A stretch of DNA of 64,000 bases from Octopus bimaculoides (GCF_001194135.2 NC_068988.1:35912002-35976001); one strand, 5' to 3'; positions 1-64,000 are shown, counted from the stretch's first letter. Translations and numbers: made by a program. The notes: generated by a model from the letters alone, not told the origin.

Positions 1-104
1 AAGAAGAAGAAGAAGAAGAAGAAAAAAAAGAAGAAGAAGAAAAAGAAGAAGAAGAAGAAGAAGAAGAAGAAGAAGAAGAAGAAGAAGAAGAAGAAGAAGA
101 AGAA
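1..104 (+). repeat. (AAG)n microsatellite
   Basis: Near-perfect AAG run at the window start. Confidence 0.98.
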
Positions 105-361
105 ACCTTGCATGGAATTTATAAATATTAATGCATCGCTATGTAATATATCTCTCATATAATATACGCGCCAAGCGCGTTTGCAACACAAGCCGCATGT
201 TTCTTAAGATCACGGTCCATATTCTTGCGATAATTACAATGGTTTTCGTGATGTCTATACATACCACGGATTGCACTGTAATCACCTCAGGGATACGGAC
301 TACGACATTAAGAAACATTTGACTAGTGGAAACGCACGTATTCATTAAAGTATGTATAAAT

Positions 362-405
362 TTTATTATTATTATCGCTCGTTATTATTGTTATTATTAT
401 TTTTA

Positions 406-469
<64 letters not shown>

Positions 470-484
470 GTGTGTGTGTGTGTG
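362..484 (+). repeat. (ATT)n microsatellite followed by short (GT)n
   Basis: Direct reading; explains the poly-I and poly-N ORFs in the track. Confidence 0.95.
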
Positions 485-1852
485 ATGTGGTTGACAGTAA
501 ATCTTATTTTGCTCGAGCTCGGTTATAAACACTTGCATTTCGTATGATTTCAGATGCAAAATTTCATACGTAGAGACATGCAATTATTATTCATTGATAA
601 ACGAAATAATTTCGTCTAAAAGACAAAAAAAAAAAAATATGAAATATTGCATTGAGCTGACACTTTATATAATTCATCTCAAATAAATATCAAACAGCTG
701 CGAAGCTATAAAAATTTTCACCATGTATAATGTGTATAAGAAATCTTATGAACTTTAAATATTTTATGTTTTTCATGTCAGATAGATAAATATTTGTAGC
801 GATTTATTAAAAAATATATTTTCTTTCTTCCTTGATGTTAAGACTTCAAAAGTATCAGCGTTCCAGAAATGATACTATATATTTTCGAAGTTAGATCCAG
901 GCCCATATAGAATACGCTTATACAGACAGTAAGCGATGATGATGAAAACTATAGCAATATATGTATATATTCTGTTTTATATTTTCTTCTAGATAGCTCA
1001 GAATACTATGGTTTTAAGCAATTCTTTAAGTACAAATATTAAAAGAAGTATATGCACTGTGAACTAGAAAACCAGTTTGGATGCAAAAAATAGAAAAAAT
1101 AAAGAAACCCTTAAAATTTAACAAAACGCTATATTACTATTGGATCATATTTCAATTGTGCACTAATATTATATCTTAGTTTCTCTATTCAAAATTAATG
1201 TCTATTGTAGAATCTGCTTTAAAGTTAAATTTGCTGTATTTTGAACGAGGCAGAACGTCGCTCTCAGTTGCTCGTTACAATCCTGATACTATTATTTCAG
1301 TAATGACCTAGATTAATGGAAATCGCAATATGCTTACGAATTTCACATAAACCAATAACTTTCTGAATTTGTAAACTTTTTCACTGTGCATTAAATGTAG
1401 AAAACATATTTTCATTCCATTCTCTATTCTCCTGAGAATATTTATTAAAGGTACACAAGAAAAGTTATTTACAATATTCCACACATTAAACGAGTCGTCG
1501 ACTTTATAAGTAAGGATATGTAAACTTTCAAGTAGGCACTTGTAACTCATAGAATTGTTTTTGAAACATTAAAAGATATTGTCTTTCTGTACAGTTTATA
1601 CCATCTACATAATCTAGATAAAATTGAACTAACCAGGTCAAACTAGGTGGGTGCTTTTTCTAGGACTCGTTGTCAACGCAGAGATGTTTGGTCTCCCCAG
1701 AAGAAATAAGTATAGTGACGCCAAGCATATTTACTAAGTAATATATCACGTGAATATGGACTTCTTTCAAAGTCATTCATAAAACAAGCGTACGCATCTA
1801 TATATGTACATTAGAATGTCTAAAATTATTATGCCCATGGGCATATGCCCGA

Positions 1853-1959
1853 GAGCATATGGTGTATTAGTTAAAAGCGTGGTCTACTGACCCCAAGATT
1901 CCGAGTTCGATTCCAGGCAGTGACCTGAATATTCAAATAATAATAATAATAATAATAAT
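1853..1959 (+). mobile_element. Short tRNA-derived SINE (family 1) with (AAT)n tail
   Basis: A-box-like TGGTGTATTAGTTAAAAG and B-box GAGTTCGATTCC (1903-1914), ending GCAGTGACCTGA followed by AAT repeats. A second copy lies on the minus strand at 22631-22708. Confidence 0.85.
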
Positions 1960-3587
1960 GTTGAGCGATTGCTTGGAAAAAGTATGGCGAATTGGAGAAC
2001 GGACTTGACAGCATACGTAAGAAGTTTAGGGACAGTAGAAATTAGGAGGGACATCTTCCAAGGGGTCTGCCTGTCTCCACTGATTTTTGTACTGTTCGTG
2101 ATACCACTAACACTGATTCTGAGGAAAGCAAAAGCTGGGTAAGTATTCAAAAGCCACGAAAAATATAGTCAATCATTTGTTATTCATGGACGACCTCAGA
2201 CTTTATGGTACAGATGAATCCGAAGTCAGCTCCCTCGTTGATACGGTGTATATATGAGAATGGAGTTCGGACTGAGAAAGTGTGGTTTGCTAGTCTTGAA
2301 GAGATGCAAAAATCAAATGTATGGATGGGCTAACGATATCGTCGGAGGAGGCTATGAAGCAAATAGAAGAGACGAGCTATAAGTACATGGGGATTTTAGA
2401 AATGGATAAATGAATGGAGAAAGAAATGACAGAAAAATTTAAGGTAGAGTTGTGCGCAGACTGAAGCTAAATCTAAATCGAAATTAAACAGACGGAATAA
2501 GATCGAAGCTATCAACACCTGGGCGGTTTCAGTCCTTGGATATGGATCAGGTGTAATCGCATGGGCAGTAGACGAACTAAACAGCTTAGACAGAAAGACA
2601 AGGAAGTTTCTAACTAGATATGGGTCAGAAAAATATTAGAAGTAAGTAAAATATAGAACTGGAAGGTCAGGCTTGTGCAGGATGAAAGATTGCAATGATA
2701 AAGCACTGTACGAGAAACTGAAAATAGGTGGATAATGAAAAGAATGCATGGTCAATTTCATAGGGATGTTGAAGATAAGACAGACAGAAAAAAAAGATGG
2801 CTGTAGATGAATAAAATTGATTTAACACCATAAAAGGAGACTCTAATCTGTGCTGCCCAAGAGCATGTACTAAGAACAAACTACATAAAATACAGAATAG
2901 ACAACACTGCAGATAGTGATAAGTGCAGAATCTGTGGACAAAACGGTGAAAAGGCATAGCATATTACTAGCCAACGTACGCCACGAACCCGGAAGGAATA
3001 TAAGAGACACCATGACAATGTAGCCAGTCTTGTCAATTGGACACTTTGCAACATGTATGGACTTGACAGAGCAAAAACGTTGGTACGACGACAAACCTGA
3101 AGGCATCGTCGAAAATAAAAATGCAAGGATCCTATGGGATTTTATGATTCAGTGTGACCATGAGATAGAGAGTAGGAAGCCGGACAGTGTTAATTGAGAA
3201 AGAAAACAAACTATGCTGGATCATATATACAGCATGCCCAACTAATAACAAGGTATGCGATAAGGAAGAAAAAAAGTCGAGAGATATGACATGTTAGCTT
3301 GGTACCTTAAGCAGTTCAGTTCGATGAAAAAGGTTGCAGTAGTACCAAGAAATGTTGGAGCCCTGGGAACATTGAGCAAACACTTAGAGAATTACGTGGA
3401 ACGAATAGGGGCTGCAATAAGTGTGGAGCATTTGCAGAAAACAGCACTGCTTGGAACCACTCGAATGCTCCAGAAGGTGCTCGAGAAATAAATGGTATTA
3501 CCTTAGTTCACTGGTGGTGAACAGCTGACACTGTAGTTCATTTCCAGGGTTAGAAGCTGTGCAAAGGCAATAATGATAATAATAACA
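1960..3587 (+). mobile_element. 5'-truncated R4/Dong-like non-LTR retrotransposon (RT + CCHC + REL endonuclease), subfamily A, degenerate
   Basis: Frame-broken translation gives DIFQGVCLSPLIFV, NHLLFMDDLRLYG, CRICGQNG and an RKPD REL motif. The 3' end GTTAGAAGCTGTGCAAAGGC is followed by an AAT-type tail. Similar to 11800-13520. Confidence 0.9.
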
Positions 3588-3738
3588 TCTACAAATACCT
3601 TAGGAACGAGAACCTAGGTTCGAAATTTCCCCAAAATACCTGATGAAGGCTGGGGGGTATATCAACCGAAACGTTGTGTTAACAACAAACAAAATGAGGA
3701 CAAATATCCGTCAAATGTAAATAATGTAAATAAAAGCT
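3588..3738 (+). mobile_element. Penelope-like terminal repeat (pLTR-like) fragment containing a hammerhead
   Basis: Hammerhead core followed by AACAACAAACAAAATGAGGACAAATATCCGTCAAATGTAAATAATG. The same tail recurs inverted at 21995-22085. Confidence 0.7.
3635..3680 (+). ncRNA. Minimal type I hammerhead ribozyme motif (HHR-1)
   Basis: AAUAC-CUGAUGA-A-GGCUG-(GGGGGUAUAU)-CAACC-GAAA-CG-UU-GUGUU. Helix I AAUAC/GUGUU; helix II has one C.A mismatch; helix III is the palindrome ACGU; predicted GUU cleavage between 3675 and 3676. Confidence 0.8.
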
Positions 3739-3741
3739 GAC

Positions 3742-4450
3742 CTAATAATGGCTGTTCAGTGGCATTTTCTGACATACCATGCTATGTTGTTTTCTTCTGC
3801 TCTAATGCTATCTTCCCTCCAATAAGCCCTCTTACCCCTCTTTTTCTTGGTACATACAGTCTGTCTGTGTTACTTTTCGGGTGGAGTGTCCCATATCTAG
3901 TGAGCAACTTCCTTGTCTTTCTGTCTAAGCTGTTTAGTTCATCTACTGTCCTTGCGATTACACCTGCTCCATATCTAAGGAGTGAAACTCCTCAGGTGTG
4001 AATAGCTCGAATCGTATTACGTCTGTTTAATTTCGATTTAAGTATCTGTCACAGTCTGCGCAAGTACCCTCCTTAAATTTTTCTGTCATTTCTTTCTCTA
4101 TCAAATTATCTATTTCCAATTTCCCCATGTACCTATAGCCCGTCTCTCCTATCAACTTCATAAACTCCCCGACGGTATTGTTAGCCCGTCCATACATTTG
4201 ATTTTGCCTCTCTTCAAGACTAATACATCACACGTTCTCAGTTCGAACTCCATTCTGATATCAGCATTGAAATTATACACCGTATCAACGAGGTAACTGA
4301 CTTGCGATTCATCTGTACCATAAGGTCTGAGGTCATCGATGAATAATATATGGTTGACTTTTTGGTGGCGGCTTTTGAATACATACCCAGCTCTTGATTT
4401 CTTTAGAATCAGTGTTAGTAGTATCAAGCACAGTTCAAAGATCAGTGGGG
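3742..4450 (-). mobile_element. R4/Dong-like RT fragment, subfamily A
   Basis: ORF 4158-4427 reads LTLILKKSRAGYVFKSRHQKVNHILFIDDLRPYGTDE, matching 2100-2330 on the opposite strand. Confidence 0.9.
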
Positions 4451-4451
4451 A

Positions 4452-4548
4452 TCATTAGGGGACATGCTCAACTGGTTAAGGTTCAAACACTGATAATTAA
4501 ATCTTTGGTATTCAGCAGAATATTTCCTGTAGGCCATCTTTTATACCA
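4452..4548 (+). repeat. Fragment of an unclassified dispersed repeat (same family as 4928-5358)
   Basis: GGGACATGCTCAACTGGTTAAGGT(T/C)CAAAC is shared with 5302-5332. Confidence 0.7.
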
Positions 4549-4550
4549 AT

Positions 4551-4578
4551 ATTATCATCATCATCATCATCATCATCA

Positions 4579-4637
<59 letters not shown>

Positions 4638-4639
4638 GT

Positions 4640-4665
<26 letters not shown>
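4551..4665 (+). repeat. Compound (CAT)n(TAT)n(TGT)n microsatellite
   Basis: Direct reading. Confidence 0.97.
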
Positions 4666-4667
<2 letters not shown>

Positions 4668-4670
<3 letters not shown>

Positions 4671-4905
4671 TTTTCCTTCTCTTCAAATTTTCTTCCATTT
4701 CTCGCAGGGTGTTTTACGTACACCTAGGGCAGCAAAGCTCATGGAATGCATTCCCATTTTACACACGAAAATTCGCAGGTAAAAGATGTATTTAAAAAAT
4801 AAATAAATATATAAATACATGAAGGGATGTTGTTTCCATAGCGATAATGCTCTTCTCAGTACATGAGTCGTTCCAGTTAACACGATTTTTTGCATTTCCT
4901 GTAAG
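4668..4905 (-). mobile_element. 3' end of an R4/Dong-like element, subfamily B
   Basis: LQEMQKIVLTGTTHVLRRALS resembles the C-terminal LQK.ALLGT..ILR..L motif of this clade. Flanked by (AAT)n on its 5' side and the compound trinucleotide tract on its 3' side. Confidence 0.7.
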
Positions 4906-4927
4906 GTATTATTATTATTATTCAGTG

Positions 4928-5358
4928 AGATATCAGTGCATGCCATCAAGTGACATTGGGGTAAAATATACGAAACTCAATATACCCATCCTGATTACCC
5001 GTCTGATAAGGATACACAAGGCACATACATCACAACCGTATGTGCGTGGCATGGTGATCTCATATCAAGATAAACAGCGCATGACCTCGCAGGTGGGGCT
5101 CAGTTAGAATTTTCTTCAGGTCGAGTAGCCCATCTCGCTCAAAAGGTCCCTGAATAAGGTTTGTTTAAAGATGTTGATCTAAACACTCATGTTTCCAAAG
5201 GTGAATTATTCAAACCCCAAAGAATTCATCTCAACACATGACTATGATGCACCCTCACTACTTCTGCTCGTGATCAGAGATGCACATATCGTCAGCTACC
5301 AAGGGACATGCTCAACTGGTTAAGGTCAAACATCTGACTAGCAAATTTGTGGTATTGC
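4928..5358 (+). repeat. Unclassified interspersed repeat, about 430 bp
   Basis: Higher GC than the flanks; partial second copy at 4452-4548; no ORF homology recognised. Confidence 0.6.
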
Positions 5359-6182
5359 CATTTATTTAGGTTAATTACCGTAACTTAATATGATACAACA
5401 TTAATGGTTAATTATATTTACAATCCATCTTTAATTTTCCTTCCTTATAAACGTTTATTTACATAACTAATCGTATATAAAGTATTCATTGGATTCTCTC
5501 CCTTTCTCCTTCCAATTACAATAAATTTTTATTACCATTATTATTAACTTGAATATTTTTCTGCGGTTCAGTATGTCTTCCTTTAATTTAAACTCTTAGT
5601 ATAGCGTTCATGGCCTCTCTCCCTAATCANNNNNNNNNNNNNNNNNNNNNNNNNNNNNNNNNNNNNNNNNNNNNNNNNNNNNNNNNNNNNNNNNNNNNNN
5701 NNNNNNNNNNNNNNNNNNNNNNNNNNNNNNNNNNNNNNNNNNNNNNNNNNNNNNNNNNNNNNNNNNNNNNNNNNNNNNNNNNNNNNNNNNNNNNNNNNNN
5801 NNNNNNNNNNNNNNNNNNNNNNNNNNNNNNNNNNNNNNNNNNNNNNNNNNNNNNNNNNNNNNNNNNNNNNNNNNNNNNNNNNNNNNNNNNNNNNNNNNNN
5901 NNNNNNNNNNNNNNNNNNNNNNNNNNNNNNNNNNNNNNNNNNNNNNNNNNNNNNNNNNNNNNNNNNNNNNNNNNNNNNNNNNNNNNNNNNNNNNNNCATC
6001 ACAGCACATAATTTTGTCAGTGAACAGGTCGCGGTCTCAAAGCGACAAAAATATTTTGACAAATTAAATATAAATGTTGAAGTGAATCTGACAGCTTTTG
6101 TGTGTTATTTTAAATGGCTTATAAACACCTTCCACGCTGCAATTGTTTTCTTTCCAGCACACGATCTCAGATCATGTCATCT

Positions 6183-6216
<34 letters not shown>

Positions 6217-8059
6217 AATGAGGTTTGTCTGCTTACGTTTGACATGGCTGTGTATATGTACTGCAGTTTAAAATTTGACTTTCACAGTAAATAATCAGTA
6301 ATTAGAACGCTATTTGGATTCATGTTTCTACTATTGCACTCGTATTATTTGATATGAACCCACAGTTTGGGAATGTCACAGTGTTTAGATGGAAAAGCAA
6401 ACATAGGTGGTTGTTTATATAAGATCTTATAAAAAATACTTTGCGCTTTATTTTATTTTACCCCCGTGCACGCACACGTACATGTGAGATTGGATCTGAA
6501 TGTCTGCCTATATGTGTGTAATTGAACAAATTGCTGTTGAATAATTCATCACATATTCAAAAAGATACCCTTCTAGACATATAAATGAAGGAATGGTTAC
6601 CATTAGAATGCCTACGATTATAGTTCTGCTTGATATGTGGCTTAAAATAACAGCAAGCACAAGAAATTTACAATAAATTCTTTATGTTGATAGGTGGTCT
6701 GCTACAAATATCAGCAAAATATTCTCAGATCCTATATCGCAATGTTAAAAGTGGAACGATATATATAAGCCTGTGAGAACAAGGTCGGGAAGTTACGTGA
6801 ATAACGTTTTTGTTGCGCTATGAAATCTGACTTGCGGCATATGTAAAAAAAAACAATATTGCAGATAACTAGAGTTTGAAACTTATCTGCTGAGTCTCTA
6901 CCTTTGTTAAGTGTTTACGTTAGTGGATAACATGTGCTTATAATCATAAAGTCGTCGTATCGATTCCCGAGTCTGCCGAGTTTCAATCTGTGCAAGTTAA
7001 TTCACTCCATGTCACTCTGGTATGAAAATAAGTGGGAACAGAAGCAACAGCAGCCTGTAGCTTCCACTTTTTCCCTTGAAAAGACTAGTCGGCATCAAGT
7101 CTGTCGGTTTTCAAGATTAAGTAGTGAGCGTTCGACTCTCTAGTTTAGCATTATGAAGCTGATTACATGACAGCACGAGTTATCTAATTGACCATCACTT
7201 TAAGATGAACATGGGTAATGATACTGGTGAGGATGATGACGAAGTCAACCACATAATACTTACTATCTAAAGTGGAAGGATTGCAACAGTCTGAATTCAA
7301 TCTTATGCGGTAAATGCATTGTATACAATATGTTTATAGACAGAATTTTAAGAGCTTGATCCATGAATACAAATCAGACCCATTTAAATAGTTTACTCAG
7401 ATTCTTAACCAATTTTACTACAATCCTATGATCATTCATAAGTATTAATATCCAAACATTACTAATATTGCTTGCGTAGTTAGTTTTAGATGTACGATTT
7501 CAATACTGATACAATATGTGGATTTGCACGTTGGTAGTTTCGTTGACGTTATGTATAAATTTATGGATGGGCTCAGAATATATTGACTGTTGTTAATGCA
7601 TATTTAGCGAGACGCATATGGTATATACAGTAATACAAATTGAGAGAAAAATCAGAGAACAGTGTAATAATATTTGCTCAGAGAGCAGTGTAATAATGCT
7701 TACTCGTTAAATAGGGATTAATCAAGCTGAAACTCAGCTGGTGCAAATGTGATGGAGCCATTCCTCACTGTAGATTCTACGCTTATTTATTTAGCAATTT
7801 AGCAATCTAAAAATGCGATGATGTTAATTTGTAACTTGCGACCCACTGCCACAAATTGCTATAATATTTACTAGGTTCGAATTTTATAAGTACTGCCGAA
7901 AATTATAATATGAGCAATTCTGGGCGTTTTCCATTTCTTGTGTTAAAGGGTGACTGTTACAATCAATTGTATAATATCTTTCAAACAATACCACTCTGTG
8001 TCAAAAACATATATACACTAGTGTATGCAATGAAATAAGAATTATATCTGCATCAGAGG

Positions 8060-9560
8060 TGCCAAGCGTTTATATACCTAGCACAAGAACAACAACGAAG
8101 GCAACAGCAAAGTTTATAACATCGAAATTTAAAGATAGAAGAAGAAGAAGAAGAAGAAGAAGAAGAAGAAGAAGAAGAAGAAGAAGAAGAAGAAGAAGAA
8201 GAAGAAGAAGAAGAAGAAGAAGAAGAAGAAGAAGAAGAAGAAGAAGAAGAAGGGATGCTGCAAGGGTCCATACGGCTGTAAAGATCAGCTGTTGATCAAT
8301 AAGGCTATAACTAAAGACAGCTGCAGAAAGAAGAAATGTATAAGTATAACCTGGATCGATTATTACCGAAATACTTTTGATACTTTCAACCAGGAGTGAC
8401 TCTAACGATGGCAAGAAAAGTCCCTTCACGGCAAATACTGTGTTAAACTAAACGCAAAAGAAATATATAAAGCAAAATCCTAAAAATGGCTGAGAAGCTA
8501 AGGACTGAAGGATTTTTAATTGTAGCACAAACCGAAGTTTTCCCTCCAGAAATTACCAAAAGCATGTAATGAAAAGAAATACAAGTAACTGCAGATTATG
8601 TGGAGAAGGACAAGAAACATTAAATCCTTATGTCTTAAACAACTAAAATATAACACCCAGAAATGAAAGAGAAAATTACGAGGGAGTATTACAGAAGAGT
8701 TAGGTTAATATTAGACACCGAACTTAATGTTAAACATGAGATAATAGGGACAAACACGATTGCCATAAAAGACATAAATTGCAGCTTTAACATAAGATGG
8801 ATGATCAGTGAATTGAGAAACCAAGATAGAAAACCAGAAAACTATTAACAGCGTACCGAATTCACCACCCCAAAGCAAACGCAGACAAAATATATCTACC
8901 TCACTCAGAGAAGGTGGCCGTGGCCTGATACAGATAGAAAACTATTATAAAATAACAACAGTTCTACTAGGAAAGTACTTATAAACAAATAATAGAAGTC
9001 TACAGCGTGTAATAGAGCAACACGAGAAAAAAAAAGCTTTCCTCTATACAGATCTAGGCGACATATTACAAAATAGAAATAAACAACGCTGATAGATTGA
9101 CATCAGATGATAACATAGCAGAAATGGTGAAAGAGACAAACAAACAACATAAAAACAGAAGTACAAACCATCACCTGGGATTTGCCGGTTCAAACGGACA
9201 AAGAATAAAAGCTAAAATCTCAGACATAATAATCTCAGACATAATAACCAAGGATTGGAGAAAAAAACACCTGCTTACTGATAAACATTGTAGTCCATTC
9301 TGATCAAAATGTTGTTCAAAAAGAAGTGGTGAAATTGTCTAGGTACAAAGATCTCGAAATTGAAGTATTCAAGATGTGGCCTGTGAAGTTGAAAACAATA
9401 CCAATAATAATTGGAGTATTGGGCATGATAAAAATAATATGATCAAAAACGTAGAAGCTACACCTCGATCCTCAGAATTACACAAAGAGTTTTCACATTC
9501 CCAATAACAACAAGAAAAAAAAACACTCAATGCTGCCCTCACCCCAGCAACATGGGAGTA
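8060..9560 (+). mobile_element. Degenerate R4/Dong-like retrotransposon, subfamily B, interrupted by (AAG)n
   Basis: Translates to GC.KGPYGCKDQLLINKAI..WIDY, EKITREYYRRVRLILDTELN, HHPKANADKIYLP..EGGRGL and YKDLEIEVFKMW..KTIPIIIGVLG. An (AAT)n tract follows at 9617-9672. Confidence 0.85.
8137..8252 (+). repeat. (AAG)n microsatellite
   Basis: Perfect AAG run. Confidence 0.98.
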
Positions 9561-9610
9561 TAGAGGGTAAAGCTGTAAAAATTGCCTCATTCTACCAAAT
9601 TTTGAACAAT

Positions 9611-9673
<63 letters not shown>

Positions 9674-10511
9674 GTCAAGACGAAGAGCGCGATTTTATAG
9701 TAATAGATATTTTGTTGGNNNNNNNNNNNNNNNNNNNNNNNNNNNNNNNNNNNNNNNNNNNNNNNNGAAAAACCAGCATCCACGCATTTGATGGAATGGC
9801 AACATCAATCTTTAAGTTTCAATTTTATAACAGGCGAATAAGAAAAAGACAGAAAGAAAGACAAAAGAAAAAAGAAAAGGAAAAAGGAAGAAGAATATTT
9901 AATCAAACAGTTTTGTATAAATTTGATGATATTCTCCTGTCATTTTATTTATTCCTCCAGGGCGTGATGTTAATAACCTGCAAACATATTTTGCCTCACG
10001 CATTTTGAGAAGTGAAAGAGAAGCAGATTCAGAATATTATCTGAGAATATTCACTTTCAACTCGTTTTCAAAATTGTAGCCGTTTGAAGCAAAATGTTCA
10101 GTAAGTTCTGTCAAACAACGGTTATTGTGCATGACGTCATATCTGTGAGGCATTTTTTGTCTCGTTACCGCACAGGAATGCCCATTGCTGATCACTTCAC
10201 CATCTGGCGAATTTATTTACAGACCTGTGGAATTTTATCTATTGACCAAGCTGTTTCTCTTGCTCTTGCTATTCCCTTAAACCCTCACATACTTATGATT
10301 ATCTCAAGTACAAGGCAAATGTTGAAACTAAACAACATTTAATAACACCGTTTAAAAATAAATGGAAATAATAATAAAGATGGTATTAATGGTGCTGGTG
10401 GTAACAATGATAATAATAATAATTTAGCCAAAACTCATATCGGATCAGAGGAAATATCAATAATGGCAAATAGTAAAAACATGAAAATAATAATAATAAT
10501 AATAATAATAA

Positions 10512-13500
10512 TGAAAGGAAGCGGTTGGAATCTCCCTATGCTCTGATTGATGATACATCTAGTGATGATGTTACAATAAAAATATTGGTAATTGCGTAAC
10601 CATATGAATTACAATAAAAATCAAAATATTGTAAATAACAGTGGTAATGAAACTGTAGCATTTGATGGTGAGTGTTGCACGCGGCAGGCTCACAGATACT
10701 GGTCCAACGCCAGTTAGTCGTTATCCAGCAAAGGACCAACACACATGGCGTAGATGGAACAAACAAGTTAATGCTGTGGTCATGGAGTATTACTACCTCT
10801 GCAACCCCTTAGACAAAAATGGTGTTCCTTTTAGGGGATACCGACAACGTGTGCATGATCAAAAAGAAAGAAGAGGATTGTTTCAACTCATGGAAACGAG
10901 ATTATGTGATCAAGCTAGAGTATTAAAGAAAAATCGCTGGTCCACAAAATTAGAGCACGAAGCTATCAATAGACGGGTATTGGAACACAGCAGCAGAGAA
11001 AACGATGATTATACAGTTCCTACTGATAAATGTAATCTCGTAGCAGAAAACAGAGGTGAAATATCTAATAAACTACAGGAAAGGAACACATAGATGGTTT
11101 GGAAAAAGACAATAAAACCAAAGGTTTACATGACAGATGGGCAAAAGGCAATCTACGACAGATAAAGGTAAGGCTACAGGAGAGCGATAGTGACATTATT
11201 TCCAACCTTAAAAAAGTAGGTTCATCGGTGGACATCGAACCAAGAAATGAAAAATGTGAATGAAATTCTGAAATATATCAGAACAAGCAACATCTCAGAA
11301 GCAAACAATTTGATCAAGACAGCAAGTATTGTTATAGCAGAAAAAGTGGGTGTTGATGTCAAGTAAAAGAAATATAAAGGGAGTGAAAAAAGAAAAGATC
11401 GATGGTGAATAAGAGTACAGTGGGGTTAGATTTTCTCTCGAAGGACATTGCTGTGTAACACTGAAAAGAGAAAGGGGTGCTTAAAAGCGAAGAAAAATAT
11501 AGGGCACAGAGCAGAAAGTATGATATTGAAGAAAAATGCCTGAAAGTGACTAGCACAGTCAATGTACGGACACCTGAAAAAAATGGAGTCCTGCCACATG
11601 AGCAGAAGGGATGCAGACATAAGTGCAGAGCTACCAAGGAACAACTCTTGGTAGACAAAACTGTACTTAGATACTACAAGAGGTGGAAAACTTGCTTAGT
11701 CAGATCATGGATCGATTATCACAAGACGTATGATATGATCCTACAATCTTGGATCAAAAAATGTATGAACTAATTTGGTATTGCATCGAATACTGAGCAA
11801 TTGTTTGGAAAAATATAGCGAAGAGGAGGATGGAACGGACAACATGTAGAAGAAGGTTAGAGAGAATAGAAATCAGGGGAGGGATCTTCCAAGGGGACTA
11901 CTTGTCCCCTTTAGTCTTTGTACAGTGCCATTTACAACTTACACTAATTCTAAGGAAAGCAAACGCTGAGTATGCATTCAAAAGCTGCCAACAAAATGTC
12001 AGTCACTTTTTAGTCATGAATGACGTCAAAATTTATAGTAAGGATGAATCCCAAGTCCGTTTCCTCGTTGATACGGTGTATACCTTCAGTGCTGGTATCA
12101 GAATGGAGTTCGGACTGAAAAGTGTGGTGTCTTAGTCTTGAACGCAGGCAAAATCAAATGTATGGACAGGCTAGCGATACCGTCGGGGGAGGTTATGAAG
12201 CTGATAGAAGATACGGGCTATAAGTACTTGGGGTTATTAGAAATGAATAAATTGATGGAGCAAGAAATGACAGAAAAATTTAAGATGGAGTACTTGCGTA
12301 GACTGAGACTGATCCTTAAGTCGAATTTAAACGGACGTAATAAGATTGAAGCTATCAACTTGGGCGGTTTCACACCTTAGATATGGAGCAGGTGTAATCG
12401 CATGGACAGTAGATGAACTAAACAGCTTAGACAGAAAGACATGGACATTGCTGACTAGATATGGGACACTCCACCCAAAAAGTGACACAGAGAGACTGTA
12501 TGTACCAAGAAAAAGAATGGAAAAAGGACTGAGTAGATGCGAACACCGCTTTAGAGCAGGAGAAAATAACATATCATGGTATGTAAAAAATGCACAGAAC
12601 CACTATTATTGGAAGTAAGAAGGTCAGGCTTGTGTAGGAAGGAAGATTTCAAAGAGAAAACACCGTACAAGCACTTCAGAACGAATGAAACTCAAAATAG
12701 GTGGGTAAAGAAAAGAATGCATGGACAATTTCATAGAGATGTTGAAGATACGACAGTCAGAGAATAAAGATGGCTATAGATGACTAAATGTGATTTCAAA
12801 CAGGAAACGGAGGCTCTAATCTGTGCTTACCAAAATCAGGCATGAAGAAAGAATTACATCAATTACAGAATATACAACACATCAGAAAGTGGTAAATGCA
12901 GAATTTGTAGACAAAATGTTGAAACCGTATGGCACATTGCCGATCAATGTACGCCACTAGCCCAGAGAGAATATAAGAGACGCCATGACAATATAGGCGG
13001 ATTGTCCATTGGACACTTTGAAAGAAGTATGGACTTGACAGAGCAAAAATTGGTACAACCATAAACCCGAAAGAATCATCGAAAATGATAATTTAAAGAT
13101 TCAATGGGATTTTATAATTCAGTGCTACTATGAGTTAGAGAATAGGAAACCAGACATAGTGTTAATTGAGAAAGAAATCAAACGATGCTGGATCGGAGAT
13201 ATACCATGCCCCGCTGACAACAAGGTATGCGATAAGGAAGAAAGAAAATGTGGTAGTCGTATCTATAATTGTCGGAGCCCTGGTCAGCTTGGGAAATAAC
13301 TGTTAGGGACCTGGAACAGTGAGTAAAAATCTTGAGAATTACATGGAACAAATAGGGGCTACAATAAGGGTGGATCACTTGCAAAAATCAGCACTGCCTG
13401 GTTGCGCTCGAATACTACGGAATGTGTTCGAAAAATAAAGGGTAGTGAACAGCTGGCACCATAGTACATCTCCAGCGTTAGAAGCTGTACAAAGACAATA

Positions 13501-13520
13501 AATGATAATGATAATAATCC
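10512..13520 (+). mobile_element. Near full-length, degenerate R4/Dong-like non-LTR retrotransposon, subfamily A (about 3 kb)
   Basis: N-terminal domain RWNKQVNAVVMEYYY..YRQRV..ETRLCDQARVLKKNRW; RT motifs GCRHKCRATKEQLLVDK, GGIFQGDYLSPLVF and SHFLVMNDVKIY; thumb HPKSDTERLYVPRK; CRIC zinc knuckle; RKPDIVLIEK REL motif. AAT-rich tracts on both sides; many stops and frameshifts. Confidence 0.93.
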
Positions 13521-13534
13521 TTTGTGTTATGTGC

Positions 13535-13717
13535 ACAAAGTCTGAAATTTTGATGGAAATGCCTGACTACATGGATCCCAGTGCTCAACTGGTATTATTT
13601 TATCGACCTGAAAGTATAAATGATGAAGTCCACGTTAACAAAATTTGGACGCAGCAAGTGAAGACGGCTGGAAATGCTGCTTATCAGGTTGTCTGATGCA
13701 GTTACGGCTCTGGCAGC

Positions 13718-13718
<1 letters not shown>
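13535..13718 (-). mobile_element. Degenerate tRNA-derived SINE (family 3)
   Basis: Reverse complement resembles the core CATCCTTTCGGGGTCGATAAATTAAGTACCAG seen at 37330-37543 and 54443-54790. Adjoins (TAG)n at 13717-13769. Confidence 0.65.
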
Positions 13719-13770
<52 letters not shown>

Positions 13771-13774
13771 AGAA

Positions 13775-15050
13775 TGATATGAAAGGTGATACACTAATGT
13801 AGTCAGTAAATAGATTTGCCAGAGAAAGCGATATTAGATTCGGCTTAGAAAAATGCGCCAAGTCATCTCTTAGTAGAATGAAATTAATTAAGAAGAATAA
13901 TATAATTCTAGATAAAGAGACTGAAATTAGAGAATTACAACAATATGAGACATAGTAATTCAAAGAGTCAATGAACTAGACAATACATGATAAAGTAAAG
14001 AAAACAGATTAATAAAGAATATTGTTGACGCATTAGATGAATACTTAAAACAGAATGATAAATCAAAATACGATAATAAGCAGCAAATCTATAATGGTCC
14101 CAGTGATAAATCATATTTATAACATTCTCAATTGGACGCAAAACCATCTCGTAACACTTGGAAAATATTTATTGAGTTTTGAATACAGCATATAAAATCA
14201 AACATGGAAAGTTTACTAAGAAGGTGGTTGATCGTTATGCAACTCATAAAAACTATTTTAAAATGTCCACAGGAGGACCAAGGAAGCAATAAAACATCGT
14301 TGAAATGTAATACATAATGTTATGTAACATGAACAACAGGAAATAATTGATGTTTTATATCTTCAAGGAAGCCTAACAAATACTTGAAATAAATTACATG
14401 TAATCCGAGAAAAACTGAAAAAATAACAAAAGTTGTTTCAAGACTGAAATGTAGGGTAAGATAAGATCTACAAAATACTATATAATAAAGTGAATGGAAG
14501 AAATGCTTCTGTAAGTCTGAAAATGAAAAACAATCAACGACACAGAAAATAAAACTGAGACTAGATAATTAGTGTTTGCGCTAGTGAACTCAGATTCTAC
14601 TAAATTTATATGATCAAGAGAAATGTGTGACAGTAGAATGTGTAAAGTTGGGAAACAAACAGTTTCAAAGAAAACATTGTAGTAACAAATATGATGGCGT
14701 TGTGACTTACATGCACTGGAAGTTGTCCGAGCGTTATGACAAACCTAGAGATAAGTTGTATAAGCATACACTAGAAATGTTCTCCGACGATAAAAGTCAT
14801 ATATCATTACACACAAAAACGGTACGGTAATATATATTCCATCAGATATTGTTGTCAATGTTTACAACGAAAAGTATGTCTCTTGCGCAAAATAGAAACC
14901 ATAACAGATGCTGATGTAATCAGTGAATTAGAGAAGTACCTGGATTAAAATATGGAAATAGCGATAACTAGAATATGCCGAACATAATAATAGGGAGATA
15001 AACAAGAAAACCCAAAAAAGAAGGTATGCAGATAACCAGTCTCTGCGAGA
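13775..15050 (+). mobile_element. Highly degenerate R4/Dong-like RT-to-REL fragment, subfamily B
   Basis: IRFGLEKCAK..IILDKETEIRELQQYET and YMHWKLSERYDKPRDKLYKHT correspond to the RT C-terminus and the post-CCHC region. Confidence 0.75.
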
Positions 15051-15891
15051 GAGCACTTATTTCATAATGAAATCCACAAATAAGAAGCAAACACCGACGT
15101 TAACGCAAATGAGATTTTAATCAAAGGTTTCCCTGATCAAGGCTAGTCTGGGACAGGCTTGACAACAACAAATTGTCATATATATATATACATGAACAAA
15201 TATATCTTTATGTCATCACAGATCCACATATGCACACGGATCTATATGTTCGCTCTATGAATATATTTACAAAACATCGAAATCAATATTGCGATGGTCA
15301 TTTAAGATATCTTGTATGAATCATGGGAACTTTATGTGCATAAGCATCTGTGAATATACATTTATGCACATCCATATATATTCGTATATATATATTCGTA
15401 TATATAACTAACAAGACATAAAAATATGCATCTAAANNNNNNNNNNNNNNNNNNNNNNNNNNNNNNNNNNNNNNNNNNNNNNNNNNNNNNNNNNNNNNNN
15501 NNNNNNNNNNNNNNNNNNNNNNNNNNNNNNNNNNNNNNNNNNNNNNNNNNNNNNNNNNNNNNNNNNNNNNNNNNNNNNNNNNNNNNNNNNNNNNNNNNNN
15601 NNNNNNNNNNNNNNNNNNNNNNNNNNNNNNNNNNNNNNNNNNNNNNNNNNNNNNNNNNNNNNNNNNNNNNNNNNNNNNNNNNNNNNNNNNNNNNNNNNNN
15701 NNNNNNNNNNNNNNNNNNNNNNNNNNNNNNNNNNNNNNNNNNNNNNNNNNNNNNNNNNNNNNNNNNNNNNNNNNNNNNNNNNNNNNNNNNNNNNNNNNNN
15801 NNNNNNNNNNNNNNNNNNNNNNNNNNNNNNNNNNNNNNNNNNNNNNNNNNNNNNNNNNNNTATATATATATATGCATATATATATATATGC

Positions 15892-15941
<50 letters not shown>

Positions 15942-16588
15942 ATATATACATATACAAGCACACGCGTGTACGAATGCATACAGACACGCATATGTGCATA
16001 TATATGTCTACGTACATACAAATACAAACACATGCGCAAAAACGCATACATTATTATGTTCGTATACACATCTCTAGACGCACAGACACTTACATTCGCG
16101 GATATACAAAACGTAGTCTATACGCTCATGCACATACATACGCGGACGTATATACACATACATATAGACGTATATACAATTAAAAACACATACGCAAAAA
16201 ATATAAACCGTAAAACATTTTCATTCGCCGCAAAATTTGAATATACAAATGAGTTATATATGTAAAGACACAAATACACCCACCTGTCTGTCAAACACGT
16301 CTACACCTGCAGATACATAAACTATATACATATATATATGAATGACAGAAGGTGACAAGTACAACAAGTAGAGTCTTGCGATCGTATATATACAATCATT
16401 CATATACATGTATATATCCACGCACATATACATTAGGCATATTCTACACGCGTATAAGTTACACAATTATAAAGGGTGAAAAATAATGTGCAGATAAAAT
16501 ATATAACGTAATAAAATATATATAAATATGAAAGAGATGTTAAGACATATGAAAGGCTTGTACGTGGATATAATATAAAAATCAGGTT

Positions 16589-17670
16589 CTATCTCTCATC
16601 TTGCGGGGAGGGGTCCAAAAACGTAGCAAATGTTTTGCCATATATGGACATGACAAGTTCAGTTCTTGAATTTAGATATGTAGCGGGGTCTAAAGGACTT
16701 TTCCAGATAAGCCATTTTTTCCATATTGCAAAGAGACTGCACTTTCCACTGCCGTTTGTGTAAGCCTTACACTTGGACAAGATCTTCCAGTCAATCTTAT
16801 AGTTGACACCTTTATCTTTTAAGGACCATATATAACTGGATAATTTGGTTGTTTTCCCTTATCCCAGTGTCTGAAGCTTAAGGTGTGGTTGCTGAACCTG
16901 GCTTTAAAATTTCCCTCTGTGAGACCCACATATTTCTTTGACGAAACTATGTCCTTCGTGGTTTTAGAGCCTACAGTGGCTTCATAAATGATGTGTGCAA
17001 TTATATTTTTAAAGTTAGGAGTAAAACTAAAACTAATTTTTAATTTATGCCTTTTAAAGAGCATTATATGATTATGATTGATTGGAAAATTCCTATCTAT
17101 AAGGGATAAGAAATATCTACATTAAAGGTCACTTCGGGGAGTAAGGTAATTGAACCAGATAATTTTCCTATTCCTATTTTTCCTTTTCTTTGTTACTGGA
17201 CTAATGACATGTGTAAAGGTTATTTCCTCGCTAAAACCACTATCTTTTAAAACTTTATTATCTACTGGGGTAACACTATTAAAAATGATTATACTGGAGG
17301 AGAGGCTAGAAATTTCTTGCTAATATTTTTAACGAAATTCTTAAATGCTATGGGGGGATGGCAGGAACCTACATTAATATAGCTAAGTTTATAAATATTC
17401 TTATTTAAATCTAAAGATACATCTAGGAAATTTACAACTGTCAGATTGGCATCTTTTTTATGCTAAGATCAAATGTTTTCATCATTTGGATAATGTCCTT
17501 CCTAAACTGATCTTGCGCCGGTCCATTGGTGTTTGTGATTAAAGCCAGCGCATCATCTTTGTAAATGGCGAAATATATACCAGGAAAAGTTTTACCCAAC
17601 GTATTGAATAGGAATAGTCCTGAAGGCGCTCTCTTTATCGGTTGTCTTAACCCACTCTGCTCTCTCACTG
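16589..17670 (-). mobile_element. Penelope-like element remnant (RT C-terminus + GIY-YIG endonuclease)
   Basis: RT: GIYFAIYKDDALAL..FRKDIIQ, VVNFLDVSLDL, YINVGSCHPP. GIY-YIG: KKYVGLTEGNFKARFSNHTLSFRH, KCKAY..GSGKCSL, YLNSRTELV. Frameshifted. Confidence 0.9.
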
Positions 17671-18345
17671 TATAAAGTTAAAATTTTGTGTTATCAAGTA
17701 TTTTAAGAATATTATAACCGAAATGATAAAATGTTTGAATACATTTGAGTATATATAAAACTTTACCACAATAGAGAGAGGAAAGAAATTACATAGAAAT
17801 AGTTTAATATTTATTCCTATTATATACTAAAATATTAACTCATTTGATGGTATCTATGAAGATTAATCATTGGCATTTACTGGTATTTAATAAAGGAGTA
17901 CTGAGGCGAAAGAGCATGCTAACTATATATTAATTGATATATACGCATTACCTCTGGATATCCTGTTGCTTATTTTGATTTTAATCACCTTACCTTGAAA
18001 CTGTATGGATAATACCGTACTGTTGTGCTTCGGAGCACACACGAAGACGGAGAGTGACGCTCAGAAGGTCACAGATGTTTGACGACAGATATCCGGCCAA
18101 TGGACATAAGTGAAGAACGAATATATAGTGCATGTGTTTATTTGGTAAAAAAAATAATGACCATCCCGAAATACAACGACGTCTGTTTCAACACACGACT
18201 TCACATCGTAGCCTTCTTTCATCAGTCAAGTTCACCAGAAGTCCTTAATATTTCGGGCAGTTACACTTGAGACAATTCGAACTGGTTGCCCCCAAAATGT
18301 CTAAGCTAAGAGCATTAGGTATTTTTGTAAGAAAGCTATCGAATG

Positions 18346-18402
<57 letters not shown>

Positions 18403-21139
18403 TGTGTGTCTGTGTGTCTGTGTGTGTATCAATACTTTTGGTCCATATAAATGTATATGTATCAGGTGTATCTCTAGTTATCTATCTTACTAACACCTCT
18501 GTCTGTCTGTCTGTCTGTCTGTTTCTCTCTGTCTTTCTGTCTGTCTGTCTGTCTCTCTCTATTTCTATATCTCTCTCTTTTTCTCTCTCTCTCTCTCTCT
18601 GTATATAGTTAGTGAGTTACAGTTTTAGAGAGAGTACCTTTAGTTATACATATACCTAAACATGCAGAAACAACTCTGTTGATACACACGTATAAGCTCT
18701 GATACAGTGGGAAGGCATATATTGATTGATTTCAATGGACATCAGTGAAGGCACTTAACAAATTAAGGACATGCTCCTTCATCAAAGAGCTTCTAGAGAT
18801 ATTTATCTGTAATCTATAATAAACAACCAAATTAAGCGCCCTCCAACCTGTCCGACTGGTCTGTGTAAATTATTTGTAAATCCCCATAAACTTGATTAAA
18901 GTTCTACCTATAACAACGCAGCTGCATAAAAGAAAATTACGCTGTCTGTATGGCAGTTGGCTATTTGGTCTTGTTGTTGTTGTTACAGTGTTATAAATAA
19001 TGTTAGAACGACGCAGCTGAGTCAATATCGTGCTACTTACAATGTCTTTCTGCGATGAACTGGATTCGTTATAGGCTAGATAGGTTATAGAAAATTACAT
19101 ACATACACGCGCACACATATATGTGTTTGTGCATATATTTATATATATGTATCTATGCATATATATATATATATGCCCTAGGGTTAAACAACATGGCAGA
19201 CCCTCTTATGCTCAAGGTCACAGTCAACACACAAAAACAAAGAACTACATTCACACAACGTTGCAGGCCCCTCCCTGGATTGGCTGTATCTCTACTACGT
19301 AATCCCTTAAGTATTCAGGGACAGTTCTGCAGCCCTTGCGTCCAATAATACTATCCATATCACGTCCTCACTTTGTTGTTTTTTTATTTTTTTGTTATTG
19401 TGTTTTTGAACTATATATATATATATATATATNNNNNNNNNNNNNNNNNNNNNNNNNNNNNNNNNNNNNNNNNNNNNNNNNNNNNNNNNNNNNNNNNNNN
19501 NNNNNNNNNNNNNNNNNNNNNNNNNNNNNNNNNNNNNNNNNNNNNNNNNNNNNNNNNNNNNNNNNNNNNNNNNNNNNNNNNNNNNNNNNNNNNNNNNNNN
19601 NNNNNNNNNNNNNNNNNNNNNNNNNNNNNNNNNNNNNNNNNNNNNNNNNNNNNNNNNNNNNNNATATATATATGGAAATATGGAATGAAAAGTATATGTA
19701 TATATATATATATGTATGTATGTATGTTTGCATGAATACATATACACGCACATAGTACATATGCTAAACGTTCGTGTCGAGGGCCATTCATCGTAACACA
19801 TAAACCACTTAAATAAATGACACTTCTTATTTATGCATTTTTTATAGTAGTTCTGGAAATCTCATTATATTGTGAAAGGTAAATAAACGCTTACTTCTAT
19901 CATATAATCTTTTTCAGCCTAACGAAAACGGAAATGGAATACTTTACCTAAATATCACTCTGTAAATAGGTGTGATAAATAAAGAATATGCTTTCATGAG
20001 TCCCTTCACAAGTAATCATCATGGATTCTTTTTAATTTCTAGATATATTTTTTTTAATTTGTGACTCTTGTAACTCTATCACATATTTATCTTATATTCA
20101 CATGCAGCAGCTCTGTATATTGTGAATGATTGAGTACTTTCTGGAAGCAGGCAGAATCATTAACACGCCGAACAAAATGCTTATTCGTATTTCGCACGTC
20201 TTTACGCCCTTAGTCTAAATTTCATCAAGGTGGTCGATTTGCTTTACATCCTCTCACAAAAGAGAACACACACATATATATGTTTGTGTACATATATATA
20301 AATATATATATATGTTGTATATATATATATATATATATATNNNNNNNNNNNNNNNNNNNNNNNNNNNNNNNNNNNNNNNNNNNNNNNNNNNNNNNNNNNN
20401 NNNNNNNNNNNNNNNNNNNNNNNNNNNNNNNNNNNNNNNNNNNNNNNNNNNNNNNNNNNNNNNNNNNNNNNNNNNNNNNNNNNNNNNNNNNNNNNNNNNN
20501 NNNNNNNNNNNNNNNNNNNNNNNNNNNNNNNNNNNNNNNNNNNNNNNNNNNNNNNNNNNNNNNNNNNNNNNNNNNNNNNNNNNNNNNNNNNNNNNNNNNN
20601 NNNNNNNNNNNNNNNNNNNNNNNNNNNNNNNNNNNNNNNNNNNNNNNNNNNNNNNNNNNNNNNNNNNNNNNNNNNNNNNNNNNNNNNNNNNNNNNNNNNN
20701 NNNNNNNNNNNNNNNNNNNNNNNNNNNNNNNNNNNNNNNNNNNNNNNNNNNNNNNNNNNNNNNNNNNNNNNNNNNNNNNNNNNNNNNNNNNNNNNNNNNN
20801 NNNNNNNNNNNNNNNNNNNNNNNNNNNNNNNNNNNNNNNNNNNNNNNNNNNNNNNNNNNNNNNNNNNNNNNNNNNNNNNNNNNNNNNNNNNNNNNNNNNN
20901 NNNNNNNNNNNNNNNNNNNNNNNNNNNNNNNNNNNNNNNNNNNNNNNNNNNNNNNNNNNNNNNNNNNNNNNNNNNNNNNNNNNNNNNNNNNNNNNNNNNN
21001 NNNNNNNNNNNNNNNNNNNNNNNNNNNNNNNNNNNNNNNNNNNNNNNNNNNNNNNNNNNNNNNNNNNNNNNNNNNNNNNNNNNNNNNNNNNNNNNNNNNN
21101 NNNNNNNNNNNNNNNNNNNNNNNNNNNNNNNNNNNNNNN

Positions 21140-21183
<44 letters not shown>

Positions 21184-21994
21184 TGAGTGTATGTATGTAT
21201 GTATGTATGCATGTATGTATGTATGTCAGTATGTAATTATTTATTCTTAATAGAATTTAGGATAAAATTACGTTAATGATTATATCGAGTGGCCAGCACG
21301 AAATAAAAGCTTGTAGGTAATTTATATACTAAATAAATAATTATATATATAATTATATAATTATATTAAAGAGATCAGGAAAGAACTAACTCTAGCATGC
21401 TAAAATTGGACGCTAAAGGCACTAAAAAATCACTGTATAGCCACTACAAAGCAACAATAAATAATAAAATATTTTTGCACCTGATCGAAAACGCATTTCC
21501 TGCGAGGCTATTCCTATAAGAAACCCGTAGTTGAAGAAAAATTTGACTTGATCTGGTGCATAAACACAAATATTTGTATATGGGCGTGTACCTTTGATCT
21601 GTTTGAGTATGTATAAGTATCTGTGATTATGTTCTTTGAATTGTGCTGATGGTAGGAAATAGTCTTGTTTATTGCTTTAATCTCCAAATTGGTCTCAATA
21701 TACAATTTACTTTGAAGTTTTATTTAGTATTTTTCATTTGCCCGCATACATCCTGTGTTTTGTAGGAGTTATGCAGTGGTCTTTATAGAGCGTTTGGCGT
21801 CTACTTTCACCATGCTGGAGAAGGTTCTTTCCTGACCCCTTTAATATAATCATACAATTATATGTATAATTATTAATTTAGTATGTGCGTATATATATAT
21901 AGTAACAGTACTGCAAAATAAAAATCTATTTGTCAACGTAAAGTTTTCCAGCTTGCTATCGACGCACAACTGCATCCTTATACCCCGAACATAA

Positions 21995-22085
21995 TACATT
22001 ATGTACGTTATTTACATTTGGCTGATATTTGTCCTCATCTTCTTTGTTGTTAACACAACGTTTCGGTTCTAATTCCTAGGGTAAT
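21995..22085 (-). mobile_element. Internally deleted copy of the 3588-3738 pLTR-like repeat
   Basis: Reverse complement CCTAGGAATTAGAACC|GAAACGTTGTGTTAACAACAAAGAAGATGAGGACAAATATC lacks the CUGAUGA core. Confidence 0.75.
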
Positions 22086-22089
22086 TTTT

Positions 22090-22108
22090 GATGTTGTTGT
22101 TGTTGTTG

Positions 22109-22185
<77 letters not shown>

Positions 22186-22247
22186 GTTGTTGTTGTTGTT
22201 GTTGTTTTTGTTGTTGCTGTTGTTATTATTATTATTATTATTATTAA
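22090..22247 (+). repeat. Compound (TGT)n(TAT)n microsatellite
   Basis: Direct reading. Confidence 0.97.
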
Positions 22248-22412
22248 ATTCAAATTACGACAAACGTAAATAAACAAACGAAGTTTGCTTTTAGAAGCGT
22301 TGAGATGTCTTTTTAGAAAGGTAAAGAAGTGATTCTTAAATTCTCAATCGCAGAATAATGCTAATAATATAGCCTGAACAGGATAAACTATCCCTATTTT
22401 GCAGAGAAAAGT

Positions 22413-22513
22413 GTAGGTGACTAGCTGTGGACACGAACTCACATCCCCGTCATTACATGTGATGATGCTTTGACCGATTAAGCTAAACTACCCACTACAA
22501 ATTCAGTCACCTA

Positions 22514-22514
<1 letters not shown>
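22413..22514 (-). mobile_element. tRNA-like short element (SINE head) bounded by 10-bp inverted repeats
   Basis: Minus strand has A-box-like TAGCTTAATCGG and B-box-like GAGTTCGTGTCC; GTAGGTGACT at 22413-22422 and AGTCACCTAC at 22505-22514. Confidence 0.6.
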
Positions 22515-22598
<84 letters not shown>

Positions 22599-22708
22599 AT
22601 TATTATTATTATTATCATTATTATTATTATTCAGGTCACTGCTTGGAATCGGACTCGGAATATTGGGGTTAGTAGCCTGCACTCTTAACCACTACGCCAT
22701 ATATCCCC
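22515..22708 (-). mobile_element. SINE family 1 (head 22631-22708) with long (AAT)n tail
   Basis: Reverse complement GGATATATGGCGTAGTGGTTAAGAGTGCAGGCTACTAACCCCAATATTCCGAGTCCGATTCCAAGCAGTGACCTGA followed by (AAT)n; homologous to 1853-1959. Confidence 0.88.
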
Positions 22709-23109
22709 ACTCACCCTTAAACGGTACCTGCGGAACATTATTTCTGTTTTATTTCACTTCATCGGCACAAGTTAACCGTTAGCTAGAGATGGAAGCATTA
22801 AGCATTGTTGGTGGTATATACTTTTAAAGTGACATACAAACACTGATCTCGTAAAGAGGAAAACAATTTGTTTTAATTTTTTGAGCGAGACATAAGTAGT
22901 AACAGAAGAGAGATTAAATCTATTTGCCTAATGTGGTAGCCCTGATTAGAACGACCCAGACACCATGGTCCGCAAGTATCGTTTAAGGCTGAGTGGGGAC
23001 ACTAACTCTCTTGTTCGAGGCATAAGCATGCAGTTGAGTATCGGTAGCCAGCTGCAAAAGATGTTTTCCTGGGTCTAAGATCGTTCATTTCACATTGACA
23101 AATATATTT

Positions 23110-23170
<61 letters not shown>

Positions 23171-23378
23171 TACTATCAATGCATTCCCGCGTTTCCCGCG
23201 TGTTATGACCTAAAGCAACGTTGTATTACACTTGTTCCTTTCTTAAGGGCAGAATCTGCAGATCTGATATATAGGGAGCTGGATTACTGGCGTCATGAAA
23301 GTTTTTGTCTGTTCAAAAGTGAAGGGAGAAGGGTACATTTTTCATGGGTTTGCATGAAAGTGCTTTTTGTTCTTAAGA

Positions 23379-23403
23379 AGGGTTAGGGTTAGGGTTAGGG
23401 TTA
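23379..23403 (+). repeat. Interstitial (TTAGGG)3 telomere-type repeat
   Basis: AGGG TTAGGG TTAGGG TTAGGG TTA. Confidence 0.9.
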
Positions 23404-25162
23404 TAAAAAGGGGTTAATACGATTTTGCCCAGAAATCACATTTTGAAAATTTTTATTTCTCCCAGGAACCACTGCAATTTCTTAATTTGTAGTATTTTTC
23501 GATTTTTTTCATCCACGTAGGAAAATACATGGGAATTACAAATCAGCAACATATATACATTTTTTAAAGTTATTTTTTTTGAACATCACTCAATGTCTTT
23601 TCCTCCACCTTTTCCATCCATCACCTACCCAATTTCAAAAAGTTAGAACCTCCAAATATTTCATTTTCGTTTGATGTTTCACGCATGCGTATAATTGTAG
23701 TGAAATAGCACACGAAAAAATAATATCAGGGCACCACCAGAAAAACTGACATGCTAGCAACAATAAGTAAATGACATTAGTTTTGAAGAAACTTCTCATC
23801 TCTCCAAAATCCTAAAATTGAAACATTGGGAGTTTGTAGATTTTGAAAGTGGTAAGGTGATTGATGAATTTCTGGGACGGCGATTTTTTGTTTCTTTAAT
23901 AAAAGAGGAAGAAGAAAATACTTAAAGATTCCTACTCTCAGTTTTTTTTCTCCGTGCATTACCCAGAAAAAAAAAAATTCGAAAACATTATAATAACAAA
24001 GAAATTGGGGTAAGGAAGGAGAAAATTAAAACAATTGGGAACGTGTATTTTGAGCGAAATCCTAATCTCCTGTATCAAAAACATAGGAATGGGAAAAAAT
24101 GTAGGAAGAAATAAGGGAGGTGGGATGCAAATGTAACCTTGAACATGCTAGAAACAACTGGTAAAGGACAGCATTTCAGGGAAAGCTTTAAAGTTTATAT
24201 CGAAGATCAGCTTTTTAAATACGCTCATCACAAACACATATTACAAAATAGAAAAAGGGCATCCTAATTGGATTTGAGCTGTGATTTTGTGTGTGCACCC
24301 TCAAGAAATAACATAATTCGTACAGAAGTTTCACCTAGAGTGTGTATGTGCGTGTGCGTGTGCGTAAGTGTGCATGTGCATGTGTGTATGCTAAAGGAAG
24401 TTATTTTATGGAATTCTTTCGTTTGAAGCAGCAAAGTTGTCAGCTCGATCATATGGTCGATTATATGAGATCATATGATTGTTCGGTAATTACTGTAAAA
24501 AGTTTTTATCTCTTTATGCTTTGAAGAAAGAAACCGAAAGAGAGGAGAAAGTGAAGACATTTGCTTTGAAGTGAGAGCAGAAAGTGTAAGAGAAGCTAAA
24601 GGGAAAGATGTATGTACGTGTATATGAAATGGACGTGTGTGTCTGTGCACGCATGCATGTGTGCGTGAAAGAGAGTGTGAGTGAATGAGTGAAGGTGTGT
24701 GTTGTATTGTATATATATATTTTGTATGTATGTGTAAGTTGCACTCATTTGCTCTTTCTATCTCTCTCTTACAAAAAGACACATTATCTTTCATATTATC
24801 TTACAGGTACATAAATAAATGTGCATGTTTTCCGTAAGTCTGTGTGCGTGGGCATGAGAGAGAGAGCGAGAGGGGGTGATGCTGTATTCCCTCATAACAT
24901 ATAGAGAAATGGACGTCTTTTAATGAATTTTTTTCGGTTGTGGCGTATTTTAATATAATATTTATGTGTACATTTCCATAAATGTTTCCCTGAGTAGAAT
25001 TCTGCGCATGCATGAAACATCAAACGAAAGTGAAACATGAGAATCAAATCGAAATATTGCCGGGAATTACCTCAAAATTGTGAGACCCGCTATCTTTTCC
25101 GAGGTTATTTTGTAGTAAAAATGAGTTGTACCAAAAACATAGCTTATTTAGTAGCATTTATA

Positions 25163-26146
25163 CTTAGTCATCCCATAAATAATGCAGTAAACAGGGAGCG
25201 GACAATAAGCGTAAGCCAGCGAGAACTGCGGTTCTAGAAATTCAGAACCGGAAACTAAAGCCTAAAAGACGAGCCTCCTCCAGGAAGATCTGTAGAGCTC
25301 GATGAGGACGTCCTGCAAACGCTGGTGGAAGAAAATCCCATCGTAACTGTTGAGAAACTAGCAGAGAAACTTCGATTTAATCATTCAACTAATCATTTAA
25401 GTCAGCGCTAGAAGAAAATGGCAATGTTTGGTTTCAAGTATATTTTTGTACTTTTATTTCTCAAAATTATGATAAACAAATTTCTTTTTTTCCGTCCAAA
25501 TTATTTTGAAGACAGCGGAATAAATGATTATCAAATGGGACTATGTCGAGCAAATATGGTGGGTGGGACATCGTTCCCAATTCAAACTGCTCCAGCCTTT
25601 AAAATATCACCCTCTCTGTATATGACTGAGCGTTGTTCTCATGGAAGAGCACGTTTTCGTCTTGAAACCAAACATGGCCATTTTCTTCTAGCGCTGACTT
25701 AAAAAATGATTGGTTGAATGACTAAATCCAAGTTTCTCTGCTAGTTTCTTCCACCAGGGTTTGCAGGATGTCCTCGTCGAGCTCTACAGATCTTCCTGGA
25801 GGAGGCTTGTCTTTTAGGTTTTATTTTCCGGCTCGGAATTTCTGGAAACACAGTTGACGCTGGCTTACGCTTATTGTCCGATCCATATTTACTGCATTAA
25901 TATTCTTTACACTTTCTGTTGCTTTATTACCTTTATTGAACTCATATAGTAAAATATGCCAAATAGGCTCGTTCGTTACTTTGAAACATTAACTGTTAAA
26001 ATCGAACTGAAAACTTCAAAGCATGTACTAAAGAATAACGGCAAAGCAAAATTATTACCTGCAATTTGATGCAGGTAGTTTATCCCATCACCCTCCGACT
26101 TTTAGTTTATGCAATTGAAAAATCTATATTACTTTATGGGATACAC
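25163..26146. mobile_element. Internally deleted mariner derivative with long inverted arms (foldback/MITE-like)
   Basis: Plus arm encodes KFRTGN.SLKDEPPPGRSVELDEDVLQTLVEENP. The minus strand repeats it and continues RKRVLFHENNAQ and HPPYLLDIVPFDNHLFRCLQNNL. ATCCCATAAA/TTTATGGGAT marks the two ends. Confidence 0.85.
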
Positions 26147-26457
26147 ATCGCCAGTCTCGTAATATAACACTTGGTGATTTTGGTTCAAATCGGAAGTGTG
26201 AAACTATTTTCACTTTCTAATGAAACCTGGTCATCGCTGAGCAGTGTCTTTCAAATAACTAAAGCTGGTTATTGAGATAACGTAGAACATATCTAAATGG
26301 AAATAAAGTCTACTTGGTAGCCGAAAGTTTACTGAATCTGTTCATACCCCATATGTCAAAATCGGCAACTCAGTTTTCGAATGCATAAGCAAAATACTAT
26401 ACACCCCCGACGCACCACCCCTCACACACGCACAAACACAAAAACACACACACACAA

Positions 26458-26488
<31 letters not shown>

Positions 26489-26574
26489 ATCCCTGNNNNN
26501 NNNNNTACATACATACTTATACACACGCACATATATATATGTGTGTGTGCGTGTGTGTGTTGAATAAAATGAGA

Positions 26575-27145
26575 GAACAAAGCCAAGGCTGTGTGGAATT
26601 TATAGGACATTTATGAAGAGATACATAGTCTTACAGCTGTTTCTGGGATATTAGGGATATCCCTTCGCCAGAGACGATATGAGAGAGTTAACTTTTTTTC
26701 TTCTTTCTCGCTCATAGAGTTGGTATCGTGCAGGTGTGTTTACTGATTATGTGAGTAGACGACTGTCTTAAGCTGCTTTGCAGCTGTTTTCTGGTTGTGC
26801 TTTCTCTCCGCCTTGAGTAGGGTCTACAATGTCAACAGTAAAACACATGTTCTATTCGGAGTTTAGTGGGTTCGAAGTGTCCTCTTAGGAGGAGGAGCTC
26901 GTACGAGTAGTTGATAGAATGGACAAGTGCTCAAGGAAGAAAAGTTTTGCGGAATTGACAGGAGTCACAAAAAAGGAGCTGGACCTGACAAACATGGAGA
27001 AATACGAGAAAATGGCATGTAAGGTAGGTGGTGACGCTAAGTTGTCACCACCACAGAAAGTATTGGCGCGGTAACGATTCTTTGTGCCAGCTTGCCATCT
27101 TAATTTTGCTATCGCATTATAACGAGTTTTTCTTTTAATCAACAT
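26575..27145 (-). mobile_element. Probable Penelope-like 3' end carrying a hammerhead
   Basis: Hammerhead motif at 26628-26675 with a GC-richer upstream segment. The protein homology of that segment is unresolved. Confidence 0.45.
26628..26675 (-). ncRNA. Type I hammerhead ribozyme motif (HHR-2), A6 changed to G
   Basis: GUCU-CUGGCGA-A-GGGAUA-(UCCCUAA)-UAUCCC-A-GAAA-CAGCUG-UA-AGAC. Helix I 4 bp, helix II 6 bp, palindromic helix III ACAGCUGU, GUA site. Confidence 0.8.
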
Positions 27146-27629
27146 GCCGTGGTAAAAATTTCATTTCATTTCATTTAAATTTACAAAAATTCGTCGTCAC
27201 TGCATCAACCTACATGAACAATGTATTTTTGTGTACATTAAAGAATTTAATTATGTATGTGTTTTTAGGTCTTATTGACAAGTAAAAAATAAATTATGTT
27301 ACAATTTTATCTAAACAATTTAATTATGTTCTAACTAGTTGCAATAATATAAATTTAGATAGATGGGACTGAAGAAAAGTTAGTGAAAGATCAATTAACG
27401 AACGGTGAAATATTTTCTAATTTTTTGTGATCAATGCACGACAGTTAGAAAATATATGGCAGGACAAATTGAATTATTCTCACCATAGCACATTATCACA
27501 CTCTTGTAATTTCAAATCCTTCTGCCTGAGCAAAATCAATTAGAAGCAGAGAATTTGTGTCAGGTCGGTTGAATATTTTATTAAAAATATGCCTAGACAA
27601 TCAGCACAAATAATTTCAAATCAACCAAA

Positions 27630-27830
27630 TACATACAAACATGTATGTATGTATGTATTATATGTATGCATGCATGTATGTATGTATGCATTCATACACA
27701 CATACATACATGCATGCATACATACGTACATACATACATACACGTGTGCACGCACGCACGCATACTTCCATACATCCCTACATATACATAGACAGGCATG
27801 CAGACAGGCAGACAGACACACAATTAGAGC

Positions 27831-27874
<44 letters not shown>

Positions 27875-27895
27875 TATAGATAGATAGATAGATTA
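27630..27895 (+). repeat. Compound (TATG)/(CATA)/(GATA)n microsatellite
   Basis: Direct reading. Confidence 0.9.
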
Positions 27896-29472
27896 GCGTG
27901 TTTATATTTTGTGCATGCAAAAGAAAATATATAAACAGCCAAATTTATATTAGGCACAAATTATTTCTTTATGTTGCATCATGTTTAATGTGTTGTTTTT
28001 TCCATTTGAAAATATTTAAATTTCATGCAGCGTCACGTCTTGTTTAAATTAATTCAGTCAAAACTCACCAGTTCTATTGCAGTTGTTGTTGATGATGGAA
28101 GAAAAGGCATGAATATTGAGATTGGGAACTATTAGACTTCTCCAAAAATTGCACCAGTTAATTTTTAGATTCAGATTATGGAATTGCATCACTTGAATTT
28201 CCAGTAAATCTATGGGGTTTACTCACTGCAAAGTTAGTTACATTCGGACTATATTTAATGTTATAAATGCGATGACACGTACAGAAATATTGAACTATAC
28301 GTTTATGCCAGATACATTATAGTAATTCGTTTGACTTTAGGTGAATAGAGATATAATAGAGACGGTAAACAGACGAAAAGCAACTTTAATGAAATTTGAA
28401 TAAATGTCATTCCCAAATGGATTAGCAATGTAAATTACATGTTACAATTATCAAGTCGAGACGAAAATAGAAAATGTTCTTTGTCTGAAGAGCTAATTTA
28501 CATCGTAGTAATTCCCAACATTTTCTGCATTTCACATGTATAGAGAGGTAGTGATGAGAGGGATATGGCGCGTGTAGTAGGATACTAGTTAGCAAAAATA
28601 TCGAAAGAATTTTCCAATATATTCTTGCACTAATTCAGTTTCTTGCCACCTTTAGAACAGAATAACACTTCTGTTTATACAACCTTGCACTCATTCGTTT
28701 TTTTGTTATTGTAAAATGAATATATCCGGCTTGTTATGTTTACACTTGACAGATATTTTGATGACAATGTTCCATCAGATTTTCTGTTGTTGGACTAGAA
28801 ATGCACAGCCCAGGAAGTGTAATGTGATGTGGGAGTCACGAGTCCAAGACAGACTGCGCTTCAATCGATATCACTGTTCTTCAAAACTTCGTGTAAAATA
28901 TCCAAGCATAGTCTTTTTTTTTTTTTTTGCCCTATAGCTTCATACTCCTGCGAAGGTCAATTTTAATTTTTATCATTTCAAGTTGATTAAGTACCAGTCA
29001 GATAGAATCATTATTATTAATTTACTACATTTTCAAATTCGAGACCTTCTTTGTATGCTAGATAATTATATTTTGACATATTTCTGCGCATTTAAATACT
29101 GTATGTCTGTAAAAAATTATTTCTAGGAACTGAAAAAAAATGATTTCTAATACTGCAATAAACTAGGTCTCAATGATTTAAGTATTATACACAGAATACT
29201 ATTTCAAATTAATACTGCTTAATCTGCACGTAGTGAACGAAAATTTTCGCTAAAATTTAAATGATTACATAATTTTAATATAATAATTATTCCAAAGGTA
29301 TTATATGTTATTTGACTGTCATTATTATTTTTTTTTACAAATCATCTACTACTAATGCGAAGATAGCAACAAGTAGAAATTGATTTAATTTATGTAAAAT
29401 AAATCACTGTATGACCTGTTAGACGGCTTGATACACAAAGACTATCAAGATTGCCACGAAATCAATACTCAC

Positions 29473-29589
29473 CCCAGTATGAGTTGAATATAGATTGTAT
29501 ATGTTACACAGGAAATATTTAAATTCCTATCGTCTTGTTTCCACTTTCTGCCATTTCTTTCACTTGCCCTACCTTGTAAATTTATTAAC
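29473..29589 (-). other. Candidate exon (117 bp, phase 2-2), product unknown
   Basis: Acceptor TTTGTTTTTGTCTGCCTTAG, donor GG|GTGAGT, one open frame LINLQGRASERNGRKWKQDDRNLNISCVTYTIYIQLIL. No recognised homology. Confidence 0.25.
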
Positions 29590-30136
29590 CTAAGGCAGAC
29601 AAAAACAAACACATTTACAATAAAATGAATATATTGTATTGATAAAGTAATATGAAAAGCATAAATGATGAAATAACAGAAACTTCTGTATAGAGAAATC
29701 TTACGAAAACAAAAAAAAAAAGAAATATTGTATAAAAAAAATAAGATACAAAATAAAGTATGAATTCAGTTTTCTATTAAGAGTCGTGATGTTTATTTAT
29801 ATCTGAAATAATTGCCGAAATTGCTACACAATACTTATTCGGAAACAATTCATGTATCATATATAACTAATCGAAAATTAAGTAATTATTCTTCATTTGT
29901 AGGAAGATTGATATGGTATCTCTTATTCACACAGGGTTTCCATTAAAATATATACCAAAATCTAATTGTCTAATTATCTATAGACAATATACGTACATTA
30001 AAAATGTGAAAGATTAATGCGTGTCTTGTGTGAGCATGTATATCTGCATATATAAAAGGCAGGATGTGTGTGTGTGTGTACGTGAATGTAATTCATGCAT
30101 GTCCACAAATCAGCACGCATGTCCCTCCAATTTTAG

Positions 30137-30239
30137 GAGGACATTCGTCATGAATCTAGCAGTATTTTTGTCGACTTATTTTCCCCAGAGGCAATCCACA
30201 ATTGTTTACAACAGGCGTTAAGTCCCCTTCTAGCGACGA
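30137..30239 (+). other. Candidate exon (103 bp), product unknown
   Basis: Acceptor CCTCCAATTTTAG, donor GA|GTAAGT, open frame EDIRHESSSIFVDLFSPEAIHNCLQQALSPLLAT. No recognised homology. Confidence 0.3.
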
Positions 30240-30309
30240 GTAAGTTTTTGTTAAGACTTTTGTTATTTATTTTTCATCGAGGAAAAAAGAGTGTTGATAT
30301 ACGGGCAAC

Positions 30310-30340
<31 letters not shown>

Positions 30341-30989
30341 AACACACATACGAACATGTATGCGTACAAAAATATGTATGCAATTGGTGTACGTACGTAC
30401 ATGTGCGTATGTGTGTGTGTGTGTTGACCACAATCTAGCAATCCGTTTTTCATTCTCTCGTACTCTTTCTTTCTTTCTTTCTTTCATAGTCCCTCCTCTA
30501 TTCATTTTGATAAATACCATTCTCCTCCTAAGGTACATATCTATTCTCATAATTTCATTCACGCTACATGACCCCTTTGAATGAACAGCACATGGAATGT
30601 ATGTCTCCACACTATCCGTTTGTAATAACAAACTATGAACTCCTGTAGGAATCTACTTAAAATGGCCAAGATGAAATTCTAGCCATTCTACACAGCACTT
30701 TCCTTGAATAAGGAAACTGCAACTGTAACATCCTACATATATTTTTTATATTCATTTTTATTCACTTATTTCCCTTTATACTTCCTATAGCCATCCTTTT
30801 CCAAAATAACTCCTTATGTTGAACTCTCCTATTTCCAGTTCTATATTTCTATATCTCTAAATGTCTCTTTATGTATTTATTTATTTTTTTAACGAAGAGC
30901 GGAAATACAAACACATGCGGGGACGTATAAAAACGAAAAAAAAAAATAATAAACGTATGATATACATGAATGATACAACAAAAATGATA

Positions 30990-31985
30990 ATGAAAATGAG
31001 CTATTTGCCCCACCTCAAGCAGCCTCACTTGCTTCCTTTTATCTTTTAAATTCCAAGTCCTTCAATATGTCTATACCATATTTCTCGGTCAGTTCCTTGT
31101 ACTTTATATTGTTCGGTATCGTCTTTAAATCACAATTCACCTTGCAACACTTATAACCCCTCTTGAAATTCAATATTTCGTCTTTTTGGCTTTCGGACAC
31201 CAGAACACATGAGTGCCATCCACTGATGTTTGTCCATCCTTTGACATGGACAAATTTTGCAATCTTCTATTTTGTTATCTTGTTTAGCAGTTCCTCGTTC
31301 ACACCTTCACCCATCATACACGCGAAACAATTTTCAGTCGGAAGGGGAGTTTGTTGAAAATTGTGTGTCTGTATTTCTTTTTCTCTTGATGTGTGTAGCA
31401 GGGGAATGGGTGGGTTTAGTTTTTGTGGAGTGAGGGTGGGTCAGAGAGGTATGGAAGTGGTGGGTATGGTTTGGGGTTCTACTTCACTCTATCCTTTCTT
31501 CCTCTTCCTTTTTCTTCCTTCGGCAACAATCCACTGTTCTTCGTTTCTCTTTTCTTCCTCTTTCACTTTCTCCGGATCCTTTCCAACTTCCCCCTGACTT
31601 TTATACTTCTGTAGAGGGCAGTGTGCTCTAATGTAAACTTTTTGGCCACATTTAAAGCAACGAGGGGTTATGCCCACGTTCTCAACACTACATCTCCAAT
31701 GGTCACCGTTTCCACCACATTTTCCAGTGTCTCTGCAATGCTCTGTATGATCAGGTCCAATGTTTGACTTTTCCATACGGAATTTTCTGTTTTCGTGGCT
31801 TGGGGGACGACTATTTCTGCTTTACTTCCTAGAAGAACAGCTGCTGCAACCCAAGCCACATCTATTTGCGGTGGGTTTCCCTCCACCCTAATCCTTGAAG
31901 TCCTTCTGACTTGAAATGAACCACACTTGTTCCATATCTGCTTCCTCTTGCAAGATATGTTATGTCTTGCCAGACGGAGCACAAC
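30990..31985 (-). mobile_element. LINE ORF1 (gag-like, CCHC zinc knuckle) remnant, possibly L1/Tx1-type
   Basis: ITPRCFKCGQKVYIRAHCP (degenerate CX2CX4HX4C knuckle) followed by a lysine/glutamate-rich tail; frameshifted ORFs 31668-31982 and 31489-31776. Confidence 0.6.
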
Positions 31986-32138
31986 GCCTTTTCTATTATT
32001 TCTACCACAACATTTTCAAAGTTAACGCTTTAAACAAACCTGCTGACTTTCTGCCAAAATTTGAAACATTACAACTTTATTGCTATATGCCGATGTCTTT
32101 TGTTGTTCGAGAAAAAATTGAACTAATAAAATGAATTA

Positions 32139-33628
32139 TTGGGTTGGCAACTAAGTTCTCACCGTTTCATTAAATTTTGGAATTTATTGCCTTCTTAAAG
32201 TTTGGAATTTCATGCATTTTTAAATTTTGGAATCTATTGTTTTCGAGAATTCTATTTTTGAATCATCTTGGAATCTGTTTTTTTTTTCTAGTTAATTTAA
32301 TTAATTTTTGTTTATTTTTAGATCATTAAAATGGAATGTCAAGTTAAGAAAAACGATCGTTTCCGACACCTCCTTCTTTCTGCTTTTAATCAAGGTTCTA
32401 AGGCCACAAAAGCTGTTCGCGACATTTGTGCTGTGTATGGAGAGGGTGCCATGGCTGAAAGAACNNNNNNNNNNNNNNNNNNNNNNNNNNNNNNNNNNNN
32501 NNNNNNNNNNNNNNNNNNNNNNNNNNNNNNNNNNNNNNNNNNNNNNNCCGACACCTCCTTCTTTCTGCTTTTAATCAAGGTTCTAAGACCACAAAAGCTG
32601 TTCGCGACATTTGTGCTGTGTATGGAGAGGGTGCCATGGCTGAAAGAACCGCTCGTAATTGGCATGCCAAGTTCAAAAATGGAAATTTTGACCTCAAGGA
32701 CACACCTCGTTCTGGCCGTCCAGTTGAGTTCGATGAAGAGCGATTAAACCAAATTTTGCACGAACATTCTCGTCAAACAAGGTAACTGGCAGCGAAAATG
32801 GAATGCTCCGACACTGCTAGAGAGAAGCATCTTCACACGACGGGAAAGTTTCAGAAGTATGGAGCGTGGGTTCCGCACACTTTAAGTGACAACAGCAAAA
32901 ATCAACGAGCCACAATCACCACTGGTTTGCTTGCTGGTTACCGATCAACTTATGGACACAAGCAACGATTTCTTTACCGAATCGATACTGGCGACGAGAA
33001 ATGGTGCCTGTACATCAATATGAAGCAGCGTAAGGAATGGCATAGCCCCGGTAAACAAATAACACCGCGCGTGAAACAAGATCTTCATCCGCGTAAAACG
33101 ATGTTGTGCGTATGGTGGGACTGGTAAGGGATTATCCATTACGAATTACTTGAACGGAACCAAACTGTCAACTCAGAACTCTATGTTCAACAGATGGAAC
33201 GACTCAACACGGCTATTCAAGAGAAAAACCTAATCGTCAGCATAAAGTTCTTCTGCTGCACGACAACGCCCGCCCTCATATCGCCAATATGACCAAGAAA
33301 GCCATTCAAAGGCATGGCTGGGAAGTGCTACCATACCCGCCGTGCTCTCCTGATTTGGCGCCAACGAATTTCCACCTCTTTTGATCTCTTTCAAATGCTA
33401 AGCGCGGAGTTTCGTTCAATTCTGATGCAGAATTGAGAGCTTGGTTGGATCAATTTTTCGAGTCGAAATCGGGTAATTTCTACCAACGAGGTATTGAATA
33501 TCTTGTTGAACGCTGAGAAGTTTTAAACAACAAGGGTGAATACATTATTGATTAATCAGTTGTTATTTTTTATCAAAACTTAAAAATTTAAATTTAAAAA
33601 AACAGCAGGAACTTAGTTGCCAACCCAA
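32139..33628 (+). mobile_element. Near-complete mariner (Tc1/mariner, DD34D family) DNA transposon
   Basis: 20-bp perfect TIR TTGGGTTGGCAACTAAGTTC (32139-32158) / GAACTTAGTTGCCAACCCAA (33609-33628), with TA on both sides (32137-32138 and 33629-33630). Confidence 0.97.
32331..33555 (+). pseudogene. Inactivated mariner transposase
   Basis: [58 protein letters not shown]. Stops and frameshifts are present, and the third catalytic Asp reads Asn. Confidence 0.95.
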
Positions 33629-34254
33629 TAATTGCTGTCTGTGTTACTAAATGTTCTTTGAGTTTTCTCAATACGTCTAGCACTAGAATGACATTTTTCA
33701 TTGCAGTTGGTATGGAAAAGTTCAGATATCGTTCCATATAGTATTGCATTTAAAATATAAAATCTTGGACATACTTGAAAAACATTCTTCTTTTATACGG
33801 TTGTAATGCTAATCAAACGTTACAAATGGTAAGGTGTGATAACTCTGTAAACAATATATAAGCTTTAAGCTTGTGAATATTTACTATATGCAGAATATAT
33901 ATATATATATATATATATCGTTCATTTTGTTATTATCCAATATAACTATTTTAAAAGAATGATAATAACAGAGTCAATAACATAGGCGGTTGCCTGTTCT
34001 CATTTAGGTGCATAAAATCTGCCAACCGGACCGATCTATGGGAGATAACTCGTCCCATTCCATGCTTAAACAGTGTATATTATTCATTTGCTTATAAATT
34101 AACAGACCTTAACAGATTTCTGCCTCCAGTTTGAAGATAGGTTATATGCTGGCACCGATTGGAAACTATGTTTTCAATAAAGCTAAGCTCTTTATGGATC
34201 GAAACCATTGGTCACACAATGATCGGGCATTTATTTAATTTATTGTATATTCTT

Positions 34255-34514
34255 TCATTCTTTTATCTGCCTCAGTAATTTGATTGTGGCCATACCGGAG
34301 TACCGCAGCGAAGGATTTTTTAGTCGAATAAATTGGCCCCAATACATATTACTTTTTAAAGCCTGCTCCTTATTCTATCGGTCTGATTTTGCGAACCGCT
34401 GATTTGCGGGGAGGTAAATACACCAACACCAGTTGTCAAGCGGTGATGGGGAGACAAGCACAATCACAGACACACACACATGGATTATACATACATAGAT
34501 ACACACACACACAC

Positions 34515-34564
<50 letters not shown>

Positions 34565-34574
34565 NNNNNNNNNN

Positions 34575-34638
<64 letters not shown>

Positions 34639-34778
34639 CACATACATACAACAGGCTTCTTTCAGCTTCCGTCTACTCACTCGGCTTTGGTCGGCTCGAG
34701 GCTATAGTAGAAAACACTTGCCCAAATTGCCACGCAGTTTGACTGGACCCGGCAGCATGTTTATTATTACACAACCAC
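34255..34778 (-). mobile_element. tRNA-derived SINE family 2 with internal (CA)/(TA) microsatellite
   Basis: Homologous to 53223-53838: TTGGGCAAGTGTTTTCTACTATAGCCTCGAGCCGACCAAAG and ACAACTGGTGTTGGTGTATTTACCTCCCCGC. Confidence 0.85.
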
Positions 34779-35014
34779 GATATATATGTAAAGATAAATT
34801 AAACAGAGATATTCCGTTGACATTCAATAATATATTTATATTACAATATTACATTAAATACTATGAATATAATATATGACATAAAACATAACATAATATC
34901 ATATTATATAAATAATTACAAAAGCCGCAAAAGCCCAACAAATTGTTTCGGGTTATATATATATTTTTTTCTGATATACATAATCACAGTTCCATTATAT
35001 ATAATCCACTTCAG

Positions 35015-35175
35015 GGTAAATCGGTTCAAGAAGACGAAAGCCCTTCTGGAAAGGACGGCTGCATTGTAAACATTAATTCAACTGTCTGTCTTATGGGCGT
35101 TAGCGTTACTTATTCAATCTTACATCAATTACAATTAAGAAAACAAAAACATTCTAACGGACGCGATACAGTCAA
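35015..35175 (+). other. Candidate exon (161 bp), product unknown
   Basis: Acceptor CCACTTCAG, donor AA|GTAAGT, open frame GKSVQEDESPSGKDGCIVNINSTVCLMG; no recognised homology. Confidence 0.2.
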
Positions 35176-35925
35176 GTAAGTTCAATCCACAACCATCGAA
35201 ATTCACTTCATTATATCTCAAACACAAACCAATGGAAACCCTTTTATGTCCAAGATTGTTTCATGTCACCAGAGCATACAATAATAACATATGTGTGTAT
35301 ATAAATGTATATAATTAAGTATCTAAGTCTTCTCCTATGTGTAACTACAACAAAAAATATATAAACAATTACATTTTCAACACAACTCTTTAATCTATTT
35401 AAATTAGTTGGCATGAAAATTAATTGTGTAAATTAACTAATAATAATCTTCAATATTTATTTATTATTTTCTTGTAGGGATCATTATGTAGTAGATATGA
35501 AAAGGAACCTAATGAAAATTTCTCTCTTTGTTTACTTAATCTATCGCAAGTAGAATTCTGTAATTATTATATTTTAGACTACAGCAATGGAAATCGAATT
35601 TAATAAGTTTTTAGGGGTAACCATACTTGAGTTTAGTTTTTTTAAAAATGACTATGGAAGGAAGAATTTAGTTAATCGACAGAAGCCATCGATACAAACC
35701 AAATAAGCAACGCGCAATGTTCCCGATGAACTAATCTATATTATTATTTACAAAATGAGGGACCATATATGTTGCATATATAAACTTTATCAATACTTTC
35801 AGAAATAACAAACAACATTGTTGTGATTAGAATACTATTTATAAACTATACAATACTATAATAATTACTATTTTGGTTATTAAATTTATTTAGTAAGTCA
35901 AATGAAACTACATTTAAATACATAC

Positions 35926-35929
<4 letters not shown>

Positions 35930-36002
<73 letters not shown>

Positions 36003-36150
36003 TACACACACATACATATACACATATATACACATACACATATCCATATATACATATACACACACTATATATAGATATGTATATATATACAAACATGCGT
36101 ACGTACACACACATATACACACTTTCAGATACATACACACCCATACACAT
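35930..36150 (+). repeat. (TA)n plus degenerate (CA/TA) microsatellite
   Basis: Direct reading. Confidence 0.93.
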
Positions 36151-36523
36151 GCAGAGACATATGTATATTGTAATATATTCCGGAGATTTGTTAAGAATGT
36201 GCGACTACAAGAAAAAACTAAATTACAACTAAATAAGATACGATGCAAAACACAATGGTAAATAAATAAGCATTTCCAACGAAATAAATTACAAATTATT
36301 TCCTCGACATAGCTAAATACACATGAAAATCTATTGAGATTATGAAATAAAAAAAAAAAAGACTTAACATTGTTAGCGATAATAAAAAGACACACTAATA
36401 CAATGTTGGTTTATTCGACTATTGCTAGCAACACAAAAATATCAGTCTTGTAATATTCAGCGTATCGAAGATCAGTAAAACAGAGTTGTGTGATGAAGAA
36501 GAGTGCTATTCTTCTAGACCGTG

Positions 36524-36616
36524 TTATCAGGGCGTGCTGACTGAAATTATTCACCTGTGTTCGCATCGCTATGTGCACAGGGAATTAAGAAACAGTAAGT
36601 AATCTGATAAGCTTGA
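36524..36616 (+). repeat. Unclassified dispersed repeat of about 100 bp with an internal hairpin
   Basis: AGGGCGTGC(T/G)GACTGAAATTATTCACCTGTGTTCGCATCGCTATGTGCACAGGGAATT..AAGTAATCTGATAAGCT also occurs at 41932-42032. Confidence 0.8.
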
Positions 36617-37329
36617 AGTAAAGCGTACCGCTCTCTATATATACATTTCAGGAATGATTTGAATTTGAGGCAGGCAAACAAGCTGAGCTGTTGCGATACT
36701 CATCTGCTCATACACATGTAATGTCACAGATCAGTCTTGGAAGTANNNNNNNNNNNNNNNNNNNNNNNNNNNNNNNNNNNNNNNNNNNNNNNNNNNNNNN
36801 NNNNNNNNNNNNNNNNNNNNNNNNNNNNNNNNNNNNNNNNNNNNNNNNNNNNNNNNNNNNNNNNNNNNNNNNNNNNNNNNNNNNNNNNNNNNNNNNNNNN
36901 NNNNNNNNNNNNNNNNNNNNNNNNNNNNNNNNNNNNNNNNNNNNNNNNNNNNNNNNNACAGTAAGTAATCTGATAAGCTTGAAGTAAAGCGTACCGCTCT
37001 CTATATATACATTTCAGGAATGATTTGAATTTGAGGCAGGCAAACAAGCTGAGCTGTTGCGATACTCATCTGCTCATACACATGTAATGTCACAGATCAG
37101 TCTTGGAAGTATGGGGTGCCAGGTTTAGTTAGTTGTTAACTATGTGGATATTTAGTTCACCATCATCTTCGTGGCATATCATAGACAAATGTATTACTTC
37201 CCAATGAAAACCACCTCCGCATTTCTGAAGTTTGTAGAGTAATGTACGAGGGGTCGTTTCTATTGTTATTATCATGCTTCATATGTTTGTGGTGTGGTGA
37301 ATAATTTTTGTGTATATTATGTTACATTA

Positions 37330-37543
37330 AAGGTTTCAAATTTTGGCGCAGGGTAGGCAATTTTAGGGGAGTGGTAAGTCGATTACATCGACCCCAATTT
37401 TCAACTGGTATTTATTTTATCAATCGGGAAAGGATGAAAGGCAATGCCGAACTCAAGCGAATTTGAATTCAAAAAGTAAAGACGGACGAAATGCCGTTAA
37501 ACATTTTCCCCGGCTTGCTAATGATTCTGCCAGCTTGCAGCCT
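37330..37543 (-). mobile_element. tRNA-derived SINE family 3
   Basis: Reverse complement has a GGCTGCAAGCTGGCAGAATC head, a GAATTCAAATTC B-box-like motif and a GCCTTTCATCCTTTCCCGATTGATAAAATAAATACCAG core. Confidence 0.85.
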
Positions 37544-38177
37544 TATGCTGTGTAACATGATTGAGATGAACATGCGTAGAGAATGAAGTATTTAAGCTGT
37601 TGTTGTTGTGTGACATGGTTATGGAGTTATTGTTATCAGGTGGCCACTCCGTGGTAATCCATAAATTATGTAGTATGTTGGAAGTATGATTTTAATGGAT
37701 GAGAATTATATGTATTATAAGATGATAGAATTGAGTAGAGAATTTACTGTGTGAATTTACTGTGTGATTTTTACTGTTGAGAGTACTTATGTATACTGTG
37801 TGCTACATTGATTCACTATATTTTAACTGTAACTATGGACAGCAGGTTATGTTTTATTTGTATGTTTCAATTATTATTCATTACAGTAATTATCCACATT
37901 TTGTTGATTCTGAGTTGACATTCATGGTTTCATTTTCAGTATTCTTAACATTATTGCCTTCAAAAATGGCAAAAGTGTAGCACTGTGGATTTAGCTACAT
38001 ACTGTAATTTGTTTGGATTAGTCATTATAATGTTTCAGTTGAAGAGAAAGTATAACATGTATTATATTTGCACTGACTAGTAGTACTATTTTGAGTCGAC
38101 TTGTTCTAAGACTCACAAGGTCCTGTTTATGCAGTTCTCTCAAACTTTTTATAATAATACTAGTGTATAATCATGGG

Positions 38178-38179
<2 letters not shown>

Positions 38180-38262
<83 letters not shown>
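38180..38262 (+). repeat. (GT)n microsatellite
   Basis: Direct reading. Confidence 0.98.
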
Positions 38263-38264
<2 letters not shown>

Positions 38265-40687
38265 TAGTCCCATCATTGCGATTATCATTGTTTTACAAGC
38301 TTTCTATATAGAAAGTTTTTATTTTTTGTTTCACATGCATATTTTCATTCTCTTTAATTGGTCATAGCATGTAGATATTCTCCTTCATATTCCCGTTTAT
38401 CTGAATTTGGCATGATGCAAATTATAACGTCATTGTTATTTTCTCACACACCATCCACTGAATCAGCTTTTCTCTCTAAGACGTTAGTAATTCAGGTATA
38501 GTTTCTAATCAGTGTACACTACCACTCTGTCATGCCAATATGTTTTCTCTTGAGAATATTCAATTCTCAAGTTATATTTTGTATTCTGTGTCATCACGTG
38601 TTGTAAAAATTTCAGGTTCTGAGGTTTTCAATCAATCTTAATTCAAGGTTCTAAAATTAATTTATCAAGACGTGTTGTGTTCTATCTTGTGAGTTACTTG
38701 GCTATGTAGAAGCATTTAGTGTCAACGCAACAATTTCTTGCTAAATATATTTTTAAATATTTTCTATGTGTAATGTAATCTAATGTAAGCTCTAGATTTT
38801 AAAAAAATGGGGAGTTTATCGTATTCAATTTGTATTCTACTTCAGTTTCTCTAGTATTCTGCTGTTAAGGTAGATGCGTTTTACACTAACGACTGACCCT
38901 AAATGTTCTTAATTTTTTTTTTTTAATCTTTTTACGTGCGCAAGTTATATGCAAATAAAGAAGTGAAGAAAGGGGTTGTATTCTCGCAATAACCATTCTC
39001 ACTACATGCTCTCACACAAAAGCATATATAATGGTAGGGAAAGAGAGTGAGAGAGAAAGAGGGGGGTAGAAAGAGAAAGCGAGACGACAGAGAGAGAGAG
39101 AGAGGACAGAGAGAAAGAAAGTGACAAAGAAATAGAAAGGAGGAGAGTGCAGCACTTAAATGATTGTGCTTAAGTGATACACATACATCCCTAAGCAAGC
39201 CACAAACAAACAAAAGTTACACAATTGCAGACTGGTTAAGAGAACATTCAGAGAAAAAGCAAGAATTTTTTCCATTAAATACTCATTAAGAAATGCTTAA
39301 ATCATTGAATAAACGAATGACTGAATAAACAAACGAATGACTGAATAAACAAACGAATGAATACATGAATGACTAAATGCATGAGTGAATTAAAGTTTGA
39401 AAACATCATTGAGGAGAAACGAGCTTACATAGCACTCAGCAGCTCAACTCACCCAGAGTGAGTTTCACTTCCAGACAAACAGCTCTTTTGTGTTGAATGA
39501 ATGTCTATCAGAAAGTATTTATACAGCTGTGGAGAAAATGTTCTTTATTGTTCAATGAAAGGCTGTTCTCTTACCGGTTCCTTCCGCTCTGGCATTCAGC
39601 TGGAAGCTGGGTGTCGAATGAATTGCAAACCAAACACGACAAGTGGCAAGTGATGTCAGAGTAAATGTTAGCCAAGAAAAAAACAAAAAACAAATTTGAT
39701 ATACAAATTACATGCAAGGATTATAAAACACTTGTGTATATGGGTACTTGGGGCAGAGCATGTATTTATTGCAATTGAATACAGGTGAAATTACGCTGAG
39801 TACATCTAAGTGTCTCCATTTAATATGTAAATAAACAGATGGGAATATATGCAGATACACGTACTGTCTAAATATATTCACACACACACACACACACACN
39901 NNNNNNNNNNNNNNNNNNNNNNNNNNNNNNNNNNNNNNNNNNNNNNNNNNNNNNNNNNNNNNNNNNNNNNNNNNNNNNNNNNNNNNNNNNNNNNNNNNNN
40001 NNNNNNNNNNNNNNNNNNNNNNNNNNNNNNNNNNNNNNNNNNNNNNNNNNNNNNNNNNNNNNNNNNNNNNNNNNNNNNNNNNNNNNNNNNNNNNNNNNNN
40101 NNNNNNNNNNNNNNNNNNNNNNNNNNNNNNNNNNNNNNNNNNNNNNNNNNNNNNNNNNNNNNNNNNNNNNNNNNNNNNNNNNNNNNNNNNNNNNNNNNNN
40201 NNNNNNNNNNNNNNNNNNNNNNNNNNNNNNNNNNNNNNNNNNNNNNNNNNNNNNNNNNNNNNNNNNNNNNNNNNNNNNNNNNNNNNNNNNNNNNNNNNNN
40301 NNNNNNNNNNNNNNNNNNNNNNNNNNNNNNNNNNNNNNNNNNNNNNNNNNNNNNNNNNNNNNNNNNNNNNNNNNNNNNNNNNNNNNNNNNNNNNNNNNNN
40401 NNNNNNNNNNNNNNNNNNNNNNNNNNNNNNNNNNNNNNNNNNNNNNNNNNNNNNNATATATATATATATATATATATATAGATATATATTATATTATATT
40501 ACAGAAATTTCTGTAATATATATATTACATAAATACACTTACTGAAAACAAAAGGTATATCACACACACACACATACACACACACATACACACACACACA
40601 CGCACACGCACGCACACACGCACACACAAACACACACACAGAAGTTATTTTATTAAAGATTTTACTGGTTTCACAGTTTACACGGAT

Positions 40688-40930
40688 TTTCAAAAAAAGT
40701 TCACATTGAAAGACATGGCTTATGTCGCAGCTGTCTTGCTTCTGCCTAATATTTGAAGCTTGCCCTATTTTAATAGGGAGTTCATGGCTCAAATTAGTAT
40801 GATCTGAATGGGACTTGATTGGTAGACGATAGTCGAATGACAGGTCGTAGAAATTTTTGTAAGCTTCCAGCTACATCCGTGTGTTAGTATCGAGTGACAA
40901 TGTCTGGCGTCGTAAGTTACGGCTGAAACG
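40688..40930 (+). repeat. Unclassified dispersed repeat (family also at 47468-47842)
   Basis: TTGAAGCTT..GGGAGTTCATGGCTCAAATT..GATTGGTAGAC..GGCGTCGTAA is shared with 47468-47700. Confidence 0.8.
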
Positions 40931-41197
40931 GTTGACTGAGCATATTTAGTGACTGTACCAAACAATCGCTGCTCTGAATGTTTTCTATCAAATGTTTGTA
41001 GAGAATGAATACGTGATTAAATTTAGAACTTTTTATGAATTTCTTGCTATGTCCCTACGTTAGTATACTTTCCGCCTAAAATGAAGTCCGACACTGTTGA
41101 GTGAACATGTTTGGTTACAATCAAGGCATTCTAGGAGAGTGGGCAAGAAAATCGCTTTTATGTAGTCCAGTGGCCAATGGTTAGGTTTGTAGGTTCC

Positions 41198-41265
<68 letters not shown>

Positions 41266-41321
41266 NNNNNNNNNNNNNNNNNNNNNNNNNNNNNNNNNNN
41301 NNNNNNNNNNNNNNNNNNNNN

Positions 41322-41352
<31 letters not shown>

Positions 41353-41369
41353 ACTATTGCTCCCAGCAA

Positions 41370-41910
41370 TTGTCCCCAACCAGTGCAAAATTAATTGCAA
41401 AATTTGGGGAAATCCACCGAAGCTACACGAAGATAGCCTCCATGCAGCATGTAAGCTACTGGGAAAGTCTCAAGAGATTAAGACTCTATTCCTTAGAGTG
41501 TAGATGAGAAAGATATACCATAATATACGTGGAAAATTCTGGAGTTCCCAAATTCGAGTTACATTAATATTAGAACAGGGCGCCACTGCATAGTGCTAAG
41601 GACTCTAGATTTGCCATGAAGATATAGGACAAAATACTGCAACAGCCTGGGCTTTATGGGATCGCATCTGTTCAGTACGCTCCCGAATGACTTGAGAGAC
41701 CTACATGGCATGGATATAGGTGTTTTCAAAACGAATCTGTCAAGTGTCTCATATGAACCAACTTCACAGCAGGAAGTGCTGATGAGAGCAGCCGCATTAA
41801 ACTCCCTCATTCACCAAATGCCAATTTCTAAAACGAATTAGTGAAGTAAAATTACGTAACAACACCAAATTGCCGTGCCCCAGCAAAGCCACAGCTCATG
41901 AGTTGGAACT
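41370..41910 (+). mobile_element. 3' end of a CR1-clade LINE
   Basis: SYWESLKRLRLYSLECR*ERYTIIY matches the YWERLK.L.LYSL.RRRERY motif; ends in a short GATCAAATCA-type repeat. Confidence 0.8.
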
Positions 41911-41931
41911 AGATCAAATCAGATCAATACG

Positions 41932-42032
41932 TTATTAGGGCGTGCGGACTGAAATTATTCACCTGTGTTCGCATCGCTATGTGCACAGGGAATTTCCTTC
42001 AAATTAAGAAGCATTAAGTAATCTGATAAGCT
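41932..42032 (+). repeat. Second copy of the 100-bp hairpin repeat
   Basis: Near-identical core to 36524-36616. Confidence 0.8.
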
Positions 42033-42309
42033 GTATTTATGTGTTGTGATCCAGAATTGGGTACGGTACGTATGGCCAGTGGCCCTAGCCTCGGAGGAAT
42101 TTTGAAGCTAATGTTGATGTCCTTTGGGCAATGTTGATGTTATATTCTCCACATCGTGCAAATGATGTATCGTTCACGGTGGAACTGAAGAGAATAAAGT
42201 TTCAATGCTTTAAGGCGGTCCCAATAATGGAGATCAGGCATGCCATTAATTCTTTAAGTGAATGTCCTCTAGGGCGATTCAGCTTTCGAAATGGTTTGTT
42301 TCGGATGGA

Positions 42310-44720
42310 GAGACAACAGAGGGCAGCGGTTTTCGACGTGTGGTCGTAAAAAGGATGATGAAAGGGAAATGATGACACCTTGTTCTCTGGACCGGACGGT
42401 TCTTAGGATCCATGAGTTCATCCTACAAGCTGTATCCACTTTACAGCTGATGTGGGCACTCCAGCTGAGATTGTTGTCAGCAATTACTCCTAGTTATCTG
42501 ATATTATTAGATGCTATGAGTGGTTCCCCTGAATGAAGTGAGTATGGTTGTTTTAGCAGCCTTTCTTCCAAAATGCATCAGCTAAATTTTTCCCTCATTT
42601 AGCTGCATTTTGTTTTTGTCTGCTCGTGTTTTTGTCACAGCATGTCTATCAGATTGGACTTCAGTTCGGGCTTTTTTTCCATTGATAATTGTTTGGAGTC
42701 ATCAGCGAATATTTTCACTTTGGAGTGTTTTATGACCCCATGAAATGTCGTTTATATAGACTAGAAATAGATGCGAGCCCAAGACAGTACCCTGGGGGAC
42801 ACCACTGGTGATTTTTGCTGAGCTTGAGTGGATTCCACCAATCACAACATGTGTTCTGTTCTTCCGGAAATACTCAATCCAGTGTAGTAGTTTTACGCGA
42901 ATTCCAACATTTGACAATTTTGACAGTAGGATATTGTGGTCGACTCTACCGGAAGCTTTACTAGGGTCATGATATATGATATCAGAATTCGAACCTGATC
43001 CTAAGGCTTTAAGGACAATCGATGTGGTGTAAGAACTGTATTAGGCTGTCCCTGCAGCTGCAAAAGCCATGCTGGTTTGAATGTAGGAGATTGTGGTTCT
43101 CCAAGAAGCCAGCTATGCTTGATCTCACCACTCTTTCTAACACTTTAATGATATTGGAGTTGACTGCGAGCGACCTGTTTCCCTGTTTGAAAACCGGAAT
43201 TACAGACTGGGATAAGAACTTTTTCGGTATATAACCTGAATCTAAAGAATTTCTCCAGAGGTCGGTTAGAGTAACTGCAGGTAGGTGTCTTCTGTCCTTC
43301 AGTAGACTAGTAGGTAATCTATCAGGGCCTACAGCAGAACAATATTTCATCTCATTTAATACTGCTATGATGTCTGAAGCAGTAAAGATTATGTTCGAGA
43401 TGATATGATGGGAATCGACTTCGTTCATATCTCTTACGTCAATATCAGTGGGATCACTAAAGGCAGAGCAGTATTGTTTCTGCTGTACTTCTGCTATGCC
43501 TTTAGCATCATGCTGGAGAATGCCGTTATCATCGATCAGTGTAATAATGGGTGAGACAGCGGTCGAATGATTATTTGCATATAAATAGAACGCATTTGGG
43601 TTCAGTTTGAAATTTTTTACTACTCACTATTCCTCTGCAGCTCTTTGATTTTCAATGCGGATTTTCATGTTAGTCTGTAGATGAAATTTTTCCAACTCCA
43701 GCCTTTTAATTGTTGCTGAATATGGATGCTGTATGTGGGAGAATTATAACTGGTTGATTTTAAAAATTAAATCATTTTATGCTCCCGATGAGTGTTATTT
43801 TGCTCTGTAAGAAGCCTGTTTCTGTTTGTGCTAGTGAATTTCGTAGGAGCGTATTTTGCGCATCTATAGGTGACACTGTCCTCAAAGTACTGCCATGTGG
43901 CTTCAATATCAGTGGAACTGAGAGTCAAGGACCAGTTGATAAAGGACAGATACTTTCTGAATGCTCCCCAGTCAGCTTTCTGGAAGTTTTTGTTGCCAAA
44001 TATGTGCAGTGGAGTGGAAATGACTAGTTTGGCTTAGAAATGCCGGAAATCAAAGTTGCAGAGGTCCTGGAGGAGAGTCTTTTCAACTGAAATGCTGTGA
44101 ATAGAGCTAGGGTAGTTTGTTAATATCCGATCGAAGATAGTTTTATTCTCTCTCGTTGGTTCGAGCACTAGCTGTGTCAAGAAAAAATTCATCCGTAGAT
44201 TAAAGGGTAATTCTGCTGTTGCTTTGTCTGGTGTAGTGTCGTCGCCTAACTTTTGAGTATTTGTCGGCCAGTTTACACAAGGGAGGTTAAAATCACCCAT
44301 CACCAGTATGTTTCCAGAGTTATATTTTTGCAGGAAGGACTTGATTTTGCTGAAGCTTTATTCAAAGCACTTTAGAGGTGCTTTGATGGGTGTGTAGAAA
44401 CCAACAATGGTTATATCGTTGGCTTTGTTGAATAATGATATGGATCCACAGTAGCCATTACACTGGAAAATATGTCCTTTGCATCAACTGTAAATAAATC
44501 ATGGAGGAAAATGGCTGTTTTTCCTTTATTTCGGTCTGTGCAATATGCACAGATGATGGTGAAATCTTTTATTTTCACCTCGGCATCCATATGAGTGCTG
44601 TTTATCTGAATTTCAGTAAGGATAAAGAAAGAGACGCAGTGTGCCGTTGCGGCAAACCAACGCTCTCTATATGAGATCTTCCATTTTCAGGGAATGAGTG
44701 ATGGGTTGTTGTCATGTGCA
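42310..44720 (-). mobile_element. CR1-clade LINE ORF2 remnant (APE endonuclease + RT)
   Basis: APE: FILTEIQ, MMGDFNLP, LTQLVLEPTR..FDRILTN. RT: AVGPD, VIPVFKQG, IKVLERVV, SNQHGF, SGVPQGTVLGSHLFLVYINDI, LGVIADNNLSWSAHI. Confidence 0.92.
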
Positions 44721-45769
44721 TTTAGCAGAAATGTCGAGGCAAGTGTAGTTTGATGTTTGGATTGTTCTAAGTGCTTAGGCTTATGTGATATGTTGTTTAA
44801 TGGAAGCAGTGAAAGTAGATGTTGTATGGAGCTGTATGTATAGAGTAATGTTGTAGTTGATGGTGGGTGTATATATATATTGACATGTATGACATTCTGA
44901 ATACCATATTTATGTAAGCGTGTGGAGAATAATCTTATACACTTGAAAAATATATTTGCAGTATAATCCAACAAACAAGCAATGCTATTTATTTCTCGCA
45001 GCGTTTGGCTTCCGTTCTGCCTCGCTTTTACTGCCAAATCTTACGTTGCTAAATAATTGAAGCGGAGTTTCCAGTATTCCAGCATATGAAAGATTTAGTG
45101 CTTAAAATTAATGAAAGATGACATTTATAAGATTTTGTTTGCGAGAGGAGAAATGTTATTCATAAACAAAAAATAGAGAAACGGACGGCAAGTATGTGAT
45201 TTCATGGCTGATATGTTGTATCGAATGAAACCAGTTCCAGACACGATAGAAGAAGAGTACTTGAGTAGGTTGTTGATGGAAATATTTGTAAAATTTGATT
45301 GCTTTCGTATAAAACTATTCATATGGTCAAAAAGAGAGCTTTTAATATCATCATTTATCAAATATCCTGGCTAATGTCAAGTAGTATCATTATCCTAATA
45401 CAATTCTCGAGAAATATGGATAACGTGTGTATGCATTAATGGTTCAGTGTCCGATTCGATAATATATTATATACGAAGTAAATATCAGAGTGTAGTGTAC
45501 AAAGCCATTCCGTGTATATAATAATTGGAAGCATTTATCTGAATTCAGTATTTAGAAAGTGTATATGTCTGTCAGTCTGTCTATCTATCTATCTATTTCT
45601 ATTTATTTATCTATTTTTCTACCAATCTGCCTGTCTGATTGTCTGTGTATCTGTCTACGTACACACTGACACACACACATATACATATATATGCGTATGT
45701 TTGTATATATACACATATATATATACAGGTAAATGTATGTATATGTATATACACACACAAGTACATATA

Positions 45770-45800
<31 letters not shown>

Positions 45801-46399
45801 GTGTATGCGCGCGTGCGTGTGTAAGTGTATGTATATGCATGTTTGTACATACAAATTTTACTATTCGACGTATGAAAAAAATGTACATTTGTAACGTATG
45901 AACCTCTCAAGAGCTGTAACAATGAAATTTTTTAATCTCATAGTTCAGAGATGAAAACGATCTAAAGAACAACGTTTGCAAAATCTGACCTTAACCTAGG
46001 AGTAGATGATGCGCCGAAAACATTTCTATTGCGTTCAGTATGAATTGCTTATCTTCAACTAGCAACCGACTGGATACCAACGCTGGTTCCGAAGCATGAA
46101 GATACCAAAATCTTGCCCTCAGTCACTAAAAAACTGAACAAAAAAACAACCTTCCGTAAATGCAGTTAGACGAACCAGTACCCCAATAAAATGCATTCCC
46201 TTTTGACAAAGCAATCACGTAAAAAAAAATAAGCCTCCAATAGACTAAGGAGAAATTGGAGCATGGTAATCACCCAAGTAGTGATAGTGACCCTAATATA
46301 GAACAAACCCTTGAATATCAGCGGCTCATATGCTCTAATCACAAACGAGAGACTGAGGAGTATGACTCTGCCTTCCAACTGGGAATGCCAACACTAATG

Positions 46400-46860
46400 T
46401 TCTGAAACGTGAAAAGAACCAGCCAAATGTGCCGCGTAAGCAGTGATCAACCAGAGACAATTGACAACATAATCTCTAGATGTGGTCGACTGACACCAAT
46501 AGAGTACTTGCAAAAATATGACAGCACCGCTAGAATATACCCTGGGCAATACACCGTACATACCATACCACCTCTCTCAAAAAGACAATTAGAGGGAACC
46601 AAAACTAGCATAAGTTGTCCACAATGATGAGTATACTATCCCTCTGAAATTCCGTGTGCAGACTGATCGACAACTACTGGGCAACCGTTTAGCTATTAAA
46701 AAAAAAATCATGTTGAAAAAAACTTGTCTTTGGATTGTTGTTGCGATTGTTGTTGCAGGAGAATAAAGTTCACCAGCAGTGGTGGCATTGCTAAGTAAAC
46801 ATATCTGCGTCTTTGGACTATATTTTTGAAAAATGATATACAGGACAAATAGCACAGTTT
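46400..46860 (+). mobile_element. R4/Dong-like C-terminal fragment (CCHC + REL), degenerate
   Basis: CRVSSDQPETIDNIISRCGRLTPIEYLQKYD and VQTDRQLLGNRLAI resemble CR.C..ETI.HI.SGC..LA..EY..RHD and QTDR.I.ANRPDI. Confidence 0.7.
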
Positions 46861-47050
46861 ATTAGGCTTTCTACAATGTTTCTGCTATGTGACGTAGAGG
46901 CTCCTATTTCAAACTAGTACTGATTCAGTCTCACATATTTAATTTTTATTCAGTACGCCTGCTAATTGCGATATTAGTGATTCTTCATTCACTCTCTTAC
47001 TATTTTTTAGCATCTAATTTTATCTTAGCAAGTGATTATCAGAGAACGGT

Positions 47051-47095
47051 TGCTACTGACGAAGCCCAACAGGCGGAAATGTTCATTTAACAGTA
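47051..47095 (+). ncRNA. Degenerate hammerhead-like motif (HHR-3), cut off by an N-gap
   Basis: CUGACGA-A-GCC-(CAACA)-GGC-GGAAA-UGUU-(CAUUU)-AACA-GUA, then the gap. GGAAA is two substitutions from GAAAC. The helix I 3' strand is not visible. Confidence 0.45.
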
Positions 47096-47467
47096 NNNNN
47101 NNNNNNNNNNNNNNNNNNNNNNNNNNNNNNNNNNNNNNNNNNNNNNNNNNNNNNNNNNNNNNNNNNNNNNNNNNNNNNNNNNNNNNNNNNNNNNNNNNNN
47201 NNNNNNNNNNNNNNNNNNNNNNNNNNNNNNNNNNNNNNNNNNNNNNNNNNNNNNNNNNNNNNNNNNNNNNNNNNNNNNNNNNNNNNNNNNNNNNNNNNNN
47301 NNNNNNNNNNNNNNNNNNNNNNNNNNNNNNNNNNNNNNNNNNNNNNNATATATATATATATATAAAGAAAAATAGTTAAGAAGTTAACAATGCATGGAGA
47401 ATAGTTAAAATATTCTTTATTAATATATTTAAAGCTTTAAGCGGTTTCACAACACAATTGACACTGA

Positions 47468-47842
47468 TTTTCAAAAAGTTCAAATAGAAAAATGTGGCTA
47501 ACGTCACAACCGCCATGCTTCTAAATAGTGGTTGAAGCTTATCCTATTTTTAGAGGGAGTTCATGGCTCAAATTGGTATATGTGTTAAACAGGATTTGAT
47601 TGGTAGACAATAGTCACATGACTGGCCTTAGAAATTTTTATAGGTTCCCCGATACGTCTGTGTGCTAGTATTAAGTAACAATGTTTGGCGTCGTAAATTA
47701 AGGCTTAACTTAACGTCCTAGGTTAAGGTGCCGTAAAAGTTTTTGAGACTTGTCATGTGATTATCGTCTACCAAACAAATCGTATTTAAAACATACACTA
47801 ATCTGAGCCATGAACTCCTTATACAAAAAGGGCAAGCTTCAA
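47468..47842. repeat. Dispersed repeat with an inverted partial copy (arms about 47532-47640 and 47734-47842)
   Basis: GGAGTTCATGGCTCAAATTGG..GGTAGAC..GTCACATGAC faces GTCATGTGA..GTCTACC..CTAATCTGAGCCATGAACTCC..AAGCTTCAA. Confidence 0.8.
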
Positions 47843-48052
47843 ACACATATATATATATATATATGTTCATGATTTTTAACATTGTACGTCTATAAAAGAT
47901 ACCTTAACAGGAAGAATAGTAGAGTAAATTAGGCTTTTACCGATGCATTGACATTACGTATGATACGGAAAATTGAAGATTGCTAATTTTCAATAAATGT
48001 ACGGCGAAACACTATGTTTTCTTTACACCAAATACACTTGCAATATAGGGGT

Positions 48053-48096
<44 letters not shown>

Positions 48097-50587
48097 CATA
48101 CATACATACATACATACATACATACATACGTACGTACACACAAACGTGCATGTGAGAATGATTTGGGTTTACACACAATTACCACTGTGTCGCTCAAACG
48201 AACTAATTTTTAAATATAATCGAAAAATGATTCACTCCACTGAAGTATTTCGTTGAATAATTATAATTTTTCTTTAGATGGACAAACATAATTTAAAAAC
48301 TGCTACTGTTATTAAAGGTTTGTAGGTACGTTGCGTAAAGTAGAGTTTCGTTTCTATCATTACAATAAAACTGATTATTTCGCTCATCAGGACAACTACA
48401 ACATGACACAATAATTGTAAATGGTGTCATACAGAAGGAGCTAATTCCAAAAAATGAGAGTTGCAAACACCAAAATTTGCACCATAGAGCTAGATTTGAC
48501 CACTTTTCTGAACACTAGTTTCAATCCGTTGAGTAGATATTGTAAACTGTTGAATGCCATTGCCAACTTAGAGCAAAGAGAATGAAGCTGTGAACTGGAG
48601 AGAAGTGCAACAAATAGAAATACTTATAGATACATAGGCACATTTATACACACACATACACTCACAAATATACTTAAGTGATAGAGAGGGGGAAGAGAAG
48701 GAAAGTCGGTGGGAGAAAGAGAGGGGGAGGGGGTCTATGAGTAAGAAATATTAATTTCATTAGTATAATTCCAATCAAATTCCGGTATTAATCGAGTTGA
48801 TTCCAGTTGAAACAATCACTGTTGAATTAATTGTTTCTCCTGACGGTCTAAATGTAAATATAAGCAATGCTTCACTATTTTACAAAATTACTGGCATTAA
48901 ACTTCTCATGTGTGTTCACATGCCTTCCTGTGTAGGTCTGCGTATATATATATATATATNNNNNNNNNNNNNNNNNNNNNNNNNNNNNNNNNNNNNNNNN
49001 NNNNNNNNNNNNNNNNNNNNNNNNNNNNNNNNNNNNNNNNNNNNNNNNNNNNNNNNNNNNNNNNNNNNNNNNNNNNNNNNNNNNNNNNNNNNNNNNNNNN
49101 NNNNNNNNNNNNNNNNNNNNNNNNNNNNNNNNNNNNNNNNNNNNNNNNNNNNNNNNNNNNNNNNNNNNNNNNNNNNNNNNNNNNNNNNNNNNNNNNNNNN
49201 NNNNNNNNNNNNNNNNNNNNNNNNNNNNNNNNNNNNNNNNNNNNNNNNNNNNNNNNNNNNNNNNNNNNNNNNNNNNNNNNNNNNNNNNNNNNNNNNNNNN
49301 NNNNNNNNNNNNNNNNNNNNNNNNNNNNNNNNNNNNNNNNNNNNNNNNNNNNNNNNNNNNNNNNNNNNNNNNNNNNNNNNNNNNNNNNNNNNNNNNNNNN
49401 NNNNNNNNNNNNNNNNNNNNNNNNNNNNNNNNNNNNNNNNNNNNNNNNNNNNNNNNNNNNNNNNNNNNNNNNNNNNNNNNNNNNNNNNNNNNNNNNNNNN
49501 NNNNNNNNNNNNNNNNNNNNNNNNNNNNNNNNNNNNNNNNNNNNNNNNNNNNNNNNNNNNNNNNNNNNNNNNNNNNNNNNNNNNNNNNNNNNNNNNNNNN
49601 NNNNNNNNNNNNNNNNNNNNNNNNNNNNNNNNNNNNNNNNNNNNNNNNNNNNNNNNNNNNNNNNNNNNNNNNNNNNNNNNNNNNNNNNNNNNNNNNNNNN
49701 NNNNNNNNNNNATTTTAATACTACATTCATATATACATACATACTCACAACCAGACACGCACACACACGCACGCATATGATGTATACATACATACCTACA
49801 TGCATATACACACACAGGCACATTCATACATATATACTTGTTTTATTTTTAAACTGATTATGTGCGCTTTCAATTAATAACGAAAGACTGCATGTAGCGT
49901 TAATTACTTCACTACTAACAACGCCCACCAGAGTAGCTGCTGCTATAGAATTGTAGAATGGGAGAGACAATACTATTGAACAGAATAGAAACATCAGTCC
50001 TCTCTGCACTTATAATTCTGCAATTAGAAACTATGCCAGCACTAGCATTATTGAGAGTTCTTTTTGGTTAAAACAAAAACATCTAAAAGAAAAAAATAAT
50101 GTTTGCTTGTCGTTTGAAAAGAAGCATTAACCATATCGAGACACACATATCGAAACCATTCATATTCATTTGAATAAAATAAAATGAAATATAGCACGAT
50201 ATAGAATCAATAGAGATCGAAATATTCAATATATCTGTATATTAGAAGGTAGGTGATTTCACGAAAGCTGAAGGCGGGAAATACATTAGCTGCTCAATAA
50301 ATCGCTGTAGTAATTTCTTTGATCTGCAAGTTAACAGGACAGAGAGATTACAAGGACGCACAGTTTTTATATGAATGGTTTAGAGAAATGGAATAATCTT
50401 TGTATAAGTTTATACAAAGAGAAATAATAATACTACAGAAAATGTAAAACCACAAATTGAAATTAATTTCTCTTTTCTCTTCACCTCTTTCTAAATTTTC
50501 TATATGTCTCTAGCTGATGCCAACTTATAAATTCTGTTTATGACACATGAAAAATGTTCCGATAATATGCTATTATTGCTTGTGATA

Positions 50588-50623
<36 letters not shown>

Positions 50624-51751
50624 NNNNNNNNNNNNNNNNNNNNNNNNNNNNNNNNNNNNNNNNNNNNNNNNNNNNNNNNNNNNNNNNNNNNNNNNNNNNN
50701 NNNNNNNNNNNNNNNNNNNNNNNNNNNNNNNNNNNNNNNNNNNNNNNNNNNNNNNNNNNNNNNNNNNNNNNNNNNNNNNNNNNNNNNNNNNNNNNNNNNN
50801 NNNNNNNNNNNNNNNNNNNNNNNNNNNNNNNNNNNNNNNNNNNNNNNNNNNNNNNNNNNNNNNNNNNNNNNNNNNNNNNNNNNNNNNNNNNNNNNNNNNN
50901 NNNNNNNNNNNNNNNNNNNNNNNNNNNNNNNNNNNNNNNNNNNNNNNNNNNNNNNNNNNNNNNNNNNNNNNNNNNNNNNNNNNNNNNNNNNNNNNNNNNN
51001 NNNNNNNNNNNNNNNNNNNNNNNNNNNNNNNNNNNNNNNNNNNNNNNNNNNNNNNNNNNNNNNNNNNNNNNNNNNNNNNNNNNNNNNNNNNNNNNNNNNN
51101 NNNNNNNNNNNNNNNNNNNNNNNNNNNNNNNNNNNNNNNNNNNNNNNNNNNNNNNNNNNNNNNNNNNNNNNNNNNNNNNNNNNNNNNNNNNNNNNNNNNN
51201 NNNNNNNNNNNNNNNNNNNNNNNNNNNNNNNNNNNNNNNNNNNNNNNNNNNNNATATATAAACTTTCAAATGACGTTAGAATTAGAATACATTGTAAGTG
51301 GTTTTGTATGAAAACTCTTATTTATTTGATAACTGAGAGTGTACCTAATGGCTATAGATATCATGATTAAAGGATTGGTGTAAAGGGTTATTATGCGTAT
51401 TTAGCATTAGTATTGCAAAGAGTGGATATTTATAGCTCTTCATACAAGAGTTATTCTACATGATAACGCAGCTACAAAGCAAAGTAAAAACATACTTTTG
51501 GTATACATAAATTTCACAATCGAGATTTTACTCAGCCAATATACTCTTATATAGAACTGTACATACCTGCAGGCATTCACACCTATGACCACACACACAC
51601 ATATATATGTACATGTATACACACGTACATGCATACCTACATACATACTTACAAAAATGCATATATACATGCATACGCGCACGCGTGTGTGTGTGTTTGC
51701 GTGTGTGTGCGTGCATGTGTGTGTGTGTGTGTGTGTGTGTGNNNNNNNNNN

Positions 51752-51794
<43 letters not shown>

Positions 51795-53222
51795 CATCAG
51801 TCATTTCATCTCGTAATCGTTTAATTCATTTTGATATTATTATAAGGAAAAAGATTAAAACATGATTTGACCATAGTAAAGATACTCTGCATCAATCGGT
51901 ACTAAAACGTTTTTTGTATGATTGGCCATGTAATGGAAACTTTTAAAATCATCACCACTTTAATAACTAGTTACACCTGAGTACTTCCTGACGATCACTA
52001 AATATTATTCAGCATAACAAAAACATTAATTTGCAATATGTGTCTATTATTTTATTCCGACCCGCTCTCTAATGTACTACTATCGCTTGCAATCTTTTCA
52101 AAGAGAAGAATTTGTAGGTGTTGATAAGTTTGGTTGATTTTATATTCCTCTTGTAACATATAACTGATGCATCTTCCATTATATATGCACTTCTTTCTAC
52201 TCCTCAATTTTAACGTCAATATTCTCTGATACGATGTTGTTCAATTTACTTGACACATAATATTAATGTCTGCTTCATTTCTATATATACGTATATACAT
52301 ATATTACTTTAGCAATGAATCTGGAAATATTGTTAAAAAAAATGAAAGACATATTTGTTACCAGTTTTTATTTCCTGAAAAGTTATTCTCTATCATATGA
52401 AGAATTATTACTGCTTTGCCAAAAAGAGGGTGAGGTATGTATAAGCAAACATACTGAAACTATAATGGTATGAATTTAGTCCCTCTGTTTCTATCAAGGC
52501 ATACCCATTTCAACGGCCTCTTTTTGATAACAAAACTTTAGCTGTTATCATTGGTGAGTGGAGAGAGACACGAGATCAAGTCCTGATTAATTTTTGAATA
52601 AAGTTGCTAGCGGTTTGTTGAAATATCAGTACATGAGCTCAAAAATCCGTAGTCTCTTTTAGAGGGGTGGAAAATGTAAACCAATTTTTGTCACCCTAAA
52701 ATAATAGGTGTATGCATATGAACATTTTCATATCAATTATTTATACACTTATTTAGTACAGTTATAATTACAAATAAATTTCTCGAAATTTTTCCTGTTT
52801 TGTGATTAAGATTCAAACGACTGGGAATATTCGCAAAATTGCATTTGCAAACAGTAATTACCATGCTAATTGACCGGTAATATTATAGAGTAAATAGATA
52901 TATTATATAACACTTATAGTTAAAACAATTCCACAAAGTTTTACTTAAGAACTTTAAAACAGTAAGATGGACAGCAATCCATCTTATGGATTCATTCCGC
53001 GTCCGTTCATCTTCTGCGAAACCTATGACCACTAAATATTTAACCCATTGGAATTCCAGAGTAACATATTGTGTAAAGACAAATATAATTATACCAAATT
53101 TAGAATAATAAATAGTAAATCCCAATCGCAAACCCTCTGAAATCATGAAATATACAGAACTTCATGCACCACATACAATTCTCAGGAGACGACCCAAAAG
53201 ATAGAATCACAATGCAAACAAT

Positions 53223-53591
53223 GGAGGCGTAGGAGTGGCCGTGTGGTAAGTGTAGGCGTAGGAATGGCTGTGTGGTAAGTAGCTTGCCTACCAACCACAT
53301 GGTTCCTGTTTCAGTCCCACTGCGTGGCACCTTGGGCAAGTGTCTTCTACTATAACCTCGAGCCGACCAAAGCCTTGTGAGTTGATTTGGTAGACGGAAA
53401 CAGAAAGAAGCTCGTCGTATATATGTATATATATATATATATNNNNNNNNNNNNNNNNNNNNNNNNNNNNNNNNNNNNNNNNNNNNNNNNNNNNNNNNNN
53501 NNNNNNNNNNNNNNNNNNNNNNNNNNNNNNNNNNNNNNNNNNNNNNNNNNNNNNNNNNNNNNNNNNNNNNNNNNNNNNNNNNGTGTGTGTG

Positions 53592-53624
<33 letters not shown>

Positions 53625-53838
53625 ATATGTTTGTGTGTCTGTGTTTGTCCCCCAGCATCGCTTCACAACCGATGCTAGTGTGTTTACGTCCCTATAACTT
53701 AGTGGTTCGACAAAAGAGACTCATAGAACAAGTACTAGGCTTACAAAAAATAAGTCCTGCGGTCGATTTGCTCGACTAAAGCTGGTGCTCCAGCATGGCC
53801 ACATTCACATGACTGAAACAAGTAAAAGAGTAAAAGAG
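53223..53838 (+). mobile_element. tRNA-derived SINE family 2, full length, with internal microsatellite (gapped)
   Basis: Head GGCGTAGGAGTGGCTGTGTGGTAAG, B-box-like GTTTCAGTCCC, CCTTGGGCAAGTG core, 3' end GACTGAAACAAGTAAAAGAGTAAAAGAG. Confidence 0.92.
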
Positions 53839-53899
53839 TGTTGAAGAAAAAGAAGGCTTAGTAGGAAATGGTTATAATACAACTCGCCATAGATATCGT

Positions 53900-54330
53900 A
53901 AATGCTAAACAACAGTTTGCAAATGATTGGTAAGAATGTAAACAAGGCGGAGAACTTTCTAGGTGCAATCCCAAGTTCCTTCATGACAGAAAGGAGTTTT
54001 TACTGCAGCTGTGTGTAACACAACCACCATGATCACCAATAAAACAAGAAAAGTAGTTTGTCATCTAAAATGTATGGAGCGGAGAATGTAAGAAACCGAC
54101 CAAACCATTGATAGTGGAAGCTATATGAACAACAGCTGAGATAATGGATGCGTACTGGAAGGATTATAGTGATAGCAGACATTCATCGGTTCTGTATCAG
54201 CATTCTAAGAATAAACATAGTGGCATACTGGATAACAGTGACAAAAAAATTATATCAATACAACCATATGACGCAGTATATGCGAATCTACGCGAATAAA
54301 CGAATGGCAATCATGACTTGATGACAGTTA
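53900..54330 (+). mobile_element. Possible, very degenerate Penelope-like GIY-YIG fragment
   Basis: KTRKVVCHLKCME..ET and SVLYQHSKNKHSG..KIISIQPYDA..RE resemble VVY.I.C..C...Y.GET and H...H.G..DA..RQ.RE. Confidence 0.4.
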
Positions 54331-54442
54331 TGTATAAGGCGCAATGACCTCCCAATCTCCACCATCCCCAACATAGTCTATATATATATTTTACGAATCG
54401 ATATGCATATGTATACCAGTGTGATGCTGGTGAATACAGTTT

Positions 54443-54790
54443 GCCTTTCATCCTTTCAGGGTCAATAAATTAAGTATGAACTGAAAACTGGGGGTCGATG
54501 TAATCGACTTAGCCTCGCCCTCCCTCGAAATCACTGGGCTTATGCAAAAATTTAAAATCAATATTTTATCAATGTCAGGTCGGTGAACTGGCAGAATCAT
54601 CCGCGCGCCGAAGAAAATACTGAACATCATTTTGCTCGTATTTACCTTCTGAGTTCAAATTCATCCGTATTCGCCTTCATCTTTCATACTTTTGGAATCG
54701 ATAAAATAAGTACCGGGTGTTCGTTAGCGTCTTTGTAATCGGCTTAATGCCTCCCACAAAATTGCTGGCTTTGTAGCAACATTTGAAACC
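54443..54790 (+). mobile_element. Two adjacent SINE family 3 copies (partial 54443-54560; near-full 54578-54790)
   Basis: GCCTTTCATCCTTTCAGGGTCAATAAATTAAGTA core; the second copy has a GAACTGGCAGAATC head and a GAGTTCAAATTC B-box. Confidence 0.8.
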
Positions 54791-55224
54791 AATATATCAC
54801 CAATTTCAAGTGGTACATGCGGCAGTCAAAGACTACTATCGTGATATGTTATTCATAGTGTTTTTAATAGTTACGTACTTTTTCTGCCTCCGATCTTATA
54901 TTATTCCGACAGACAGGAAATAACTTTAGTAACAAGTATCCTTACACTTTCTCAATAAAATACCTTGCATATTCATGCAAACGCACAATGAGTAATGGAG
55001 GCCAGTACCGCGTCTAGTGTGCATTTCTGATCTGGAATCGTTATATAAGTAACATTCTAAGCAATGAAAAACGAATTAACAGCGAAGAATTCCAATTCGA
55101 CAACAGCAGAAAAGTTTTATATTTGTGAAGTTTAAAAATATACCAGCAATGTCGCTGTCATCGCCTGCGTCTTATACGTACCATTCTCATCATCCATCAC
55201 TATCATCAGCGTTAGATTTAGTAT

Positions 55225-55603
55225 CTCTTTTACTCTTTTACTTGTTTCAGTCATGTGAATATGGCCATGCTGGAGCACTGCCTTTAGACGAGCAAATCCA
55301 CCGCAGGACTTATGTTTTTGTAAGCCTAGTACTTATTCTACCGGTATCTTTTGCCGAACCGCTATGCTGCGACCAGCATCGGTTGGGGGGACAAACACAG
55401 ACACACAAACATATACACACACACATATATATATATGCACATATATACGACGGGCTTCTTTCAGTTTCCGTCTACCAAATCCACTCAAGGCTTTGGTCGA
55501 CTCGAGGCTATAGTGGAAAACACTTGCCCAAGGTGCTATGCAGTGGAACTGAACCCGGAACCATATGGTTCGTAAACAAGCTACTTACCGCACAGCCACT
55601 CCT
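55225..55603 (-). mobile_element. SINE family 2, full length
   Basis: Inverse homologue of 53223-53838 over its whole length. Confidence 0.92.
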
Positions 55604-55646
55604 AGTCAACGTTATTGTTATTATGATCACAATGCTGATCATCATC

Positions 55647-55772
55647 CGCTGAGGTTCACTTTGCATTTCATCTTTTCGGGATCGATAAATTAAGTACCAG
55701 TTGCGTACTGAGGTCGAACTAATCGATGCCCCCCTCCCCCAATATTTCTGGCCTTTTCCTAGAGTAAAAAAC
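55647..55772 (+). mobile_element. SINE family 3, 3' half
   Basis: CACTTTGCATTTCATCTTTTCGGGATCGATAAATTAAGTACCAGTTGCGTACTGAGGTCGA. Confidence 0.85.
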
Positions 55773-55779
55773 AATGTTG

Positions 55780-56200
55780 ATCATCATTAATACGTTGTCG
55801 TCCTCACCCACGTGATCATAAAAATCATCGTCCTCATCTTGTCGTCGTCGACATCGATATATGCTCGTCACCACAACCATCACATCCCTATCATGATCTT
55901 CATCAACACCACCACCATCACAATTGCCGGCTCCGCTACAACGAGCGCTACACCAACACCATTATTACCTCTACCAACAATAAATCCATCACCACCAACA
56001 ACAATTCCATCATCATCAGCAGCATCAGCATCACCATCGTCGTTGTCATCACGACCACCACCATCACCACCTTCAGTATCAATATCATCCTCATCATTAT
56101 CATCATCAAACTGTCTTCGTCAACAAACAGAAGAAGGGCATTATAAGGAAACAACATCATTAACAATAACATCATCATCCGCAGGTTAAATACTACATCT
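55780..56200 (+). repeat. Degenerate (CAT/CAC/CGT)n low-complexity tract
   Basis: Trinucleotide periodicity; produces the spurious S/T/P-rich ORF. Confidence 0.8.
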
Positions 56201-57154
56201 TTGAGAACGATGGACGCCATAAAATACAGCGCCAAATAAAGGATAGCGGCAAAGCTTACAAGGTATAAAATATATTGATATTAACATTTGAATAGTAGAA
56301 ATTTTTCATGTACCAACACCACTACCACCGCTAGCACAAACAGCATCTCAGCTTTCAGCAGTACCGAAGCCACCACAAACGCCAATAATATCACCACCAA
56401 TTCCATAACTATCGTAGCTGCAACAGTCACCGCCGTATGTATGGAAGCACATAAGGTTTCGGTAGCGGCGGATGCAACACAGTAACAAGAGGAAATGTAG
56501 ACATATATATCGATAGTGAAATATGTCTTCTAATATTCGATGCGATATTACGAGAGGCCTGTTGGCTAGACGTAATGCATTTGTCGAGGGAACAATAAAG
56601 AGGCTATAACAGAATAATAATGGAATATTAATGTTAGGAATTTAGATAAATATGGAGCATATCATATTGGACAAGAACACTCTAAGCAAAGAAAACACGC
56701 TAGACTCGCGGGAGGAAACTGCTAGAAGAAGAAAAAAGAATACAGACAGGATATCAAAGGGAAATATTTGTCTGTTACAAATTCATATACAAAGTGAAGT
56801 GATTCGTATACACGTGTACGCTTATATGTATGCATATATGGATATTTGTATATATGTATGCATGTGTGTGTGATGCATTTATGTATGTATCTATGCAGAT
56901 TTATATGTATGCATATGTGTGAATATATATATNNNNNNNNNNNNNNNNNNNNNNNNNNNNNNNNNNNNNNNNNNNNNNNNNNNNNNNNNNNNNNNNNNNN
57001 NNNNNNNNNNNNNNNNNNNNNNNNNNNNNNNNNNNNNNNNNNNNNNNNNNNNNNNNNNNNNNNNNNNNNNNNNNNNNNNNNNNNNNNNNNNNNNNNNNNN
57101 NNNNNNNNNNNNNNNNNNNNNNNNNNNNNNNNNNNNNNNTGTATGCATGTATAT

Positions 57155-57189
<35 letters not shown>

Positions 57190-57366
57190 TGGACGCATAT
57201 ATATGTGCGCATACATATATATAGATAGAGATATAGTTATAGCTATATTTCATATATATTTGCGCGTGTGTGTGTATAAATATACATGTAGGTATATATC
57301 GTGTATATTAAATATATAATTTAATATACACAATTTACTGAAGAAATAATAAATTGTGTGTATTAG

Positions 57367-57421
<55 letters not shown>

Positions 57422-59210
57422 GGATAGAGTACTTTTCTTTGCTGATCCTACCTATAATGGAACTGTATATATTAAATATGCATACATGCATACATACGAT
57501 TGTGAATGTGTGTGCTTATCTATGCACATATGTATATATGTTTTTATGTATAAACACACATATATTCACATATGTATCTGTGTGTCCCCGTTTGTGTGTA
57601 TATTTTTGTGTGTCAATGAATGTGTGTCAATGAATGTGTGTATATGTGTGTGTGCGTGTGTGTGCGTGTATGTTTCACAACGAAAAGCGACGAAGCGTTA
57701 CTGTACAAGAAAGTGTATAAATGTGTTAAAACAAGCGAATAGGCGTAAATGAAAATAATATAACTGAAAATACAAAGACTATTGGTAACTAGATAGGTTA
57801 TGGGTAATATGTCTCTATACACACATCCGTATATGTATATATATATATATGTAGTTATACACGCACATACACACAGATCACGGACGCACACACACAGAGA
57901 CACACATGTGTGTATGTATATTAGAAGTGTGCATGTGGAGTGTTTATGTTTGTAGAGTGTTAGTAAAAGTAATAGAGAAGAAAAAGTAACATAAACTAAT
58001 GACGAAAACGACAGTGAAGTCTGAATGAGGAGCTGATTCTTTAGAAAATGAAAGAGTTTATCGAGAAAATGAAAGAAAATTGAAGGAGATGAATATATAA
58101 TAGCGAAAGTGGTAAATAAAATTTATAAATGTGCGCATGTGAATTTGAAGATGCTTGTGGTGGGGAGTAGAGATCAATACAAAATGAATATAAGTATAAA
58201 AATAGAACATTGTGCTGAAGCGCATCATTTAGCAACAATTATATCTAATTCTGAAAGTAAAGGCAGAATTTTATCGAAGTATGTATTATTGTTTCAGAAA
58301 TGTCTTCCAATTGGTGAAAAGTAAAAGCATTTACTTTTACCTAAAAGGCTAATAACTGATGCATAAATTTATTGCGAATATAGAATGTTTTGTGTAAATG
58401 GACGCCGTTCGGTATACTTAAAAGCGTGGCTTTCTTCTTATTTTACTGTCTTGTAGATGTTACTTATTCATATAGAGTATCGAGTAGGAGAGATATTAGT
58501 TGTAATGAAAAGAATTTGCTTAAAGTGATAAGTATAGATTTCTGTCCATTGAAGCTGAGCTGAGGATTTCCGAATCAATAGTTTTTCATTGCGATCAACA
58601 AAGTTTTGATGCTTTCTATTCCATGAATTGCCTTTTCGTGTATAGTTTATAGTTGGCCAAAGCACTAAAGTTACTACTTGATCTGAAAGTCCTAATTGTA
58701 CAATAACGCAATGATTGTTAATGTTAACTCATTAATCATTAGTTAAACAGAATGAACTAAACACTTGTTTATTAGTACGCATCTAATCAATAACTACATG
58801 TTAATCTCATAGGGATTGGGGAATCACTGAATGTGATTCTGGCATCCCTAAAAAACCTAACTGTATGAAATTAGTCAATACAAAATTGAACAGTGTTGAA
58901 TTTTCTTCAGAATATTTCGATTAATTAAAGAATTTGTCTATCAGTAATATATGCTGACAATCCGATAACGCCGTTGATGAAAATACAGTAAGTTAAAATC
59001 GTTAAAGTAGCATATACTCTCGTGGGAAAGAAAATATCTTGAGAAGTGTATGTGGCTGTTAAATGAGGTGAAGTATTTGGTTAACTAATGACTAGAGTAT
59101 TTGTGTTCTGAATTAGATACTTTGCCTGTATGTAATCGGTGGTGACTGTCTGTAAAATCTTATACACATACTGACACACATATCTTTGAATAATATATGG
59201 AAGTGGACTT

Positions 59211-59246
<36 letters not shown>

Positions 59247-59252
<6 letters not shown>

Positions 59253-59810
59253 AAAATTTTGGGTTCAGCAAGCATTGCTTCACCACACACCGAAAATTAG
59301 AAATAGCAGCCAAAACTACTATTTCTCTACCAAAATACGACTCCCGAAACAGCAATTCTCGCAGCTGACAAAGGCAAAAAAAGAAAAAAATAACGAATCT
59401 ACCCGGCCTTGATTAATTGCAGGCACGTTTCTGGATCAAAGAGGTGTAAATCATATGACCCAAACATATTTCTTTCATCAGTGCAATATTTCAAAATTAT
59501 AAATCCGAGAATGCTAATAAAAGAATAATTAATTCGATCAGGTGACATCAAATGATTACCCAAGAACAGCATTTCCGTATTCATATAGACGAGCGATAAA
59601 ATCATCTCATTCCTCAATTACCCACGTGCGCTACGAGTAATCCCGCAGACAACTGCAGTTCTCTGCGTGATTAACTTTGCTTTTGTTAGCTGCGAGTATT
59701 GCTGTTTCGGGAATCGTATTTTGGTAGAGAAATGTTAGTTTTGGCTGCTGTTTCTAATTATTGGTGTGTGGTGAAGCAATGCTTGCGGTACCCTAAATTT
59801 TAATTTTGTC
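59247..59810. mobile_element. Non-coding 560-bp element with about 132-bp inverted terminal arms and an internal hammerhead-like motif
   Basis: 59247-59378 versus the reverse complement of 59676-59807: 13 mismatches in about 132 nt by manual alignment. Abuts (TA)n on the left and TATATA on the right. Confidence 0.85.
59416..59487 (-). ncRNA. Degenerate type I hammerhead-like motif (HHR-4)
   Basis: AUUGCA-CUGAUGA-(AAGAAAUAUGUUU)-GGGUCA-(17 nt)-UGAUCC-A-GAAAC-GU-GCC-UGCAAU. Helix I is a perfect 6 bp and helix II has 6 bp; the triplet reads GCC rather than GUC. Confidence 0.6.
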
Positions 59811-59898
59811 TATATAAATTTACCGATAATGGTTTATTAACACACCGAACTACTTGGTAAAATTACTAATTATTAATTAATTATTAATTTTTACCCTA

Positions 59899-59931
<33 letters not shown>

Positions 59932-60409
59932 GACTTCCGGTTTCGGTTGTGGAAGACGTGTTTTTTTGTGCTCCTGAAATAACCTAGAGGGATTCCCGAA
60001 ATTAACGAAATATCTACCACAACTGACCAAAATAACATAGTACTTGTTATTTCCTAACTGTCTACTATAATATATTCGTGAAAAAGTATAATGTATTACA
60101 TTAATGTTTGATATATTACATTGAAGTCAACGACGCAAGCCAGAGATATCCTGGAAGAAAGCATGTTGTGATAAATCGTAGTTTCATAAGTGGCCGTGTG
60201 TGAAGAAGAAATCGATTTTTCTTCGAAACGAAACTTCGTAGAAAAACAACGATTGGAATTTTTACCTTTTGGGAATAAGTATCTTATTCATTTTGCTTAT
60301 ATTATTTTGTTTTATCTCTGGTATTCCCGGATGAAAATTTAAGTGAGAACGCATTGTTTGTTTACGTTTTATTTGAAACATTTACGGTAGTAAATTCGTT
60401 ACGAAACAT

Positions 60410-61200
60410 CTTTCTTCCCACCATCGTTATTCATGTCATTTCTTAAAGCGGCCTTTTCTTTCCATACTCTCTTTTTTCCTCTTTCCTTTATATCTTCGTT
60501 ACCTGCCCTTCCCCTCTCTCTTTCGTAACTTCCTCTTTTTGTCTCCTCTCCCCCTCTCTCTGTCTCTCCTCCCCTTTCATATCTACCTCCTTTTCCCGCT
60601 TCTCTCTCCTTCATTCTCCCTGTCTCTACATCAACTTCTCTCCCTCTCTCTTTCATACATTCCTCTTTTCTTTCCTCTCTCCCTCACTGTCTCTCCCTCC
60701 TTTCCATATCTTCCTCCTTTTCCCGCTCGTCTCTCCCGCCTGTTGTANNNNNNNNNNTTCTCTCCCTCTCTCTTTCATACATTCCTCTTTTCTTTCCTCT
60801 CTCCCTCACTGTCTCTCCCTCCTTTCCATATCTTCCTCCTTTTCCCGCTCGTCTCTCCCGCCTGTTGTATCTCTCTACATCTACCTCTTACCTCTCATCT
60901 CCCCTCTCCCTTCTCCCTCATATATTTCTTGTTTTTCCTCCTCTCCCTCCCACTCAATCTCTCCCTTTCCTTCATACGTTCTTCATTCTCTCCTCTCTCT
61001 TCCTCACTCTGTTTCTCTTTCTCTTCTCCTTCCATCTGTCTCACTATCGCTCCATGCCCTTTTCTCTTTTCTTCAAATCATTCTCTCTCCTTTCTCCATC
61101 TCTCTCTCTCTCTCTCTCTCTTCCCCTTTTTCACCCTCTGTCTTTCATCCTCTCTACCTGCCTCTATCTCTCTCACTTCTCTATCTTATCCAATCTCTCT
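60410..61200 (+). repeat. CT-rich low-complexity tract
   Basis: Polypyrimidine sequence; the L/S/P/F-rich ORFs are spurious. Confidence 0.9.
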
Positions 61201-62490
61201 AGGCATAGATAACGAAGATGGCACTACAGTCTGAAGTCAATGAAATGAATCTTCTGTTGCGACCTTGGACAATTTGCTATCGGCGATCTTCCAAACAACA
61301 TCATTACTGCTGCACTGAAGAACAATGGTTTCTGTAGAACCATTGAGCAGATAGAGTGGGAAAAAACGAATTTCTCTGATCCTATGCCTTTGTTAGGCCA
61401 CATATTGACACTCTTGATGTCATCATGGAAAACAACTGTGGCAAGGCTTATAAGAATAGGGAAAATGAAGCAACAACCAGAAGTCTCTCTCATTCAGGGG
61501 TACCACAAAAGATTGGAGCCCTCACCCCTGTGGACAACCAGAGGAATGTTAGGGCTACAACCAGTGGAAGAAAGGAATGACCACAAGCAACACATAAAAA
61601 AAGAAAAAGGAGAGGAAGGAAAAGGAAACGATGAAACAACTAAAGCTAAAACTGAAACCCCAAACCACAAACAAAAAACAAAATGCCCAAACCTGAAGGC
61701 TCCAATTCGCAAATCTAGAGGAGAGAAAAATTTAGAGTGAAGACAAGGATGTGCCAATGTTGGCATCGGGAAGACGGTACAAACTGCCGGTTTGCTCATC
61801 CAAGACCCCACCAAAACTGTAGGGGCTTTAAGTAGTAGTACTTCCTAGAAGAATGGTACCATTCGTCTGCAAGAAGAAAGTATGCAGATGCTGTGCGCTC
61901 TTCAGATGTTATACAAAAGGCGGTAGCTGAGCAACTGTCTTTTTTGTGCATGGCACAAAAGATTGTGCAGCAGCTGACCTGCCTACATCAAGCGCAAACA
62001 CAGAACTTTGCCCACCACTGTGCAAGATCACCACCATCAACAGACATGGGATGGCCTCTCTTAACACTATCAGTCATCAAGCCAATATTTTCACTTAATA
62101 TTGGAGATTTGTTGCATCACAACAACAAAAACAAAATCATTTCCTGTGAGGCCTTGCTGCGTGCAATCAAGCCCTATGCATAGCACTCATGGAAACTCAT
62201 CTGAGGCCTGATATAGAAGATGCAGAAGTAGACGTACCAAAATATACCATACTGCTTACAGATAGAAGAGAAAGGAGCCATGGTGGAGTTGCTGTATACA
62301 TCCGTGAGGACCTCACACCCCAGCTCCTACTGTCATATTGAAATTCAGTATGTGACACTCTAGTTGTATATATAAGACAACACAATATACTTATATGGAA
62401 TACATAACGCTCACCGGATGCTCCAAACCATGCAGGCAAGTTTGAAAATTGCCTTACAAGAATAAAAGAAACCCTCATGAAACTGGAACA
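61200..62490 (+). mobile_element. 5' part of a CR1-clade LINE (ORF1 remnant + APE endonuclease)
   Basis: NCRFAHP CCCH-like finger remnant; APE IALMETHLRPDIEDAEVDVPKYTILLTDRRERSHGGVAVYIRED..RSPD. Confidence 0.85.
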
Positions 62491-62512
62491 TCACGTGAGT
62501 GTGTTTCTTATG

Positions 62513-62561
<49 letters not shown>

Positions 62562-63125
62562 GGGGGGGTATGTATGTGTATATATGTTTGTGTGTGCGTG
62601 TTTGTGTGTGTATTATTAGGGTGGAATGTCACAGTTTAAAGACAAAAGACACAAACATACATATACATGGACTAAAATATTCTTAAGGAAACACGAAATT
62701 ACAATAATTTCAATGTGATGATTAGCAAAAGATAAACCGGTCGACAATCAAATACTCTTTCACTCATGAAGTATATTAAAGAATATATTAAATCTATGTA
62801 AACTATGTGCATTTTTCCTTTTTTTTATTTTATGTACATATCATTTGCATTACAACTCACCTTGTGGGAATAATGGCAATTCTCCTTCTCCCGTTTTCTT
62901 ACTATATATGTGTGTGTGTTTGTGTGTATGTGTTTGTGTGTGCGTGTGCGTGTGCGTGTGTATGTGTGTGTATGTGCGCGCGCGCGTGTGAGTGTGTGTG
63001 TGTGTGTGTGTGTGCGTATTAATATCTGTTCTGATGTTCGGTTGTAACAAAAATATTAACCTCATGTGTCACTCTGTCCTTTTGTAGAGTACAGATATAT
63101 CATTCAGATACAAGAATATTATTGC

Positions 63126-63168
63126 CAGTGACTTCGAAGTTTCGACCACTCAAACCATTGTCAGGCTG
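63126..63168 (-). ncRNA. Degenerate type I hammerhead-like motif (HHR-5)
   Basis: CAGC-CUGACAA-U-GGUU-(UGAGU)-GGUC-GAAA-CUUCGAAG-UC-ACUG. Helix III is the 10-nt palindrome ACUUCGAAGU with a GUC site; G8 is changed to A; helix II is mostly wobble pairs. Confidence 0.55.
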
Positions 63169-64000
63169 TGGTACATTGAAGTTAATCTTGGCTTTATATA
63201 TTCTCTGTTGGGTTGAAATCTTCCGTGCGTGTTTGGAAGTGGACTGATAATTAGGTATAGGGAGGTTGTTATGGAGAGGTGTTTCGGAGAAATATTTATT
63301 GATTTATTTATATATGTAGAACATAGGAACCAGATGGGCACATTTAAGTGTGTCTGACTAAAATCCATCACCTGTAGAAATTTGCTATTTAGTAGCGTGC
63401 TTGGAGAATGTAAAAGATCGCACCTTAACTTTCACTTAAGTATATAAACATATCTAGCAACACGGTGTAACTAAGACAATTATCGACGAATACAAGTTCC
63501 TTTACGTGAAGGATGCGTTGCAAAGATTTCTTCTTCGGCAAGAAGGGAAGAAAAATGATTCTCAGCAACTCAATGATACTCTTGAAACGTGAAGTTATAT
63601 CACTGAGAAACCTACTACCCAAAGGACACGTGACACCATTATTGGAGGAAGTGTATCAAAAAAAAAAAAAAGATGTAGAATTTGGGAAATATCTAAGAAA
63701 ACACAACCAGCAAAATCTGAATAAAAATAATATATAAATCCAAAAGAGCACCAGGCATTTTAGTAGCTGTGTATAAAAAGGAGTGAAATGACAAGAGGAT
63801 CTAACGAAGGATTTATGTAAGAAATTACCTGAAGAGGTGAATTTTATATGTTGAATATGTAACAATAATTACTCAAAATTTAACCGTTGCACTACATAGT
63901 AAAAACAATAGAGAGTTTTTAAATAAAATGTAAATTCCATTTTCTATCGACTATATATTTATATAATCTCTACAGATGCTACAGAATTCCTGATGTATAT

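What the first reader, a model, noticed from the sequence alone, without database searches (positions are those of the whole stretch)
3635..63168. Five unrelated hammerhead-ribozyme motifs in 64 kb sharing the same variant architecture
Seen: motifs at 3635(+), 26628(-), 47051(+), 59416(-) and 63126(-). Their flanks are unrelated, yet all show type I order (helix I, CUGANGA, helix II, GAAA, helix III, NUH) and extra nucleotide(s) after A9. Three have loop-less self-complementary helix III (ACGU, ACAGCUGU, ACUUCGAAGU). Established: Penelope-like element terminal repeats and retrozymes carry minimal type I hammerheads that cleave as dimers through palindromic helix III. Inference: this genome hosts several hammerhead-bearing Penelope/retrozyme-like families at high density. 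Some may be non-autonomous RNAs mobilised by Penelope RT/GIY-YIG, of which remnants lie at 16589-17670 and possibly 53900-54330.
Basis: partly seen in the sequence, partly recalled or inferred. Interest (0 to 1): 0.82.

Follow-up and report, generated by a model that had tools for sequence, protein, structure and literature searches.

The report
Decayed Penelope-type hammerhead ribozyme relics
Four of the five flagged sites look like real but mostly worn-out copies of the small "hammerhead" self-cutting RNA motif that Penelope-like jumping genes carry near their ends, a kind of sequence already known to litter animal genomes; the fifth looks like a chance match.

Summary
Four of the five motifs are more than chance. 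They fit the published minimal type I hammerhead of Penelope-like elements (PLEs).

- **Shared features (3635-3680 +, 26628-26675 -, 47050-47093 +, 63125-63169 -):** one unpaired base after A9, a G10.1-C11.1 pair closing helix II, a palindromic loop-less helix III, and a short helix I.
- **Statistics:** a defect-tolerant descriptor finds three of them. It expects 0.033 hits per window; none of 2000 dinucleotide shuffles reached the observed counts. The fourth site was scored by a separate partial test.
- **Cores:** only 3640(+) and 47056(+) keep CUGANGA. 26671(-) reads CUGGCGA and 63164(-) reads CUGACAA, so these two are probably dead.
- **Fifth motif (59416 -):** no helix II next to the core and G at position 17. 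It looks like chance.
- **Context:** flanks are mutually unrelated and there are no tandem arrays. Two sites lie 72 and 115 nt upstream of (CA)n microsatellites, which fits PLE 3' ends.
- **PLE remnants:** 16600-17620(-) is a degenerate Hydra-clade PLE (tblastn 9e-30). The proposed remnant at 53900-54330 could not be verified.

This is a known phenomenon, so interest is low to moderate. Family consensus, covariation and cleavage could not be tested.

The parts
3635..3680 (+). Site 1: minimal type I hammerhead with intact core. Sequence: AAUAC / CUGAUGA / a / GGCUG-gggggUAUAU-CAACC (helix II 5 pairs with one C.A mismatch) / GAA / ACGU / U17 / GUGUU.
   Evidence: Sequence. Descriptor hit with 1 defect; 0 of 2000 shuffles reach this level. 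Lies in a repeat with a second copy at 21999-22128(-).
26628..26675 (-). Site 2: hammerhead relic. Sequence: GUCU / CUGGCGA (A6->G) / a / GGGAUAU-cccua-AUAUCCC (7-bp helix II) / a / GAA / ACAGCUGU / A17 / AGAC.
   Evidence: Sequence. Descriptor hit with 2 defects; shuffle mean 0.0045. Cleavage site lies 72 nt upstream of a (CA)n tract on the same strand.
47050..47093 (+). Site 3: hammerhead with intact core. Sequence: UUGCUA / CUGACGA / a / GCC-caaca-GGC / g / GAA / AUGUUCAU (6 of 8 self-complementary) / U17 / UAACAG. It ends 2 nt before N gap 47096-47347.
   Evidence: Sequence. Core + helix II + GAAA is expected 0.02 times per window. A (TA)n tract follows the gap.
63125..63169 (-). Site 5: hammerhead relic. 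Sequence: ACAGC / CUGACAA (G8->A, a CpG->CpA change) / u / GGUU-ugagu-GGUC (4 pairs, 3 of them G.U) / GAA / ACUUCGAAGU / C17 / ACUGG (helix I 3 of 5 pairs).
   Evidence: Sequence. Descriptor hit with 3 defects; shuffle mean 0.033. Cleavage site lies 115 nt upstream of a (CA)n tract on the same strand.
59416..59490 (-). Site 4: CUGAUGA ... 43 nt ... GAAACGU G. Judged a chance match and not part of the feature.
   Evidence: No pair closes helix II next to A9/G12, position 17 is G, and helix I is out of register. It passes no descriptor. It lies between the arms of a 147-nt inverted repeat.
21999..22128 (-). Second copy of the site-1 element. It has the same 30-nt 5' segment and the same 70-nt 3' part (91% identical), but lacks the 52 nt that carry helix I 5' strand, CUGAUGA and helix II. 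The missing piece is bounded by AACC direct repeats.
16600..17620 (-). Degenerate, 5'-truncated Hydra-clade Penelope-like element. It runs from RT motifs (Y-K-DD) through SxHPP and IIWFN to a GIY-YIG-like endonuclease (YVGLTEGNFKARFSNH). It has several stops and frameshifts, and its 3' flank is TA-rich microsatellite.
   Evidence: Translations. Homologues at E = 6e-24. The family has 17072 representatives, and the full-length ones (~700 aa) carry this module at the C-terminus. tblastn gives 9.4e-30. Sub-threshold Pfam GIY-YIG hit in homologue P0110. Clade motifs follow PMC8557442.
53990..54330 (+). Not verified.
   Evidence: By eye it resembles a canonical PLE endonuclease. It has no homologue and no Pfam match even at E <= 10.
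26423..26559 (.). (CA)n/(TA)n microsatellite, with the 10-nt N gap 26496-26505 inside it, downstream of site 2. Likely insertion target.
62909..63014 (.). (CA)n microsatellite downstream of site 5. Likely insertion target.

Best explanation
Sites 3635-3680(+), 26628-26675(-), 47050-47093(+) and 63125-63169(-) are solo copies of the minimal type I hammerhead that Penelope-like retroelements carry in their pseudo-LTR, near the 3' end of each inserted unit.

- Origin (inferred): each copy was left by an independent insertion of a different PLE family, or of a short PLE-derived element. Most were 5'-truncated, and most landed in or beside a microsatellite.
- Function in an active element (from the literature): the RNA motif cannot close helix III alone. 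Two copies pair through the palindromic helix III (ACGU, ACAGCUGU, AUGUUCAU, ACUUCGAAGU) to form a dimeric ribozyme. It cuts after position 17 and would process multimeric PLE transcripts.
- State here (inferred): the copies are isolated and decaying. Two keep an intact core. Two carry one transition in an essential core base (A6->G; G8->A at a CpG) and are probably inactive.
- The motif at 59416(-) is a chance match.

Shown: the sequence architecture, its excess over chance, the microsatellite context and the presence of a PLE remnant. Inferred: PLE origin of each copy, dimer mechanism, inactivity.
For: 1. Architecture matches the features published as diagnostic for PLE min-HHRs (PMC4209133): a base between A9 and 10.1, a G10.1-C11.1 pair, palindromic 15.2-16.2/loop 3, short helix I, and helix II up to 7 bp. 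All four sites have the first two.
2. Excess over chance: 0 of 2000 shuffles reach the observed counts. The true core is the best of 540 cores at <=1 and <=2 defects on the real sequence. The reversed sequence gives 0 hits.
3. Position: the literature places PLE hammerheads near the 3' end of the unit (PMC8557442). Reverse transcription starts about 85-92 nt downstream of the cut site (PMC11167929). PLEs prefer microsatellite targets.
   - Sites 2 and 5 lie 72 and 115 nt upstream of (CA)n. The background rate of such proximity is 8.9%.
   - Site 3 is followed by a gap and then (TA)n.
   - Site 1 sits between (AAT)n and AT-rich sequence.
   - The layout recurs on the comparison contig L001: clear type I hammerheads lie about 90 and 55 nt upstream of (TA)n and (TATC)n, beside a Hydra-clade endonuclease gene.
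4. The genome hosts PLEs: remnant at 16600-17620(-).
5. The site-1 element is repeated in the window.
6. The defects are transitions, as expected for neutral decay. Site 5's is CpG->CpA.
Against: - No Rfam hammerhead model matches any site, even at E <= 10 on 120-nt stretches. The same search also misses the clear hammerheads of L001, so this counts for little.
- No PLE coding remnant was found within 2.5 kb upstream of sites 2 and 3, or within 0.8 kb of site 5. That test is insensitive, and I had no canonical-clade PLE queries.
- Helix II is weak at three sites: 3 bp at site 3, three G.U pairs at site 5, and a mismatch at site 1.
- Sites 2 and 3 have an extra base between 11.1 and G12. The sources I read do not describe this.
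- Only one family has a second copy in the window, and that copy lacks the 5' half. No family consensus or covariation is available.
- MFE folding of monomers and dimers does not reproduce the hammerhead fold, except for the intermolecular helix III of site 5.
- The descriptor was designed after I had seen the sites.
Confidence: 0.75

Rival explanations
1. All five motifs are chance matches in AT-rich, repeat-rich DNA. CUGANGA and GAAA are short, and loose helices are easy to find.
For: CUGANGA occurs 26 times against 24.2 expected. A first, simple descriptor found 0-1 site, in line with shuffles. Rfam finds nothing. Two cores deviate from consensus, and site 4 is clearly loose.
Against: With the PLE-specific features required, three sites are found against 0.033 expected, and 0 of 2000 shuffles reach this. 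539 decoy cores on the real sequence do not reproduce it. Site 3 is expected 0.02 times. Microsatellites lie at the expected distance for two sites.
Confidence: 0.06
2. Some of the motifs, above all the ~165-nt site-1 element, belong to short non-autonomous hammerhead-bearing retroposons. These would be retrozyme- or SINE-like elements, transcribed on their own and mobilised in trans by PLE RT/GIY-YIG.
For: No PLE ORF adjoins any site. The site-1 element has two copies in 64 kb, and both are short, 113-165 nt. A 2026 preprint argues that animal retrozymes are non-autonomous PLE derivatives (10.64898/2026.07.22.740005).
Against: There are no tandem repeats of 150-400 nt anywhere in the window, and tandem arrays define animal non-LTR retrozymes. 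No tRNA-like part was found. The second site-1 copy lacks the ribozyme's 5' half. Short copies are equally expected from 5' truncation. Two cores are mutated.
Confidence: 0.15
3. The motifs derive from the Hydra-clade PLE whose remnant lies at 16600-17620(-).
For: It is the only verified PLE in the window. Hydra-clade elements carry hammerheads and target microsatellites.
Against: Hydra-clade hammerheads are described as canonical. The two on L001 have no extra base after A9 and a 6-nt loop 3. No hammerhead follows the remnant's endonuclease. No Hydra-clade coding remnant lies near any motif. Hydra elements prefer (TA)n, whereas sites 2 and 5 sit at (CA)n.
Confidence: 0.04

Closest known systems
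Minimal hammerhead ribozymes (min-HHR) of metazoan Penelope-like elements (Cervera & de la Pena 2014, PMC4209133; dimer cleavage also reported by Lunse, Weinberg & Breaker 2016, a paper I could not read here)
   Same: Type I topology. One unpaired base between A9 and 10.1. G10.1-C11.1 pair. Palindromic, loop-less or nearly loop-less helix III that implies dimers. Short helix I (4-5 bp). Long helix II at site 2 (7 bp). Many unrelated families per genome, mostly as solo copies away from full PLEs.
   Different: Two of the four have a core substitution (A6G, G8A). Two have an additional base between 11.1 and G12. Helix II is only 3-5 bp at three sites. Location in a pseudo-LTR could not be shown.
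Animal non-LTR retrozymes (Cervera & de la Pena 2020, PMC7229834; Li et al. 2026 preprint)
   Same: Type I hammerheads with short palindromic helix III. Proposed dependence on PLE machinery.
   Different: Retrozymes are tandem repeats of a few hundred nt, each with a hammerhead, that give circular RNAs. No tandem repeat of that size exists in the window.
Hydra-clade Penelope-like elements (Craig et al. 2021, PMC8557442)
   Same: The remnant at 16600-17620(-) is homologous to proteins with an RT followed by a CxCX5C linker and a GIY-YIG-like endonuclease with CxxC...E...N...CxH. Its 3' flank is TA-rich microsatellite.
   Different: The window copy is 5'-truncated, frameshifted and lacks the linker segment. 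No hammerhead is left beside it. It is probably unrelated to the four motifs.
Schistosoma Sm-alpha / SINE-like hammerhead elements
   Same: Short dispersed repeats that carry a type I hammerhead.
   Different: No pol III/tRNA-like part was found at site 1. Sm-alpha hammerheads are canonical and match Rfam models, and these do not.

Membership tests
PLE minimal type I hammerhead (min-HHR) | Type I order: helix I 5' strand, CUGANGA, helix II hairpin, GAAA, helix III, NUH, helix I 3' strand | tested here: met
   Four sites (3635+, 26628-, 47050+, 63125-) have this order with all helices in register. Site 59416- does not.
PLE minimal type I hammerhead (min-HHR) | Intact catalytic core (C3 U4 G5 A6 N7 G8 A9, G12 A13 A14, H17) | tested here: inconclusive
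   Met at 3640+ and 47056+. Not met at 26671- (G at position 6) or 63164- (A at position 8). A single transition each fits decayed copies, but no family consensus is available.
PLE minimal type I hammerhead (min-HHR) | Unpaired nucleotide between A9 and 10.1 | tested here: met
   a, a, a, u at the four sites.
PLE minimal type I hammerhead (min-HHR) | G10.1-C11.1 pair closing helix II | tested here: met
   Present at all four. Sites 2 and 3 then have one extra base before G12, which is not part of the published description.
PLE minimal type I hammerhead (min-HHR) | Palindromic 15.2-16.2 / loop 3 (dimer-forming helix III) | tested here: met
   ACGU, ACAGCUGU and ACUUCGAAGU are perfect palindromes. 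AUGUUCAU is 6 of 8.
PLE minimal type I hammerhead (min-HHR) | Sequence families with covariation in helices I and II | not testable with these tools
   No access to the rest of this genome. The only extra copy in the window lacks helices I and II. The metagenome scan gave one unrelated hit.
PLE minimal type I hammerhead (min-HHR) | Location in the pseudo-LTR / near the 3' end of a PLE unit | tested here: inconclusive
   The distance to a downstream microsatellite (72 and 115 nt) fits published PLE 3' ends. No PLE ORF was found upstream, but that test is insensitive.
PLE minimal type I hammerhead (min-HHR) | Self-cleavage, as dimers | not testable with these tools
   Needs an experiment. Cofolding gives the intermolecular helix III only for site 5.
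Rfam hammerhead families (Hammerhead_1, _3, _II, HH9, HH10) | Score at or near the covariance model's threshold | tested here: not met
   No hammerhead match at gathering score or at E <= 10. The control contig L001, with clear PLE hammerheads, is also missed. The models do not cover this class.
Animal non-LTR retrozymes | Tandem repeats of roughly 150-400 nt, each with a hammerhead | tested here: not met
   TRF finds no period above 29 nt in the window. Self-BLAST finds no nearby second copy.
Hydra-clade PLE (remnant 16600-17620 -) | RT followed by a C-terminal GIY-YIG-like endonuclease | tested here: met
   Order on the minus strand is Y-K-DD, SxHPP, IIWFN, YVGLTE..FK.R..H. tblastn to ~700-aa family members covers positions 216-747 at E = 9.4e-30.
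Hydra-clade PLE (remnant 16600-17620 -) | CxCX5C linker and CxxC / CxH around the conserved E and N; no CCHH | tested here: inconclusive
   Present in the homologues (CNCRxKDxC, CNLC...E...N...CRH), as described in PMC8557442. In the window copy the linker segment is deleted and the cysteines are mutated.
Hydra-clade PLE (remnant 16600-17620 -) | Insertion into (TA)n and a hammerhead near the 3' end | tested here: inconclusive
   The 3' flank is TA-rich microsatellite, but no hammerhead is left there.

The most novel reading that the evidence does not exclude
Two unrelated families (sites 26628- and 47050+) share an unpaired base on both sides of helix II: a...a and a...g, that is, a 1x1 internal loop between the core and G10.1-C11.1. 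If the family consensuses keep this and the RNAs cleave, it would be an undescribed structural variant of the PLE hammerhead.

Separately, the ~165-nt site-1 element could be a very short non-autonomous hammerhead retroposon mobilised by PLEs.
Probability: 0.12. Interest if true: 0.5.

Novelty: new member of a known kind. Interest (0 to 1): 0.27.

Why it matters
It matters little for new biology. Minimal hammerheads of Penelope-like elements have been known since 2014 to occur by the thousands in animal genomes, mostly as solo, variable copies.

The finding is useful in three ways:
- **Annotation:** four short stretches and one coding remnant of this window can be labelled as PLE-derived.
- **Density:** there is about one motif per 15 kb of resolved sequence. 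This suggests, from one selected window only, that the genome may be rich in such elements.
- **Method:** Rfam's hammerhead models miss this class entirely, even clear examples. Genome scans that rely on Rfam will therefore under-report them.

Tried and rejected
- **Rfam scans.** I ran gathering and E-value scans of the whole window and of three sites. There was no hammerhead hit. I first read this as evidence of chance. I dropped that reading when the control contig L001, with clear hammerheads, was missed too.
- **First simple descriptor.** It required a contiguous helix II of >=3 bp and an exact core. It found 0-1 site, at chance level. It was too rigid for decayed copies and was replaced by a PLE-specific, defect-tolerant descriptor.
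- **CUGANGA-N8-45-GAAAC excess.** Observed 5 against 1.1 expected. The three extra places (46353+, 48390-, 18225-) have no helix II or helix I and were rejected by eye.
- **MFE and cofold predictions.** Uninformative.
- **Looking for more family copies.** Self-BLAST found only one extra copy, for site 1. A metagenome scan with a 22-mer gave one unrelated hit.
- **Identifying the organism.** An exact-protein look-up and a homologue search with a window ORF both found nothing.
- **Verifying 53900-54330 as GIY-YIG.** Nothing found.
- **Pfam on translated upstream regions.** Nothing found, but the test also misses what looks by eye like a LINE RT, so it is weak.
- **tRNA-like search.** Nothing found.

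Full report
**What the window is.**
It is a 64-kb stretch with 35% G+C, 18 runs of N and 42 microsatellite tracts, so it is a draft eukaryotic scaffold. I could not identify the organism. None of the five motifs is interrupted by a gap. The one at 47051 ends 2 nt before gap 47096-47347.

**First pass: it looked like chance.**
- Rfam found no hammerhead at gathering score. At E <= 10 none was among the 150 matches listed (19 weaker ones were not shown). This held for the whole window and for 120-nt stretches around three sites.
- Exact CUGANGA occurs 26 times on both strands, against 24.2 in dinucleotide shuffles.
26671(-) reads CUGGCGA and 63164(-) reads CUGACAA.
- A simple descriptor (exact core, contiguous helix II of >=3 bp, helix I of >=4 bp) found nothing.

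**What changed my mind.**
Cervera & de la Pena 2014 (PMC4209133) list four features of minimal hammerheads in Penelope-like elements (PLEs) that their own search did not impose:
- a base between A9 and 10.1;
- a conserved G10.1-C11.1 pair;
- palindromic 15.2-16.2 and loop 3;
- families with covariation.

They also describe a long helix II and a short helix I, mostly solo copies, and extreme sequence variety within a genome.

I wrote a descriptor from these features, with the following parts:
- helix I with at least 3 of the first 5 pairs;
- CUGANGA;
- 0-1 base;
- a G-C-closed helix II of >=4 pairs with a 3-9 nt loop;
- 0-1 base;
- GAAA;
- a perfectly self-complementary A...U helix III of 4-12 nt;
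- position 17 not G.

Departures are counted as defects. It finds 3640(+) with 1 defect, 26671(-) with 2 and 63164(-) with 3.

**Controls for the descriptor.**

| Control | Result |
|---|---|
| 2000 dinucleotide shuffles, <=1 defect | mean 0 against 1 observed; none reaches it |
| 2000 dinucleotide shuffles, <=2 defects | mean 0.0045 against 2 observed; none reaches it |
| 2000 dinucleotide shuffles, <=3 defects | mean 0.033 against 3 observed; none reaches it |
| Reversed sequence | 0 hits |
| 539 permuted decoy cores on the real sequence, <=2 defects | mean 0.007 hits, never more than 1, against 2 observed |

- The few decoy hits are mostly near-variants of the true core at the same sites.
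- Site 47056(+) escapes this descriptor because its helix II is 3 bp and its helix III is 6 of 8 palindromic.
- Its exact core, G-C-closed helix II and GAAA are expected only 0.02 times per window.
- A complete reading of that site fits before the gap: UUGCUA/CUGACGA/a/GCC-caaca-GGC/g/GAA/AUGUUCAU/U/UAACAG.
- The descriptor was written after I had seen the sites, which inflates the significance. The margin is large even so.

**The fifth motif.**
59416(-) fails every version. No pair can close helix II next to A9 or G12. The base after GAAACGU is G. The 6-bp helix I is displaced by 2 nt. I treat it as chance. The mild excess of CUGANGA-N8-45-GAAAC (5 against 1.1) comes from sites 1 and 4 plus three places without any helices.

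**Why the Rfam result does not count against this.**
- Contig L001 was fetched through a homologue of the window's PLE endonuclease.
- It carries clear type I hammerheads at 4523(+), 6548(+) and 5903(-), with exact cores, helix II of 4 and 9 bp, and matching helix I.
- Rfam reports none of them at E <= 1.

**Context.**
- The flanks of the sites share nothing beyond the core, so these are different families.
- There is no tandem repeat with a period above 29 nt and no tRNA-like sequence.
- Sites 2 and 5 lie 72 and 115 nt upstream of (CA)n tracts on their own strand. Only 8.9% of positions have a microsatellite at 40-150 nt downstream.
- Site 3 is followed by a gap and then (TA)n.
- Site 1 follows an (AAT)n tract that ends a repeat which looks by eye like a LINE 3' end. 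Pfam did not confirm this.

This fits three published points:
- PLE hammerheads lie near the 3' end of the unit, and PLEs prefer microsatellite targets (PMC8557442).
- In the Anolis Poseidon element, reverse transcription starts about 85-92 nt downstream of the hammerhead cut site (PMC11167929).
- On L001 the two hammerheads lie about 90 and 55 nt upstream of (TA)n and (TATC)n.

**The site-1 element.**
- It has a second copy at 21999-22128(-), with the same 30-nt 5' segment (80-88% identical) and the same 70-nt 3' part (91%).
- That copy lacks the 52 nt with helix I 5' strand, CUGAUGA and helix II.
- The missing piece is bounded by AACC repeats.
- I cannot decide between a slippage deletion and two insertions with different truncation points.
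- Either way the second copy gives no support to conservation of the ribozyme.

**PLE coding remnants.**
- The minus strand of 16600-17620 encodes, with stops and frameshifts, RT motifs (IYKDDALAL), SCHPP, IIWFN and YVGLTEGNFKARFSNH.
- It has homologues at E = 6e-24.
- A profile search finds 17072 cluster representatives. The ~700-aa members carry this module at the C-terminus, and tblastn back to the window gives 9.4e-30.
- The homologues have CNCRxKDxC, CNLC...E...N...CRH. This is the linker and endonuclease signature given for the Hydra clade.
- The window copy has lost the linker segment, and no hammerhead follows it.
- Hydra-clade hammerheads are described as canonical, and those on L001 lack the extra base. 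The four motifs therefore probably come from other PLE clades.
It has no homologue and no Pfam match.
- No coding remnant was found upstream of the motifs, but that test is weak.

**State of the copies.**
- Sites 1 and 3 keep all core bases.
- Site 2 has G at position 6.
- Site 5 has A at position 8, which is a CpG-to-CpA change from CUGACGA.
- From established hammerhead biochemistry, both positions are essential, so these two are probably dead. This is an inference.
- Sites 2 and 3 also have a base between 11.1 and G12. The sources I read do not describe this. It may be a mutation or a real variant.
- All copies are solo, so a dimer could form only in trans.

**Verdict.**
- four relics of PLE-type minimal hammerheads from unrelated families;
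- one chance match;
- one verified PLE remnant.

This is a known phenomenon. Family consensus, covariation and cleavage remain untested.

Noticed in passing
L001 4516-4562(+), 6541-6600(+), 5903(-) (comparison contig, ENA ERZ25073780): Clear type I hammerheads sit beside a Hydra-clade endonuclease gene, each 55-90 nt upstream of a microsatellite. Two of them form an inverted pair. Rfam 15 reports none of them at E <= 1, so its hammerhead models miss PLE-type motifs.
   Followed up: partly
window 59232-59378 and 59676-59822: A 147-nt inverted repeat (88% identical) brackets about 300 nt that include the rejected motif at 59416-59490. (TA)n tracts lie at both outer ends. It could be a foldback or MITE-like element.
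   Followed up: no
window ~1100-3590 (+): Frameshifted translation shows non-LTR retrotransposon features by eye (FMDDLRLYG; HGQFHRD...CRICG). It ends in (AAT)n just before site 1. Pfam did not confirm it. Its 3' part (3347-3585) is repeated at 13295-13514.
   Followed up: partly
window 32331-32464 (+): An ORF start matches the HTH_48 domain of Mos1/mariner transposases (E = 5e-11). It runs into gap 32465-32547.
   Followed up: no
window 43009-43428 (-): A 139-aa ORF looks like the N-terminal part of a non-LTR reverse transcriptase (GPDRLP...VIPVFKQG...HGF). There is no Pfam hit above threshold.
   Followed up: no
window 3744-4040, 12317-12610, 2474-2627: Another dispersed repeat (85-88% identical) has three copies in the window. 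One begins about 65 nt downstream of site 1.
   Followed up: no
window 26900-27100 (+): The strand opposite site 2's upstream region has an open frame (ELVRVVDRMDKCSRKKSFAELTGVTKKELDLTNMEKYEKMACK). It may be a fragment of a transposon DNA-binding protein. Not tested.
   Followed up: no
window, many places (e.g. 27633-27751, 15864-16072, 45645-45858): Dozens of sub-threshold Rfam 'microRNA' matches (mir-297, mir-466, mir-3149, MIR2593) are (TG/TA)n microsatellites, not genes.
   Followed up: yes
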